Numbered from the stretch's first letter, positions 1 through 64,000 are shown. The stretch: 64,000 nt of DNA from an uncultured Gemmatimonadaceae bacterium (GCA_963781585.1 CAWAGQ010000001.1:1-64000); one strand, 5' to 3'. Made by a program: numbers and translations. The notes: generated by a model from the sequence alone, not told the origin.

Positions 1-134
1 CGCGACAAGTCTATAGTAGTGTGCCGCTTCCGGGCGGGGAGGGGGAGGAGGCGGGTCAGCCGGAGAGTCCCTGGTCAGGCAACGCTGGGGGGCTGGCCGC
101 GGGTCTAAGCCCTGGGCGCTGAAGTTCATCGCGC

Positions 135-162
135 GTAACCCTTTGCTCCACCTCTGCGTATT
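135..162 (+). promoter_or_regulatory. Candidate ECF-type promoter GTAACC-N16-CGTATT upstream of the TBDR
   Basis: Sequence gtaacc ctttgctccacctctg cgtatt resembles the AAC...CGT ECF promoter pattern; motif match only. Confidence 0.3.
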
Positions 163-173
163 CTCTGAATCGC

Positions 174-3100
174 GTGCACCCGCGACCGCGCTCCCCTCAT
201 CCCGATCCGACGTCCCTCGTGCTCCGTCGGCATTCGTTCCAGCGCGGCTCCCTTTTGCACCACCTCCCCTCACTCCCGTCTGCTCCCGTGAAGACCCGAC
301 GAATCGTTCGGTGGTTGTCCCCCCTGTTCGCGTTGCTGTTCGCCGTACCCGCGGTCGCGCAGCAGACTGACATCATTCGCGGCCGCGTGGTTGGACCCGA
401 CAGCCTGCCGCTCGAGGCCGTCGCCGTGACGGCCACCTCCATCTCGGGTGGGGTGAATCGGACCGCGCGCACGGACCGCAATGGGCGTTTCACCATCTCG
501 TTCCCCGGGGGAGAGGGCGATTACATCGTCAGCTTCGTGAAGATGGGATTCGCGCCGAAACGCTTCGAGGTGAAACGCACGGCCGATCAGGAAATCCTGG
601 TGGCCGACACCCGGATGTCTTCGGCTGCGCAACAGCTCGGTGAAGTGAAGGTCACAGGAGAACGCGGCCGGGTGAACCGGAACGACAACCCGCCCGACAT
701 CAGCGGCACCGACCGACCGGTGAACGTCTCGGCCCTGACTGCGGATCAGCAGGGCGACCTGGCGGCGATGGCGGCCTCGATCCCGGGCGTGCAACTCATC
801 CCCGGCGCCGACGGCGACCCATCGGGCTTTTCGGTCCTGGGTCTGTCTCCCGACCAGAACAACACGACGCTCAACGGCATGAACTTCGGCGGGTCGAATC
901 TTCCGCGCGACGCGGCCATCACCAGCTCGCTGGTCACCACGCCGTACGACGTGTCGCGCGGCGGCTTCAGCGGCGGCCAGTTCAACATCCGCAGCCGCGC
1001 CGGCACCAACTACATCGTCCGTTCCATGAGCTTCAACGGCGATCTGCCGCAACTGCAGTGGACCGATCCGGCGGCGCGGGCGCTGGGCTCCCAATTCTCG
1101 AACCTCTCGCTGGGCGGAGGCATCGCGGGGCCGCTCAAGTACGACAAGGCGTTCTACAACCTCTCGTACCAGATCGGGCGCCGGTCGAGCGACCTGCAGA
1201 CGCTGCTCAACACGGGAGCGCTCGGCCTGCAGACGGCCGGCATCGCCCCCGACTCGGTCAGCCGGCTGCTGAACATCGTCGGACAGACCCACATCCCGCT
1301 GTCCGTGGGCGCGGTGCCGAGCAGCCGGCTGAGCGATCAGGGATCGGTGTTTGGCGCGTTCGACCTGGCTCCGCCGTCGTCCACGACCGGCCAGGCGTTC
1401 AACCTCACGTTCAACGGCAGCTGGAACAAGCAGTCTCCCGTGTCGGCCCTCACCGGCGAGCTGCCGTCGCACGGCGGCGATCGGACCAGCTGGAGCGGAG
1501 GCGTGCAGGCGCGGCACACCAATTTCTACGGGATCTTTCTCAGCGAGACCTCGCTGGGCGTGAGCGGTTCGCACAACTACGGCACGCCGTATCTGTCGCT
1601 CCCCAGCGCGAGCGTCCGGATCAACTCCACGTTCGACGACGGCACGAACGGCGTCCGGAATATCGGATTCGGCGGGAATCCCTCGCTCGGCACCAGTCAG
1701 ACGAACCTGACCGGGAACTTCATCAACACCCTCTCCTGGTTCAGCCTCGACAACAAGCATCGGCTGAAGCTGACCACCGAGCTGCGGCGCGATTCCTACA
1801 CGCAGGATCAGACGACCAACCGGCTCGGCACGTTCAGCTTCAACTCACTGTCCGATCTCGAGGCGAATGTTCCCGCATCCTACACGCGTCAGCTCTCGCC
1901 CCGCGTGCGCCGCGGAAGCCAGGTGGTCGGCGGGATGTCGCTGGGCGATTCGTGGAAGCCGACCAGCAACCTGCAGCTGCAGTACGGCGTGCGCCTGGAC
2001 GCGAATCGCTTCGGCAATGCGCCCACTCTCAATCCCGACGTCGAGCGGCTGTTCGGCGTGAGGAACGACCACGTTCCGAACCAGCTGTCGCTGAGTCCGC
2101 GCGCGGGATTCTCGTGGACCTACGGCGCGGCGCCGCAGATCGGGGCGTTCGTCGGGGCGGTGCGTGGGCCGCGGGCGGTCGTCCGCGGGGGCATCGGCCT
2201 GTTCCAGAACACCCCCGGCACGACGCTGATCGGCGGGGCGATCGACAATACGGGTTTGCCGGGGGCCGTCCAGCAGCTCAACTGCGTGGGCGCCGCCGCT
2301 CCGGCTCCCGACTGGACCGCCTACGCCACCGATCCGTCCGCGATTCCGTCCACCTGTGCCGACGGGTCCACCGGCACGGTGTTCGCCAACTCGGCGCCTA
2401 ACGTGTCACTGTTCGCCAGGGACTACCGGTCCCAACGGAGCCTGCGGTCCAATCTGCAGTGGAACGGTCCGATTCTCGGTAACCGGTTTTCGGCGACCGT
2501 AGAGGGAACGTATTCGCTGAACATGCACCAGTCGGGATTCGTCGACCTGAACTTCAACCCGGTGCCGCGCTTCCAGCTCGCCGACGAGGGCGGACGCCCG
2601 GTCTACGTGCAGCCCACCAGCATCGTGCCCACCACCGGGGCCATCGCCTCGGGGGACGCGCGCGTCTCGTCGCTCTTTTCGCGGGTCACCGAGCAGCGAT
2701 CCGATCTCAAGGGCTACAGCCGCCAGATCAGCGTGCGCCTCTCGCCGGCCACCTTCAGCACCGGCTGGACGTGGGGGCTGTCGTACGTCTACTCCGATGT
2801 GCGCGATCAGGTGCGCGGGTTCAGCAGCACCACCGGGAATCCGTTCGACGCCCAGTGGGGACGCTCGGGATTCAGCGCCCGCCACCAGTTCACCTACAAC
2901 CTGGGCTACAACCTGTTCGACCTGATGCGCGTGAACTGGTCCGGCCGGATCTCGTCGGGGAGCGCCTTCACGCCCGGCATCGCCGGCGACGTGAACGGTG
3001 ACGGCTACGCGAATGACCGGGCGTTCATCTTCGATCCCGCCCACACCGCCGACGCCGAGCTGGCGGCCCAGATGCGCTCCCTGATCTCGTCCTCGTCAGG

Positions 3101-4022
3101 CAACGTGCGGTCGTGTCTGGAGCGGCAGCTCGGACAGCTGGCCGGGCGCAACACCTGCGAAGGGCCGTGGACCCAGACGGCGGTGCTGAGTTTCTCGTTC
3201 AATCCGGTGAAGGTCCGCATGCCGCAGCGCGCCACCATTTCCTTCCAGCTTTCCAATCCGTTCGGCGCGGCGGACATGCTCCTCCACAACGACAACCACC
3301 TCCATGGCTGGGGCCAGACCGCGTTCCCCGACCAGGCGCTGCTGTACGTGCGGGGCTTCGACCCCCAGACCCAGCGCTACAAGTACGAGGTGAACCAGCG
3401 TTTCGGGTCCACGCGGCCGGCCCAGAATGCCAGCCGTACGCCGGTGCGGCTCACGGCCATGGTGCGCATCGACCTCGGCCCCGCGCGCGAGTGGCAGTCG
3501 CTAACGCAACAGCTCGACCGGGGGCGGATTCACGCCGGGACAAAGATTCCAGAAGCGCTGATCAAGGCGATCTACGGCAACGGCGGCGTTCCGAATCCCA
3601 TGGCGACGATCCTGCGGCAGGCCGATTCGCTCAAACTCAACGGCCCGCAGGCCGACAGCATCGCCACGATGAACCGCTGGTATACCATCCGGCTCGATTC
3701 CATCTGGTCGCCGGTGGCCAAATACTTCGCGTCGCTCCCCGACCGCTACGATCACGGCGAGGTGTACGATCGCTATCGTCAGGCACGGCGCACGTCAGTC
3801 GATCTGCTCGCGCATCTGGCGCCGAGTATCAAGGGTGTGCTGACCCCGGAGCAGCAGCGCATGCTGCCGACGTTCGTGTCGAGCTATCTCGATCCGCGCT
3901 ATCTGGCGGCGGTCCGCAACGGGACCGTTGGCAACAGTACGCCCTTCGGGTTCCCAGGGGGCGGATTCGACGTCGGGCCGGTCGGCGCGGGCGGTGGGGG
4001 GTTCGTGATCATTCGGGAATAG
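174..4022 (+). CDS. TonB-dependent receptor-like outer membrane protein with N-terminal carboxypeptidase-regulatory-like domain and C-terminal helical extension; real start may be GTG 288
   Basis: Signal peptide ...LFALLFAVPAVAQQ; IRGRVVG...ARTDRNGRF domain; plug-like NNTTLNG...YDVSRGGFSGGQFNI; beta-strand-rich body (LQLQYGVRLD, LSPRAGFSW, VVRGGIGLF). Confidence 0.85.
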   Translation: MHPRPRSPHPDPTSLVLRRHSFQRGSLLHHLPSLPSAPVKTRRIVRWLSPLFALLFAVPAVAQQTDIIRGRVVGPDSLPLEAVAVTATSISGGVNRTARTDRNGRFTISFPGGEGDYIVSFVKMGFAPKRFEVKRTADQEILVADTRMSSAAQQLGEVKVTGERGRVNRNDNPPDISGTDRPVNVSALTADQQGDLAAMAASIPGVQLIPGADGDPSGFSVLGLSPDQNNTTLNGMNFGGSNLPRDAAITSSLVTTPYDVSRGGFSGGQFNIRSRAGTNYIVRSMSFNGDLPQLQWTDPAARALGSQFSNLSLGGGIAGPLKYDKAFYNLSYQIGRRSSDLQTLLNTGALGLQTAGIAPDSVSRLLNIVGQTHIPLSVGAVPSSRLSDQGSVFGAFDLAPPSSTTGQAFNLTFNGSWNKQSPVSALTGELPSHGGDRTSWSGGVQARHTNFYGIFLSETSLGVSGSHNYGTPYLSLPSASVRINSTFDDGTNGVRNIGFGGNPSLGTSQTNLTGNFINTLSWFSLDNKHRLKLTTELRRDSYTQDQTTNRLGTFSFNSLSDLEANVPASYTRQLSPRVRRGSQVVGGMSLGDSWKPTSNLQLQYGVRLDANRFGNAPTLNPDVERLFGVRNDHVPNQLSLSPRAGFSWTYGAAPQIGAFVGAVRGPRAVVRGGIGLFQNTPGTTLIGGAIDNTGLPGAVQQLNCVGAAAPAPDWTAYATDPSAIPSTCADGSTGTVFANSAPNVSLFARDYRSQRSLRSNLQWNGPILGNRFSATVEGTYSLNMHQSGFVDLNFNPVPRFQLADEGGRPVYVQPTSIVPTTGAIASGDARVSSLFSRVTEQRSDLKGYSRQISVRLSPATFSTGWTWGLSYVYSDVRDQVRGFSSTTGNPFDAQWGRSGFSARHQFTYNLGYNLFDLMRVNWSGRISSGSAFTPGIAGDVNGDGYANDRAFIFDPAHTADAELAAQMRSLISSSSGNVRSCLERQLGQLAGRNTCEGPWTQTAVLSFSFNPVKVRMPQRATISFQLSNPFGAADMLLHNDNHLHGWGQTAFPDQALLYVRGFDPQTQRYKYEVNQRFGSTRPAQNASRTPVRLTAMVRIDLGPAREWQSLTQQLDRGRIHAGTKIPEALIKAIYGNGGVPNPMATILRQADSLKLNGPQADSIATMNRWYTIRLDSIWSPVAKYFASLPDRYDHGEVYDRYRQARRTSVDLLAHLAPSIKGVLTPEQQRMLPTFVSSYLDPRYLAAVRNGTVGNSTPFGFPGGGFDVGPVGAGGGGFVIIRE

Positions 4023-4070
4023 GCCAAGGGCCAGAGGCAAAGCTCAAAGGCCAAACGCCAAAGGCCAAAT
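4023..4070 (+). repeat. Degenerate heptamer tandem array (GGCCAAA type)
   Basis: ggccaag ggccaga ggcaaag ctcaaa ggccaaa cgccaaa ggccaaa directly after the stop codon. Confidence 0.75.
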
Positions 4071-4079
4071 GTTTGTGGA

Positions 4080-4175
4080 GGCTGACGGCTGCCCGCTGGC
4101 ATCTGACAGCTCTTCCTGATAGCTGATGCTCACTGCCGATGCTGATAGCTGATACCTGATAGCTCATGGCTTATC
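4080..4175 (+). repeat. Degenerate heptamer tandem array (GCTGAYR type)
   Basis: gctgacg gctgccc gctggca ... gctgata gctgata cctgata gctcatg. Confidence 0.7.
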
Positions 4176-4209
4176 GTTGATGACTGACAAACCGACAACT
4201 CCTCAATCC

Positions 4210-5568
4210 ATGCTTCGCTCCTTTCGCATCGCCATCGTCGTACTCGCCGCCAACGCGTTGCCCGCCCTGGCCCAGCAGCTTCCGCCGATCATACCGCTCG
4301 GCACCATCGTGGCCCGCTCCACCGAGGAGATGGGAAGCGTTGCCATCGCGCTGCCGATGCCGGGCGGACGCGTGCTGGTCAATGACATCCTCAAGCACCG
4401 CGTGCTGATGTTCGACTCGACCCTGGCGAACGTCACCGTGGTGGCCGACTCCACCAGCAGTACGGCCAACGCGTACGGCAATCGGAGCGGTGGACTGATC
4501 GCCTACAAGGGCGATTCCGCGCTGTTCGTGGACCCCGCATCGATGTCCATGCTGGTCATCGACCCCGCCGGCAGGATCGCCCGCGTGATGTCGGCGCCAA
4601 GGCCCACGGACGTGGTGTTTCTGGTCGGCGGGCCGAACGGGTTTCCGGCGTTCGATGCCAGAGGACGGCTGGTGTATCGGGGGCAGACGCGCCTCGCCTT
4701 TGCCCAGGCCAGGAGTGGGTCGGGACCGTCGGTGCCGGACTTTCCCGACTCGGCGGCGATCGTGCGCTTCGACCTGACGAGCCGCACCCTCGACACCGCC
4801 GCCTTCTTCAAGGTCCCGAAGATCAAGATGTCGGTGAGCCAGGACGCCAACGGACGGATGATGATCTCGTCGCAGTTCAATCCCATTCCCACGGTCGACG
4901 ATTGGGCCGTGCTCAATGACGGCACGATCGCCGTTGTGCGCGGCAGCGACTACCACATCGACTGGATCGGGGCCGACGGCACCGTTACGTCGTCGCCCAA
5001 GGTGCCTTACGACTGGCAACGACTCGATGACGACGGCAAGATGGCGCTCCTCGACTCAGCCAAGGCCGCGATGGAGAAGGCACGTGAGATGGCGCAGGAG
5101 AGAGCCAACGCCAACGGCCCGGTCGTAGCGGGCGATCGCGCCGGGAACGCCGCCACCGAGATGACGATCGTGACGCGCGCGAGCGCGACCGGCGGCACGC
5201 CGCCGGCTCGCGGCGACGCCGCCGGCCGCGGGAACGGCGCACCGGGCCAGATCCAGCTTCCCCCGATCAACATGGTCCCGATCTCGGAACTTGCCGACTA
5301 CCGGCCCGCCTTTGGCACGGCATCCGCGCGCGGGGACCGGGACGGCAATCTCTGGGTGCGCACTACCAGCCCGGTCGGCGACGCCGGGCCCGTCTACTAC
5401 GTGATCGATCGCGACGCCCGGGTCGTCGCCCGCGTCCAGGTGCCCGCCGGGAGGCTGGTGGCCGGCTTCGGGCCGGACGGCGAGGTATACCTCTCTGTCC
5501 GCGACGCCGATGGCAACGTCCACATCGAACGCGCACGAGTGAACAGGGGGGAGACGCCGGCTCCCTGA
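4210..5568 (+). CDS. Secreted hypothetical protein, probable beta-propeller (ORF track starts at 4177)
   Basis: Signal peptide MLRSFRIAIVVLAANALPALAQQ; propeller-like strands (DDWAVLNDGTIAVV, DRDGNLWVR, VAGFGPDGEVYL). Confidence 0.7.
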   Translation: MLRSFRIAIVVLAANALPALAQQLPPIIPLGTIVARSTEEMGSVAIALPMPGGRVLVNDILKHRVLMFDSTLANVTVVADSTSSTANAYGNRSGGLIAYKGDSALFVDPASMSMLVIDPAGRIARVMSAPRPTDVVFLVGGPNGFPAFDARGRLVYRGQTRLAFAQARSGSGPSVPDFPDSAAIVRFDLTSRTLDTAAFFKVPKIKMSVSQDANGRMMISSQFNPIPTVDDWAVLNDGTIAVVRGSDYHIDWIGADGTVTSSPKVPYDWQRLDDDGKMALLDSAKAAMEKAREMAQERANANGPVVAGDRAGNAATEMTIVTRASATGGTPPARGDAAGRGNGAPGQIQLPPINMVPISELADYRPAFGTASARGDRDGNLWVRTTSPVGDAGPVYYVIDRDARVVARVQVPAGRLVAGFGPDGEVYLSVRDADGNVHIERARVNRGETPAP

Positions 5569-5666
5569 CGCTCGGGAGGCGCCCGCCGCCTAACGCTTCA
5601 ATCGCGCGCACGGGGCGTTGCGGGCGACAGGGCCAGTGTTGCCCGCCCACGCCCGTGCGCGGACCG

Positions 5667-6572
5667 TCACCCGTTCCGGATGAACGTCCCCCGGCGCAGG
5701 TCGTCCATCGCCTGCCGCAGCTCGGCCTCGGTGTTCATCACGATCGGGCCGTACCAGGCAACCGGTTCCTCGATCGGCCTGCCCGACACCAGCAGGAAGC
5801 GCACCCCCTCGTCCCCCGCCTGCACCACCACTTCGTCCCCGCTGTCGAACAGGACCAGCGACCGGTTCCCGGTCTGCTCCCGCGCCACCGTTTCCACCGG
5901 ACCGTCCTTTTCCGTCAATACGCCGAACGGCTCCGACGCGTCGGCGAAATCGCCGCTCCCCTCGAAGACATAGGCGAACGCGTGGCGCCGCGTGTCCACC
6001 TTGAGCGTCTTGCGCACGCCGGGTGGGACCCAGACATCGAGGTAGCTCGGATCGGTCGAGATCCCGTCCACCGGACCGCTCTTTCCCCAGAACGAGCCCG
6101 CCACCACCCGCACCCGGGTCCCGTCATCATCGGTCTCCTCCGGGATGTCGCGCGCGGCGATGTCCTGATACCGCGGCGCCGTCATCTTGAGCGACGCCGG
6201 CAGATTGGCCCAGAGCTGGAAGCCGTGCATCCGCCCCTGCGGATCGCCGCGCGGCATCTCCTGGTGCAGGATGCCGCTCCCGGCGGTCATCCACTGCACG
6301 TCGCCCGCGCCCAGCGCCCCGCTGTTCCCCAGGCTGTCCCCGTGCTGCACCGTACCTGCGAGCACGTAGGTGATGGTCTCGATCCCGCGATGGGGATGCC
6401 ACGGGAACCCCGCCAGATAGTCGGCTGGCGTATCGTTGCGAAAATCATCGAGCAGCAGAAACGGGTCGTACTCCTCCGTTTCCCCGAACCCGAAGGCGCG
6501 GCGCAGCCGCACCCCTGCGCCCTCAACGGTGGGTCTCGACTCGATGATGCGTTTGATTGGACGAATGGACAC
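5667..6572 (-). CDS. Pirin family protein
   Basis: EGAGV...DPFLLLDDF, GFPWHPHRGIETITY, VQWMTAGSGILHQEMP, QLWANLP, EPVAWYGPIVMNT; GGAGG RBS before the GTG start. Confidence 0.95.
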   Translation of the reverse strand: MSIRPIKRIIESRPTVEGAGVRLRRAFGFGETEEYDPFLLLDDFRNDTPADYLAGFPWHPHRGIETITYVLAGTVQHGDSLGNSGALGAGDVQWMTAGSGILHQEMPRGDPQGRMHGFQLWANLPASLKMTAPRYQDIAARDIPEETDDDGTRVRVVAGSFWGKSGPVDGISTDPSYLDVWVPPGVRKTLKVDTRRHAFAYVFEGSGDFADASEPFGVLTEKDGPVETVAREQTGNRSLVLFDSGDEVVVQAGDEGVRFLLVSGRPIEEPVAWYGPIVMNTEAELRQAMDDLRRGTFIRNG

Positions 6573-6638
6573 AAATCCTCCCTGCGATGAGCAGCCGATG
6601 AAGCCTTCCTTCGCATGATAATCAGGGAGTCAATGCGT

Positions 6639-9065
6639 CTAACCGGGTCCGCCGCCCCGTCCGCCCGCCGCCGTGTGGATCTCGTACTCCTTCGGCGGTT
6701 CGGCCCCAAGCAGCCACTTCACGAAGTAGTCCCACCGCCGGCGCATCATGTAGTTGCCATCGCTGGCGTACCCATGTGCCTGGTTAGGCAGCATGATCAG
6801 GTCGAAGTCCTTGTTCGCCTTGATCAGTGCGTCGAGCACCAGCAGCGTGTTGTAGGGCGGGACGTTGTTGTCCATGGTGCCGTGGGCCAGCAGCAGGTGC
6901 CCCTTGAGATTCTTCGCCACGCTCTGGTTCGCTTCGGCTTCATAGTTGTCGGTTCCGTTCGAGCGGGTGAGCAGGCCCTGATACCGCTCTCCCCAATCGT
7001 CCTCGTATTCGCGCTGGTCGTGGTTGCCTGACTCCGAGATGCCCACCTTGAAGAAGTCCGGATAGCGGAACATCGCGTCGGCGGTAATGAACCCACCTCC
7101 CGAATGTCCCCACATGGCCGCGCGGTCGATGTCGATCCAGGAGTACCGTCGCGCCAGCTCCTTCATCCCGGCCACCTGATCGGGAATGGTGTTGTCGCGC
7201 CCCATCGCCGCGTAGTAGTAGTCGTGAAACGACTTCGACCGGTCGGGTGTGCCGCGCCCGTCGATCGTCACCACAATGAAGCCCAGCTCCGCCAGCGCCT
7301 GGCGATCGCCCCGCGCGGCCGTGAACGCGCGACTTCCCGTGCTCCCGCTCTGCGGGCCGGGATAGGCGTTGTTGATGATCGGGTACTTCTTCGTCGAGTC
7401 GAAATTCGTGGGTCGGAACATGAGACCGTAGAGGTCCGTCTTTCCATCGGCCGCCTTTACCATGATGGGAATCGGCGGCTTCCACCCCGCGGCGAGCAGC
7501 TTCGAGATGTCCGCGGTCTCGAGTGGCATGATCGGCTTGCCGGTCGTGGCGTCGCGGAGGGCCACCACCGGCGGCGTGGTCGGCGTCGAGTAGCTGTCGA
7601 CGAGATAACGGCCGTCCGGAGAGAACTGGACGTCGTGCGTGCCCAAGTCCGGGGTGAGGGACACGGCGGCCTTCCCGTCGAACCCTATTCTATAGTAGTG
7701 GCGGAAGTACGGATCCTGCCCGGGCTCGCGACCGTTGGCGCCGTACCAGATCGTGCGCGTCTTCTCGTCGACGCGCGCCACCTGCGTCACGGGTCCTTCG
7801 CCAGTCGTGATCTTGTTCTTGAGCTGCCCGGTGGTGAGATCGTACAAATACAGCTGGCTCCAGTCGTCGCGCTCGGAATTCCATAGCACCTCGTTGCTCG
7901 CCCACAGCACCCGCAGGCCGATTCGATTCTCGAATTGCGTGGCCTCGGTCTCCGTGAAGACGGTCCGGACCGATCCGCTGGCGGCGTCGGCCACCCGCAC
8001 GGTCGCCGACTTGTGATCGCGCGCGGTGGACACGAATGCCAGTTGCGCGCCGTCCGGACTCCAGTCGAGATCGCTCATGCTCAGGTTGTCGCCGAGCATG
8101 GCGCGATGGTGGTCCGGCGGCATCTGCAGCCTGACCACGCGTCCCGCGTCGACGTCGATGATCACGCGATGGATCATTGCCACTACCGAGTCACCCGGCA
8201 GCGGATACTTCCACGCGCGCAGCGCAGGATGACCCACCCGGCTCTCCACCAGGTACATTTCGCCCACGTGGCGTTCATCCTGTTGCTGTGTGGCGATCTT
8301 CTTCGAGTCGGGAGACCAGAGGAGTATCGGACGATCGCTCCCCGCCCATCCGGCGTTGTCGGTGGCGTACCCGAAATTCTCCACGCCGTCGGTGGTGAGC
8401 TGCTTCTCCTGCCCGCTGGCGACGTCGCGCACCCACAGGTTCCAGTCGCGGATGAACGCCGCTCGCTTCCCATCCGGTGACGCCACGGCATTCCCGAACG
8501 CCCCGCCCCGTCCACCGCCCCGACCGCCGCGGCCTCCGAACCCTCCTCGACCCCCTCGCCCACCGCGGCCGGTGGCGGCACCCGCGGACACGCACTTTGT
8601 GCCGCGCACGTCGCACTGCCAGCGGCGCGCATCGACGTCAAACGAGATGCTGTCCATCTTCGTGGAGAAGTCGATCGACTGGAACGGCAGGTCGTCACCG
8701 CGATACGTGCCCCCTGCCGCGGCAGACAACGCCGCCGCGACCTTCGGGTGATCGAACGCCGGCGCCCGGGTCTTCCTGGCTGGATCCACGAGGAGGAATT
8801 CAGAGCCGGTGGTCGCCTGCCCCGAGGCATCCACGACATGGGTGCTCCGGTACCAGAAGCGGTCGCCTGGCAGCCAGGTGGCGGTCGCGCTCTCGCCCAC
8901 CACCAGTCCGGTGAGACTGGGGCCGAGCATCTTCACCGCTCGGTCATAGTCGGCTGCGGTGAACTGGCGCGGCTGCTGCGCGCCGACAGAAGACGCGATG
9001 ACGATGAGCGAGAGGGCGCGGGCCGCGAGGCCGCAACGGGCTGACCACTGGGAGTCGGTTGGCAT
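6639..9065 (-). CDS. S9 family (DPP IV-like) secreted peptidase
   Basis: Signal peptide, propeller repeats (SPDGK, WSPDS), nucleophile GHSGGG, HGTMDNNV and H of the triad; start taken at MPTDSQW. Confidence 0.92.
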   Translation of the reverse strand: MPTDSQWSARCGLAARALSLIVIASSVGAQQPRQFTAADYDRAVKMLGPSLTGLVVGESATATWLPGDRFWYRSTHVVDASGQATTGSEFLLVDPARKTRAPAFDHPKVAAALSAAAGGTYRGDDLPFQSIDFSTKMDSISFDVDARRWQCDVRGTKCVSAGAATGRGGRGGRGGFGGRGGRGGGRGGAFGNAVASPDGKRAAFIRDWNLWVRDVASGQEKQLTTDGVENFGYATDNAGWAGSDRPILLWSPDSKKIATQQQDERHVGEMYLVESRVGHPALRAWKYPLPGDSVVAMIHRVIIDVDAGRVVRLQMPPDHHRAMLGDNLSMSDLDWSPDGAQLAFVSTARDHKSATVRVADAASGSVRTVFTETEATQFENRIGLRVLWASNEVLWNSERDDWSQLYLYDLTTGQLKNKITTGEGPVTQVARVDEKTRTIWYGANGREPGQDPYFRHYYRIGFDGKAAVSLTPDLGTHDVQFSPDGRYLVDSYSTPTTPPVVALRDATTGKPIMPLETADISKLLAAGWKPPIPIMVKAADGKTDLYGLMFRPTNFDSTKKYPIINNAYPGPQSGSTGSRAFTAARGDRQALAELGFIVVTIDGRGTPDRSKSFHDYYYAAMGRDNTIPDQVAGMKELARRYSWIDIDRAAMWGHSGGGFITADAMFRYPDFFKVGISESGNHDQREYEDDWGERYQGLLTRSNGTDNYEAEANQSVAKNLKGHLLLAHGTMDNNVPPYNTLLVLDALIKANKDFDLIMLPNQAHGYASDGNYMMRRRWDYFVKWLLGAEPPKEYEIHTAAGGRGGGPG

Positions 9066-9180
9066 GTTGGAGACGCCGGGAAACGGGGGCGGGCGCAGTG
9101 GGGTTCGCAGGCACGGTTGAACCCGATGACAGTGCATCGGGAAGCGGGTCGCGGCAACTCGGGGGCCCCCGGTGGAGCGG

Positions 9181-11841
9181 TCAGCCCGAGGTCCGGAGTG
9201 CCTCTACCGGGCTCACGCGAGTGGCCCGGCGCGCAGGAATGTAACTCGCCACTGCGGCCACCAGCCCCAGCACCACCGCCGACCCCGTGAACGTGAGGGG
9301 ATCGCGCGGCGACACGTCGAACAGCAGTGCCACCAGAGCGCGCGTCGACAAGGCGGCACCCACCAGGCCGAGTGCGATTCCCGCGAGCGCCAGCACCATC
9401 CCCTCCCGCACGACCATCGCGCGAACGCGGCTCGGACCGGCGCCTAGCGCCGCGCGGATGCCGAACTCCGTGGTGCGTTGGGTGACCGCGTAGCTGATCA
9501 CCCCGTACAGACCGAACACCGCCAGCAGCAACGAGAGCGCCGCCAGTCCACTCAAGACGACCATCGTGAGGCGCCGCGGTGCCAGCGACGACCCGATGCG
9601 CTCGGTCAGGGTCCGCGCTTCGTAGACCGGTACCGTGGGATCGGTGGACTTCACGACTGTTCGTACCGTCGGCAGGATCCTCGACAGCGGCAGTCGGCTC
9701 TGCACCGTGAGGAACATGTTCCTGTACCAGTCGTGCTGATGCTGCGGGTAGTAGACCGTCGCGTAGGCGTGTTCGCCAAGCTCTTCCTGGCTCACGCTGC
9801 CCACCACGCCGATGATCGTGACGTCGGGTCCCTGGTTGATTCGCTTCCCGATCGGATCCTCGTTCGGGAAATACTGGCGGGCGAGTTGTGCGTCGATTAT
9901 CGCGACCGGCGCGGCGTCCCTCGCGTCGGTGCGATCGAACACACGACCGCGAAGGAGGGGAATGCCCAGCGTTTCGAAGTAGTCGCCTCCCACCGTGTGC
10001 AGATTCGCGTGGGGCGGTGCCGCATTTGGATCCGCGTCCCGGCCGATGACCCGGAACGGACTGCTGTCGTTGGTCCCGCTGAACGGCAGCTCGCTCACCA
10101 GACCCACGGCATCGATACCCGGCATGGCGCGGAGCTGGTCGAGCACCCGGTCATAGAAGAGCGTGGTCTGCCTCGAGTCCGCATAACGCGGCCCGGCCAG
10201 CGTGAGGCGCATGGTGGAGACCTGTGCACTGCGGAATCCCGGGTCCTGCGCCAGCAGCCGCGACAGGCTGCGGATCATCAGGCCCGACCCAAGGATCAGC
10301 ACCAGCGCCAGGCCCACCTGGAGTACCACGGCGGAGCCGAGCAGGCGGTGCTTTCGCGCCCCGAGCGAGCTGGTGCGGTTGGCGTCCTTGAGCGCCTCGT
10401 GGAGGTCAACGCGTCCGGCTCGCCACGCGGGAACCAGCCCGAACAACAGACCGCACGCCACGGTGGCCGCGGCGGTGAAGCCGAGCACCGCGCCATCGAG
10501 GTGCACGCTTTCCAGAGCCGGCATCTGCGCGGCTCCCGCGCGCGCGAACAGGCGGAGCAGCACGGTTCCGGTGACGACACCCAGCGCGCCCCCGCTCAAC
10601 GCGAGCACGAGGTTCTCGATCAGAAGCTGCCTGACGATCGTACCGCGTCCCGCCCCCACCGCGGCCCGCACCGCGAACTCGCGGGCGCGCACCGTGCCGT
10701 GCACCAGCTGCAGACTCGCGATGTTGGCGCAGGCGATGAGCAGCACGAAGGCCACCGCACCGAGCAGGACCAGAAGCACCGGTTGCAACTGCCCGGCGAT
10801 GCGCTCCACGAACCCCCTGGTCGAGAGGTAGAACTCGGCGCGCAGGTTCTTCGATCCGGGGTGCATCTTTTCCGCTTCGATCTCGAGCTGCGACCGGAGT
10901 TGCAGCGGGGTGACTCCGGGACGAAGAAGCACGAGCGTGGTGGTGATGAGCCGGCCGTGATTCTCGAGTGTCTGCGGCGTGACGGGGTACGGCATCCAGA
11001 CCTGTGCCGAGCGGGGATATCGAAAGCCGGGCGGTGCGATGCCGACGATCTGGTAGGAGTCGCCGCTCAACTCGATGGTGCCGCCCACGAGCGCGGAATC
11101 GGCGCCGAGGTCGCGCCAGAAGTCGTAGGCGAGCACCACCACTTTGTCCCGGCCGTTCCCGGACTCGTCGGGACGATAGAATCGCCCCAGGTAGGGCACG
11201 GTGCCGAACAGCGGGAAGAACTGCCCCATGGTGCGGGTGCCCGTCAGGCGCTGCGCCTCGCCCTGACGGCTCAGCACCAGGCTCGCCCCAACCATGCCGG
11301 CGCTCGCCTCGAAGAGATCGTTCCGCGACGTGAGCTCGAGCGTCTCCGAGGGGTCGAGCGGATCGCCGTAGAGGTTCAGGGGGACGATGTTCTCCTCGAC
11401 GAACGTCAGGCGGTCGAGGTCGCGGGCGGGAACGGGATGGAGCAGCACCGAGTTGACCGCGCTGAAGATGGCGGTGTTGGCGCCGATCCCGAGCGCCAGG
11501 GTGACTAGCGTGGCGACGGTGAAGCCCGGGCGCTTGCGGAGCTGTCGCAGCGCGAAGCGGAGGTCGCGTCCCAGAGCGTCGAGCCATTCGGTGCGGCGCA
11601 TGGTGATCTCCCGTTGCACGGCGAGCGCGTGCATGGCGGTGGCGATGCGCTTCCGGTCGCCGAACCGGGTGAGTGCGGCCCGGCGCGCCTCGTCAGGCGG
11701 TAGGCCGCGCGCGATGTAGTCGTCCACCAGACCCTGGAGATGGAAGGCGATCTCGTCGTCGACGTCGGCGCGGACGTCGTTGCCGAGGAAGCGCAGGTAG
11801 CGCCTCCAGAGCGGCTGCGGATCCGGATCGGGAGCAGGCAT
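9181..11841 (-). CDS. Duplicated orphan ABC permease (ADOP / MacB-FtsX duplicated type)
   Basis: N-terminal DVDDEIAFHL...EARRAALTRFG prefix, TLALGIGANTAIFS, LLIACANIASL, RTTEFGIRAALGA, PARRATRVSPVEALR. Confidence 0.93.
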   Translation of the reverse strand: MPAPDPDPQPLWRRYLRFLGNDVRADVDDEIAFHLQGLVDDYIARGLPPDEARRAALTRFGDRKRIATAMHALAVQREITMRRTEWLDALGRDLRFALRQLRKRPGFTVATLVTLALGIGANTAIFSAVNSVLLHPVPARDLDRLTFVEENIVPLNLYGDPLDPSETLELTSRNDLFEASAGMVGASLVLSRQGEAQRLTGTRTMGQFFPLFGTVPYLGRFYRPDESGNGRDKVVVLAYDFWRDLGADSALVGGTIELSGDSYQIVGIAPPGFRYPRSAQVWMPYPVTPQTLENHGRLITTTLVLLRPGVTPLQLRSQLEIEAEKMHPGSKNLRAEFYLSTRGFVERIAGQLQPVLLVLLGAVAFVLLIACANIASLQLVHGTVRAREFAVRAAVGAGRGTIVRQLLIENLVLALSGGALGVVTGTVLLRLFARAGAAQMPALESVHLDGAVLGFTAAATVACGLLFGLVPAWRAGRVDLHEALKDANRTSSLGARKHRLLGSAVVLQVGLALVLILGSGLMIRSLSRLLAQDPGFRSAQVSTMRLTLAGPRYADSRQTTLFYDRVLDQLRAMPGIDAVGLVSELPFSGTNDSSPFRVIGRDADPNAAPPHANLHTVGGDYFETLGIPLLRGRVFDRTDARDAAPVAIIDAQLARQYFPNEDPIGKRINQGPDVTIIGVVGSVSQEELGEHAYATVYYPQHQHDWYRNMFLTVQSRLPLSRILPTVRTVVKSTDPTVPVYEARTLTERIGSSLAPRRLTMVVLSGLAALSLLLAVFGLYGVISYAVTQRTTEFGIRAALGAGPSRVRAMVVREGMVLALAGIALGLVGAALSTRALVALLFDVSPRDPLTFTGSAVVLGLVAAVASYIPARRATRVSPVEALRTSG

Positions 11842-11851
11842 CGCCGGCTCG

Positions 11852-12196
11852 TCAGGCGGATTGGGGCGTGAAGCGCAGGATCTTGGCGACCGCGGTGACG
11901 AAGGTGTCCCAGGTGGCGGTCTCGCGCTCGAGCTGGCGCCGTCCGGCGGCGGTCAGCCGGTAGTACTTGGCGCGCCGGTTGTTCTCGGTGATCTTCCACT
12001 CCGCCTTCACCCACCCTTTGTTCTCCAGACGGTAGAGCGCCGGGTACAGCGAGCCCTCCTCGAGCTGCAGGACGTCGTCGGTGATGCGCTGGATCCACCT
12101 GGCGATGCCGAAGCCGTGCATCGGTTGCCAGCTCAGGGTCTTGAGGACGATGATGTCGAGGCTGCCCTGCAGGAGATCGACCGACGACCGGGGCAT
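11852..12196 (-). CDS. PadR family transcriptional regulator
   Basis: LLQGSLDIIVLKTL...MHGFGIARWI...EEGSLYPALYRLE...NRRAKYYRLT; start MPRSSVD with GGAG upstream. Confidence 0.95.
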   Translation of the reverse strand: MPRSSVDLLQGSLDIIVLKTLSWQPMHGFGIARWIQRITDDVLQLEEGSLYPALYRLENKGWVKAEWKITENNRRAKYYRLTAAGRRQLERETATWDTFVTAVAKILRFTPQSA

Positions 12197-12207
12197 GCGC
12201 ACTCCAT

Positions 12208-12218
12208 TAGAATGTCTA
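12208..12218. promoter_or_regulatory. Putative PadR operator TAG-N5-CTA
   Basis: tagaatgtcta (TAGA-N3-TCTA) between the -10 box and the PadR start. Confidence 0.5.
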
Positions 12219-12226
12219 GGTGAGAG

Positions 12227-12255
12227 AGTATAGCGCGCTCTTCCCGGCGTGTCAA
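12227..12255 (-). promoter_or_regulatory. Sigma70-type promoter TTGACA-N17-TATACT for the PadR-permease operon
   Basis: Near-consensus hexamers with exactly 17 bp spacing on the minus strand. Confidence 0.8.
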
Positions 12256-12359
12256 AGGGAGGGGACTCGTCCGCCCGTTGCGGGCGGCGCATATTTGTCG
12301 ATCGACCCTCCGTACAGGTTGCACGCTGCGGGTCTCTACGACGGCATCCGGAACTCACC

Positions 12360-12728
12360 ATGCCCATCGACCGCAAGGCCGCCATCCGCGCGTACAAGGA
12401 CACGCCGCGCCCCATGGGCGTCGGGGTCATTCGCAATTCCGCAAACGGGAAACTACTCGTCGTGGCCGGCCGCGATCTCCCGGGGCTGCTCAACCGCCAT
12501 CAGGCGCAGCTCCGGATGGGTGGGCACCCCAATCGTGAGCTGCAGCAGGACTGGAACGCGCTGGGTCAGGACGTGTTTCGGTTCGAGGTGCTGGATGTGC
12601 TCGTGCCGTCGGACCTACCGGACCACGACCCCGCGGACGAACTCCGGACGCTGGAGGCCCTGTGGTTGGACAAGCTGGCGCCGTTCGAGCCCGAAGGATA
12701 CCATCGCAAGCCCGGGGCTGCGCGCTGA
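12360..12728 (+). CDS. GIY-YIG-like small protein with degenerate motif
   Basis: RKAAIRAYK...MGVGVIRNSANGK...LNRH...GHPNRELQQDWN..GQDVFRFEVLD resembles short stand-alone GIY-YIG proteins. Confidence 0.7.
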   Translation: MPIDRKAAIRAYKDTPRPMGVGVIRNSANGKLLVVAGRDLPGLLNRHQAQLRMGGHPNRELQQDWNALGQDVFRFEVLDVLVPSDLPDHDPADELRTLEALWLDKLAPFEPEGYHRKPGAAR

Positions 12729-12839
12729 CCGCCGAAGGTCAAGTCGGCAAGGCCCCCAGTGGCATCTCCGTACGCCGAAGCCGCATCACCCCCATCTCAC
12801 GGGCCGGTGGGCCGGATCATCAACTCGCTCTGGTAGCCG

Positions 12840-13241
12840 TCAACCCACCTGGCTGGCTCGCGAAACGGAGACTTTCTCGAAGACGTAGCAGGCTCCGACG
12901 CCGATCGCGTACGACAGGATGTCGTACGGATCGAACGTGCCGCGAAACAGCCCATGCGGCCACCAGATCTGACTCAGTTCGGTGAGCGTACTGCCGCCGA
13001 AGAGAAGCAGCGCGGCCCGCTCCGGCGTGGTCGCAAAGAAGCGGCCGAGCGTACTCGGCCCTCGCGACCCGGTCAGGCCCCTGAGCCCGATGTACAACCA
13101 CGCGGGGCAGGCGAGGTCGGCGGCGTGGTTGGTCAGAAAGCCGGCCGAAATTCGCTGAATACCGAGGAAGGCGGTGACGAGAAAGACGACCGTCAGTATC
13201 CAATAGGCGACGGTCCACGCCGTCCTGGCCGTGCGGGACAT
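12840..13241 (-). CDS. Small membrane protein (DUF2809/VanZ-like)
   Basis: About 4 hydrophobic segments; TELSQ...GTFDPYDILSYAIG motif; start could be 13265. Confidence 0.6.
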   Translation of the reverse strand: MSRTARTAWTVAYWILTVVFLVTAFLGIQRISAGFLTNHAADLACPAWLYIGLRGLTGSRGPSTLGRFFATTPERAALLLFGGSTLTELSQIWWPHGLFRGTFDPYDILSYAIGVGACYVFEKVSVSRASQVG

Positions 13242-13494
13242 GGAATCGCGCGCGAGAGTCTGCATGACGCAACCATCCTTCGGCGCGGCGGCTCTCCTTC
13301 GACACCGACCGGGCCCGCCGCTGGGAGGACATGGTTGTACCGTGCGCCGGTTCCGCGCGCAAGCGTTCGGTACCCGGCGCGCAGTCGGCCTCGAGCGCCA
13401 GGGCCCACGCAGAGATTGCCGTGTGCGGCGGTGCGAGGTGGAGACGGCCCGGCCCGTGCTGATCGAGCGCGAGCCGTCACCCGGATTCCGGCGC

Positions 13495-14067
13495 TCAATG
13501 CACCGTCAGATTTCCTGAGGTGATTCCCGCGCCGTCGTTCCCCCAGAGGTGCAGCGCGCAATAGTCGGCGGACGTCGCGATCCCGCCGCTCCCCTCGAAG
13601 CCGAGGAACGTCGTGCGATCGGGCTCGCCGCTTCCACCGGGCGAACGGTCTGCCACGCGAAACCACACGTCATGCCCCACTCGGTGGATTTCCTGGGTGC
13701 CGTCGTACGCTGCCCGGGTGGACGAGTTGCGAGTGATGACCGCCCCGATCCACGCGCGTTTGAGCGCGTTGTCGACGTACAGACAGGTCACCCGGCCGGC
13801 GAAGTCGATCGTCCCGGCGCTGGTAGGGGCGAAGAACGTGAACTCTCCCGACGACGCCCCGTTCCTGTCGGTCCTGCCGTTCAGGTTGTACGCACCGTAG
13901 ATGGGCGTGGATGCTCCGATGTTCGCGACGTAGTCGCCGGTCACCAGTGCGGTGTTGCCGTTCCCCGAAAGCTGGAGCGATGGGGCCATCGGCGGGGGCG
14001 ACGTCTGGTCACAGGCGGCCACGAGCGACAGAGAGAGGAACGCGGTGCAGTAACCGATGATTCGCAT
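13495..14067 (-). CDS. Hypothetical lipoprotein
   Basis: Lipobox LVAAC; GAGG RBS; beta-rich body. Confidence 0.7.
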   Translation of the reverse strand: MRIIGYCTAFLSLSLVAACDQTSPPPMAPSLQLSGNGNTALVTGDYVANIGASTPIYGAYNLNGRTDRNGASSGEFTFFAPTSAGTIDFAGRVTCLYVDNALKRAWIGAVITRNSSTRAAYDGTQEIHRVGHDVWFRVADRSPGGSGEPDRTTFLGFEGSGGIATSADYCALHLWGNDGAGITSGNLTVH

Positions 14068-14215
14068 GTCTGAGCCTCGAAAGGGCAGGAGTCATCTCAC
14101 TATGCCCACTCGGGGACGGGCCGTCTTGTACGCCACTCATGGCCTTGTCTGAAACGAGCCTCGCCTTGGTCGGCCTGCCGCCGGAGCGGCCCGGGGACGA
14201 ACCGACGCTCGCGGA

Positions 14216-15106
14216 TCAGCGTCCCTTGTCGTTAGGCGACACTCGGTCGTGGACCGGACCGGTCGCGGTGCGGCGACGCGCGCGCCGGTACGCCGCCGGC
14301 GTGGCGCCGGTCATCCGCCTGAACGCCCGGGTGAGGTGCGCCTGGTCGGCAAACCCCGCTTCGGCGGCGATCAGCGAGATCGAGTCGTCGGACGCGACCA
14401 GTCGGTCGGCGGCCCAGTCGACGCGCAGGCGCCTCACGTATGTCGCCACCGGGACGCGATGAACCCGACGGAAGACGGCCGCGAGATGCGCCGGGTGCAC
14501 TCCGGCTGCCGACGCGAGGTCGGCGATCCGAATGCCACGCCGGTAATGCTCGTGCGCATACTCGACAGCGCGGTCGAGCCACCCCGGCGCGGCGCCGCAC
14601 CCCGCGGTCGGCGCGGCCTCCAGGCGGGCCGCTTCCGCCACCAGCTCGAGGCCCAGACCCTCGACCGCCAGCGCAGTCAGGTCGTCGGGCCACAGGAGCT
14701 CACGCGCCAGTCGCCGCGCCGCCGCCGCGACCGGCGCATCGCGAAAGTGGCTGATGCGTTCGAAGAGCGCCGTGCATCGGGTCGGCCACGCTTCCCGCTG
14801 GAGATCGGGCTGGATGACAACCACGCGTGCTCCAGCGGCGGCAAAGCGGTTGGCGTGCTTTTCACACGCGGGCTCGGTGATGATCGTGCCGGGCCGGCAT
14901 TCGAACGTGCGGCGTCGGATCGCGGCACTGCTGAAGACGAGATCGAAACCTCCCTCCAGCATCACGGCGACCGTTGGGCGCTCGTGCACGTGCGCTTCGA
15001 GGAACGCGCCCGGCGGGAACCACGCGTGCGTGACCTGAAGGCTCGTGACGTCTCGCGTCACGAAACCTTCGCTGCCCATGGTGATGGGGACCGGAAGCGG
15101 CGGCAT
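14216..15106 (-). CDS. AraC family transcriptional regulator
   Basis: Cupin HVHE sensor; C-terminal LASAAGVHPAHLAAVFRR...IAAEAGFADQAHLTRAFRRMTGATP. Confidence 0.93.
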   Translation of the reverse strand: MPPLPVPITMGSEGFVTRDVTSLQVTHAWFPPGAFLEAHVHERPTVAVMLEGGFDLVFSSAAIRRRTFECRPGTIITEPACEKHANRFAAAGARVVVIQPDLQREAWPTRCTALFERISHFRDAPVAAAARRLARELLWPDDLTALAVEGLGLELVAEAARLEAAPTAGCGAAPGWLDRAVEYAHEHYRRGIRIADLASAAGVHPAHLAAVFRRVHRVPVATYVRRLRVDWAADRLVASDDSISLIAAEAGFADQAHLTRAFRRMTGATPAAYRRARRRTATGPVHDRVSPNDKGR

Positions 15107-15305
15107 GCAGCAGATGATACGGGTAAACCATCGAACCCTACAAGACGCCCGCCCGGCCTCCGCGTCGGCTCGTCACGATGGGTTACTGACGGCGGGTAAA
15201 GGATGCTCCCACGAAGTACAACCCCACGAAGTCAGCCAGCGGCCGGTCCATTGAACGCTGCCGCGCCCGCACGAAGCGAGTCGCTCGCCGCCACCTGCCG
15301 CCTCG

Positions 15306-16844
15306 CTATCGCCGCAGTCGCGTGCGCGTCCACACCAGAATCGAACCGCACCCGTTGTGGCGGTCGTACTGGGCCGGGATCGTTCCCAGGCCCGAGTAGA
15401 TCTCCACCGCCTCCACCTCGTCGGCAGTGATGTACTGTTCCGGCGACCCGAAGTACGAGTCGTCGTTCCACAGCAGTGGCATCCCGTCGATGAAGTAGGT
15501 TGGTCGGCAGCGATCGCCGCCGGATCCTCCAAGCACCGCAAGCAAGGTGGAGCCGCGCATGGTGTAGATTCTGTTCCCGCGGATGTATTCCGGCATGAGC
15601 CCCGGTGCCTTGCGAAGCACATCGCCGAGGTCGAAGGGCGCGTCCTTCATGAACTGATCGCGCGTCAGATAGTGCCCCATGCCGGATCGCATCCGGTCGT
15701 TGAGCCCGACGCGATCACGACTCGGCGCACGCCCCACGATCTTGGTCGCGGCCAGAACCACCGCGTTGCGGTCGAGCACGACGTCCACGTCGCGTGCCGC
15801 GTCGGTCCGGAGCGCGACGATCCGGCTCGCCGGAGCGAATCCCACCGCCCGGATCTGCAGCGTGACCGATCCGGCGGGGATTCCGATCAGCCGTGCCACG
15901 CCCGTGGCATCGGTGTGCGCCGATTGCGCGATGCCCAGCACCGACACCTCGGCGCTCACCGCCGGTCGCGACGCAATGTCCAGCACGTGCGCGATCAGTC
16001 GCGCGCTCCCACCCGACTGAGCCGGGAGCGAATCGACTGCAACCGAATCGGCCGCCCGCACATCCGCACGTGCCGCGGTGTCGCGCTTGCTGATCTCGAG
16101 CGCCAGCACGGCAAACGGTTCATCGCGCATGTGGTACTCGATGGTTCCGGCCGCGTACTCACCGCTGCCGGCGTGAACCTCGAGCGCGATGTCCGTAGCA
16201 ACCCCGCACATCCCGAACCGACCCAGCGAGTCGGTGACGGCTGCCACGCGCTTGGGGTCGGCGGTGAGACCGTCCTTTCCCAGCAGCCACTCATTCCATC
16301 GGGCGTCAACAACGGCCCCGGCCAGCGGCTCGCCGGTATCCACGTCCCCAACCCTTCCCGCCAGGAGCCCGACCTCGGGCGCATCGGCAGAGCCACACTG
16401 CACATGGAAGATCGTTGTGCGCGAAGGCGTATCCAGCTGCAGCCTGGCGATCCCGTGGGCCGGTACGTCGATCTCGCGCAGTGGCGCGCCGATGCCGAGC
16501 GAGTCGAACGAGGGATGGAAGATCGCGAGGACCTGATGCCCGATCGGCACGCTGTCGAGGTGAAAGCGACCGCGGCCATCGGTCCGGTCGCTCGAGCCCG
16601 ATCCCATGACCACGATCTCGGCGTCGCGTAGCGGTCCGTGCGCGATCAGGCTGTCGTACACGGTACCGGAGACGCTGACGAACTGCGCCGGCGACGCCGC
16701 CGTCTGTGCAAGTGCGGGCGGGGTGTCCGAGAGCACAACAACGGCAAGAACTGCAAGGGGTCGGGCGAGGAGCCGGATCACGAAGCACACTGCGACGGCC
16801 TCAGCGGTTTGGTCAAGGGCGAATCCCCTGGCGGGGCGTTGCAC
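15306..16844 (-). CDS. Secreted protein with repeated carboxypeptidase-regulatory-like domains and a C-terminal TonB plug-like domain; start may be near 16781
   Basis: VSGTVYDS...TDGRGRF, LAGRVGD...TDSLGRF, HTDATG repeats; CRPTYFIDG...EVEAVEIYSG...CGSILVWTR plug; no barrel follows. Confidence 0.75.
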   Translation of the reverse strand: MQRPARGFALDQTAEAVAVCFVIRLLARPLAVLAVVVLSDTPPALAQTAASPAQFVSVSGTVYDSLIAHGPLRDAEIVVMGSGSSDRTDGRGRFHLDSVPIGHQVLAIFHPSFDSLGIGAPLREIDVPAHGIARLQLDTPSRTTIFHVQCGSADAPEVGLLAGRVGDVDTGEPLAGAVVDARWNEWLLGKDGLTADPKRVAAVTDSLGRFGMCGVATDIALEVHAGSGEYAAGTIEYHMRDEPFAVLALEISKRDTAARADVRAADSVAVDSLPAQSGGSARLIAHVLDIASRPAVSAEVSVLGIAQSAHTDATGVARLIGIPAGSVTLQIRAVGFAPASRIVALRTDAARDVDVVLDRNAVVLAATKIVGRAPSRDRVGLNDRMRSGMGHYLTRDQFMKDAPFDLGDVLRKAPGLMPEYIRGNRIYTMRGSTLLAVLGGSGGDRCRPTYFIDGMPLLWNDDSYFGSPEQYITADEVEAVEIYSGLGTIPAQYDRHNGCGSILVWTRTRLRR

Positions 16845-16912
16845 ATGTCATGCTGCGCACCGCGGCGAAGCCCACATGGGAGGAAGGTACCGACGCCTGC
16901 GCTGTGAATCAC

Positions 16913-17038
16913 GATGACCACCCAGGATGCGTGCCGATGACTACGCCAGGAAAGCGGGGCCATCCACCGGATGCGCACCGATGACCACGCCGCCATAACG
17001 AGTGCCGCCCGCACGATGGCCACGGATGACTACGCCAG
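16913..17038. repeat. Spaced direct repeats, core GATGACYACGCC
   Basis: 23-bp units at 16925, 16969 and 17014 (44-45 bp period), plus a partial core at 16913. Confidence 0.6.
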
Positions 17039-17167
17039 CAAGACGCGCGGTGTTCGCGAACACGAATGTTACGCCATGTATCGGGAGGTTACGTAGCGTG
17101 TCGGTGCGGTGCGCCCGCGGGTGGCATCCTGGGCACGTGAACCACCACGCCGCCAGGGAGGAGTCGT

Positions 17168-19183
17168 ATGCCGCCGAAAAAGAAGACCCGGAATCGCCGC
17201 TCGACCCGGAACAGCCGATTGGCTGTCGCGAGCGGCGCACGCGAGCGCGCTGACGCGCTCCGCAAGCGAGCCGCGGATCTGACCGCGGACATCCACGCGC
17301 GCGACTGGGAGGCAGTCGCGGCACAGCTCGCCGACTCCCTCGGCCCGCGGTTCGATCCGCGCAGAATTGCGGAGTACCAGAAATTGCTGCCGCCGATCAT
17401 CGCCAAAGCCTTTCCCGAACTCGATCGCACCGCGGTGGTGGGTGCTGTCGACGAGGTACTGCGTCGCTACAAGACGCCGATCGACTGGACGCGGATCATC
17501 TGCCTGCTGCTTTCCTGGCTCCCCGGATCATGGAGCAAGGTGGCCAACAACCCGGGGTTCAGTGCCAGCACCATGCTCCTGCTCACGGACGGCACCGTCA
17601 TGTGTCAGGAGCAGGGCGGGCTGCGCTGGAAGAAGCTCACCCCCGACGCCAACGGGAGTTACATCAACGGCACCTGGACCGATCTGGCCCCAATGCACAA
17701 CACACGGCGCTACTACGCGTCCGCGGTCCTGAAGGATGGCCGTGTGTTCGTGAGCGGCGGTGAGTACAGCGATGCGGGCGGCGAGACGAATGTCACCGAG
17801 ATCTACGATCCGGTCACCGACGTCTGGACGCAGCTGACGCCGCCGACCGGCTGGTCGAGCGTTGGAGACGCGCCGTGCGCCGTGCTCCCCGACGGACGCG
17901 TGCTCCTGGGCGATATCTACGGGACGCGGACGATCATCTTCGACCCGGTGACCGAAACCTGGACCGCCGGACCAACCAAGGGCGCCGCCTCATCCGAGGA
18001 GAGCTGGGTACTCCTGCCGGACGAGACGGTGGTCACGGTGCGCTGCAACAGCTCGAAGCGCGCCGACAAGTACGTGGCCGCGTCGAACACCTGGGTTGGT
18101 GGCGGGACGCTCCCGGTGGGGATCATCGAGATCTCGTCGAGCGAGATCGGAGCCGGCGTGCTGCGCAACGATGGCCGGGCCTTCTTTGCGGGCGCGAACG
18201 GTCACACCGCGCTCTACGCGGCGCCGGCTGTAGCCAGCGATCCGGGATCGTGGACGCAGGGCCCCGATTTCCCGAACGACCCGCTGGGGCAGACGGTGGG
18301 CTGCAAGGATGCGCCGGCGTGCCTCATGACCAACGGCAAGATCCTGATCGCCGCAGGTCCGGTGGACGGTTCCCACTGGCTGAGTCCGACGTATTTCTTC
18401 GAGTACAACGGCGCCTCGCTCAACCGCGTCAGCGATCCGGTGAACAGCACGGGCGTGCCGTACATCGGGCGCATGCTCCTCCTTCCCACCGGGCAGATTC
18501 TGTTCGCGGCGCAGACGGGCGAAGTCTACGCCTACTCGTACTTCGGGTGTCCCGATTCCTGCTGGCGACCGACGATCACCACGTATCCCACCGTGGTCAG
18601 GCCGCTGCGGTCCTACACCATCGAGGGGCACCGCTTCAACGGCATGTCACAGGCCGTCGGCTACGGCGACGACGCGGCGGCGTCGACCAACTATCCGCTC
18701 GTGCGCATCCGCAACAAGGCGAGCGGTCACGTGCGATACTGCCGCACTTTCGAGCACTCCACGATGGGCGTCGCTACCGGATCGGCTCCGACGTCGACGA
18801 ACTTCCACGTGCCGTGGGACATCGAGCTCGGCGCGTCGGAGATCTGCGTGGTGGCGAATGGCATCTCGTCCCCCTGCTGTCCTCTCACCGTTGCCCCGTT
18901 CTGGTTCCCGTGGCCGGTCTTCGACGATGTTGCCGTCGCCTGGCTGATCGGAAGTCTCGCGGACGGACCACTCTGGGCCCTCGGTCCGCGCGGGCCGGTT
19001 CCGGTCGACCCCTGGGGTCCGCTGTACGTGAAGCAAGCCGCAGCTGCGCGCAAAGAGATCCTCGCCGGCGTCCGGTCGCTGCAGCGGCTCGGCGCGAAAC
19101 TCGACGGCCTGCGGGCCAGGGCCGCCGCAGCCGTTCGGCTCGCTCCCGACGAGACATCAGAGGAGACGAGCGAGCAGGCGTGA
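17168..19183 (+). CDS. Kelch-repeat / galactose oxidase-like beta-propeller protein
   Basis: MLLLTDGTV, YYASAVLKDGRVFVSGGEY, EIYDPVTDVWT, VLPDGRVL, MLLLPTGQIL repeats; GGAGGAG RBS. Confidence 0.85.
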   Translation: MPPKKKTRNRRSTRNSRLAVASGARERADALRKRAADLTADIHARDWEAVAAQLADSLGPRFDPRRIAEYQKLLPPIIAKAFPELDRTAVVGAVDEVLRRYKTPIDWTRIICLLLSWLPGSWSKVANNPGFSASTMLLLTDGTVMCQEQGGLRWKKLTPDANGSYINGTWTDLAPMHNTRRYYASAVLKDGRVFVSGGEYSDAGGETNVTEIYDPVTDVWTQLTPPTGWSSVGDAPCAVLPDGRVLLGDIYGTRTIIFDPVTETWTAGPTKGAASSEESWVLLPDETVVTVRCNSSKRADKYVAASNTWVGGGTLPVGIIEISSSEIGAGVLRNDGRAFFAGANGHTALYAAPAVASDPGSWTQGPDFPNDPLGQTVGCKDAPACLMTNGKILIAAGPVDGSHWLSPTYFFEYNGASLNRVSDPVNSTGVPYIGRMLLLPTGQILFAAQTGEVYAYSYFGCPDSCWRPTITTYPTVVRPLRSYTIEGHRFNGMSQAVGYGDDAAASTNYPLVRIRNKASGHVRYCRTFEHSTMGVATGSAPTSTNFHVPWDIELGASEICVVANGISSPCCPLTVAPFWFPWPVFDDVAVAWLIGSLADGPLWALGPRGPVPVDPWGPLYVKQAAAARKEILAGVRSLQRLGAKLDGLRARAAAAVRLAPDETSEETSEQA

Positions 19184-19282
19184 ACGCGGATCGAAGAGGC
19201 CGGGCCCGGGCCATCCGCGCCCGGCCTCACTCCTTCGCGCCGTCACTCTGCCTCGGTGGGACGGTCACCGCGGTCGCTCCTC

Positions 19283-19329
19283 TTGACTTCCGACAGAAGC
19301 CCTGCGATCTTCCTGTCGAAATCCGACAG
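19283..19329 (+). promoter_or_regulatory. Promoter TTGACT-N17-GATCTT with two putative PadR operators (TTG-N5-CGACAG and CTGTCG-N5-CGACAG)
   Basis: Perfect 6-bp inverted repeat ctgtcg aaatc cgacag at 19313-19329; second cgacag half-site at 19291-19296. Confidence 0.6.
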
Positions 19330-19351
19330 TAGTCTGCTCCCCATCCTTCCG

Positions 19352-19684
19352 ATGGCATCCGACTCCAGCGACGTCCTCCGCGGCACGCTCGACCTGCTCA
19401 TTCTGAAGACGCTGACCCTGGAGCCGATGCACGGCTGGGGAATCGGGGAACGGATTCAGCAGGTATCGCGCGGCGTGCTCGACGTGAATCAGGGCTCGCT
19501 CTATCCCGCGCTCCAGCGGCTCGAGCAACGCGGCTGGATCGACAGCGAGTGGCGCACCAGTGACAACAACCGGCGCGCCAAATACTACCGCCTGACGACG
19601 ACCGGACGGCGCGCGCTGGGCGCCGAGACCGCCAGCTGGCGCCGGTACGTGAAGGCGGTGGACCTGATTCTGGATCTTGGCTGA
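19352..19684 (+). CDS. PadR family transcriptional regulator
   Basis: DVLRGTLDLLILKTL..EPMHGWGI...NQGSLYPALQRLE...NRRAKYYRLT. Confidence 0.95.
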   Translation: MASDSSDVLRGTLDLLILKTLTLEPMHGWGIGERIQQVSRGVLDVNQGSLYPALQRLEQRGWIDSEWRTSDNNRRAKYYRLTTTGRRALGAETASWRRYVKAVDLILDLG

Positions 19685-19726
19685 CGGCGCTGGTGCGGTG
19701 ACGATCTGCGAGCGTGGAGGCGGCGC

Positions 19727-22384
19727 ATGGGATTGCTCAGGGGTCTGATTGTCCGGCTGCGCGCCCTGGTGCGACGGCGCCGCGCCGACCACGAACTGGA
19801 CGACGAAATCGCGTTTCACCTCGAACAGGAGGTCGCGAAACTCCGCCGCACGGGGCTGGCCGAGGCCGAAGCGCGCCGCAAGGCGCTGGCGTTGTTCGGC
19901 GGCGTGACGCAGACGCGTGAAGCGCATCGCGACGTGCGGGGTGCATCGGGGATCGACGCGCTGCGAGGCGACGTCCGCTTCGCGTTTCGCGTCATTCGCC
20001 GGTCCCCGGCGCTCAGCGTCGCCGCGATCCTCACCATTGGCATCGCCATAGGCGCCAACACGGCCATCTTCTCCGCGGTGAACGCCGTGATCATCCAGCC
20101 GCTGCCATTCCCCGCGGCCAATCGCCTGTACATGCTGTGGGAGTCCAATCCGGAGCGAGGGTGGCGCCTGGCCCAGGTGGCGCCGGCCAACATGCTGGAT
20201 TGGAGCGAGCAGGTCGCGGCATTTTCCGGCGTCGCCGGCTACTCGGAATTCGACCACGGGACGCTCACCGGCGAGGGCGAGCCGGTGATTCTGCAGGGCA
20301 ACGCGGTCACCGGCAATTTCTTTTCCGTGCTCGGCGTACGACCGCTGCTCGGCCGGGGATTCCGCGACGATGAGACCTGGACGAACGGGACCCCGGTGAT
20401 GGTGCTCAGCCATCGCCTCTGGCAGGAGCGCTTCCGGGGCGACAGCGCCGTGGTCGGCCGCTCCGTCATGCTCGACGGCCGTCTCACCCGGATTGTGGGT
20501 GTGATGCCCCGGTCCTTCGTGTTTCCAAACGAGAAGGTCCTGTTCTGGCAGCCGATGGAATGGCTGCCCGCAAATCGCGCGCAGGTGTTCTTCCGGCGCG
20601 CGCACTGGATCCGTGCGGTGGCGCGGCTCCGTACCGGCGCCACGGAAGCCGAAGCGGGTGCACAACTGCAGACGGTCGTGCGGCGTCTGCAGCAGCAGTA
20701 TCCTGAGACCAATCGTCTGATGGGCGCGGGGATGACGCCGCTGCACGCGTTTCTCGTTGGAGACACGAAGCTCGCGTTGGTGGTGCTCCTCGGCGCGGTC
20801 ACGCTGCTTCTCCTGATCGCCTGCGCCAATGTGGGCAACCTGCTGCTGGTGAAGGCCACCGAACGAAGGCGGGAGGCCGCGCTGCGGCTCGCCCTGGGCG
20901 CGAGGCCGTCGCGACTCGTCAGGCAGGCGCTCACCGAGTCGCTGGTGGTGTCGATGCTGGGAGGCGTGGCCGGGATTCTGCTCGGCTTGGCCGGCACGCG
21001 GGCGCTGGTGGCCCTGCTGCCTGACGGCTTGCTCCCGGTGTCGCGGATCGGCGCGGACGCCCGCGTGCTCGGGTACGTGTTCGCGATCACCACCGCCTGC
21101 GGTCTGGTGTTCGGCATCGCCCCCGCGCTGTGGACCCGCCGTCGACTGCCCGCCGAAGCGCTCAAGGAAGGCGGCCGCTCCGACACCGGGGGCCGCCGCG
21201 CCAGACGCCTGACCGAGACCCTGGTGGTGGTCGAGGTGTGTCTGGCACTCACGCTGACGATAGGGGCCGGTCTGCTGACGCGCAGTCTGCTGCGGCTGCA
21301 GCAGGTGAATCCCGGATTCGAGCCGCGCAACGTGCTCGCCACCACGATTACGCTGTCCGGTTCACGGTACGACTCGGTGGCCCAGTTGGTGCGCGCCTTT
21401 GACGGGATCCTCCACGATGCCCGGGGCCTTCCCGGCGCGCAGGACGCGGCCGCGATTACGGCCCTGCCGCTGACGGCCCCGGCGTGGTCGAGCGACTTCC
21501 ACATCCTGGGTCATCCGCCGGACGATTTCGGTACCGAGGTGGTGCATCGCGAAACGGTCGGAGACTACTTCCGTGTCATGCGCGTGCCGGTCATCGAAGG
21601 GCGCACGTTCACGCCGGATGACGACCAGCGGCGGCAGCCCCGGGTGGCGATCATCAACGACGTGCTCGCCCGGAAGTTCTTCCATGGACAGGATCCGATC
21701 GGCCAGCAGCTGGTGTTCGACCGGGTGCCCGATTCCACGTCGGTGTGGCGGACGATCGTGGGCGTGGTGGGCAGCGAGCACCAGGGCGGCCTCGGGAGCG
21801 ACGCGCGGATCGAGATCTTCACGCCGATGGTCCAGGAGCCGCGAGCGAGGATGTCGATTCTGGTGCGCACCACCACCGATCCCACGGCCATCGAGCCGGC
21901 GATGCGGCGGTTGATTGCCGAGCAGGATCCGGACCTCCCGGTCGAGTCGATGCGGACCATGACCGCGGTCCGCGCGGAGTCGATGGGCCGCGAGCGATTC
22001 CTGACCACGCTGCTGCTGGGGTTCGCCGGCGTCGGGATGGTGCTGGCGGTGATCGGGGTGTACGGGGTCGTCGCCCAGCTGGCGCGGCGCCGTACGCGCG
22101 AGATCGGCATCCGGATCGCGTTAGGCGCTGATGCGGGGCACGTGCGCTGGCTGGTGGTGCGGCACGGACTGACGCTGCTGGCGTACGGTGTGGGCGCCGG
22201 CACGCTGGTAGCCTGGTTGTCGGCCAGGGTGATGCGCAGCCTGCTGTTCGGTGTCACGCCGGCCGATCCGCTCACGTTCATCACCGTGCCGGTGGTCCTG
22301 GCGCTGACGGTCGTGGCGGCGACGTGGCTTCCCGCGGCCCAGGCGTCGCGGCTGGCGCCGGCGGCGACGCTGCGGGAGGAGTGA
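19727..22384 (+). CDS. Duplicated orphan ABC permease (ADOP type)
   Basis: ELDDEIAFHLE prefix, IGANTAIFSAVN, LLIACANVGNLLL, RTREIGIRIALGA. Confidence 0.93.
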   Translation: MGLLRGLIVRLRALVRRRRADHELDDEIAFHLEQEVAKLRRTGLAEAEARRKALALFGGVTQTREAHRDVRGASGIDALRGDVRFAFRVIRRSPALSVAAILTIGIAIGANTAIFSAVNAVIIQPLPFPAANRLYMLWESNPERGWRLAQVAPANMLDWSEQVAAFSGVAGYSEFDHGTLTGEGEPVILQGNAVTGNFFSVLGVRPLLGRGFRDDETWTNGTPVMVLSHRLWQERFRGDSAVVGRSVMLDGRLTRIVGVMPRSFVFPNEKVLFWQPMEWLPANRAQVFFRRAHWIRAVARLRTGATEAEAGAQLQTVVRRLQQQYPETNRLMGAGMTPLHAFLVGDTKLALVVLLGAVTLLLLIACANVGNLLLVKATERRREAALRLALGARPSRLVRQALTESLVVSMLGGVAGILLGLAGTRALVALLPDGLLPVSRIGADARVLGYVFAITTACGLVFGIAPALWTRRRLPAEALKEGGRSDTGGRRARRLTETLVVVEVCLALTLTIGAGLLTRSLLRLQQVNPGFEPRNVLATTITLSGSRYDSVAQLVRAFDGILHDARGLPGAQDAAAITALPLTAPAWSSDFHILGHPPDDFGTEVVHRETVGDYFRVMRVPVIEGRTFTPDDDQRRQPRVAIINDVLARKFFHGQDPIGQQLVFDRVPDSTSVWRTIVGVVGSEHQGGLGSDARIEIFTPMVQEPRARMSILVRTTTDPTAIEPAMRRLIAEQDPDLPVESMRTMTAVRAESMGRERFLTTLLLGFAGVGMVLAVIGVYGVVAQLARRRTREIGIRIALGADAGHVRWLVVRHGLTLLAYGVGAGTLVAWLSARVMRSLLFGVTPADPLTFITVPVVLALTVVAATWLPAAQASRLAPAATLREE

Positions 22385-25089
22385 GGGCAGTGTGGCGCCG
22401 CCTGCAGGCACGGGTGCGCTCCCTCCTGAGGGGACAGGCCGCCGACCGCGACCTCGACGACGAGATCGCGTTCCACATCGAGCGCGAGGCGGACAAGTAC
22501 ATCGTTGCGGGATTCGATCCGGACGAGGCCCGGCGCCACGCCCTGGCGGCGTTCGGCGGCGTCCAGCAGGCGCGCGAGGCACACCGGGCGGTGCGCGGAG
22601 CGCCCCGGCTGCAGGATGCATGGCGCGACGTGCGGTACGCGCTGCGCGGCCTGGCTCGCAGTCCGCTTTTTGCCGGCACCGCGGTGTTGACACTGTCGAT
22701 CGGAATCGCCGCCACGACCGTCGTGGTGAGCGCGGTGCGGGCGCTGGTCTTTCCGGTGATGCCGGTGACCCGCGCCGACCGGCTGTACAACGTGTGGCAG
22801 GTGGAGGGAACCGCGGGGACGCCCAGCACGTCGATGGGACTCGCGACCTATCCGGACGGCTACGTCGCCACCCTTCGGAATGCATCGCGGAACGTCTTCG
22901 ACGACGTGGCCGGATACGCGTACAACGGCGTGTCGCTCCGGGTCGGGAACGATGTACGGCCGCTGAGCGGCGTGATCGTCACGCCCAACTACTTCGCGGT
23001 GCTCGGTATCCGGCCGGCCCTGGGCAGATTTCTCTCGTTCAGCCAGGCGCGGCCCGACCTTGGACAGCCCGAGGCGGTGCTGGCCTACGATCTCTGGCAG
23101 GCTGCGTTCGGCGGCGATTCGGCGATTATTGGCCGCACCATCCATGTCGACAGCCGGCCGCTCACCGTGACGGGCATCGCGCCGAAGGGCTTTCGTGGGC
23201 TGTTCATCGGGATCATCGGCGAGATCTGGATCTCGTCGACCGCCTATGACGGCCCGCCCCCGGCCGTGACCGACTCGGCGCTTCGCGCGCGACACGATGG
23301 CGTGAACATGACGGTCTTCGGTCGCCTGCGGGATGGCCTGACGGTGTCGCAGGCGCAGACGATGCTCGGCGTCGTGGCGTCGGATCCGTATCCCGGGCGG
23401 AGCTACTCGACGGCACCCACCTGGAGAGTTCGTCTCGACCCCGTGGCGGCGCTGCCGCGCATGGGCAAGGCCGAGGCGGCGGGCTTCACCGCCATGCTCG
23501 CAAGCGTCGCGGCCCTGGTACTCGCGATCGTGGCGACGAACGTCGCCGGCATGCTGCTCGCTCGCGCCACCGCGCGGCGGCGCGAGGTGGCAATCCGGCT
23601 CGCCATCGGAGCCGGGCGTGGTCGTATCGTCAGGCAGCTGATGATCGACAGTCTGGTCCTGTGCCTGGCAGGCGCGGCCGGCGGCGTCCTGATGGCGCGC
23701 GCGCTCGTCAGACTCGTTCCGGCTGTGCAGGCTCCAGTGTCCGCGCGCCTGGGGCTCGAGCTGCCGATGGACCGGGTGGTGCTGGGCATCGCGGTCCTTG
23801 CCTCGGTCGCCACCGGCCTCTTTGCCGGCTTCGCACCTGCATTGCAGGCGACGCGGTTCGACGTGATCAGTGCTCTCCGGGGAGGCGCTGAACAGGCGGG
23901 GCGCCCGGGGCGCCTGCGCACCCTGCTGGTGGTGACGCAGTTCTCGATGTCGCTGGCGCTCCTGGCAACTGCGGGACTGTTCATGCGCGCCCTCCAGCGG
24001 GCGCTGGCGACCGATCCGGGATTCGACCCGACGAACGTGGTGGTTGGTCGGGTCGACCTGGCGCCCCACGGGTACACGGGGTCCCGCGGCCGCGCGTTCT
24101 ACTCCGCGCTCGAGACGCGCCTGCGTGCGCGGCCCGAAGTGCGGTCGGTGGGGCTCGGGATCTGGACACCCCTCAGCGCCGGGCTGAATGGCAGCGGAGT
24201 CCTCCTGCCGGGGGAGGCGTGGCCGAACGGGCATCGGGTGGGCGTGCGCTACGGGGTGGCCGACTCGGGCTACTTCGCGACCCTGCGCATTCCCGTGCTC
24301 ACCGGTCGATGGTTCTCGGCGGCGGACGTGGCCGGCGCGGCGCCGTCGCTGATCGTCAACCAGGCCCTGGCGACTGCCTTCTGGCCTAACGAGTCGCCGC
24401 TCGGCAGGTCGATCGACGTGGAAACGGGCGGCAACCCGAATTTCCCGCGGCCCAGGGAGGTCGTCGGTCTGGTTCGCACCGCGAAGGTGCAAAGCCTGGC
24501 CGAATCCGCGGTGCCCTACGCCTACCTGCCGCTGGGGCAGCGCTACTCATCGGCGCTGCTCGTGTACGCGCGGGCGAGCGGTGCTTCCGACGCGGCGCTC
24601 GGCGCCCTGCGCGCCGTGGTCCGGGAGCTCGATCCCAACATCGCCGTCCAGCAGGCGATGCCGCTCACCGAGCAGCTCGACGTGTACGTCCTTCCGCAGC
24701 GGATCGCGGCGTGGTTCGTCGGCGCGCTGGGATTGGCCGGGCTCGGCCTCGCCGCCCTGGGAGTCTACGGGATGGTGGCGTACCACGTCGCGCAGCGGAC
24801 GCGCGAATTCGGGATCCGGCTGGCGCTTGGCGCGCGTGGCCGGGACGTGGTCGGTCTGGCGCAGCGTCACGCGCTCGGGCTGGCGGCCATCGGGTCGGTG
24901 GCGGGCGTTGCGCTCGCACTCGGGATCGCCCGTCTCGTGGCGGGCTTCCTGTACGGAATTCGCCCGTTCGACGTGCTCACCTTCACGGGTGTGTGCGCGC
25001 TGCTGGCCGGGACGGCGTTCCTCGCCAGTTGGCTTCCCGCGCGCCGCGCGGCCCACGTGGATCCGATGGAGTCGCTGCGGGTGGAGTGA
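22381..25089 (+). CDS. Second duplicated orphan ABC permease, coupled by GTGA overlap
   Basis: DLDDEIAFHIE prefix, NVAGMLLARATARRREVAIRLAIGA, RTREFGIRLALGA, PARRAAHVDPMESLR. Confidence 0.92.
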   Translation: MRAVWRRLQARVRSLLRGQAADRDLDDEIAFHIEREADKYIVAGFDPDEARRHALAAFGGVQQAREAHRAVRGAPRLQDAWRDVRYALRGLARSPLFAGTAVLTLSIGIAATTVVVSAVRALVFPVMPVTRADRLYNVWQVEGTAGTPSTSMGLATYPDGYVATLRNASRNVFDDVAGYAYNGVSLRVGNDVRPLSGVIVTPNYFAVLGIRPALGRFLSFSQARPDLGQPEAVLAYDLWQAAFGGDSAIIGRTIHVDSRPLTVTGIAPKGFRGLFIGIIGEIWISSTAYDGPPPAVTDSALRARHDGVNMTVFGRLRDGLTVSQAQTMLGVVASDPYPGRSYSTAPTWRVRLDPVAALPRMGKAEAAGFTAMLASVAALVLAIVATNVAGMLLARATARRREVAIRLAIGAGRGRIVRQLMIDSLVLCLAGAAGGVLMARALVRLVPAVQAPVSARLGLELPMDRVVLGIAVLASVATGLFAGFAPALQATRFDVISALRGGAEQAGRPGRLRTLLVVTQFSMSLALLATAGLFMRALQRALATDPGFDPTNVVVGRVDLAPHGYTGSRGRAFYSALETRLRARPEVRSVGLGIWTPLSAGLNGSGVLLPGEAWPNGHRVGVRYGVADSGYFATLRIPVLTGRWFSAADVAGAAPSLIVNQALATAFWPNESPLGRSIDVETGGNPNFPRPREVVGLVRTAKVQSLAESAVPYAYLPLGQRYSSALLVYARASGASDAALGALRAVVRELDPNIAVQQAMPLTEQLDVYVLPQRIAAWFVGALGLAGLGLAALGVYGMVAYHVAQRTREFGIRLALGARGRDVVGLAQRHALGLAAIGSVAGVALALGIARLVAGFLYGIRPFDVLTFTGVCALLAGTAFLASWLPARRAAHVDPMESLRVE

Positions 25090-25096
25090 CGCCGAA

Positions 25097-25180
25097 CAGC
25101 TATCCGTTATCGGCTATCGGCGACGAGCAATCAGCTATCGGCAGTCAGCTATCGGCGATCAGCTATCGGCCATCAGCTGA
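25097..25180 (+). repeat. Degenerate heptamer tandem array (CRGCTAT, reverse complement of the GCTGATA type)
   Basis: cagctat ccgttat cggctat cggcgac gagcaat cagctat cggcagt cagctat cggcgat cagctat cggccat cagctga. Confidence 0.85.
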
Positions 25181-25265
25181 CAGGTCGCACCTGAGTCCTG
25201 CGAAGTGTCTGGAGCACCGGGCCCTGACCACTGAGAGCGGATCGGTGCCTGCTGTTGCCTATCAT

Positions 25266-25297
25266 ATCTTGCCAATCAAGATGTCGGCAGGTACCAT
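25266..25297 (+). promoter_or_regulatory. Promoter TTGCCA-N17-TACCAT overlapped by putative PadR operator ATCTTG-N5-CAAGAT
   Basis: -35 at 25269-25274, -10 at 25292-25297; perfect 6-bp inverted repeat at 25266-25282. Confidence 0.7.
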
Positions 25298-25304
25298 CCG
25301 CGCC

Positions 25305-25637
25305 ATGGAGCCGACCACCGACGTCATTCAGGGCACGCTGGACATGCTGATCCTCAAGACCCTGAGCTTGCAGCCGATGCACGGGTTCGGGATCGCCCGC
25401 CGCATCGAGCAGATCTCGCGCGGCGTGTTCAAGGTCAATCCGGGTTCGCTGCTTACCGCACTCCAGCGCCTGGAACGCGCCGGGTGGCTCGACGCCGAGT
25501 GGCGACGTACTGAGAACGCCCGGCGTGCACGGTTCTACCGCCTCACGCCCACAGGACGGAAGCAACTGGCGTTCGAGACAGCCGATTGGTCGCGCCGGAT
25601 CTCGGCGGTCGCCCGTCTGCTCAAGGCCGAGGGGTAG
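25305..25637 (+). CDS. PadR family transcriptional regulator
   Basis: DVIQGTLDMLILKTL..QPMHGFGIARRI...NPGSLLTALQRLE...RRARFYRLT. Confidence 0.95.
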   Translation: MEPTTDVIQGTLDMLILKTLSLQPMHGFGIARRIEQISRGVFKVNPGSLLTALQRLERAGWLDAEWRRTENARRARFYRLTPTGRKQLAFETADWSRRISAVARLLKAEG

Positions 25638-25640
25638 GAC

Positions 25641-28277
25641 GTGCCGGTCGGCCGGGCATTCGTGCGCGGATTGCGCGCGCTCTTCCTGCGGCCCGAGGTC
25701 GACCGCGAGGTCGCCGATGAAGTGGCGCACTACTTCGAGGAAGCCACGGACGCACACCAGGCGCGCGGACTGAGCGTGGCCGACGCGCGCCGGGCCGCCC
25801 GACTGGAATGCGGAAGCCCGGCGCTGATCAGCGAACAGGTGCGGGCGTCCGGGTGGGAAAGCGCCGTGGAGACGCTGCTGGCCGATTTGCGCCATGCGAC
25901 GCGGCGGCTGTTCGCCGCGCCGGGATTCACGGCGAGTGTTGTCCTCACGCTCGCGATCGGAGTCGGCGCGACCACGGTGATCTTCGGGGCGGCGAATCCG
26001 ATTCTGCTTCAACCACTGCCGTATCCGGCGTCGGACCGCATCACCATGATCTGGGAGGCGGCGCCCAACGGGTCGCGCGTGAACGGGACGTTCGGCACCT
26101 ATCGCGCCCTGGTGGAGCGTGCCCGCTCGTTCGACGCGGTCGCGGCCCTGAAGGCCTGGCAGCCCACGTTGACGGGACGGTCCGAACCCGAGCGTCTCGA
26201 CGGGCAGCGGGTGAGCGCGAGCTACTTTCGTGTTCTGGGTGTGCCACCGGCCCTGGGCCAGGACTTCCAGGCGGCCGACGACCACGGCGGCGGCGCGCGC
26301 ACGGTGATCCTGAGTGACGCGCTGTGGCGCCGGCGGTTCGGTGGCGACCGCGCGATCATTGGCCGATCCATCTCGCTCGACGACGATCCGTTCGTGGTAA
26401 TCGGCGTGATGCCCAGGGGGTTCGAAAACGTACTCGCCCCGTCGGCCGAGGCGTGGACCCTGTTGCAGTACGAACTGACCGATGGGCGAGCGTGGGGACA
26501 TCACCTGCAACTGGTCGGTCGCCTGCGTTCGGGCGTCTCGATCGCGCAGGCCCGGAGCGACCTCGACGGAATTGCACCGGAGCTGAAGCGATTGGCGGCG
26601 GGAGCGGACGGGTTCTTCCCTGGCGGTTTGGCGGTGGTCTCGTTGCACGACGACATCACACGAGGGGTACGATCATCGCTGTACGTGATCGCCGGCGCGG
26701 TCGCACTCGTGCTGGTGATGGCGTGCGTGAACGTGACGAACCTCCTGCTCGCCCGCGGCGCGCACCGGCGCGGGGAATTCGCGGTCCGCGCCGCCCTCGG
26801 TGCCACCAGCGGCAGACTCGTCAGGCAGATGCTGGTCGAGAGCCTGATGCTCGCGGCCCTGGGCGGCGCAGGCGGCCTGGCGGTGGCGCTCATCGGCGTC
26901 CGTGCACTGGTCAGGCTGAGCCCACCGGGGTTGCCGCGGGTGGACGCCATCGGCGTAAGCGTTCCGGTAGCGGTCTTCGCGCTCGCGATCACGAGCCTGA
27001 TCGGCCTCACGGTCGGCGCGATTCCCGCGCTGCAGGCGGCCCGGAGCGATCCGCACCGAGACCTGGAGGCCAACTCGCCGCGGGCTGCCGGTGGACATCG
27101 GCGCATACGGAGCGTGCTGGTGACGGCCGAAGTCGCTCTCGCGTTCGCGCTGCTGGTGAGCGCGGGGTTGCTGCTGCGGAGCATCGAGCGTCTGTTCGCG
27201 GTGGCGCCGGGTTTCGACTCGTCGCACCTGGTCACCATGCAGATACAGACATCGGGACACCGGTTCGACGCCGACACGACGACGTACCGCTTCTTTGCGC
27301 AGGCGCTGGAGCAGGTGCGGCGCGTGCCCGGTGTCGCGTCCGCGGCGCTCACGAGCCAACTGGCCCTGAGCGGCGAGATGGACGAGTACGGCGCACACTT
27401 CGAGGCGAGTCCGACCCGAGCGGCGGCCAGCTACAGCGTGTTCCGCTATTCGGTGAGCCCCGGGTACATCGAAACGATGCGCATTCCGCTGCGGCGCGGC
27501 CGGTCGATAGTCGAGGAAGATGGCGCCGCTGCGCCGCGCGTCGCCCTGATCAGCGAGGCCCTCGCCAGGCGCCGCTTTGCGGGGATGGATGCGATCGGGC
27601 AGCGGCTGCGGCTCGGGCCCATGCTCGGTGATCCGTACACGATCGTCGGCGTGGTCTCGGATGTGAAGCAGGTGTCACTGGCGTTGAGCGCGTCAGAGGC
27701 CGTCTACATCCCCGCCACCCAGTCGTGGTTCGCGGACAACGCCATGTCGCTGGTGGTGCGCTCCCCCGCCGATCCGGGCGCGCTGGCTCCGGCCATCCGG
27801 CGAGCCATCTGGTCGGTGGACCGGAATCAGCCGATCGTGCGCGTGGCGACGATGGAGGAACTGGTCGCGACATCCACGGCCCAGCGGCGGTTCGCGCTGA
27901 TGCTGTTCGAGGCGTTCGCGCTGGCGGCGCTGGTGCTCGCCGCGGCCGGCATCCACGGCGTGCTGGCGGGCAGCGTGGCCGAGCGAACGCGCGAGATCGG
28001 CGTCCGCTCGGCGTTAGGCGCGACACGAGGCAGGATCCTCGGCCTGGTGGTGCGGGAGGGGATGACGCTCACCGCATTGGGCGTCGCCGCGGGGGGGGCG
28101 GGCGCGGTCGTGGCCACCCGCGCCATCGCCTCGATGCTGTTCGGCACCTCACCGTTGGACCCGACGACCTACGTCGGTGTCGCCGCCATCCTGGCCGCGG
28201 TCGCGCTGGCGGCGTGCGCCGTGCCCGCGTCGCGCGCGGCACGCGTGGATCCGATCAGCGCGATGCGGGCGGAATAA
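25641..28277 (+). CDS. Duplicated orphan ABC permease (ADOP type)
   Basis: EVADEVAHYFE prefix, ACVNVTNLLLARG, RTREIGVRSALGA, PASRAARVDPISAMRAE. Confidence 0.93.
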   Translation: MPVGRAFVRGLRALFLRPEVDREVADEVAHYFEEATDAHQARGLSVADARRAARLECGSPALISEQVRASGWESAVETLLADLRHATRRLFAAPGFTASVVLTLAIGVGATTVIFGAANPILLQPLPYPASDRITMIWEAAPNGSRVNGTFGTYRALVERARSFDAVAALKAWQPTLTGRSEPERLDGQRVSASYFRVLGVPPALGQDFQAADDHGGGARTVILSDALWRRRFGGDRAIIGRSISLDDDPFVVIGVMPRGFENVLAPSAEAWTLLQYELTDGRAWGHHLQLVGRLRSGVSIAQARSDLDGIAPELKRLAAGADGFFPGGLAVVSLHDDITRGVRSSLYVIAGAVALVLVMACVNVTNLLLARGAHRRGEFAVRAALGATSGRLVRQMLVESLMLAALGGAGGLAVALIGVRALVRLSPPGLPRVDAIGVSVPVAVFALAITSLIGLTVGAIPALQAARSDPHRDLEANSPRAAGGHRRIRSVLVTAEVALAFALLVSAGLLLRSIERLFAVAPGFDSSHLVTMQIQTSGHRFDADTTTYRFFAQALEQVRRVPGVASAALTSQLALSGEMDEYGAHFEASPTRAAASYSVFRYSVSPGYIETMRIPLRRGRSIVEEDGAAAPRVALISEALARRRFAGMDAIGQRLRLGPMLGDPYTIVGVVSDVKQVSLALSASEAVYIPATQSWFADNAMSLVVRSPADPGALAPAIRRAIWSVDRNQPIVRVATMEELVATSTAQRRFALMLFEAFALAALVLAAAGIHGVLAGSVAERTREIGVRSALGATRGRILGLVVREGMTLTALGVAAGGAGAVVATRAIASMLFGTSPLDPTTYVGVAAILAAVALAACAVPASRAARVDPISAMRAE

Positions 28278-28496
28278 CTACCAACCCAGCCCGTTCTTGA
28301 AGTACGACTGCATCGTGCGCCGCATATCGGCGGAACATTCGGTGCGCTGAGCCGGCGTCATGATGCGAAACATGGCGCACTCAGGACCAAGACCGCAGTA
28401 GCACTCTGCTCCGAACAGCTTGAACCGTGATGACTTCCGCTTCGGCCGTGGCGTATCCGCCTGTGCGTCGATCGGGGTGCGTGAAATGTCTGGCAT
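28278..28496 (-). CDS. Small Cys-containing hypothetical protein (72 aa)
   Basis: GGGAGGA RBS before ATG 28496; MPDISRTP...ECYCGLGPECAMF...TECSADMRR...GLGW. Confidence 0.55.
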   Translation of the reverse strand: MPDISRTPIDAQADTPRPKRKSSRFKLFGAECYCGLGPECAMFRIMTPAQRTECSADMRRTMQSYFKNGLGW

Positions 28497-28878
28497 AAGT
28501 CGGTCCTCCCGATGGAGAATCCCGGACGCCGGCCGCGTCATACCGGTCTGTTCACGGCGCAAAGTCCGCCGCCGTGAATCGTCCAAATCAAGCCAATACT
28601 GACTGGTGCGCGGTGGTCGAATCGTCGTGGCACATTCGTGACTACCCCGACGGCGCGCCCACCTGTTCGAACGGTACCCCCCGATCCGGCCCCGACCATG
28701 GGGGTTCCGACGACTTCCCCTCAGGGATCTCCTGAGCGGCGCCCACGCCTTCCCTCCCCGGGTCATGTCGAGTAGCGTCATCGGGTATGGGTCGCGTTGT
28801 AACCGCCGCGACAGGTGCGTGACCCCAAACTGATTGCCCGCTCGCGACAGCGGATTCCGCCCACCCTCGAGGAATGCC

Positions 28879-29928
28879 ATGACCAAGTGCATTCTGGCCG
28901 CCACGGCCTTCGCCATCTCCCTGGCCGCGCCCCGCGCCGGCAGCGCCCAGACCTTCAAGGTCGACAAGTGGAACATCGGCGGCGAAGGCGGGACGGACTA
29001 CGTGAACGTCGAGCCCGGGACCGGCAGGGTGTTCGTCTCGCGCGGCACCCACGTCATGGTCGTCGACGGCAATACCGGCAAGGTGCTCGGTGACATTCCC
29101 GACACGCCGCGCATGCACGGGATCGGGCTTGCGCTGAAGGACAACCACGGCTTCACCACCAACGCCGGCGATTCCACGGTGACGATGTTCGATCTGAAGA
29201 CGCTGGCGGTCATCAGGAAGATCAAGGTCAAGGAGGGCGGTCTCGACGGCATCATGTACGACGACTACTCCGATCGGATTATTCTGACGAATCACAGTCG
29301 CCCGATCGGGACGGTGGTGGCGATCGACGCCAGGACCGGGGACGTTGTGGGCACCGTCGAACTGGAAGACAACGGACCGGAAGGCGCGGCCAGCGACGGG
29401 AAGGGGAAGCTCTTCGTCAACAACGAGGGAACGAGCACCATGCAGGTGATCGACGAGAAGACGATGAAGGCGATCGCTTCGTGGCCGCTGGCGCCGTGCG
29501 AGGGGCCCACCGGGATCGCCTACGATCGCGCCTCGAACCGGATCTTCTCGGGATGCAGCAACAACTCGGTGGTCGTGGACCCGACCGACGGCCACATCGT
29601 GGCCACGATCGCCAACGGCAATGGCGTCGACGCGTTAGGCTGGGATCCCGGGCAGAAGCTGATCTACATTCCCGCGGGGCGCAGCGGAAATGTCACGGTC
29701 GTGCACCAGGACTCCCCCGACAAATACACGGTCGTTGCCACCGTCGAGACCTTTCCCGGGGCCAAGACCATCACGGTCGATCCGGTGACGCACGCCGCGT
29801 ATCTGTTCCAGCCGGAGTACGGCCCGCCGCCGCCGCCCGCTCCGGGAGCGCCGGCGCCCAGCGGCCGCGGCGGCCGCGGCCCGCGCGGCCCCATGGTCGC
29901 AGCGTGGTTCATCAGGATCGTGCACTGA
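28879..29928 (+). CDS. YncE-like secreted beta-propeller protein
   Basis: Signal peptide; GGEGGTDY, RVFVSRGTHVMVVD, HGIGLA, PEGAASDGKGKLFVN, WPLAPCEGPTGIAYD. Confidence 0.85.
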   Translation: MTKCILAATAFAISLAAPRAGSAQTFKVDKWNIGGEGGTDYVNVEPGTGRVFVSRGTHVMVVDGNTGKVLGDIPDTPRMHGIGLALKDNHGFTTNAGDSTVTMFDLKTLAVIRKIKVKEGGLDGIMYDDYSDRIILTNHSRPIGTVVAIDARTGDVVGTVELEDNGPEGAASDGKGKLFVNNEGTSTMQVIDEKTMKAIASWPLAPCEGPTGIAYDRASNRIFSGCSNNSVVVDPTDGHIVATIANGNGVDALGWDPGQKLIYIPAGRSGNVTVVHQDSPDKYTVVATVETFPGAKTITVDPVTHAAYLFQPEYGPPPPPAPGAPAPSGRGGRGPRGPMVAAWFIRIVH

Positions 29929-29962
29929 GAAACACGGGCCAACGTTCGAGGCCAGCGGCGAT

Positions 29963-30018
29963 GGGCCAAGGGCATGGGCCAGAGGTCGCAGGCCAAAGGT
30001 CACAGGCCAAAGGTCAGA
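29963..30018 (+). repeat. Degenerate heptamer tandem array (GGCCAAA/GGTCACA)
   Basis: ggccaag ggcatg ggccaga ggtcgca ggccaaa ggtcaca ggccaaa ggtcaga. Confidence 0.75.
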
Positions 30019-30106
30019 GCTCTTGACGCGCTACCGCCTGGGACGGTCCCGCAGGAGTGCATCGTGGACCGTTCCGGGCCGCGGGCCGAAGCGGTAGGTT
30101 CCGGAC

Positions 30107-32428
30107 ATGTGGGCCGCGGTGCAGGCCGTTCCCGCCCTCGTTCTGTTCGCGCACGCGGCGCTCGTGGGCACCGTGCGATCGAGCGCAGATGGACGGCCGC
30201 TTCGTGATGCGGTCGTGGAGATTCCCACCGCCGGCCGGAGTGCTTCGAGCGACGCGGACGGCGCGTACGAGATTCGCGATCTGGAACCCGGTCGCTACGA
30301 CGTGCTCGTCAGTCGCACCGGATATCTCGCGCGCAGACTGGTGGTGGTTGTGCCGAGCGATGAATCTCTGCGCGTCGACATCGACCTCGAACCGGTCCCC
30401 CGCGCGCTGGCGCCGATGCGCGTGGTGGCGAATCCGTTCGACCGTACGCGGCGCCAATCGGGTGACTCGCCGTTCGCCGAGCTCGGCATCAGTTCTGTGG
30501 CGGCGAGCCGGACGCGTTCCGAAGGGAGCTGGCTCGGCCAGCCCGATCCGTTCGCGGCGCTCGCCGACGCGCCGGGCGTCGTGTTCGACCTCGAGCGTTC
30601 CGCCGGGTTGCACGTGCACGGTGGCGAGAGTGACCAGAACCTCGTGCTCCTCGACGATGCGCCAGTGCTCGCTCCGTATCACTTCGGCACGGCCGTCGGA
30701 ACGCTGAATCCGGATGCGCTGTCGGGGATCGCGCTGCACGCGGGGGTGCCCAGCGCAGCATGGGGTGACGCGCTGTCGAGTGTCGTTACCGCGCGCACCC
30801 TGACCCCCGGGACGGCGCGAGTGAACGCGCGTGGGGGGTTGAGTCCGGCCAGCGTCGACCTGACGCTCGACGGTCCGCTGACCCGACGACTGGGATTCCT
30901 GCTCAGCGTCAGACATGAATCGACCGCGCTGTTCACGAAGCCGCAGACCGATGCACAAGTGATCGGCGCGAACGGCGACCTGCTCGGCAAGGTCACGCTC
31001 GACACGAAGGGCAGGGTCGAGTTCCTGTTTCTGCGCAGCGACAACGCGCTGGGTTTTCAGGCGGAGGATCCATCCGATGCCGCGAGCGCGGCTGGTGGAG
31101 AGCAGACTTCGGCGGGCTCCTCCGACGCGGCGCCCGGTTCCCTCGCCTCGCACCGGTTCGACTGGCGCGGGTCGACCTGGTCAGCGCGGTGGGACGGGCA
31201 TCCGACCGGGTCGAGCGCGGCGAGCCTGCAGGTCTGGCGCGCTGACCTGCAGACCACGATCGACTGGCACGCCGCGGGGAGGCCCCTCGCCGTGTCGAGT
31301 GCGCGGTACGGGAGCGGTCTCAAGATCCGGCTGAGCCACTCGTTGCCGCTCGGGTCCCTGGCGGCGGGCGTGGATGCCGAGCGCGATCGGGTCCGATACG
31401 GTGTGCGTGATCCCGGGAGCGCGGGCGCCGCGGCCCTCGTGTCCGACTCGGCGCTGGGGCGGGTCGCCGGCTTTGTCGAGCACCGGTTTGACACCGGTCG
31501 CCTGGCGGTCAGCACCGGCTTTCGTGCCGCGTTAGGCACGCTGGGCGCCGCCGACCTCGAGCCGCGGCTCGCGGTGCGATACCGGCTGCACGACGGGATG
31601 GCGCTGGGCGCCGGCTTCTCGCGCTCGTACCAGCCGGTACAGACGCTGCGCAACGCCGCGTCGCTGGCCAGCGCGCTGTTCGCGGCGGACCTGCCGGTGA
31701 TCAGCGGAGAGGGCCGCCGGCGCGCCAGGGCCGATCAGGTGGTCGTCGAGCTGACGTCACGACCGGGCTCGCGGACGGAAGTCACGCTGGACGGATACTG
31801 GCGGTGGCTGCACGGGCTGGTGCTGGTGGAACCGGTCACCGCGCTCCCGTTCGCCGACCAGCGATACGATGTCGGGTCGGGTGAGGCGGGCGGGATGTCG
31901 CTGTCGTTCCAGCACCGCACCGCGCGCGCGGCCTTTGCCGCGACCTACACGCTGGGATTCTCCTCCCGTGGCGCCGCGCGCTACGAGTACCACGTGGGGT
32001 TCGACCCCCGGCATGCGCTGGTCACGTCGCTGGCCCTGAATGCGACGCCGAACACGCTGGTGCGTCTTGCGGCAGTGGCGCGCAGCCGGACGACCACGTC
32101 GATCGTGCGCGGACCCTTCGACTGGGAGTCGTGCGACCCGCTCGGCATCGGCTGCGAGGCTGCCGGTTCGCCGCAGCGAACCGTCGGACCGCTGGATGGG
32201 ACGGCGGTACCCGCGTTCGTCCGCCTCGACGCCGGGATCCGTCACACGTGGTCGTTCCGGATGGGGACGCGGGAGAGGCAGCTCACGGCATACGCGTCGT
32301 ACGCGAACCTCCTGGGGCGACACAACGTGTGGGCGTACACGTCGGCAGCGGGAGCGACCGACCCACTGGTGGGCCTGGCCGGGCGGCCGCCGTCGCTGCT
32401 CGCGGCCGGTCTCGAGTGGATCTGGTGA
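30107..32428 (+). CDS. TonB-dependent receptor
   Basis: Carboxypeptidase-regulatory-like N-terminus; plug LHVHGGESDQNLVLLDDAPV..PYHFG; barrel with LEPRLAVRY and RLDAG; terminal aromatic GLEWIW. Confidence 0.85.
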   Translation: MWAAVQAVPALVLFAHAALVGTVRSSADGRPLRDAVVEIPTAGRSASSDADGAYEIRDLEPGRYDVLVSRTGYLARRLVVVVPSDESLRVDIDLEPVPRALAPMRVVANPFDRTRRQSGDSPFAELGISSVAASRTRSEGSWLGQPDPFAALADAPGVVFDLERSAGLHVHGGESDQNLVLLDDAPVLAPYHFGTAVGTLNPDALSGIALHAGVPSAAWGDALSSVVTARTLTPGTARVNARGGLSPASVDLTLDGPLTRRLGFLLSVRHESTALFTKPQTDAQVIGANGDLLGKVTLDTKGRVEFLFLRSDNALGFQAEDPSDAASAAGGEQTSAGSSDAAPGSLASHRFDWRGSTWSARWDGHPTGSSAASLQVWRADLQTTIDWHAAGRPLAVSSARYGSGLKIRLSHSLPLGSLAAGVDAERDRVRYGVRDPGSAGAAALVSDSALGRVAGFVEHRFDTGRLAVSTGFRAALGTLGAADLEPRLAVRYRLHDGMALGAGFSRSYQPVQTLRNAASLASALFAADLPVISGEGRRRARADQVVVELTSRPGSRTEVTLDGYWRWLHGLVLVEPVTALPFADQRYDVGSGEAGGMSLSFQHRTARAAFAATYTLGFSSRGAARYEYHVGFDPRHALVTSLALNATPNTLVRLAAVARSRTTTSIVRGPFDWESCDPLGIGCEAAGSPQRTVGPLDGTAVPAFVRLDAGIRHTWSFRMGTRERQLTAYASYANLLGRHNVWAYTSAAGATDPLVGLAGRPPSLLAAGLEWIW

Positions 32429-32446
32429 ACCCCGACTGGCCTGTTC

Positions 32447-33109
32447 GTGTCGCCGGTGTCCACCGGCGGGGTGCTGTCACAAGGTCGGGGGTTCGCGCGC
32501 TCCATTGGCGTGACCACTGTCGGCGCAATTCCTCTTGAAGGCGTGGGCATCGGCGCTCGGACCGCCTCAAAGGGGTTGGACTCCTCCAGGACAAAGGAGT
32601 CCAACGCCTTTGAGGCGGTCTTCCGCGAGCGGTTCGACGAACTCCATGCATCGCTCTTCCGGTATCTCGATCGCCTGAGCGGCGACCCGGCTCTGGCCGC
32701 CGACATCGCGCAGGAGTCGCTGGTCCGCCTGTTCCAGCGCGGGCGCATGCCCGACGACCTGCGGGCGTGGCTGGTGACCGTGGCGCGCAATCGCCTGCGC
32801 ACCGCACGGCGCCTCGAGCGCCGCCGCGCGATCCTGCTCACGCTGCGTTTGGTGGTGGCGCCACCCGATCCACCTGCCCCCGCCGACCGGGCGGTCGACA
32901 TCGAGGAGCAGGGCGGAGCGGTTCGCGCGGCCCTGGCCTCCTTGCCCCCTCGTGACCGGGAGATGCTGGTGCTGCGTAGCGAGGGCTACAGCTACCGCGA
33001 GATCGGTCGGATCATGCACCTGCGGGAATCGAGCGTGGGAACGTTGCTGCGCCGTGCAAAGGTCCAGTTCGTCCAGGCGCTCGGAGCGGACACCGATGCC
33101 CATGCCTGA
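32447..33109 (+). CDS. ECF RNA polymerase sigma factor; true start probably downstream (about 32543-32576)
   Basis: Region 2 LFRYLDRLSGDPALAADIAQE...AWLVTVARN; region 4 LPPRDREMLVLRSEGYSYREIG...SVGTLLRRAK. Confidence 0.9.
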   Translation: MSPVSTGGVLSQGRGFARSIGVTTVGAIPLEGVGIGARTASKGLDSSRTKESNAFEAVFRERFDELHASLFRYLDRLSGDPALAADIAQESLVRLFQRGRMPDDLRAWLVTVARNRLRTARRLERRRAILLTLRLVVAPPDPPAPADRAVDIEEQGGAVRAALASLPPRDREMLVLRSEGYSYREIGRIMHLRESSVGTLLRRAKVQFVQALGADTDAHA

Positions 33110-33728
33110 CGAGTACCTCGAGCGAGCGGTGGACGACGCCCTGCGACGGCTCGATCACCACCGTCCGGACATCAGCGCCGACGCGGTCATGCGGCGCGCC
33201 GCGACACGCCGGCGCCGTGGCCCGCGCCTCGCGATCGCCGCGCTCGTCACCGTGGCGGGAGCCACCGCGGCACTGGCCATGCCGGGATCGCCCGTCACCC
33301 GGTGGATCCGCGGAGCCATCAGGGGCGAGCAGGCGCCTCGCGCCGCCGCGCCGGCGCCGGTACCGCAACCTGCGCTACGGGCGCACGCGTCCGCGATCAG
33401 CGTTGTGCCGGGGGCGGATTTCGCGCTCGAGTTCGAATCGTCGCAGGCCGCCGGCGCGATCCGGCTGCGGTTCGGCCCGCAGCCGGATCTCTCGGTGCAG
33501 GCGGAGGACGGCGATCCGCAGTACGCGGTGCAGCCGCGCGGGCTGACGGTGCGCAACCGCGGCCTGGTCGCCTCGTACCTGGTCACGGTGCCGAACGCCA
33601 TGCGGCGACTGCGGATCCGGGTCGGCGGCGCGACGGTGCTGGACCGGATCGGCGGCCGCATGACCCCCGCACTCACGCCGGACAGCGCGGGCGACTTCGT
33701 GCTCGCCCTTTCGGCACCGCGCCGGTGA
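33096..33728 (+). CDS. Putative single-TM anti-sigma factor
   Basis: Overlaps the sigma stop; short cytoplasmic N-terminus, one TM (LAIAALVTVAGATAALAMPGSP), beta-rich C-terminal domain. Confidence 0.6.
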   Translation: MPMPDEYLERAVDDALRRLDHHRPDISADAVMRRAATRRRRGPRLAIAALVTVAGATAALAMPGSPVTRWIRGAIRGEQAPRAAAPAPVPQPALRAHASAISVVPGADFALEFESSQAAGAIRLRFGPQPDLSVQAEDGDPQYAVQPRGLTVRNRGLVASYLVTVPNAMRRLRIRVGGATVLDRIGGRMTPALTPDSAGDFVLALSAPRR

Positions 33729-35068
33729 CGCCGCCCCGGCGCGGACGTGGCGTCGGCTACCTGCTCGCGGCGTCCGGCCTGGTCGGCGTGCCCGCCCTGT
33801 TCGCCGTTTCGCCGCTGCGCAATGCCGTTACGGGGGCGCCGGTCGCGGCGTCGCTCCACCTTCCCGCCGGCTATCTGCTGCTCGCGCCCCTGTCGGACCT
33901 GTTCGACGAGATATCCCTGCTCTCGGTCCGGCAGCATGTCGCGTTAGGCGTGACGATTCTGGTTGCGTATGTCGGGGTGCGCTGGTGGCGGCGACGCCGG
34001 GATCCTCGGCCGTCGGTGTGGGCCGAGCTGGGTGGAGGGGCGGCACTGGCGGCGCTGGTATTCGCGCTCTATGCGGGCGTGACCCGCGCACCGCGCCCGA
34101 TGGCGTCGCTGGCGGTGGACTCGGCCGAGCAGGTGGTGGTGGATTTTCACAGCCACACCAACGCGTCGCACGACGTGCGGCGAGATTTCACGCTGGCGCG
34201 AAATCGTGACTGGCACCGTGACGCGGGGTTCGACGTGGCGTTCGTTACCGACCACGTGGTGCCTAACGCGGACCGGCATCTGCCACCGCGGCTGGCGGCG
34301 CCGGCCGGCCGCCCGGTCGTGCTGTATGGCGCGGAACGTGCCTGCCACGGCTCCCACCTGCTCCTGCTCGGCGCGGGGGTACGGGGCGCCGCGCCGGACT
34401 GTGGCGATGCGGCGGAGCCGGAACTCGATGGGTGGGAGGAGGCCCCGGGGCCCTCGATCGCGCCCGTCACCATTCTCACCCTGCCGGACGGACAGCCGGC
34501 GCAAAGCGCCCGGCGGGGTGTGCAAGGCATGGAACTGGTGGATGCGGCGCCGCGCGGACTCAATCAGCTCGACCGGGACCGCCCAGCGATTCTCCAGGCC
34601 GCGGAGCGAAGCGGCCTTGTTCTCCTCGCCGGCTCCAACAATCACGGCTGGGGACGCACCGCGGCCGCGTGGAATGTCATGACGATCCCGGGCTGGCGGT
34701 CGATGTCGGCGGACGCGCTGGAATCCGAGATACTCACCCGGTTGGCTGCCCGGTCACCGGATGCAGTCGAGGTCATCCAACGCCGCCGCGTGGCGGCCGG
34801 TGGATCCGCGATCCAGCTTGGTCTGACCGTGCCTGCGCTGGCGACCAATACCCTCCTGACGATGTTGCCGGCCGAACGGGTGTCGTGGTTGTGTTGGATC
34901 TGGGCCGCCTTCGCTCTGCCGTGGCTCGTCAGGCAGGCGCGCCGGATGCTGACCCTGGTGGGCAGGCGCCAGGTCAGGCTGGTCGCGGGGTGGCGGCCCG
35001 TCGCGGACCGACGCCCGGTTCGGGGAACCGTGAGGCCGCCCGCGGCGGGACCTGGCGCGATCGGGTAG
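33725..35068 (+). CDS. Membrane-anchored PHP-domain (metal-dependent phosphoesterase-like) protein
   Basis: GTGA overlap; TMs at both ends; DFHSHTNASHD, FVTDH, GAE, GSNNHG motifs. Confidence 0.75.
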   Translation: MTPPRRGRGVGYLLAASGLVGVPALFAVSPLRNAVTGAPVAASLHLPAGYLLLAPLSDLFDEISLLSVRQHVALGVTILVAYVGVRWWRRRRDPRPSVWAELGGGAALAALVFALYAGVTRAPRPMASLAVDSAEQVVVDFHSHTNASHDVRRDFTLARNRDWHRDAGFDVAFVTDHVVPNADRHLPPRLAAPAGRPVVLYGAERACHGSHLLLLGAGVRGAAPDCGDAAEPELDGWEEAPGPSIAPVTILTLPDGQPAQSARRGVQGMELVDAAPRGLNQLDRDRPAILQAAERSGLVLLAGSNNHGWGRTAAAWNVMTIPGWRSMSADALESEILTRLAARSPDAVEVIQRRRVAAGGSAIQLGLTVPALATNTLLTMLPAERVSWLCWIWAAFALPWLVRQARRMLTLVGRRQVRLVAGWRPVADRRPVRGTVRPPAAGPGAIG

Positions 35069-35120
35069 TGCATCCCGATCGGCTGGGCTAACATGCGAAG
35101 TCATCCCACAGGAGGCTTCG

Positions 35121-35726
35121 ATGAACAGCCGTCAGGCCGCCGCTGCCGCATTCCTTGCGACAGGATTTGCCATTGTGTCCGCGATTCTTCTCTTTGTGGA
35201 ACCCGGCATGGGATTCTCGCAATTCGCGGACTACTTCGACCCAGCCAAAGTCGTCCCCAATCTGAATTCCACCCCGTGGCTCCTCGGTGACCTGCTGTAC
35301 CTTGGATTCGGCCTGGTCCTGACGTATCTCACCCTCGGCAGCGACGACCGCGTCCTTCGCGTGTCGGGCGCTGCTGCCGCCGTGTTGTTCTTCCTCATCG
35401 GCTGCATCGGCCGCATCCTGGCGCAGCTGCCGATCTTCATCAGCAGCGCCGATGCGCTGGACGTGGCGGTCCTGGGCGTGCTGGGGGTGCGGTTCGCCGT
35501 TCTCAAGACGACCGTCTTCGCGTTAGGCGTGTTTGCCTGGCGTACCACGGTGCCGGGCTCCGCCCTGGAGCGGGTCTCGCCGATCGGACGCGGCCTCGGC
35601 TACCTCGTCCTGGCCGCCAGCGCCGTGTTCGTGTTCATCTTCGTTCCGATTCCGCTGCTCATCATGGTATGGGCCGCGTGGCTGGCTGTGCAATTCGGGA
35701 GGATGCGCACGCCCGCGCCCGTCTGA
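35121..35726 (+). CDS. Hypothetical integral membrane protein
   Basis: About 6 hydrophobic helices; AGGAGG RBS. Confidence 0.7.
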   Translation: MNSRQAAAAAFLATGFAIVSAILLFVEPGMGFSQFADYFDPAKVVPNLNSTPWLLGDLLYLGFGLVLTYLTLGSDDRVLRVSGAAAAVLFFLIGCIGRILAQLPIFISSADALDVAVLGVLGVRFAVLKTTVFALGVFAWRTTVPGSALERVSPIGRGLGYLVLAASAVFVFIFVPIPLLIMVWAAWLAVQFGRMRTPAPV

Positions 35727-35892
35727 GGCGACGCCGGACCAATACACTCGACCCGGAGCTCAGGGCGGGCGGATTCGTCGGAAGGGGGAGATCCGGCGGG
35801 CGAGCACTCCGGCCAGCCATCGGGTTTCGCTCGCACGCGCGCGCAGGTTTCGCCCGCCCGCCCGCGTAGATTGCGGGTGAACGTCTGCCCAC

Positions 35893-37308
35893 ATGTCCGA
35901 CCTCCTCGCCGCCCGCACCCAGATGGCGGTCTCGCTCGGCTTTCACATCGTCTTCGCCGAGATCGGGATCGCCATGCCCCTCATGATGGTGCTCGCCGAG
36001 TGGCGGGCGCGGCGCACGGGCGACCCTGCATACCTCGAACTCGCGAAGCGGTGGGCGAGGGGTACCGCGATCCTCTTCGCCGTCGGTGCCGTGTCCGGAA
36101 CGGTGCTCTCGTTCGAACTCGGGCTGCTCTGGCCCGCGTTCATGCGCTTCTCGGGCGCCCTCATCGGCATGCCCTTCTCGCTCGAGGGCTTTGCGTTCTT
36201 CACCGAGGCGATCTTCCTCGGCGTCTATCTATATGGATGGGACCGGGTCTCTCCGCGGGCTCACATGGGGGCCGGAGTGATCGTCGCGGCGAGCGGGGCG
36301 GCGTCGGCGATCTTCGTGGTGATGGTAAACGCGTGGATGAACACGCCCACCGGATACGAGCTCGCGGTCGGCGGCCGACTGACCGGGATCGATCCGATCG
36401 CGGGGATGATGAGCCCGGCCACCGCACCGCAGGCGGTGCACATGCTGCTCGCTGCCTACGCTTCGACCGGACTGGCGGTGGCCGGGATCCACGCGGCCAT
36501 GATCCGGCGTGGGGCGGCGTCACGCTTTCATCGCTACGCACTCACTACGGCGCTGGCGGTGGGTGCTCCGGCGGCCGTGCTGCAGCCGATCTCCGGCGAT
36601 TTCAGCGCGCGTCTGGTGGCCCGCACACAGCCGGTGAAGCTGGCGGCGCTCGAGGGGCAGTTCGAGAGCGAGCGCGGCGCTCCGTTGCGTATCGGCGGAT
36701 GGGCGGACGAGAAACACGAAGAGACGCGGTGGGCGATAGAGATTCCGCACGGTCTGTCGTTGCTGGCGTTTCACCGGTTGAACGCGGAGGTCCAGGGATT
36801 GAAAGCGTTCCCGCGCGACCTGCGGCCCCCGGTGCGGCCGGTTCACGTGAGTTTTCAGGTGATGGTCGGACTGGGATTGGCGGCTGCGGCGGCAAGCCTG
36901 TGGGCCATGTGGACCGCATTCCGACGCCGGGATATCACGGCCAATCGGTCGCTCCTCGGCGCCCTGGCGCTCGTCACGCCATTCGGATTCATCGCCACCG
37001 AAGCCGGATGGACGGTCACCGAAGTCGGTCGCCAGCCGTGGGTGGTGCAGGGACTCCTGCTCACCCGTGACGCAGTGACGCCGATGCCGGGGCTGGTAGT
37101 CCCGATGCTTGCGATCATGCTGCTCTATCTGGGGCTGGCCGCTGTGGTGGTGGTGCTCATCGGGTCGATGGTGCGGGAAACGGCGGTGCGCGTGGTTCCC
37201 ACGGGGGACGCCGCACCATCGGTTGAGCGCGACGCGGATGCCGGGGGACGGGGAGGTGGCAGGGGGAAACGAGGGCGGGGGGCGCAGGGCGTGAGCGACC
37301 AGCCATGA
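35893..37308 (+). CDS. cydA: Cytochrome bd ubiquinol oxidase subunit I
   Basis: SLGFHIVF, FAVGAVSGTVLSFELG, EGFAFFTEAIFLG, NAWMNTP, QPVKLAALEG, EAGWTVTEVGRQPW. Confidence 0.96.
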   Translation: MSDLLAARTQMAVSLGFHIVFAEIGIAMPLMMVLAEWRARRTGDPAYLELAKRWARGTAILFAVGAVSGTVLSFELGLLWPAFMRFSGALIGMPFSLEGFAFFTEAIFLGVYLYGWDRVSPRAHMGAGVIVAASGAASAIFVVMVNAWMNTPTGYELAVGGRLTGIDPIAGMMSPATAPQAVHMLLAAYASTGLAVAGIHAAMIRRGAASRFHRYALTTALAVGAPAAVLQPISGDFSARLVARTQPVKLAALEGQFESERGAPLRIGGWADEKHEETRWAIEIPHGLSLLAFHRLNAEVQGLKAFPRDLRPPVRPVHVSFQVMVGLGLAAAAASLWAMWTAFRRRDITANRSLLGALALVTPFGFIATEAGWTVTEVGRQPWVVQGLLLTRDAVTPMPGLVVPMLAIMLLYLGLAAVVVVLIGSMVRETAVRVVPTGDAAPSVERDADAGGRGGGRGKRGRGAQGVSDQP

Positions 37309-38351
37309 GCGCGACGGTTGACGGCATCGGATTGCCCGAGGTGCTGGCGGGGGTCGTGGTGCTGGCGCTCAACGCCTACGTCCTCACGGGCGGCGCGGAC
37401 TTCGGCGGCGGGGTGTGGGATCTGCTCGCGACAGGGTCACGGAAGCAGCGGCAGCGTGATCTGGTGGCGCGTGCGATCGGGCCGATCTGGGAAGCGAATC
37501 ATGTCTGGCTGATCGTCGCGATCGTGGTACTGTTCACCGCCTTCCCTGGTGCCTTCGCGGCGATCACCGTCGTGCTGCACATCCCACTGACGATCATGCT
37601 GATCGGCATCGTCCTGCGAGGTGCGGCGTTCGTTTTCCGGAACTACGGCAGCCGGGAGACCGCGTCGCAGCGCCGGTGGGAGCGGGTGTTCGCGGTGACG
37701 AGCACCCTCGCGCCGGTTTTCCTCGGCGTGAACGTGGGCGCGATCGCGTCGGGCGCGGTGGGGGCGCGGATCGGTTCCGACGGATTGCCGGTGAGTAGTG
37801 GATCATTTGTCGCGGGGTACGTGTGGCCGTGGCTGGCGCCGTTCCCGATTGCGGTGGGTGCGCTGTCGCTCGCGCTGTTCGCGATGCTGGCCGCGGTGTA
37901 CCTCACCATCGAGGCGGACGAACCGGCCTTGCGCGCCGACTTCCGGCGCCGCGCGCTGGGCGCGGCGGGCGCGGTGATGGTGGTCGCGTTAGGCGGCCTG
38001 GCGGTGGCGCGGTCGGAGGCGCCGCGAATGCACCTCGGGCTGACCGGCGCCGCCTGGGCGCTTCCACTCCAGCTCCTGGTCGGACTGAGTGCGTGCACGA
38101 CCCTGTTCGCACTCCTGGGACGGCGCTGGGCCCTGGCCCGCGTGGCCGCCGCGGTCCAGGCCTCACTGATGCTCTGGGGGTGGGCGCTGGCGCAGTATCC
38201 CTATCTCGTCCCCTCCGCAATCGGCATCCGGCCGGCGGCAGCGCCGGCTGTTACGCTGCGCCTCCTGTCGCTGGCTCTGCTCGGCGGCGCGGCGGTGCTG
38301 GTGCCCTCGTTGCTCTACCTCTTCCGCACCTTCGCGGCGGCGAAACGGTGA
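37305..38351 (+). CDS. cydB: Cytochrome bd ubiquinol oxidase subunit II
   Basis: YVLTGGADFGGGVWDL, IGPIWEANHVWLI, LRGAAFVFR; ATGA overlap with cydA. Confidence 0.95.
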   Translation: MSATVDGIGLPEVLAGVVVLALNAYVLTGGADFGGGVWDLLATGSRKQRQRDLVARAIGPIWEANHVWLIVAIVVLFTAFPGAFAAITVVLHIPLTIMLIGIVLRGAAFVFRNYGSRETASQRRWERVFAVTSTLAPVFLGVNVGAIASGAVGARIGSDGLPVSSGSFVAGYVWPWLAPFPIAVGALSLALFAMLAAVYLTIEADEPALRADFRRRALGAAGAVMVVALGGLAVARSEAPRMHLGLTGAAWALPLQLLVGLSACTTLFALLGRRWALARVAAAVQASLMLWGWALAQYPYLVPSAIGIRPAAAPAVTLRLLSLALLGGAAVLVPSLLYLFRTFAAAKR

Positions 38352-38406
38352 GCGGGCGGGGGTGTTCGGTTACGCTCGAATCGTGCAGGGACTAGGTTGA
38401 CCACCC

Positions 38407-40533
<2,127 letters not shown>

Positions 40534-40558
40534 CCAGCCGGTCACATCCCACGGCGGA

Positions 40559-43514
40559 ATGAGCCCACCCTCTTCCACCTATCGCCTCCAGCTCAGCCGG
40601 GAATTCCCATTCGCCCGCGTTGAGGACTTGATCCCCTACCTCAAGGAGCTGGGCGTCGGAGCCGTGTATCTCAGCCCCATCCTGCTGGCGCGCCCCGGCA
40701 GCACCCACGGATACGACATCTGCGACCACAACCGCATCAATCCGGAGCTGGGTGCCGAGGAGGGCTTCGAGGCGTTGTCCCGAGTGCTCCGCGCGGTGGA
40801 CATGGGGTGCATTCTGGATTTCGTGCCTAACCATATGGGCGCGGATCCGCTCACCAACCCATGGTGGTGGGACGTGCTCGAAGAACGGACCCTCGTCTCC
40901 CTTCGGTCGCTACTTCGACATCGACTGGGAGCCGGTGAAGCCGGACCTCAAGGGCAAGGTGCTCCTCCCCGTACTGGGAGACCAGTATGGCCGCGTGCTG
41001 GAGCGGGGAGAGCTGCGGCTGGAATTCGCGCAGGGCTCCCCGGTCGTGCGCTACTTCGAGCATCGCTTTCCCATCAACCCGCGCATGGCGCCCATGGTGC
41101 TGGGTTACGGCGTCGAGAAGGGCCGCCTGCCCGGGTCGGAGAGCGAACCGCACACCATCGAGTTCCTGAGCATCCTCACCGCGCTGCGGAACCTTCCCGG
41201 CTATCTGGAAACCGACGCGGCCAAGATCCGTGAACGGCAGCGCGAGAAGGAAGTCGCCCGGCGACGCTTGGCAGTACTGGCCGAGGAATCGATTCCGGTG
41301 CGGACGTTCATCGACGCCAACCTGGCCGCGTTCAACGGAACGCCGGGCAACGCACGAAGCTTCGATCTGCTGCACGCGCTCCTCGAGAGCCAGGCGTATC
41401 GCCTCGCCTACTGGCGCACCGCCGGCCACGAGATCAACTACCGCCGGTTCTTCGACATCAACGGCTTGCTCGCGATTCGCGTGGAGCTGCCGGAAGTGCG
41501 GGAGGCCACCCATGGGCTGCTGCTGGATCTGATCCGCCGCGGCCGAGCGACCGGTGTGCGACTCGACCACGTGGACGGACTGTACGATCCCAAGGGATAC
41601 CTGCACGCGTTGCGCGCGATGACGGCCGACGCGACGCGCGGCGGTAATGCGAAGCCGGAACAGGTCCCGGGCGACACCACCTATATGGTTGTGGAGAAGA
41701 TCCTCTGCGGCGACGAGCGGTTGCGCGCCGACTGGCCGGTCGACGGGACCACCGGCTACGAGTTCCTGAACGATCTGAACGGCCTGTTCGTGGACCACGA
41801 AGGAGTGACGCGGCTGCAGCGACTGTACACGCGCTTCACCGGCCGAAGCGAGGCGCCGGACCGGGAGACCCGCGAATGCAAGCGACTCATCCTCGACACA
41901 TCGATGGGCAGCGAGCTGAACGTCCTCGCCAATCTTCTGGACCGTCTGTCGGAGACCGACCGAACCAGCCGGGACTTCACCCTGGACACGCTCCGCGATG
42001 TCCTGCGCGAGACCATCGCGTCGTTCCCCAACTACCGCACGTACGGACGACGCGAGGGCTTCGCACTGGAAGACGTGGATACGGTGGACGCCGCGCTTGT
42101 CGATGCCATGCGGGAAAACCCCGCCATGGAAACGTCGAGCTTCGCCTTTCTTCGATCGATGCTGTTGCCCTTCGAGCCCGCATCGGAGCAGCCGCCCGGA
42201 TCCTCGCTGTCGCGCGACGCGCGGCTGGACTTCGCGATGAAGTTCCAGCAACTCACCGGACCCGTGCAGGCGAAGGGAGTGGAGGATACCGCCTTCTATC
42301 GAGACGGTGCGCTCCTCTCGCTGTGCGAGGTTGGCGGGGATCCGTCGTCGACCGGCATGGATATCGGTGCGTTCCATCGGCGCCTGGATGGACGACAGCG
42401 CGCCTTCCCCCGGGGGATGACGACAACCGCTACGCACGACACCAAGCGAGGTGAGGATGCGCGCGCCCGGCTCAATGTGTTGACCGAGATGCCCGAAGCC
42501 TGGCGGCGGGTCGTTCTCCGCCTGGCTCGGCTCATGACGCCGTGCCGCGCGTCGCTGCCCCCGGAAATTCCCACGCGCAACGACGAGTACATCCTGTATC
42601 AATCCCTGGTGGGGTGCTGGCCGCTCGCGGCCGATGGCAAGCCCGTACCCGCCGACACGGAGCTGGTGGCGCGCGTGCGCCAATTCCTGCTCAAGGCAGC
42701 ACGCGAAGCCAAGCTGCAGACCAGCTGGATCAACCAGAATCTCGAGTACGAGCGTGCGCTGGCGGACTTCCTGGATACGCTGTTGGGAGAGCGCCTGCGG
42801 TCGCGGTTTCAGCGGATCTTCTTCCCGTTCCTCACCACCTGCGCGCAGCTTGGAGCCGCCAACTCGCTCGCGCAGGTGGTGGCCAGGTGCAGCGCCCCTG
42901 GCGTACCGGATGTATTCCAGGGCACCGAAATCTGGGATCTGTCGCTCGTGGATCCGGACAACCGGCGGCCGGTGGACTACGCCCTGCGGACGCGGTCGCT
43001 GGAGTCCTTCCGGATCTGGCTGGATCCGGCCGCGGACCCACCAGGGCGTAGCGAATTCGCCAGGGAGCTCCTCGCCGCCTGGCCGGACGGTCGCATCAAG
43101 CAGTATTTGCTCGGACGGTGTTTACGCTGGCGAGCGCACCATCCCGCGCTGTTTCTGTCGGGCGCGTACCGCCCCCTTGAATTCGAGAGCGGCGCCTCGT
43201 CTCCATGGATTGCCTGGGCGCGGGAGCACGGTGATGAGGCACTGGTCAACTGTTTCTGCACGCGGGCGACAGAGGTGAGCAGGGCTCTCGCGGGCGGCAA
43301 TGACCGGCAGCCTCCACGGGCTCCGATGCTCGGTGACGCCCTGCAGGTGCCTGTGGAGTGGGCTGGCCGGGACGTCGTGCACCTCTTCACCGGCGCGCGC
43401 CATACCCTGCGGAGGGACGGAACCAGTTGCCGGGTGCCGTTCGAGTGGCTGACCGCGGAGTTTCCGGTGGCCTGGCTGTGGCTGGCGTCGCCCGGATCCC
43501 GATCCGGAGCCTGA
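40559..43514 (+). pseudogene. treY: Malto-oligosyltrehalose synthase TreY with a +1 frameshift at about 40881-40883 (pseudogene or sequencing error)
   Basis: Frame 1: [37 protein letters not shown]. Frame 2: [67 protein letters not shown]. Confidence 0.92.
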
Positions 43515-43524
43515 CGTTGCTGCG

Positions 43525-45390
43525 CTACTTGCTCCCGCTGTCCGCTTTCACTGCGCGCCGCGGTGCCAGGTCGACCTCCGTCAGGGCGCGCACCGTGTGC
43601 GCCACCAGTGAGTCCGCGCCGGCCAGCGGCGTGTCAGCCGGCGCACGCGCCGACGCACCACGCGCCGAATAGGCACCGATCGCGCCGAGATCACGCACGG
43701 TCACGGACCAGACGACCGAGCTGTCGCGCGCAAAGCCGACGTACAGCGAGACAAAGAGGTCGACGTTCATCAGGTCGGCGATCGCGTCGATGGAGCGCGT
43801 CTTCTGCAGCGCGGCGCGCGAGCTGTCGGCGTCGATCGGGAGGAAGCGGGGATTCCGCGCGATGGCCTGTCGGAGACTGTCAACGAGCGTCAGCACCGTC
43901 GGTTCGAGGGATCGGGCGCGTGGGCTCATCACCGGCCAGGAGACGAACGTGCGCCGGGGCGGTCCGAGGTTTGCGCGACGCTCGGCGAACGCCTCACGCG
44001 AGAGCTGGCGCGAACCGCCGACGATCACCGGCGGCGCTGGGGGCTCCACGCGCGGCCCGGTTCCGAAGCGGAGTACGCGCAGCGACTCGAACGCCGCGGC
44101 ACCGCGCACCAGGGCCTGTACGTCCGGCACGCCGCGGACGCGCGCCACCGAGTCGAGCACCGCCCGCTGGATCTCGCCCCGCAGGGAATCGGCAAGCCGG
44201 ATGACCTGCTGCGAGGTCTCCACGCCGGGGCTGGGCGACGGCGCCGTCGACGGACGCTCCTTCGTGCGGGCAGAGTCCTGCCGCGCGCGTGTCGCCGCGC
44301 GCTGCTCCTGCAGTTTCTGCTCGATGGCCCGGGCGATTGCCATCGAGTCGTCATGGGTGAGCAGCACCGGTTGCGAGACGGCGGAATCTCCGGTCGCCAG
44401 GCGGGGGGGCGGGGCCGCGACCTGGCGGCGCTGCATCCAGATCGCGGCGAGCGCGATCGCCGCCAATCCGAACGCGGCCGCGATGATCCAGCGATGAGAC
44501 CGCTGCCCCGTGGTCCGATAGGGCGCCGCGCTCCCGGTCGAGACATCCATCTCGCCGAGCGTCGCGGCCACCTCGGCTGCGGTCTGCGGCCGGTCGGCTG
44601 GGTTCTTCGCGAGACAGCGAGCGAGCAGCGTGGCGAGTGCGGGCGGCACGTCCGGCCTCGTGCGTGAGATCGGCTCGGGAATCCGCGTGAGCTGCGCCGC
44701 CATCGTTTCCTGCGGCGAGGGGGCCTTGAAGGGCGCCTCGCCCGCAAGCAGCTCGTAGCCCAGGAGCCCCAGCGCGTAGATGTCGACGCGATGGTCCGCG
44801 GCCGGATCGCCCGCCAGCTGTTCGGGCGCCATGTATTGCGGGGTGCCGATGGCCATTCCGCTGGACGTCGTCCCGACCTTGGGAAGCGACGCCGAGATCG
44901 CCTTGGCGACCCCGAAGTCCGTGACCATCGCGTGCGATCCGCTGCGCAGTACGTTCCCGGGCTTGATGTCGCGGTGGATGACGCCGCGGGCGTGTGCGTA
45001 GGCGAGCGCATCCGCCACGTCATGCAGTATGCGAACGACGTCTCGCGGGGAGAACCGCACCCCTTCGTGCACCGCCTGACGCAGCGACTCGCCCTCGATG
45101 AAGGGCATGGTGAAGAAAAGGAGGTCGCCGTGCATGCCCGCGGTGTGGAGCGGCACGATGTGCGGGTGCTGGAGCTGAGCGGCCAGCTGGATCTCGCGCC
45201 GGAAGCGTTCCCGGTTGACTCCGGCCGCGAGTTCCGGCGGGAGGACCTTGATCACGACCTGGCGGTTCAGCGCGCGCTCGATGGCGACGAAGACGCGGCT
45301 CATCCCGCTTCCGGCCAGCTCGCGTTCGATCTGGTACGCGTCTCCCAGCGCCGCGCGGAGATCGGAATCGAAGTCGTGGGTCTCGGACAT
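43525..45390 (-). CDS. Hanks-type Ser/Thr protein kinase with one TM and a C-terminal domain
   Basis: ELAGSGMSRVF, VVIKVL, HRDIKPGN, DFG, GTPQYMAPEQ; TM WIIAAAFGLAAIALAAIW. Confidence 0.93.
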   Translation of the reverse strand: MSETHDFDSDLRAALGDAYQIERELAGSGMSRVFVAIERALNRQVVIKVLPPELAAGVNRERFRREIQLAAQLQHPHIVPLHTAGMHGDLLFFTMPFIEGESLRQAVHEGVRFSPRDVVRILHDVADALAYAHARGVIHRDIKPGNVLRSGSHAMVTDFGVAKAISASLPKVGTTSSGMAIGTPQYMAPEQLAGDPAADHRVDIYALGLLGYELLAGEAPFKAPSPQETMAAQLTRIPEPISRTRPDVPPALATLLARCLAKNPADRPQTAAEVAATLGEMDVSTGSAAPYRTTGQRSHRWIIAAAFGLAAIALAAIWMQRRQVAAPPPRLATGDSAVSQPVLLTHDDSMAIARAIEQKLQEQRAATRARQDSARTKERPSTAPSPSPGVETSQQVIRLADSLRGEIQRAVLDSVARVRGVPDVQALVRGAAAFESLRVLRFGTGPRVEPPAPPVIVGGSRQLSREAFAERRANLGPPRRTFVSWPVMSPRARSLEPTVLTLVDSLRQAIARNPRFLPIDADSSRAALQKTRSIDAIADLMNVDLFVSLYVGFARDSSVVWSVTVRDLGAIGAYSARGASARAPADTPLAGADSLVAHTVRALTEVDLAPRRAVKADSGSK

Positions 45391-45633
45391 CAGATAGTCG
45401 GCGTGTGATCGGAACCTACGCGTCCCCACCCGGCGGGAACAGCGGCAGTGTCGCCCGTCGGTTAGACACGCGCCATCCGGGATTGGCTCACATACCTGCG
45501 AGTCCTGGCTGCGCACGGAATCGCCGGGGCCCAAACCGCGGCGCCGGCGAGGAAGGTCTGGCGATACCGCTCTTGCCGCACTTGTTGACCGGTGACCTCG
45601 TCATATCGCTCCCGACGGGTCTCAAGGAGTTCG

Positions 45634-46290
45634 TCAGGGCGGCCGTCGATACCGCCTGACGTACGTGGGTGTCGCGATGCCGGGTTTCACGCGAGGGTCG
45701 CCGATCGGCTTCCCTGGTTGGAGCGACAGGGGCAGGACGCCGGCCCATGTCGCGAGCGCGTAGTCCTCTTCTTCGTCCAGGGGCGGTCCGGTGCGGACCT
45801 TGGCGGACGCGGACGAGATCGGGACCGCGACCACGCTGGTCGCATTCAGTTCCTGCCGGCTCGGCGGACGCACGTCGCGCCAACGGCCGCGGGCGATGTG
45901 GTCGGCAAATGCCTCGAGCGCGGCCAGCTTTTCCTCGTTCGACTCGACCAGACGCCCCGTTCCGAAGAGCACCACTGACCGATAGTTCATGGAGTGATGG
46001 AAGATCGATCGGGCGAGGACGATTCCATCCAGCAGCGTGATCGCGACCGATACGGGATTGCCATCGGCGACGTGACGCAGCAGTCTGCTGGTCCGTGCGC
46101 CGTGCAGCAGCAGCACGTCGTCCATGCGGGCGTGAAGCGTGGGAATGACGATGGGATGTCCGTCGGCGACGATCCCGACGTGGCAGACGAGGGCCTCGTC
46201 GATGATCGCGTACACGCTCGTGCGATCGTATCGGCCGCGCCCGGGAAGGCGCCTGACGCGATTGCGTGGCGTAACGGGGAAGTGAGGCAT
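45634..46290 (-). CDS. Pyridoxamine 5'-phosphate oxidase-like flavin-binding protein (NimA family)
   Basis: RGRYDR...IIDEALVCHVG...PIVIPT...LHG, DGIVLARSIFHHSMNYRSVV, SAKVRTGPP..EEDY...WAGVLPL. Confidence 0.9.
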   Translation of the reverse strand: MPHFPVTPRNRVRRLPGRGRYDRTSVYAIIDEALVCHVGIVADGHPIVIPTLHARMDDVLLLHGARTSRLLRHVADGNPVSVAITLLDGIVLARSIFHHSMNYRSVVLFGTGRLVESNEEKLAALEAFADHIARGRWRDVRPPSRQELNATSVVAVPISSASAKVRTGPPLDEEEDYALATWAGVLPLSLQPGKPIGDPRVKPGIATPTYVRRYRRPP

Positions 46291-46459
46291 TGGGAGACCA
46301 GAGACCAGAGGTCGGGCGTGGGTGTTCGGGAGGTCGGAACTTCGCAGCGTTGTTCCGCGCGTCAAGCGCCGGCTCCCCGGTCTGCCGGAGAATGACGCGA
46401 GTTGTTGCGTCGTGGCTTCCGGGACAGGAGCTCCGGGACGACCACTCGCACCAGCCGTC

Positions 46460-48136
46460 TCAGGGGAGCCCGTACGACACCGGTGGCACCGACGCGCCGT
46501 GGCACCCTCTCGCCGGCCGCGGGGGCACGCGCAGATTGGCCACGGGCTGCACACCGGCCGAGTCGGCGGCAGAGCCGTCTGTCAGATCGTAGAGCCAGGC
46601 ACCGACAGATCCGTCGTCGAGTTGCATGTCATGGTTCGCGCGCTCCACGTGGTAGAGCTCGTGCCCGATCTGGTTGGCACGGTGGAGGATGATTGCTGGG
46701 TCGTTGAGCCGTCCCGCGGGGACGAAGACGATCCACACGCGGCGATGCCCATGCAGCAGATCGAGCTCGCGACCATACATATCGAGGTCGCGGGCGTGAC
46801 AGGTACCGAGCAAGGTCGGAAAACCGGCGAGGCCGGCGCGCGGGCCGTACCGCGTCCAGACGTGCCAGCTGCTGTAGGGCACGTAGAACACGTCGCCCGC
46901 CCGCGCGCGCTGGGCGACCGCTTCGAACACCGGTCGCACATCCTGGACGTAGTAGGGTGGGCGATGAATCACCAGCCAGCCTAACGAGGGCAGGGCGGCG
47001 AGCGATGCGACCGCCGTCGCGCGCCACAGGCGCTCCTGCCCGAACGTCAGCTGAATCCCTGCCGCAATGCCAGCCGCGAGAAGAAGGGCGAGCTGCGGCG
47101 CCAGGAAGACGCTCAGCCGGCCCCCGAAGGGATACTGCCGGAACGCCGCGGCCAGCAGCGCGATCGCCAGCGGACCGAGCAGGAGCATCACCGAGCGCCG
47201 GTCGCGACGCCAGAGCTGCACCGCGCCCAGCGCGGCCACAAAGACGCACACGCGACCGATCGGGGCGTTCATCAGCCCGTCAAACTCGACGCGGATCATG
47301 TAGAACGGCCAGCGCAAGTCGGCGACGGACGTGGGCGGAATGGTCGGGAAACTGGCGCGCCAGGTGTTACTCAGGAATGCCAATGTGTCCGGTGCGACGT
47401 GGGCGCGCGCAAACAGGACTGACGCGACGGCAGAGGCCGCCCAGGTTGCGACAATCGTCAGGAGCCGCGCGCGCTCGTTGCCGCGCACGTGGACGGAGTC
47501 GAGTAGCAACACTGCGCCCGCGGCCGCGAGCACGAACACCGCGGGTAGCGAGAACCAGGGCGCCGCGACACCGCACACCGCAAGGGCGACCCGCGCCCGG
47601 GTGCTCCGCGCCCGCGGAATGAGCACGGCCAGCAGCGTGACGCCCGCCGAAATGGCGAGATCTCCCGCGTACTGCTTCCCTTGGGCGGCCCACCAGATGG
47701 TGCGCGCCGAGAGCCCGAGCAGCAGAACGGGAAGAAACGCCAGGCTCGGCGCGAAATACGTCCGGGCCAGTCGTGCCGTGAAGATGAGGCCGGCGATCGT
47801 CATGGCGAGCGCGTAGGCGCGCAGCGCCAACTCGGCGGGACCGAACATCGCCACGGCGAGTTTCTCGATGGCGAGGAATCCGGGTGGGGCTACCTGATCG
47901 AAGTCCAGGGGACGGTGCAGCAGCCCGCCCAGCGATCGGTCGACCACGTTCCGGGCGATCGCCATTTCGTCCACCCAGAGCGACGGATCGGAGAAGTACT
48001 GCCAGGCCGCCAGGGCGATCCCGATCAGGACCGCAACGACCAGGAGCCGATTCCCGTCGACCCACGAGCCGGACTGTTCCCGTTCGGCGGGAGCGGTCAC
48101 CCCGTTCACGGGCGACACATTGCCTTCGACCTGCAC
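46460..48136 (-). CDS. Polytopic membrane GT-C type (GT39/ArnT-like) glycosyltransferase
   Basis: SLWVDE acidic motif after TM1, QVAPPGF, ELALR, KQYAGD, YPFGGRL; many TMs. Confidence 0.7.
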   Translation of the reverse strand: MQVEGNVSPVNGVTAPAEREQSGSWVDGNRLLVVAVLIGIALAAWQYFSDPSLWVDEMAIARNVVDRSLGGLLHRPLDFDQVAPPGFLAIEKLAVAMFGPAELALRAYALAMTIAGLIFTARLARTYFAPSLAFLPVLLLGLSARTIWWAAQGKQYAGDLAISAGVTLLAVLIPRARSTRARVALAVCGVAAPWFSLPAVFVLAAAGAVLLLDSVHVRGNERARLLTIVATWAASAVASVLFARAHVAPDTLAFLSNTWRASFPTIPPTSVADLRWPFYMIRVEFDGLMNAPIGRVCVFVAALGAVQLWRRDRRSVMLLLGPLAIALLAAAFRQYPFGGRLSVFLAPQLALLLAAGIAAGIQLTFGQERLWRATAVASLAALPSLGWLVIHRPPYYVQDVRPVFEAVAQRARAGDVFYVPYSSWHVWTRYGPRAGLAGFPTLLGTCHARDLDMYGRELDLLHGHRRVWIVFVPAGRLNDPAIILHRANQIGHELYHVERANHDMQLDDGSVGAWLYDLTDGSAADSAGVQPVANLRVPPRPARGCHGASVPPVSYGLP

Positions 48137-48237
48137 ACGAGCGAAATCATGCCGTCCTCAAGACCGCTGCGTGGTGAGCGCCGTCATTCGCGCGACGTGC
48201 GCGGTGATTTCTGAGCGTGTGCGGAGCTCCTGGTCGC

Positions 48238-50484
48238 CTACCGCAGTCCGATCCGCTCCACCATCGCCTTGAATCGCGGATCGCCGCGCAGCGGCTCGTA
48301 GCCGGGATCGAGGTGGAGATAGATCAGGCCCGCCGACCGCGCCTGATACGCGCGGTCGAGCGCCACGAACGCCTTGTCGAGGTCGCCCACGGCGGCGTGA
48401 CCCATCGCCAGGTACTCGGCTCGGATGTATTGCTGCCGTGACTGGTCCTCCAGCCGACTGAGAATCTCCTCAGCCTCATCGCGGCGGCCCAGTGTGGCCA
48501 GCGCTCGCACGATCATGGCGTCGTACGTGCGAACCGCGCTGTCGATCGACTGGCCGCGCTGAAACCAGTCGAGCGCCACCTCCGCTTCGCCTTGAGCCAG
48601 ATGCGCGCACCCGATCCACAGGAAGGCGCGCACGTATTCATCGTCCAGCTCGAGCGTCCGATGTCCCTGCGCGATCGCGCCGGTGGGATCGCGTGCGTAC
48701 AGGAGGAACCGCGCCACCCACCCGCTGTAGTGCACGTCCAACGGGTCCAGGACGAGCGCCCTTCGTATCTCGCCGATTGCCTCACCGAGACGCCCAACGC
48801 ATGGCAGCGCCGATCCCAGCACGAAATGCGCCTCCGCGTAGTTCGGCCCCACCTGCACGGCGCGCTCGAGCTCGCGAGCACCTGCGTCGAACTTCCACTC
48901 GTGCCAGCAGAGCACCTTGCCGATCGAAGTCATCGCCTCGGCCAGCTGCGCATCGCGCAGCAGCGCCTGTTCGGCCGCTGCCTTGCCGCGGGGATACGCA
49001 TCGCTCGGCGCCACCCAGTCGTCGGCGAGGTTGCACCAGACGTCGGCGATGCCCGCGTAGGCGCGCGCGAACCCGGGGTCCTGGAGCAACGCACTCTGAA
49101 ACAGATCGAGCGCCTTGCGCAGTCCGGTTTCCGTGAACTTGTGGAAATGAAATCGCCCTTTGAGGTAGGTCGTGTACGCGTCGAGGTTCTTGGTCGGAGC
49201 GACCACCTGAGTCGCGTCGACCAGCTTGAGCTTCAGGGCCTCGACGATCGAGCGGGAGATCTCGTCCTGCACCGCGAAGATGTCCTCGAGTTGGCGATCG
49301 TACGTCTCGGACCAGAGCTGATAGCCGTTCTCCACACTGACCAGCTGCGCTGCGATGCGGATGCGGTTGCCGACCTTGCGAACGCTTCCCTCCAGCACCG
49401 TGGTCACCCCCAGCTTGTCTCCGATCTCACGCACGTCCACGTCCTTCTTTCCCTTGAAGGCGAACGACGACGAGCGCGACGCGACCTGCACGCCTGGTAC
49501 CTTGGCCAGCGCGTTGATGATCTCCTCGGTCATCCCGTCGCTGAAGTACTCGTTCTCCGGATCGGCGCTCATGTTGGCCAGCGGAAGGACCGCGATGGCC
49601 TTCAGCGCCGTGGCGCTCTTCGCTTCGGGCGGCGTGCGCCCACCACCGTTCGTATCACGCACAATGGCGCGCAACGCCTCGGCGAATTCGGCCCCGGTGC
49701 GGAAGCGATCGACCGGCGTCCGCGAAAGAGCCCGGGCCAGCGTCGTGTCCACCGACTCCGGCACGTCGCGGGTGACACGGACCTTGGGAATCGGCGAGAC
49801 GAATCGCTTGGCGATGACGGCCTGCGCCGTCGGACCCGTGAACGGTGGCTCGCCGCTCAGCATCTCGTACAGCACGCAGCCGAGGCTATAGAGGTCGCTC
49901 CGCCCGTCCACCTCGCCCTCGCCACTCGCCTGCTCCGGGCTCATGTAGGTCGGCGTGCCGACCATCATGCCGGTCTGGGTCACGCTCTTGCCGCCGCTCA
50001 GGGCCTTGCCGATGCCGAAGTCGGCGACCAGCGCGGCCCCTTCGTGGAGCAGGATGTTCTCGGGCTTCACGTCACGGTGCACGACCTGGTGCCGGTGCGC
50101 GTAGTCGAGCGCCGACGCGACCTCGCCGGTGATGCGCAGCGCCTCGGGGAGCGGGAGCTGGCGCTCCCGCTCGAGCATCTGACGCAGCGATTGCCCTTCC
50201 ATGTTGGGCATCACATAGAAGAGCAATCCGCCGGCGTCGCCGGAATCGAAGACGGGCAGGATATGCGGATGCGTGAGTCGCGCAGCCATCTTGATCTCGC
50301 GCAGAAAGCGCTCGGCGCCGATCTCCGCCGCGATCTCGGGGCGGAGCACCTTGAGGGCGACGAGCCGGTCGTGGCGCAGGTCCCTCGCGAGGAAGACGAC
50401 CGCCATGCCCCCTTCGCCGAGCTGTCGCTCGACCGTGTAGCGGCCCGGTAGTCCGGTCTCGAGGCGTTCCTGCAGGGCGGTCAC
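48238..50484 (-). CDS. Ser/Thr kinase with TolB_N-like and TPR domains
   Basis: LGEGGMAVV, VALKVL, HRDVKPEN, DFG, GTPTYMSPEQ; IAVLPLANMSADPENEYFSDGMTEEI; TPRs; LRGDPRF end. Confidence 0.95.
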   Translation of the reverse strand: MTALQERLETGLPGRYTVERQLGEGGMAVVFLARDLRHDRLVALKVLRPEIAAEIGAERFLREIKMAARLTHPHILPVFDSGDAGGLLFYVMPNMEGQSLRQMLERERQLPLPEALRITGEVASALDYAHRHQVVHRDVKPENILLHEGAALVADFGIGKALSGGKSVTQTGMMVGTPTYMSPEQASGEGEVDGRSDLYSLGCVLYEMLSGEPPFTGPTAQAVIAKRFVSPIPKVRVTRDVPESVDTTLARALSRTPVDRFRTGAEFAEALRAIVRDTNGGGRTPPEAKSATALKAIAVLPLANMSADPENEYFSDGMTEEIINALAKVPGVQVASRSSSFAFKGKKDVDVREIGDKLGVTTVLEGSVRKVGNRIRIAAQLVSVENGYQLWSETYDRQLEDIFAVQDEISRSIVEALKLKLVDATQVVAPTKNLDAYTTYLKGRFHFHKFTETGLRKALDLFQSALLQDPGFARAYAGIADVWCNLADDWVAPSDAYPRGKAAAEQALLRDAQLAEAMTSIGKVLCWHEWKFDAGARELERAVQVGPNYAEAHFVLGSALPCVGRLGEAIGEIRRALVLDPLDVHYSGWVARFLLYARDPTGAIAQGHRTLELDDEYVRAFLWIGCAHLAQGEAEVALDWFQRGQSIDSAVRTYDAMIVRALATLGRRDEAEEILSRLEDQSRQQYIRAEYLAMGHAAVGDLDKAFVALDRAYQARSAGLIYLHLDPGYEPLRGDPRFKAMVERIGLR

Positions 50485-50636
50485 AGAGCCAAGATGGGCC
50501 CCGGATGGGACTGCTGCCAGCCCTTGCCCAGGGCTGCGCCTATGCACAGGTGGTGGATCATCCTGCGCGCACTCCTGCGGCGTGGGACAATGGCGAGCGC
50601 TGGCAGCGAGGTCGTGCGTAGCGCAGCTTTCTCCCC

Positions 50637-53294
50637 ATGAGGGACGAAGCCGCAGACCGCTCCACGTCCGCCGCCTCGCGGCTCGGTGAGGCGCTGGCCG
50701 GTCGCTACGCCATCGAGCGCGAGCTGGGCGAAGGCGGGATGGCGACGGTCTACCTGGCCCGCGACCTCAAGCACAACCGACACGTCGCGCTGAAGGTGCT
50801 CAAGCCGGAGCTGGCAGCGGTGCTGGGTTCGGAGCGCTTCCTCGCCGAGATCCAGGTGACGGCGAACCTGCGGCATCCGCACCTTCTGCCGCTGTTCGAT
50901 TCGGGCGAGGCCGGAGGGCTGCTCTTCTACGTGATGCCATACGTGGAGGGCGAGAGCCTCCGCGCGCGGCTCGACCGCGAGAAGCAGCTGCCGGTGGACG
51001 CGGCGGTGAAGATCGCGGTCGCAATCGCCGGGGCGCTCGACTACGCCCACCGGAACGGCGTGATCCATCGTGACCTCAAGCCGGCCAATATCCTGCTCGA
51101 GGACGGGGAGCCGGTGCTGGCGGACTTCGGCATCGCGCTGGCGATCTCGAACGCCGGCGGCGAGCGGGTCACCCAGACCGGACTCTCGTTAGGCACGCCG
51201 CAGTACATGAGCCCCGAGCAGGCGACCGGCGACCGGGTCATCGACGGCCGGTCGGATCTCTATTCGCTGACCGCGGTGCTGTACGAGATGCTGGTGGGCG
51301 ACGCCCCGCACATCGGCAGCACGGCGCAGACGATCATCGCCAAGGTGATCTCCGAGCGGCCCACCAGCGTGCGGGTGTTGCGACCAGCGGTGCCGCCGGC
51401 GCTGGCGGCCGTGATCGAGCGGGGGCTGGAGAAGCTTCCGGCCGATCGCTGGGCCACCGCGCACGAATTCGCCGACGCGCTCAAGGCGGCGGCCGCGCTC
51501 CAGACCGGAGCCATCGCGAGCGCCCCGGCGCTGTCGTCACCTCGCCGCCGCCAGACGAACTGGATTCCGTGGGCGGTCGTGGCCGCGGTCATTGTCGCCG
51601 CCGTGCTCTGGAACCGGTTTTCCTCTCGCGGCGGCGAACCGCGGAGCGCGGTGCGCTTCCCGCTCACCCTGGCCCCCAACGAACGCATCGCCACCACCAT
51701 GGGAAGCACGGTGACGATCTCGCCCGACGGCAGGTTGATTGCGTACAGCGGCGTGGGGAGCGACGGACTGCAGCGGCTGTTCGTGCGCACGCTCAGCGAG
51801 ATCCGCGCGCGTCCGGTCCCCGGGACGGAGGACGCCGAGCGTCCGTTTTTTTCGCCCGACGGCCGGTGGATCGGTTTCTTCGCGCGGGGTCAGCTGGGCA
51901 AGGTCCCCGTGAGCGGCGGGGCGCCGGTAGCGATGCCGTCCCTCCGCCTCATGAACGGCGCAAGCTGGGGTCCGAACGATATGATCGTCGTCTCGACCGC
52001 CGATCACCTCAGCGTGCTGTCCGCCAATGGCGGGGCGCCGCGCCAGCTCACCCAGCTCGATTCCGCCGCCGGGGAGACGAGCCAGCGGTGGCCTCGCGTG
52101 CTCGACGACGGCAAGACCATCCTGTACACGAGCTGGCGCACGAATCTCGCCGACGCCCGCATCGCCGTCGCCTCGATTGAGGGAGGCCCGACGACGATCC
52201 TGGACCTCCCGGGAACCTTCCCGTTAGGCGTGCTCGACGGCCAGCTGGTGTACGCCAGCGCCACCGGCGCGCTGATGGCGGTCCCGTTCGATACCCGCCG
52301 GATGCGCCCGAGCGGTGCGCCGGTCGTGGTCGGGGACGCGGTGGTGCTCGATTCCGACGGCGCCGCCAAGGCCGAGCTCTCCCCGAGCGGATCGCTCATC
52401 TACCAGATCGGTCGGGCCACCATGCAGATCGTCCTCGCCGACCGCAACGGCCAGAGCCGGACCGTGATCGCCGAGGCGCGGCGCTACGAGTTCCCGCGCT
52501 TCTCGCCCGACGGCAAGCGCGTGGCCTTGACCGTCACGACCGATACGTCTGCCGACGTGTGGATCGTCGACCTGGCCAGCGGAATCCGCACGCGGCTCAC
52601 CACCAGCGGGACCGCCAACGATCGTCCCGAATGGTCGGCCGACGGACAGCGCGTGCTCTACGATTCCAATCGCAGCGGGGCGTACGCCCTCTGGTGGCAG
52701 CCCGCCGACGGAACGGGCGCGCCGCAAGTACTGCTCGGCCTGCCCGGCACCGACATCCTGGAAGGCGTGGTGTCGCACGACGGCCGCTACCTTGTCTATC
52801 GGACCGGCCCCGGCGACATCTGGTATCGGCGGCTCGACGGCGACACGACGTCGCATCCGATCGCAGCGTCCGCCGGCGCGGAGTACGGGCCCCGCTTGTC
52901 GCCGGACGATCGCTGGGTGGCGTATTCATCGGACGAGTCCGGCGAACAGCAGGTGTACGTGCGACCATTTCCGTCGTTAGGTGCGCGGTACCAGGTTTCG
53001 GTGGACGGCGGCTCGGAGCCGGTCTGGTCGGCCGACGGCAAGCGATTGTACTATCGGCGCAACCGGCTGCTCAAGGCGGCGACGTTCACCACCACGCCGG
53101 CGTTCGCGGTGACCTCGCGCGAGGAGCTGTTCGAGGGCGACTTCATCTTCCAGGCGGTGCACGCCGAGTACGACGTGGCGCCCGACGGCGCGCACTTTCT
53201 GCTGCTCAAACTGGCCGGCTCGGACGTACAGACGATCGTGGTGCAGAACTGGATCGCCGAACTGCGTGCGCGGACTGCCGCGGGTCCGGGCTGA
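50637..53294 (+). CDS. Ser/Thr kinase with TM and PD40/TolB-like beta-propeller
   Basis: LGEGGMATVY, HRDLKPAN, DFG, GTPQYMSPEQ; ISPDG/FSPDG/WSADG repeats; VVQNW end. Confidence 0.95.
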   Translation: MRDEAADRSTSAASRLGEALAGRYAIERELGEGGMATVYLARDLKHNRHVALKVLKPELAAVLGSERFLAEIQVTANLRHPHLLPLFDSGEAGGLLFYVMPYVEGESLRARLDREKQLPVDAAVKIAVAIAGALDYAHRNGVIHRDLKPANILLEDGEPVLADFGIALAISNAGGERVTQTGLSLGTPQYMSPEQATGDRVIDGRSDLYSLTAVLYEMLVGDAPHIGSTAQTIIAKVISERPTSVRVLRPAVPPALAAVIERGLEKLPADRWATAHEFADALKAAAALQTGAIASAPALSSPRRRQTNWIPWAVVAAVIVAAVLWNRFSSRGGEPRSAVRFPLTLAPNERIATTMGSTVTISPDGRLIAYSGVGSDGLQRLFVRTLSEIRARPVPGTEDAERPFFSPDGRWIGFFARGQLGKVPVSGGAPVAMPSLRLMNGASWGPNDMIVVSTADHLSVLSANGGAPRQLTQLDSAAGETSQRWPRVLDDGKTILYTSWRTNLADARIAVASIEGGPTTILDLPGTFPLGVLDGQLVYASATGALMAVPFDTRRMRPSGAPVVVGDAVVLDSDGAAKAELSPSGSLIYQIGRATMQIVLADRNGQSRTVIAEARRYEFPRFSPDGKRVALTVTTDTSADVWIVDLASGIRTRLTTSGTANDRPEWSADGQRVLYDSNRSGAYALWWQPADGTGAPQVLLGLPGTDILEGVVSHDGRYLVYRTGPGDIWYRRLDGDTTSHPIAASAGAEYGPRLSPDDRWVAYSSDESGEQQVYVRPFPSLGARYQVSVDGGSEPVWSADGKRLYYRRNRLLKAATFTTTPAFAVTSREELFEGDFIFQAVHAEYDVAPDGAHFLLLKLAGSDVQTIVVQNWIAELRARTAAGPG

Positions 53295-53304
53295 CGAGAT
53301 CTCG

Positions 53305-56002
53305 TTACTCCGCTCGCAACGCCTCGGTCGGACTGATCTGCACCGCCCGCCGAGCGGGAAGCACGCCGGCCAGCAGCGCCACCACGAGCAGCGCGACCGC
53401 CACGCCGCCCAGCACGAGGGGATCGACGGCGCTGGTCTCGAACAGCCAGGGCTCGATCCAGTGCCCGCCGGCGATGACCAGCGCCAGACCTAATGCGACC
53501 CCCGTCGCCGCGAGGGACGTGCCGCTGGCCACCACCATGCGCACGATCTGAGCGTCAGTCGCGCCGATGGCGTGCCGGATCCCGATCTCGCGCGTGCGCC
53601 AGGCGACCATGCTGGACATCAGGCTGTAGAGCCCGAGCAGCGCCACAACGAGCGCCAGTCCGCTGCTCAGGCCGAAGGTCACCATGCCGAGGCGCAGCGG
53701 ATGCATCTCGCCGTCGAGGGACTCGCGCAGCCCCTTCACGTCGACCGAGCGGATCGAGGGATCGACGCGCAACATCGTCTGCTGCAGGGTCGACGACGAC
53801 ACCGGCGATGACCGCGTCGGCCTGACGAGTAGCGTGGCGCCGCCGAACAGATGCTGCTGCCCCAGTGGCATGTAGTACTGGAGCGACGGCTTGTCGCGCA
53901 GCCCTACGCGGTGCACGTCCTCCACCACCCCGACCACGCGGGCGCACGGCGCGGTCCTGAGCCCGATGCCCGCGCACTGTCCGATCGCGTCGCCGTTCGG
54001 CCAGAGCGAGCGCGCCATCGTCTCGCCGACAATGAGGACCGGCTCCGTTCCCTCGCGATCCTGCGCGGTGAACACCCGGCCGCGCAGCAGACGGGTGCCG
54101 ATGGTCGCGAAGTAATCCGGTCCCACGGTGCTGGCGAACGGCCCGCCTCCCGGCAGCGTGGGAATCGAGTCGCGCCCCGATATCCACACGGTCGCCGAGA
54201 ACGTCCCGCCGTCGAGGGGCAGGCCGATCGCAATCGCAGCGCGCTCGACGCCCGGCAGGTGGCGCACGGCATCGACCAGCCGCCGATACACGTCACGCTC
54301 GTTGTCGAGGTACCGGACAATCGCAGCCGAGGTATATGTCGTCCAGGGCGGCAGCTGGGCGTTCGCGGTGAGCACGCGGTCCCGGTCCACGCCGAGGTGG
54401 AGCGCGCCCACGCGCTCCAGACTGCGCAGGAAGAGCCCCGCGCACACCAGCAGCACCACCGAGAACGATGCCTGCACGAGGGTGAGTGCCGCGCGCGTGC
54501 GCGTACTTCCGGCGCCACCCGCCTGCGTCCCGGCGCGCAGCATCGCGACGAGTCGCGGATTGACTCCCTGCACAGCGGGGACAATGCCGATGCATAGCGC
54601 CGTCGCGCCCACGAGCAGCACCGCGGCAATGAGCAACCTGGCGTCGAGGAGCGAGAAGCTCCAGGTCGCGTCGCCGGCGAACAGCGCGTGCTGCACCAGT
54701 GGCGCCGTGATCTGCACCACCCACAGGCCCACGGCCCCTCCGGCGACCGCGAGGAATGCACCTTCGAACGCGAACAGCCGCACCAGACGCCCCCGGCCCG
54801 AGCCGAGGGCGATGCGGACCGCCAGCTCGCGCCGGCGCCGCGCGAGGCGCACCAGCAACAGGTTCACCACGTTGGCGAGCGCGATCAGCAGGATCACCAG
54901 CGACACGCCGGCCAGCCAGCGCGCCATCGTCGCCTCGAACGGCTCGCGACCCGTGTCGTCATACCGGATGGGAGCCGCTCGGAGCGCAGCTTCGCGGTAC
55001 CACTTCGGCGCGGCGTCGCTCGTGCGTCGGAACACGGCGGCTGCCTCCGCGCTCGCCGCGCCAAGGGTGACGCCGGGGCGCAGGCGGCCGAGGATGTTCC
55101 AGTTCGTCGTACCGGCTCGGCGCGAATCGGCGAGCGTCCAGACGTCGACGCGCCGCAGCTCGGTGCCCGAGAAGTCGTCAGGCAGGACGCCCACCACGGT
55201 AGAATGCGCGTCGCCGACGTCGATGGTCCGTCCCAGTACGTCAGGGTCGCCGCCGAACTGCCGGCGCCACACGGTCTCGCTGATCACTGCCAGCGGTCCG
55301 GCGCTCGCCGCGTCGTCGTCGGCCGAGAAGAGGCGTCCGAGGAGCGGCTGGGCGCCGAGCAAGGGGAAGAATGCGCCCATCGTGGCGCCCGCGCGGAGCC
55401 GTCGCGCGGACGTGCCTCGACCCACCAGCTCGGGAACCACGCGGTACGCGGCCACGGTCTGGAAGCTCTGCATGCCATCACGCAGGGCGAGATACACGGG
55501 GTAAGGGATCCACGACGACGTGCGCTCGCCCGTGACCGGCTCCGTCACGGTGCCGTATATCCGTGCCAGGGTTCGACGGTTGCGTGATATGAGCGGGGTC
55601 CCGCAGCAGCAGGCGGTCCACGAGGTTGAACGCAGTCACGTTCGCCCCCACCGCCAGGCCTAACGTCAGTACGATGAAGAACGAGGGCAGGGGATCGCGC
55701 GCCAGACCACGGACCGCGTATCGTGCGTCCTGCAGGAGTGCCTCCCATCGCTCGCGCATGCGCATGACCTGGTTCCTCTCTCTGGCGGTGGAATAGAGTG
55801 CCCGCACTGTCCCGGCCTCCTGCGCGAAGAGCCGCAGCGCCTCGGCGCGCGCGGTGGCCTCGCTGGAGCCCTCGGACATGAGTTGCGCCGCGCGGAGCTC
55901 GACGTGGAGCCGCATCTCGTCATCGACGTCCCGCGCCGCGTCGCGCCAGCGGAAGTCGGTGAGTCGAAACAGCCGGCGGATGCCGGGTCTGAGCGGTGCC
56001 AT
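53305..56002 (-). pseudogene. Duplicated orphan ABC permease split by a +1 frameshift at about 55573
   Basis: N-part (DVDDEMRLHVE, LGLAVGANV...DPAHITQPS) joins the C-part (TLARIYGTVTEP...PARRAVQISPTEALRAE) if one base is removed. Confidence 0.88.
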
Positions 56003-56008
56003 GGTGCG

Positions 56009-56350
56009 CTACGCCGTCCGCGGGGTCTTCGACAGGATCTCCGTCACGGTCGCCGCGTACCGCATCCATTGCGCGGTCTGCTGCGTGAGGTGACGGCGGC
56101 CGGTGGCGGTGATGCGGTAGTAGCGCGCCCGGCGGTTCTGTTCGGTCACTCCCCACGCCGCGGATACGAGCCCGCGTTTCTCCATGCGGTAGAGCGCCTG
56201 ATAGAGCGCGGCGTCTTCGAGGGCGAGGCGCTGGCGGGACTCGCGCTCGAGCCAGGCGGTGAGCTCGAAGCCGTGCATCGGCTGCCAGGAGAGGGCCTTC
56301 AGCACGAGCACGTCCAGCGTTCCTTTGATGACGGCGAGGGCTTCGCTCAT
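56009..56350 (-). CDS. PadR family transcriptional regulator
   Basis: VIKGTLDVLVLKAL..QPMHGFEL...EDAALYQALYRME...NRRARYYRIT. Confidence 0.95.
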   Translation of the reverse strand: MSEALAVIKGTLDVLVLKALSWQPMHGFELTAWLERESRQRLALEDAALYQALYRMEKRGLVSAAWGVTEQNRRARYYRITATGRRHLTQQTAQWMRYAATVTEILSKTPRTA

Positions 56351-56364
56351 GCGGGCTCCGGTTA

Positions 56365-56421
56365 TCTAAGAGTCTTAGACATTGGCCGGCGGAAGATGGT
56401 TGGCAGCGGGTAGCGTGGCAA
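56365..56421 (-). promoter_or_regulatory. Putative PadR operator TCTAA-N5-TTAGA plus promoter TTGCCA-N17-CATCTT
   Basis: Perfect palindrome TCTAAGA-G-TCTTAGA at 56365-56379; -35 at 56421-56416, -10 at 56398-56393. Confidence 0.6.
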
Positions 56422-56597
56422 TGGGACAGGGACCGAGCCGACGGAACCTGCGGTTGGGGATTCCCGCGGCCGGAGGGGCACGAACGTCGCGTCGTGGTAC
56501 CACTCCCCGGTCGGGCGCCGGAGCCTGGTGTGACCAGCCGCGCTCACGCGCCGCGCCTGCCCGGATAGATTGCGGATCCGTTTCCCGGAGCAGACGC

Positions 56598-56975
56598 GTG
56601 TCAGACCCCGCCGATTACCCGTACGAGACCCACCTCGACGTCCTGTTCCCCGCGCTCGAGGTGGTCGACGTCCAGCGGCTCGCCGACGCCGCCACGCATC
56701 CGTGGTACAACCAGACGCTATGCCGGGTGAATGACTCGGTGGTTCGGCTCGGTGTCCTCAAGGGTGAATACCACTGGCACAAGCACGACGCCGACGACGA
56801 GTTCTTCTATGTGGTCGAGGGACGATTCCTCATCGACCTGCAAGGCCGTTCGGTGACGCTGGAGCCGCGGCAGGGCTTCGTGGTGCCGCATGGGGTGGTG
56901 CACCGCACGCGGGCGCCGGAGCGCTGCATTGTGCTGATGGTCGAGACCGCGGGCATCGTGCCGACCGGGAGCTGA
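56598..56975 (+). CDS. Cupin domain protein
   Basis: VNDSVVRLGVLKGEYHWHKHDADDEFFYVVEG...FVVPHGVVHRTRA. Confidence 0.9.
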   Translation: MSDPADYPYETHLDVLFPALEVVDVQRLADAATHPWYNQTLCRVNDSVVRLGVLKGEYHWHKHDADDEFFYVVEGRFLIDLQGRSVTLEPRQGFVVPHGVVHRTRAPERCIVLMVETAGIVPTGS

Positions 56976-57118
56976 TCACGCGCGTGCCAGCGCGCGTCGA
57001 CCGTCGCTCAGGATTTCCGTAGCCATGCGACGGCCGAGTCGACGACTGTCCGCGGATTGGTGATGACCAGATCCGGCGGAACCGGAACTCCAGAGCCCCC
57101 CTTGTCCCGATCCGCCAT

Positions 57119-57997
57119 CTAACGTCTCGAGCCCACCTCCGCGAGGAACGCTTCGAGCGTGGAGTCGAACCGCGCCGGCACGTCGAAGTGCACCCCGTGA
57201 CCGCCGCCCGGGACGAGCACCTTTCTAGCGTGCGGCATCCAAGTCACGAGGGAATCCGACACGACCATCCAGCGCCGCCCCTCGTGTTCGCCGGAGATGA
57301 AGAGCGTCGGCATCGTCCACTGCCGCATCGCGTCGAGCTGCGCCCGCGGGAATGTCCCTGACTCGGGGTGGTCCTCCAGGAGGTCGCGTCCATTGTACTC
57401 CGCGATGATCGAATCCAGACGGGCGGCCATCGCGGGTGTGCGATCAGGCCCCGGCACGAACTGCGGCATCGCCGACACGAGCTTGAATACGGAATCGAGT
57501 CCGTATTGGCGCGCGATCGGTGCGGCCGCCGCGAGCCCTGCCCCGGGAGGTTGGGGGATGGGAAAGCCCGCAGGTTCGCCGCCGCCGTACAGGACCAGAG
57601 CCACCACGCGCTCCGGCATCGCGGCCGCGAACCGGGTCGCGACGTCCCCACCGGCCGAATGTCCCACGAGGATCGCCGACTGGATGTGGAGCGTGTCGAG
57701 CAGGGCCCGCAAATCACCGGGATCCGCCGAGGGATCGGCGTAACCGGTGGACTTGCCGTAACCGCGGCGGTCGTACGCCACGACCCGGTAGCGCGGAGAC
57801 AGGGCGGCAATCTGATCGACCCATTCCCGCTGACTCAGCGCCCAGCCGTGAATGAGCACCACGGCCGGTCCGGACCCAGCGACTGTGTAATAGATGTGGG
57901 CGTCGCCGACGTCGAGGGTTCCCGACTGTGGCGCCGTCGTGGTGCAGGCCAGCGACGCGGCGGAGAGCAGGAATGCGAGACGGGACAGTTGGCGCAT
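57119..57997 (-). CDS. Alpha/beta hydrolase, probable lipoprotein
   Basis: Lipobox-like SLAC; VVLIHGW, YDRRGYGKS, GHSAGG, GGHGVH; GGAGG RBS. Confidence 0.9.
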   Translation of the reverse strand: MRQLSRLAFLLSAASLACTTTAPQSGTLDVGDAHIYYTVAGSGPAVVLIHGWALSQREWVDQIAALSPRYRVVAYDRRGYGKSTGYADPSADPGDLRALLDTLHIQSAILVGHSAGGDVATRFAAAMPERVVALVLYGGGEPAGFPIPQPPGAGLAAAAPIARQYGLDSVFKLVSAMPQFVPGPDRTPAMAARLDSIIAEYNGRDLLEDHPESGTFPRAQLDAMRQWTMPTLFISGEHEGRRWMVVSDSLVTWMPHARKVLVPGGGHGVHFDVPARFDSTLEAFLAEVGSRR

Positions 57998-58061
57998 CGC
58001 GCACCTCCAATGACGGTGGTGGTACGGGGAGGGGAAGACGAGGTCAGGAAAACGGGCGAAT

Positions 58062-58141
58062 AAATGGGGTCAGACTCGAATCACCAGGGCGGCAATTCCA
58101 GTCTGACCCCATTTTCCTGGAAATTCGAATCTGACCCCAAT
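58062..58141. repeat. REP-like element: three units of about AATTCSARTCTGACCCCAWT, one inverted
   Basis: AAATGGGGTCAGACT (58062-58076) is a perfect inverted repeat of AGTCTGACCCCATTT (58100-58114); third copy at 58122-58141. Confidence 0.75.
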
Positions 58142-58149
58142 GGAGCATT

Positions 58150-60591
58150 TCATTTCGGCCGGCCACCCCTCGGCGAAGTGAACAGCGCGACATCAAGACC
58201 CACCCTCCGCAGCAGCGCCGCAAAACGCGGGTTACCGCGGACAGGATCGAGAATGGGATTCGCCGCGAACGGTGCGCTGGGCCAGAACTCGCCGGCATCG
58301 GTCGCGCGCTCGAACTCGTCGAGCGCACGCCCGGTGTCATTGAGCGCAAGCGCCACCTCCGCGAGCGACGAATGGCCGAAGGACCTCGACCGCGTCGCGG
58401 TCTGCACGTACTGCGCGACCTGCCTCAACATCTGGCTGTCGCCGATTGCCGCGTACAGCAACGCTGCGCCGGCCGGCCACGGCGCCGGCCGGGGGATGCC
58501 GTTGGGTCGCCACATGATCTCGGTGAGGGCGCGCGCGCGCTCCGTCTGGCCTCGATCGAGGGCAATCTGGGCTCCCATGTACGCGATCGGCACGCTCGTC
58601 GAGTCCAGCTCGAGCGCCCGCTCGATCTCGGTGAAGGCGTCAGAACGCCGCCCTACCAGTGACAGGAGCTCGGCGAGCCACCCACCGATCACCGGCGAAG
58701 TCGGGTCGAGGTCTTTCGCACGCACGAATTCGCCGACCGCGTCGCTCAGCCGCCCGACATAGGTCAGATATCGTCCATAGTGCATGTGGGTGAAGGCGTC
58801 GTTCGGGTCCAGCGTCAGCGCGAGCCGGAACTCCGAATCCGCCTCCGCCCACCGGAAGGCGTGCATCGACACCAGCGCCAGCGACGCCTCCGCTTGTGCG
58901 AGCGAGGGGTCGAGGTCGAGCGCCCGGCGCGCCGCCGTGGTCGCCCGCGCCGCGAGCTCCTGGTTGGTGGTGTCGGCGAAGTTCGGCAGAATGGTGAGCG
59001 CGGCGCTCAACGCCGAGTGGGCGCGCGCGAACCCGGGATCGCGCGCGATCGCCTGCTCGAAGAGCTGCGCGGCCCGGAGCACGCCGTTACCGCGGCTGCG
59101 CAGCAGGACCTGCCCTCGCAGGTACAGTTCGTACGCGGCGGTGTCCGAGGTGCCGCGCAGCAAGCCCGGTGCCGCCGCCAGCTCCGACGGCGCTCGGCCG
59201 AGCACATCCGGGGGCACGGCGCTCGTGATCCCACTCGTTATGCTGTCGAGGGTCGCCAGAATGTCCTCGGCACCGTGATCGAACGTGTCACTCCAGACGA
59301 CGCTGTCGTCGGCACTGCGAGTGAGCCACGCCTGCACCCGCACCCGGTCGCCAACGGGCCAGAAGGTGCCATGGACCAGATAACTCACCTGCAGCGCGCG
59401 GCCGGCCTCGCCGGCATTCACGTTCCGCTGTCCACGAAACCGCTCCACCGACGTTCGGCTCGCGAGCCGCAGGCCGCGCACTCGAGCCAGCGCGGTGGTT
59501 ACCTCGTCGGTGAGGCCGTCGGCCCAGAGGTCCTTCGATGTGTCGCCGCCGATGTTCACGAACGGCAGGACGCCAAGGGACGCCATCTGCAGGGCGCCGC
59601 CTTGCGGGCCGCGTGCCTGACGGATCAGGAGCCCCGCCGCGACGGCGACCGCGACGGCGGCAAGAACGACCGCACCGACCCGTTGGCGGCGCGAGAGGCG
59701 ATTGCGCAACCGGCTCAAGGCCGAGGACGACACGGTGACGCCGTCGAGCACGCGCAGGATCTCGCCGGCGCTCTGTGGACGTCGCTCCGCCTCTTTTTCC
59801 AGGCACTGCATGACGAGCCGCACCAGCACCGGCGGGCATTCGGGGCACCGCTCTCCCAGGGGAACGGACTGTTCGCCGAGGTGGGACGCGAGGATCTGGT
59901 GGGCGGCCCGATCGCCGAACGGGGTTCGGCCCGCCAGCACCTCGTAGGCGAGACACCCGAAGGAATACAGGTCAGCCCGGTGATCCATCTGCGGATCGGA
60001 CGTGATCTGCTCGGGCGACATGTAGGCCGGAGTGCCGAGGGCCATCCCTGCCTGCGTGTAGGTCGTCGACGCGTCGTGTGGCGATTCGTCGCCGTCGCGC
60101 GCGGCACTGATCGCCTTGGCGATCCCGAAATCGGTCACCATCGCGGTGCCGCCGGAGAGCAGCACGTTGCCCGGCTTGATGTCGCGATGCACCACGCCGC
60201 GGTCGTGTGCGTACGCCAGCGCGCGCGCCACGTCGCGCAGGATGCCGATCGCTTCGGTCAGCGGAATCCGGTCGCCCTGCGCGAGTCGCTCACGAAGGGA
60301 GAGGCCGTCCACCAGAGGCATCGTGTACAGCGGGACGCCCGCGGCCTCCCCGGCGGAGAGCACGGGGACGATGTTCGCCTGCTGGAGCGACGCGGCGAGC
60401 TTGATCTCGCGCTCGAACCGCTTGGCGGAGAGCCCGGCGGCGAGATCGGGCGACAGGACCTTGATGACGACCTGGCGCGCCAGGGTCGTGTCGCGGGCGA
60501 CGAATACGCGCGCCATACCCCCGCCGCCGAGCTCACGCTCGATCCGGTACTGTTCGCCGAGGGCCTCTTGCAGTTGCTGGAGAACTTCCAT
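58150..60591 (-). CDS. Ser/Thr kinase with TM, TolB_N-like and TPR domains
   Basis: LGGGGMARVF, VVIKVL, HRDIKPGN, DFG, GTPAYMSPEQ; LGVLPFVNIG...ADGLTDEV; TPRs; VRGNPRF. Confidence 0.94.
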   Translation of the reverse strand: MEVLQQLQEALGEQYRIERELGGGGMARVFVARDTTLARQVVIKVLSPDLAAGLSAKRFEREIKLAASLQQANIVPVLSAGEAAGVPLYTMPLVDGLSLRERLAQGDRIPLTEAIGILRDVARALAYAHDRGVVHRDIKPGNVLLSGGTAMVTDFGIAKAISAARDGDESPHDASTTYTQAGMALGTPAYMSPEQITSDPQMDHRADLYSFGCLAYEVLAGRTPFGDRAAHQILASHLGEQSVPLGERCPECPPVLVRLVMQCLEKEAERRPQSAGEILRVLDGVTVSSSALSRLRNRLSRRQRVGAVVLAAVAVAVAAGLLIRQARGPQGGALQMASLGVLPFVNIGGDTSKDLWADGLTDEVTTALARVRGLRLASRTSVERFRGQRNVNAGEAGRALQVSYLVHGTFWPVGDRVRVQAWLTRSADDSVVWSDTFDHGAEDILATLDSITSGITSAVPPDVLGRAPSELAAAPGLLRGTSDTAAYELYLRGQVLLRSRGNGVLRAAQLFEQAIARDPGFARAHSALSAALTILPNFADTTNQELAARATTAARRALDLDPSLAQAEASLALVSMHAFRWAEADSEFRLALTLDPNDAFTHMHYGRYLTYVGRLSDAVGEFVRAKDLDPTSPVIGGWLAELLSLVGRRSDAFTEIERALELDSTSVPIAYMGAQIALDRGQTERARALTEIMWRPNGIPRPAPWPAGAALLYAAIGDSQMLRQVAQYVQTATRSRSFGHSSLAEVALALNDTGRALDEFERATDAGEFWPSAPFAANPILDPVRGNPRFAALLRRVGLDVALFTSPRGGRPK

Positions 60592-60861
60592 CGGTGCTCC
60601 GGGGGCCACCAGAGGGAAGGAGCGTCATCCGCAACCTAGGACGATTCCTGCAGCGCGGCCAGACGTCAACCAGCACGATCCGCGTCCGGACCACGAGAGA
60701 AAGGGTTGCGTCCGCGGTGCATGGCAGCGACCATAGCAGAAACCACACCGGCTTCCGCCTCGTGTCCCGACGCCACCCTCGGCGCGCGGCGCTGCCTCTC
60801 CCGCTGTCGCCACGAGGCACGACACCAGGAAGCCGGATACCATGCGACCACGGAGGTCCCG

Positions 60862-61212
60862 ATGGCTTCACATGTCCTGATGTTCGGCTGGAACCGGGCG
60901 ATACCGGGCCGGGAGAGAATCAGTGCGGCGCACTTCGGCGAATTCGTCACCTACCTCGGTGCGCTGAAGCAGAAGGGGGTCATCGAGATGTTCCAACCGG
61001 TCTTCCTGGAAGCCCACGGGGGCGATCTGAACGGGTTCTTTCTGCTTTCGGGCGAGGGCAGCAAGCTCGATGCCCTGACTGCCACGACGGAGTGGATCAC
61101 GCACCTCACGCGCGCCGCACTGCACCTCGAAGGCGCAGGAGCCATTCGCGGCGTCACCGGTGATGAGATCGCGACGCGAATGGAGATGTGGACCCAGGCT
61201 ATTCCGGCCTAG
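60862..61212 (+). CDS. Hypothetical protein (116 aa)
   Basis: GGAGG RBS; coding-like composition; LMFGW...PGRE, LEAHGGDLNGFFLL. Confidence 0.75.
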   Translation: MASHVLMFGWNRAIPGRERISAAHFGEFVTYLGALKQKGVIEMFQPVFLEAHGGDLNGFFLLSGEGSKLDALTATTEWITHLTRAALHLEGAGAIRGVTGDEIATRMEMWTQAIPA

Positions 61213-61349
61213 CTCGCGACGGGTCTCGTGGCGGGGAGCCGAGAACTCCGGATTGCGAAGAAGCAGCTGCCGGCCGAGCTGACTGGCGAGAGCGGTCGTC
61301 AGCACGGAATGCTCCTCGCCGTGGTGTGTTGGCGGTCGGCTGCTGCATC

Positions 61350-61490
61350 TTGGAAAAGGGCGACACGTCCAGGGCCGCGTCGAACTACCAGAAGTTCATC
61401 GAGTTGTGGAAGGACGCCGACCCCGAGCTGCAGCCCAGGGTGCGCGAGGTGCGCGAGCGGCTCGCGCGGCTGCAGCGCGGAAAGGGGTAG
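61350..61490 (+). pseudogene. Orphan C-terminal TPR-tail fragment
   Basis: GDTSRAASNYQKFIELWKDADPELQPRVREVRERLARL with no upstream coding body. Confidence 0.6.
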
Positions 61491-61540
61491 GCGCGTGGGC
61501 GGTCGTGGGCGGTGATCACCCGATCGCCCGACCCCGACGC

Positions 61541-63274
61541 CTAACGACTATCGGGACGGGGTACCGCCCCTGTCGTGGTGCGCCGAAATACGTCGATGCG
61601 AGATGGTGGATCGACGATGGCTCGCGTCTCCGCCGCGCTGAATCCGGCCTTCGCGAGTGACGGCAGGAAAAACGGCAGCCGGTACGTCCCCGAGCTGTCC
61701 GCCGGCGTGATCGCTACCACGCTGACGAACCGCCCCGTCGTCAGGGCTTCGTCGAAGGCCCTCAACGCGTCGGCCGAATCCGCGCTCGAAGTCGGTCTGC
61801 CGAACGCGATCGACCGTGTGATCCCAGGTCGCTCGTATCGCGTAAGCGCGTCGACGAGGTCAGAGCGCACCGCGCCCGGCAGAGACCAGCGGGCCATGAC
61901 ACCGGCCAGCCGCCGCTCATGCGGCACGTCTACGATCTCGTTGATTGCCCCCGATTGCTCCGGCGACAGCAGCCTTTCGCGGCTCGCCAGGTACCAGTCG
62001 ATGCTCGGACCGGGGAATCGCCCGCCGGTCGTGGCGACGACCAACGTGGGCGCGCCCGCGCGTACCGCCGCCGCGATGATGACGAGCGACTCCGCCGCCC
62101 CCGCCGGCAACGCCTGTGTCGCGGCCTGACGGGCAATGGCGCGACCCTGCGCAACCACGATCGCGACGATCGACAACACCATCGCCGTGCGCGGGATGAT
62201 CGCGGCGCGACCCGATTTACCGCTGACCCAACGCCGCCAGCCCGCGGCGAGCACGCAACCCGCCAGCATGAACATCGCCGGAAGCAGCGGAAACAGGTGC
62301 CGCTCCACCTTCGTGTGGTGCACTTCACCAATGGCGAACTGGATCGCGATCACGAGCAGCAGCAGGCGCACATTCGGATCGCTTCGAAGCCGCCAGGCGC
62401 CGACTACGGCAGCAACCAGGAGCACGAAGACCGGGAAGGAGCCCGACAGGTGGACGAGGGCGCGCGGATAGTACAGGAGGCCCTCCGCGGTCCACGGCGA
62501 CGCCGTTCCGTAGCGCTGGTTGACCAGCATCGTCCAGGTCGCCCCCAGCTTGGGGAGGTATGCGAACCACACCGCGCTCGTCACGACCACCGGCACCAGC
62601 GCGTACCCATACTCCCGGCGGAACAGCCCCCGAAGGCGACCCCGGGCCTCGATGGCCGCGTCAACGGCGAACACGATCAGGAGCAGGATGCCATAGTTCG
62701 CCTTGAGAAAGTACGTGACCATGAGCATCGCGCCGAGGAGCCAGTACGCCGGCGGACGCGCGCCGCGTTGTCGCAGCGAAAATCGCACGTACAGCGTCGC
62801 GACGAAGGCGGCGAGCGCCGGGATTTCGAGCATGACGTTGGTGGCGAATCCCAGCAGCGGTGGTGAGGTGAGCGAGAGCACCGCTGCGATGAGCCCGCAC
62901 GCCTCGCCGTCCCGCGCCGCCACCGCGCGGCCGCCGCCCATCGCCCGCGCGGCGAGAAAGACCGCAACGACGAGAAGCACGAAGCCAACGAGACTCACCG
63001 AGCGCGCCGGCACCGTTCCCGGACCGACAGAGAGGAACGCGATCGCGGTCAGCCAGGAATGGAGGAACGGCCAGTACACCTGCTTGTAGCTGTCGAGCAG
63101 CACGGCCAGCCAGTCGCCGCTCCGGGCGTCGGAGGCGATCAACAGGCCGTGCAATGCGTGGGCGGACTGGTCCCAATCGAGTCCGCCGGCGGACTGGACC
63201 TGATACACGAAGAGCAGCCAGGCGGTGACCAGCGCGGCCAGCACAACACCCGGCAATGCGAGTCGTCGGCTCAC
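61541..63274 (-). CDS. Polytopic membrane GT-C type (GT39/PMT-like) glycosyltransferase
   Basis: LDWDQSAH after TM1, YWPFLHSW, VMLEIP, FLKANYG, ERHLFPLLP; many TMs. Confidence 0.7.
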   Translation of the reverse strand: MSRRLALPGVVLAALVTAWLLFVYQVQSAGGLDWDQSAHALHGLLIASDARSGDWLAVLLDSYKQVYWPFLHSWLTAIAFLSVGPGTVPARSVSLVGFVLLVVAVFLAARAMGGGRAVAARDGEACGLIAAVLSLTSPPLLGFATNVMLEIPALAAFVATLYVRFSLRQRGARPPAYWLLGAMLMVTYFLKANYGILLLIVFAVDAAIEARGRLRGLFRREYGYALVPVVVTSAVWFAYLPKLGATWTMLVNQRYGTASPWTAEGLLYYPRALVHLSGSFPVFVLLVAAVVGAWRLRSDPNVRLLLLVIAIQFAIGEVHHTKVERHLFPLLPAMFMLAGCVLAAGWRRWVSGKSGRAAIIPRTAMVLSIVAIVVAQGRAIARQAATQALPAGAAESLVIIAAAVRAGAPTLVVATTGGRFPGPSIDWYLASRERLLSPEQSGAINEIVDVPHERRLAGVMARWSLPGAVRSDLVDALTRYERPGITRSIAFGRPTSSADSADALRAFDEALTTGRFVSVVAITPADSSGTYRLPFFLPSLAKAGFSAAETRAIVDPPSRIDVFRRTTTGAVPRPDSR

Positions 63275-63324
63275 GGCGCGCTGCGGTCCAGCGGGTGGGG
63301 CGGACGGGGCGTAATTAGCACGGG

Positions 63325-63382
63325 GTTGAGAGTCCAGAGTTCAGCGTCCGGAGTGCGGAGGCCAGAGGGTGGAGTCCAGAAC
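63325..63382 (+). repeat. Degenerate heptamer array (GTCCAGA type)
   Basis: gttgaga gtccaga gttcagc gtccgga gtgcgga ggccaga gggtgga gtccaga. Confidence 0.6.
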
Positions 63383-63466
63383 CCATAACCTGCGTCGCAT
63401 GCGCATTGCTTGATTAGTGAGCTGCTGAGAACTGGCTGCTGTAAGCTGTCCACAGCTCGCGTTACT

Positions 63467-63527
63467 TGACCGCTGACCGCTGACCGCTATTGCTGACTGC
63501 TGACCGCTATTGCTGACCGCTGACCGC
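63467..63527 (+). repeat. Heptamer tandem array (TGACCGC type)
   Basis: tgaccgc tgaccgc tgaccgc tattgc tgactgc tgaccgc tattgc tgaccgc tgaccgc. Confidence 0.85.
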
Positions 63528-63563
63528 CGCAAGCCAAGGTCCTGACAACTGATGGAGCCCCGC

Positions 63564-64000
63564 ATGTATCGCACCAACGCCTGGTTCCGGAGTGCATCCT
63601 GCAGCATCCTTGCCACCGCAGGCCTTTTGCTTGCCGTCGCCCTGCCGCTCGGGGCGCAGGCCGCCGCCACGCCGCAGGGATGGAATCCAGACGCGATTCT
63701 CAAGGCCGAGACCTACGTCCGTCCCCCCGCGGTCGTGGAGCGCATCATCACCGCGCCGCGCACCGACATCTCGTTCACCAACCCGAGTCCTGATCGCAAG
63801 TGGTTTCTGCGCTCGGTCGGCCCCGATCGCGGGGACGTCAAGTACTATGGGAAAGGCCATATCTACCTCGCCGGGCTCCAGGTCGACACCGTGGCGAATC
63901 GCTCCCGCGCGCTCACCGATCACGGCGCCACGTCCTTGTTGCTGGTCGACCCGCGCACCGGTTCCACCAGGACGATCGCGGCGCCCCCGGGCGCACTGAT
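63564..64000 (+). CDS. N-terminus of a secreted protein, probably an S9 prolyl oligopeptidase family member; runs off the window and is absent from the ORF track
   Basis: MYRTNAWFRSASCSILATAGLLLAVALPLGAQ signal, then ETYVRPPAVVERIITAPR...PSPDRKWFL...LAGLQVD..ANRSR; GGAG RBS. Confidence 0.6.
   Translation, partial: MYRTNAWFRSASCSILATAGLLLAVALPLGAQAAATPQGWNPDAILKAETYVRPPAVVERIITAPRTDISFTNPSPDRKWFLRSVGPDRGDVKYYGKGHIYLAGLQVDTVANRSRALTDHGATSLLLVDPRTGSTRTIAAPPGAL

Follow-up and report, generated by a model that had tools for sequence, protein, structure and literature searches.

An octamer resembling DNA uptake sequences is hyper-abundant in some Gemmatimonadota and Verrucomicrobia and in phages

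Introduction

The DNA uptake sequences of Neisseria and other Neisseriaceae (DUS) and of Haemophilus and other Pasteurellaceae (USS), the subject of PMC1939737 and bioRxiv 10.1101/2025.10.24.684340, are short, exact, non-palindromic words present in hundreds to thousands of copies on both strands. They lie mostly in genes, in frames that tolerate them, are evenly spaced, sparse in foreign DNA, and come in clade dialects. In Neisseriaceae these dialects replace each other, and the mobile elements of Neisseria are DUS-poor. HIP1 of cyanobacteria, a palindromic octamer occurring about once per kb or few kb in genes, against codon usage and with a patchy distribution, has been linked to a methyltransferase. 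A different kind of repeated word is represented by the NTS/SRM elements, which are described as intergenic hairpin repeats of about 30 nt, clustered around loci and read by Ssn single-strand nucleases, dedicated sequence-specific proteins that modulate transformation (PMC11893778). In integrons, the attC and attI core sites are bound and cut by the integrase IntI, the core site being GTTRRRY and the inverse core RYYYAAC according to PMC3053210.

Here we describe an octamer, CGTTAGGC (reverse complement GCCTAACG; hereafter the word), that shares with DUS and USS an exact non-palindromic form, abundance on both strands, placement in tolerant frames of genes, even spacing, sparseness in foreign DNA and clade dialects, and differs from them in occurring in Gemmatimonadota and Verrucomicrobiota and in being nearly the same in the two phyla. 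An earlier note had not recognised it as described, and we likewise found no description in print: a literature search returned no work that treats uptake sequences in Gemmatimonadota, and for Verrucomicrobia, as far as titles and abstracts tell, mentions of the term are incidental.

Results

The window, the whole stretch of 64,000 nucleotides that was analysed, comes from the genome of an uncultured soil bacterium of the Gemmatimonadaceae (G000) and contains 17 exact copies of the word, 10 as CGTTAGGC and 7 as GCCTAACG (Table 1). Every one lies where the earlier note had placed it. In 100 dinucleotide-preserving shuffles of the window the mean was 1.01 copies and the largest 4, and 17 was reached in 0 of 100. 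The four one-mismatch copies that had been listed (6782, 39147, 40825 and 52975) are present as well, among 62 such matches in the window. The several reading contexts claimed for the word were also seen: by our own crude gene calls, on which all window gene coordinates and readings are based, 10 copies encode x-Leu(TTA)-Gly, four lie antisense and encode x-Pro(CCT)-Asn, and three fall outside called genes, including those reported between genes (5588) and over a TAG stop (61539). The copy at 5588 falls within a 25-nt direct duplication (5549-5597).

Table 1. Exact copies of the word in the 64-kb window.
Feature	Position	Strand	Context
word copy	2396..2403	-	antisense in gene 315-4022 (+), A-P(CCT)-N-V
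word copy	5588..5595	-	between convergent genes 4210-5568 (+) and 5667-6512 (-)
word copy	14230..14237	+	antisense in gene 14216-15106 (-), S-P-N-D
word copy	22119..22126	+	sense in gene 19727-22384 (+), GCG-TTA-GGC = A-L-G
word copy	24384..24391	-	antisense in gene 22390-25089 (+), W-P-N-E
word copy	28012..28019	+	sense A-L-G, gene 25641-28277 (+)
word copy	29633..29640	+	sense A-L-G, gene 28879-29928 (+)
word copy	31530..31537	+	sense A-L-G, gene 30107-32428 (+)
word copy	33942..33949	+	sense A-L-G, gene 33725-35068 (+)
word copy	34261..34268	-	antisense V-P-N-A, gene 33725-35068 (+), which also holds 33942..33949
word copy	35521..35528	+	sense A-L-G, gene 35175-35726 (+)
word copy	37987..37994	+	sense A-L-G, gene 37305-38351 (+)
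word copy	46979..46986	-	sense S-L-G, gene 46460-48136 (-)
word copy	51187..51194	+	sense S-L-G, gene 50637-53294 (+)
word copy	52222..52229	+	sense P-L-G, gene 50637-53294 (+)
word copy	55658..55665	-	outside gene calls, between 53305-55548 (-) and 56009-56350 (-)
word copy	61539..61546	-	overlaps TAG stop of gene 61541-63244 (-)

The source genome as a whole, a metagenome bin of 5.72 Mb in 17 contigs with an estimated contamination of 7.19%, holds 1442 copies, 724 and 718 by strand, against 89, 44 and 51 expected from Markov models of order 1, 2 and 3. No octamer is more over-represented than the word under the models of order 2 and 3, and at order 1 it and its reverse complement are the top two. 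Called genes contain 75% of the copies, and there the word is about 30 times commoner than chance predicts: coding sequence has 1085 copies, compared with 42.7 ± 6.2 (largest 56) in 20 synonymous-codon shuffles that preserve the proteins and codon usage of each gene, and 735 of the 1203 TTA codons of the genome fall inside it. Neither outcome that the earlier note had named as refuting the over-representation is seen: it withstands the null that keeps proteins and codon usage, and the core is not as frequent in other contexts. In all, 1442 of 1706 occurrences of CGTTAGG continue with C and 1442 of 1591 occurrences of GTTAGGC are immediately preceded by C. Variants with C>T at either end position are enriched (CGTTAGGT, 183 copies; TGTTAGGC, 79; 15-42 expected). 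Beyond positions -1 and +8, the flanks of the 1442 sites, and likewise those of 416 sites in the richest relative (G009), carry no information except codon periodicity; the word is 8-9 nt long, whereas the USS has a core with AT-rich flanking segments.

The word is written on both strands into the cheapest, most tolerant codon contexts. It encodes 33% of antisense x-P-N-[VADEG] sites in G000 (265/802) and 16% of sense [ASTP]-L-G sites (734/4571), falling to 2.6% of antisense [CRSG]-L-T (60/2351) and 0.8% of sense x-V-R-[LPHQR] sites (25/3007). It is also held at silent sites between two species. Along 365 kb of alignment (87.2% identity), G000 and its congener G001 have 72 of 88 and 72 of 84 word sites in common; for 8-nt windows in general the figure is 39.6%. 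Where the peptide is conserved, all 8 nt are identical at 30 of 32 word-coded [ASTP]LG sites versus 91 of 200 otherwise coded, and at 13 of 15 word-coded P-N sites versus 7 of 12 otherwise coded. Codon shuffle, frame filling and silent-site retention all agree with the original proposal that the pressure acts on DNA and not on protein.

Copies avoid one another at short range and are spaced more evenly than random, with 68 gaps below 500 bp in G000 where 172 are expected and 13 below 100 bp in a sample of G009 where 48 are expected; this spacing and the graded frame filling are features of USS as well. The inverted terminator pairs of DUS are, in contrast, rare here: among 1425 gaps in G000 only 10 separate opposite-strand neighbours by 200 bp or less, in either arrangement, and 7 word pairs could form hairpins. 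Atypical genes and DNA are poor in the word, its density climbing from 0.06 per kb in genes with a GC3 of 0.70-0.78 up to 0.41 per kb at 0.88-0.92, and the longest word-free stretches of the genome (26-39 kb) are lower in G+C.

Chi, read by RecBCD or AddAB and biased towards the leading strand, and KOPS, read by FtsK and with a strong replichore polarity that switches at ori and ter, resemble the word in octamer length and, for G000, in a density of roughly one copy every 4 kb. Unlike them, it has no orientation bias with respect to replication once gene strand is allowed for, as the earlier note had surmised: in leading-strand genes 70.2% of the copies are in sense, in lagging-strand genes 70.8% (Fisher p = 0.92), orientation relative to replication outside genes is 87 against 77, and on contig C4 the switch in word orientation tracks gene strand only. 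Its excess opposes codon usage, whereas theirs rides on common codons. HIP1 resembles the word in octamer length, density, genic location, patchiness and conflict with codon usage, but the word differs from its own reverse complement and so, again as noted before, lacks the palindromic symmetry of HIP1.

Twelve of 41 relatives exceed a reversed-word control, with up to 6360 copies in 5.1 Mb, as do 17 of 401 genomes in a draw from the phylum, all of them within two families (f1 and f2), which upholds the suggested lineage specificity. Sister lineages show no alternative dialect, in contrast to DUS; a 387-kb sample of word-poor G002 has no comparable word (top z 11.9, versus 130-208 in rich genomes). 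The first reading of the window had overlooked two things, the match to the integron core site described below and the hyper-abundance of this core word in phages and in a second phylum. A group of soil Verrucomicrobia (Chthoniobacterales/Verrucomicrobia) carries the dialect TCGTTAGG(C), in which the base at -1 is T in 84% of copies in one verrucomicrobial genome but mixed in G000. Phage genomes contain either dialect, at 0.43-1.8 copies per kb compared with 0.25 per kb in G000. The -1 base is mixed in four phage records (G429, G430, G432 and G433), as it is in Gemmatimonadota, and T at -1, as in Verrucomicrobia, is found in 12 of 13 copies in part of a provirus (G431) and in 8 of 8 in locus L378. 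Terminase, portal and other virion genes are encoded by G429 and G430, with the word located inside such genes. A 44-kb phage record rated 98% complete has 29 copies; no integrase was found among its ORFs, 50 searched with Pfam and 26 with PHROGs.

A search for the reader covered IntI, Vsr, ComP, ComEC, RecC and three methyltransferases, and none of these tracks the word across relatives. ComP (PF16732) passes the cut-off in one of 41 genomes, the word-poor G011, and in G000 gives only a match at E = 0.006; the correlation with ComP that the earlier note had put up for checking is not seen. The DNA-import channel ComEC (PF03772) was detected in 40 of the 41 genomes, among them G000; since word-poor genomes have it equally, it does not discriminate. 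RecC (PF04257), which a Chi-like system would lead one to look for, occurs in one of 41 genomes and was not found in G000. Vsr is present in five of 41 (1 of 12 word-rich, 4 of 29 others) and was not found in G001 or G009; the G000 protein is fused to a Dcm-type methylase and adjoins an EcoRII-type nuclease. The correlation with methyltransferases that the note had likewise suggested checking is not seen for the three enzymes examined among the several that G000 encodes: an Eco57I-like protein occurs in 40 of 41 genomes, a TaqI_C-type enzyme in three, one of them word-poor, and the third in G000 only.

Within the word lies GTTAGGC, which fits the integron core site GTTRRRY, and on the complementary strand the inverse core can be read. 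In the cassette arrays of word-poor relatives we find the word at the end of the attC sites; both observations are new here. In these relatives, and in Lysobacteraceae and Burkholderiales, nearly all copies of the word belong to co-oriented arrays with a spacing of 350-650 bp, where they form the 3' end of 60-130-nt hairpins stretching from GCCTAAC to GTTAGGC. Such arrays adjoin intI at G027:C80, G025:C26, G011:C168 and G002:C133. In the verrucomicrobial genome G424, attC-like hairpins were identified independently of the word; the 7 that were aligned, including two duplicates, all have the invariant end T.TCGTTAG, which matches the T at -1 of the verrucomicrobial dialect. IntI scores above the cut-off in 26 of the 41 relatives and in each of 3 word-rich Verrucomicrobia, and G000 has one (434.5 bits). 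Between the phyla IntI is 54-60% identical; for comparison, tblastn of G000 proteins against a 400-kb piece of G426 gave 334 best matches with at least 60% query coverage, their median identity being 34%.

Discussion

The excess of the word in Gemmatimonadota, Verrucomicrobia and viruses points to some system that reads it, most like the uptake tags of Neisseria and Haemophilus. We tentatively suggest that it may be a genome-wide "self word" of the USS/DUS kind, a reading to which we would give appreciably less than an even chance. A sequence-specific reader of duplex DNA would favour the transmission of DNA bearing the word, most likely because competent cells would take it up in preference and then recombine it homologously; we infer both the reader and uptake as the advantage. 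Given such an advantage, molecular drive would spread word-bearing alleles in the face of codon preference, up to the point where it is balanced by translational cost, with diminishing returns from a second copy nearby. We count in support the excess, cost-dependent filling, maintenance, spacing, GC3 trend, patchiness, dialects and ComEC. Counted against it are the failure to find a ComP-type receptor, the equal presence of ComEC in word-poor genomes, the rarity of inverted pairs, the lack of USS-like flanks, the lack of an alternative dialect in sister lineages and phages that are as word-dense as their hosts, unlike the mobile elements of Neisseria; nor would a nearly identical word in two phyla be expected from independent drift of uptake specificity. 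The interpretation put forward in the earlier note, a lineage-specific DUS-like site or one for a nucleoid or segregation protein, holds in part: the word acts at the DNA level, on both strands and in particular lineages, but a ComP-type receptor was not found among the 41 genomes, and abundance in a second phylum and in phages, together with the integron core-site match, makes a plain lineage-specific DUS fit less well.

The word might instead be read inside the cell, on either strand, by a host factor, with selection keeping each copy; we regard this as somewhat less likely than the uptake reading. The factor could be a binding protein of the nucleoid or one associated with replication, or else a nuclease or helicase whose action is modulated by the word or which leaves DNA that carries it alone. 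Phages replicating in these hosts would then gain by copying the word, and their -1 bases do mirror the host dialects, their densities surpass that of G000, the virion genes of two of them carry it, and G429 yielded no integrase. Under the uptake model, however, phages that are temperate or transfected could gain the word too. Short-range evenness and silent-site conservation fit per-site selection as well as drive, whereas an excess so strong against codon usage is, in our judgement, more typical of drive than of known families of binding sites. A Chi-like signal would need replication polarity, of which there is none, RecC is nearly absent from the 41 genomes, and no candidate reader follows the word. 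It seems very unlikely that a methyltransferase marks the word and that repair of the very-short-patch type converts near-cognates into it, as proposed for HIP1. The methyltransferases of G000, the patchy distribution typical of mobile modification genes and the enriched end-position C>T variants would suit this mechanism, but the word and its T variants taken together are raised about 20-fold, which a bias at single positions cannot bring about, the Vsr-Dcm-type fusion of G000 beside its EcoRII-type nuclease is a different system, Vsr is as scarce in word-rich genomes as stated above, and the frames follow codon cost and not mutational reach, the one-step synonymous change CTG -> CTA being the one filled at only 2.6%. 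That there is no signal at all, the word being a by-product of amino-acid or codon usage, a dispersed repeat, or an error that arose in sequencing or assembly where the DNA is modified, has next to no chance of being right. G000 and many relatives are metagenome bins, yet this reading is already contradicted by the codon shuffle, by flanks that are not conserved, by sites common to two independent assemblies, and by the presence of the word in MEGAHIT, SPAdes and long-read assemblies alike (assembler judged from contig names). At orthologous sites word-poor G002 uses ordinary codons for the same residues, and where P-N is conserved it remains P-N there, which transition errors at the word would not yield.

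The match to the integron core site, noticed after the fact, raises the further prospect that the copies are R-box half-sites for an IntI-type tyrosine recombinase or a derived protein, or that a shared factor, for example an uptake receptor, reads both attC ends and the genomic word and so tags cassettes for import. The core-site match itself, the arrays, the hairpin ends in G424, the occurrence of IntI in both phyla and its similarity between them favour such a link, which we nevertheless hold to be improbable. Word number does not follow intI: among the relatives, 8 of the 12 that are word-rich and 18 of the 29 others have an IntI above the cut-off, the richest, G009 (92% complete), has only a gene split across three frames, searches of G005, G015 and G024 found none, and word-poor G294 has two or three copies. 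Lysobacteraceae are rich in integrons yet show no genome-wide excess. The genomic copies of G000 are single, within genes and without a paired inverse core or array, apart from the few hairpin pairs, and no array lies near its intI. Among the variants that GTTRRRY permits only the final C>T is enriched, and GWT is reported to be all that cassette insertion into genomes requires (bioRxiv 10.1101/2022.09.11.507474). It is doubtful that hyper-abundant word and integron core are one signal with a single reader, whether an IntI-type module or an uptake receptor exploited by cassettes. There is only a slim prospect that one reader would recognise the attC R box and thousands of single chromosomal and phage copies, and we would expect with little confidence that every clade's dialect matches its own attC ends. 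If true, integron cassettes would be genes tagged with the genomes' own "take me up / treat me as self" word.

The Ssn/NTS system offers a parallel to the uptake-like reading in pairing a repeated word with a dedicated protein, only putative for the word, and its description demonstrates that proteins other than the uptake receptor can be such readers (PMC11893778). The elements themselves differ, the word being 8 nt, unstructured, mostly within genes, evenly spread and without conserved flanks.

Results

All 17 exact copies of the word (a non-palindromic octamer containing GTTAGGC) that the earlier note had counted are present in the window, G000:C1:1-64000, 10 on the plus strand and 7 on the minus, as are the four one-mismatch copies it named; dinucleotide-preserving shuffles yield a mean of 1.01 copies and 4 at most. 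For positions 28001-38000 of the window, a look-up of public sequencing runs listed none. The genome under study (G000, Gemmatimonadaceae; 5.72 Mb, 17 contigs, 67% G+C) contains the word 1442 times (724 and 718 by strand), at a density near one per 4 kb on each contig, against 89, 44 and 51 expected under Markov models of order 1, 2 and 3, which bears out the proposed enrichment. At lower Markov orders the word heads the ranking of over-represented octamers in G000; at maximal order it does not stand out, since the 6- and 7-mers within it are enriched too. CGTTAGG is followed by C in 85% of cases and GTTAGGC is preceded by C in 91%; the unit is the full 8-mer. Its flanks show codon periodicity, weak preferences at the adjoining bases (-1 and +8) and nothing else, which shows that the word does not belong to a longer repeat. 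Three one-mismatch neighbours are enriched in G000 (CGTTAGGT, n=183; TGTTAGGC, n=79; CGTTATGC, n=180) and the remaining synonymous ones are not, a pattern that looks more like relaxed recognition than plain decay.

G000 has 1504 copies of GCTGGTGG, the E. coli Chi octamer, against 267 expected at order 1, but this octamer falls outside the top 12 at orders 2-5; its excess is probably a codon-usage effect.

Selection on DNA, as the earlier note had argued from the rare codons that the word imposes, is upheld by within-gene shuffling of synonymous codons, which leaves 42.7 +/- 6.2 copies where coding sequence has 1085, and by the placement of 735 of the 1203 TTA codons of G000 (61%) inside the word. 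By crude gene calling, which yields 4038 genes and covers 61-89% of each contig, 735 copies are read as xCG-TTA-GGC ([ASTP]-Leu-Gly), 263 in antisense as G-CCT-AAC-G (Pro-Asn), 60 as xGC-CTA-ACG and 25 as C-GTT-AGG-C, and 359 fall at gene edges or beyond the called genes. The share of eligible peptide sites at which the word is used falls from 33% for antisense x-P-N-[VADEG] (265/802), through 16% for sense [ASTP]-L-G (734/4571) and 2.6% for antisense [CRSG]-L-T (60/2351), to 0.8% for sense x-V-R-[LPHQR] (25/3007); it tracks codon cost, not strand. The 70:30 sense-strand excess is found in leading-strand genes (70.2%) and lagging-strand genes (70.8%), and intergenic copies are strand-balanced (87 vs 77). 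Replication polarity is absent in G000, as anticipated for a word unlike Chi or KOPS; an orientation switch on contig C4, considered as such polarity, was rejected, as it tracks gene orientation.

In 365 kb over which the congener G001 aligns to G000 at 87.2% identity, 72 sites are common to both genomes, out of 88 in G000 and 84 in G001, against a shared fraction of 39.6% for all 8-nt windows. Where the peptide is conserved, all 8 nt are identical at 30/32 word-coded and 91/200 otherwise coded [ASTP]LG sites, and at 13/15 and 7/12 P-N sites, respectively, third codon positions overall being 77.3% identical. The word is maintained between these genomes. G002, a word-poor relative (copy number not above the control, the reversed word) at about 50% protein identity, has the word at 0 of 43 aligned G000 sites and uses ordinary codons there, P-N remaining P-N where conserved; these codons, together with the mixed assemblers apparent from contig names, rule out a base-calling artefact.

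Close neighbours are scarce. G000 has 20 gaps below 200 bp (71 expected) and 68 below 500 bp (172 expected), and a 333-kb sample of G009, a relative with one copy per 0.8 kb in that sample, has 13 below 100 bp (48 expected). The longest word-free stretches of G000 span 26-39 kb and are lower in G+C (0.62-0.67); genes of low GC3 carry the word at 0.06 per kb and those of high GC3 at 0.41 per kb, a seven-fold rise, despite the word being AT-rich for this genome.

Twelve of 41 relatives exceed the control and are termed word-rich (G000, G001, G005, G009, G014, G015, G020, G023, G024, G036, G038, G040), with a maximum of 6360 copies in the 5.1 Mb of G009; G013 and G016 are intermediate, and the others hold 6-65 copies. 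An even draw across the phylum places 17 of 401 genomes clearly above control, 13 of 94 in family f1 and 4 of 166 in family f2, the latter all of genus g82, with none among 5 genomes of f3 or 136 of families f4-f12. These tallies take in the unpublished G008 (and, in the 401-genome draw, G086, G125 and G204) as ordinary word-poor rows, and no claim depends on them individually. A clear remnant, or 'ghost', of the word was not found in word-poor G294: counts at up to one mismatch relative to control are 0.45 there, 0.46 in intermediate G013, 0.28 in G002 and 0.34 in G011. Nor was a comparable alternative word found in a 387-kb sample of G002. The top octamers of that sample (loci L105-L124), GTCATTCC, ATTCCGGC and ATTCCCGC, are similar to the hairpin repeats (NTS/SRM) that Ssn nucleases recognise, as these appear in the available portion of PMC11893778.

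A search for two copies 450-480 bp apart (one genome per species) returned at least 122 stretches and, among the matches listed, most titles name Gemmatimonadales or Chthoniobacterales/Verrucomicrobiota bins. Independent counts examined soil Verrucomicrobia for hyper-abundance of the form TCGTTAGGC; copy numbers in three verrucomicrobial genomes are 2254, 3510 and 676, where the control gives 250-400. A 400-kb portion of one of these genomes has TCGTTAGG (415) and CGTTAGGC (390) as its top words; 84% of copies there carry T at -1, and this verrucomicrobial form is a dialect of its clade. Several IMG/VR phage records match host word density: G429 (44 kb, rated 98% complete; 29 copies, control 3), G430 (17 kb; 31, control 1), the provirus G431 (46.5 kb; 20, control 4), G432 (7.8 kb; 12, control 1) and G433 (8.8 kb; 8, control 0). 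G429 and G430 encode terminase and portal, and G432 encodes virion structural proteins; an integrase was not found in G429 (50 ORFs by Pfam, 26 by PHROGs). The phages sort into the two word dialects, mixed at -1 or with T. In a search for genes of unusual identity between G000 and the word-rich verrucomicrobial genome G426, only a few tblastn matches of 64-75% identity, to unannotated proteins, stood out; the comparison covered 400 kb, about a tenth of the latter genome, and proves little. In an Acidobacteriota bin (G427), a dispersed repeat carrying two word copies puts the word to a different use.

Genomes without a genome-wide excess, namely Lysobacter, Luteimonas, Arenimonas, Rhizobacter, a Burkholderiaceae bin and word-poor Gemmatimonadales such as G027 and G025, carry the word in co-oriented arrays, every 350-650 bp. 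Each array copy ends an imperfect hairpin of 60-130 nt with GCCTAAC at its start, and the next ORF follows within a few bases; these are integron cassette arrays, and they adjoin the integrase gene intI on G027:C80, G025:C26, G011:C168 and G002:C133. The tabulated array loci hold 5 to 23 co-oriented attC recombination sites each, several beside intI. Since excerpts of PMC3053210 give the core GTTRRRY and inverse core RYYYAAC as defining features of attC, the word contains a canonical integron core site. The attG insertion consensus, as stated in the accessible part of bioRxiv 10.1101/2022.09.11.507474, is only GWT, and so provides no link to the full word. In verrucomicrobial G424, attC-like hairpins, searched by degenerate core pattern only, end in an invariant T.TCGTTAG, in agreement with the T at -1 of that dialect. 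The integrase IntI exceeds its curated cut-off in 26 of 41 Gemmatimonadales relatives, an order that is therefore rich in integrons, and in 3/3 word-rich Verrucomicrobia. Its identity across the two phyla is 54-60%, compared with a median of 34% for 334 best tblastn matches (at least 60% of query covered) of G000 proteins to a 400-kb piece of G426. A 303-aa open frame with partial similarity to integron integrase, with a counterpart in G001 and another beside the G014 intI, is probably a mobile element.

The earlier note had proposed correlating the word with competence, ComP or methyltransferase genes, and none of the candidates follows it. ComEC (40/41 genomes) and Vsr (5/41) do not track the word; ComP_DUS is above cut-off in only 1/41, RecC is found in 1/41 and not in G000, a 1076-aa Eco57I/MmeI-like protein is conserved in 40/41, a TaqI_C-type methyltransferase occurs in 3/41, and a second type IIG-like enzyme in G000 only; none of these candidate readers, that is, factors that would recognise the word, tracks it. 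The Ssn/NTS system does not fit because its repeats, as described in the part of PMC11893778 at hand, are hairpins.

At its Dcm-Vsr locus, G000 also encodes what looks like a complete CCWGG-type module, its specificity judged from family names. Two copies of the 1076-aa gene, and near-identical pairs of other neighbouring genes on C2 and C6 (C2_73-75 with C6_58-60), are present in G000, a bin with 7.19% estimated contamination that may hold pieces of two related strains.

Locations of features noted in G000 and compared genomes
Feature	Location	Description
Direct duplication	window 5549-5597	25 nt, between two convergent genes; contains intergenic word copy at 5588 and a one-mismatch copy
Short tandem arrays	window 4021-4069, 25099-25178, 29977-30016, 63467-63527	7-nt units, between genes
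Dcm-Vsr locus	G000:C7:477213-479892 (L297:4214-6893)	C5 DNA methylase-Vsr fusion, then EcoRII-type restriction enzyme
Eco57I/MmeI-like gene pair	G000:C2:157766-160996; C6:144469-147699	methylase-type, 1076 aa, copies 90% identical
303-aa open frame	G000:C7:172407-173237; C7:183006-183836; C13:309021-309851	identical-score matches
Integron integrase match	G009:C182:835-1781	sole match; split over three reading frames, so intI is broken
Chromosomal cassette array	L267 (G027:C95:1-20000)	
Chromosomal cassette array	L268 (G025:C3:1-9000)	
Cassette arrays	L269-L273, L276	Luteimonas, Arenimonas, Lysobacter
Cassette array	L274	Burkholderiaceae bin
Dispersed repeat	L275 (G427:C4:1247000-1262000)	at least 7 occurrences in 15 kb; two word copies 25 bp apart, one strand

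Discussion

Any explanation of the word calls for a force acting on duplex DNA, on the 8-mer in full and in either orientation. Repair bias at a single position cannot lift the word and its variants together about 20-fold. Among known systems, uptake sequences come closest in behaviour, and we tentatively favour a word of this type as the best explanation. A plain lineage-specific uptake word accords less well with three observations: two phyla share nearly the same word, sister lineages lack their own dialect, and phages are as rich as their hosts. Because of these observations two rivals stay alive, an intracellular mark of self, which we consider rather unlikely, and a reader linked to integrons, which seems distinctly improbable. 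The integron-linked reading draws on the canonical core site within the word and on the attC hairpins that it ends in cassette arrays. Yet IntI does not track the word, being above cut-off in 8/12 word-rich and 18/29 other relatives, broken in the richest genome, G009, and present in word-poor G294; moreover, the integron-rich Lysobacteraceae show no genome-wide excess, and in G000, which has one intI, an attC array was not found beside that gene and only 7 word pairs form hairpins.

To our knowledge, self words of the uptake type have been established in no more than two families, both proteobacterial. A 2025 preprint, in its available portion, still names only Neisseriaceae and Pasteurellaceae (bioRxiv 10.1101/2025.10.24.684340). 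The impression that the word is undescribed agrees with our literature searches, which found no account of it in print: pairing 'uptake sequence' with Gemmatimonad* found nothing, with Verrucomicrobia only incidental mentions in the accessible portions of the sources, and with attC, among the matches listed and as excerpted, only Neisseria, Haemophilus or Ssn. Nothing relevant appeared among the matches listed for the word itself, or for the core site together with methylome.

A word with an uptake-type genomic signature is now seen in two abundant, poorly studied soil phyla, with dialects and mirrored in their phages. This would make sequence-biased DNA exchange, or else some other system that reads DNA across the genome, a force shaping much of the soil microbiome. 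The coincidence of word and integron core site gives a concrete, testable way to connect natural transformation with integrons and with genome signatures, and the contrast within genus g51, in which G241, G298 and G402 carry 3479-4141 copies and G294 carries 66, offers a direct route to the reader gene. In practice, the word flags contigs, phages and islands that belong to these lineages.

Other short repeats were observed in G000. The units of the intergenic tandem arrays in the window differ by locus (AGGCCAA, GCTATCG, TGACCGC), and AGGCCAAA occurs 331 times genome-wide against 28-58 expected, 298 of the 331 copies lying outside gene calls.
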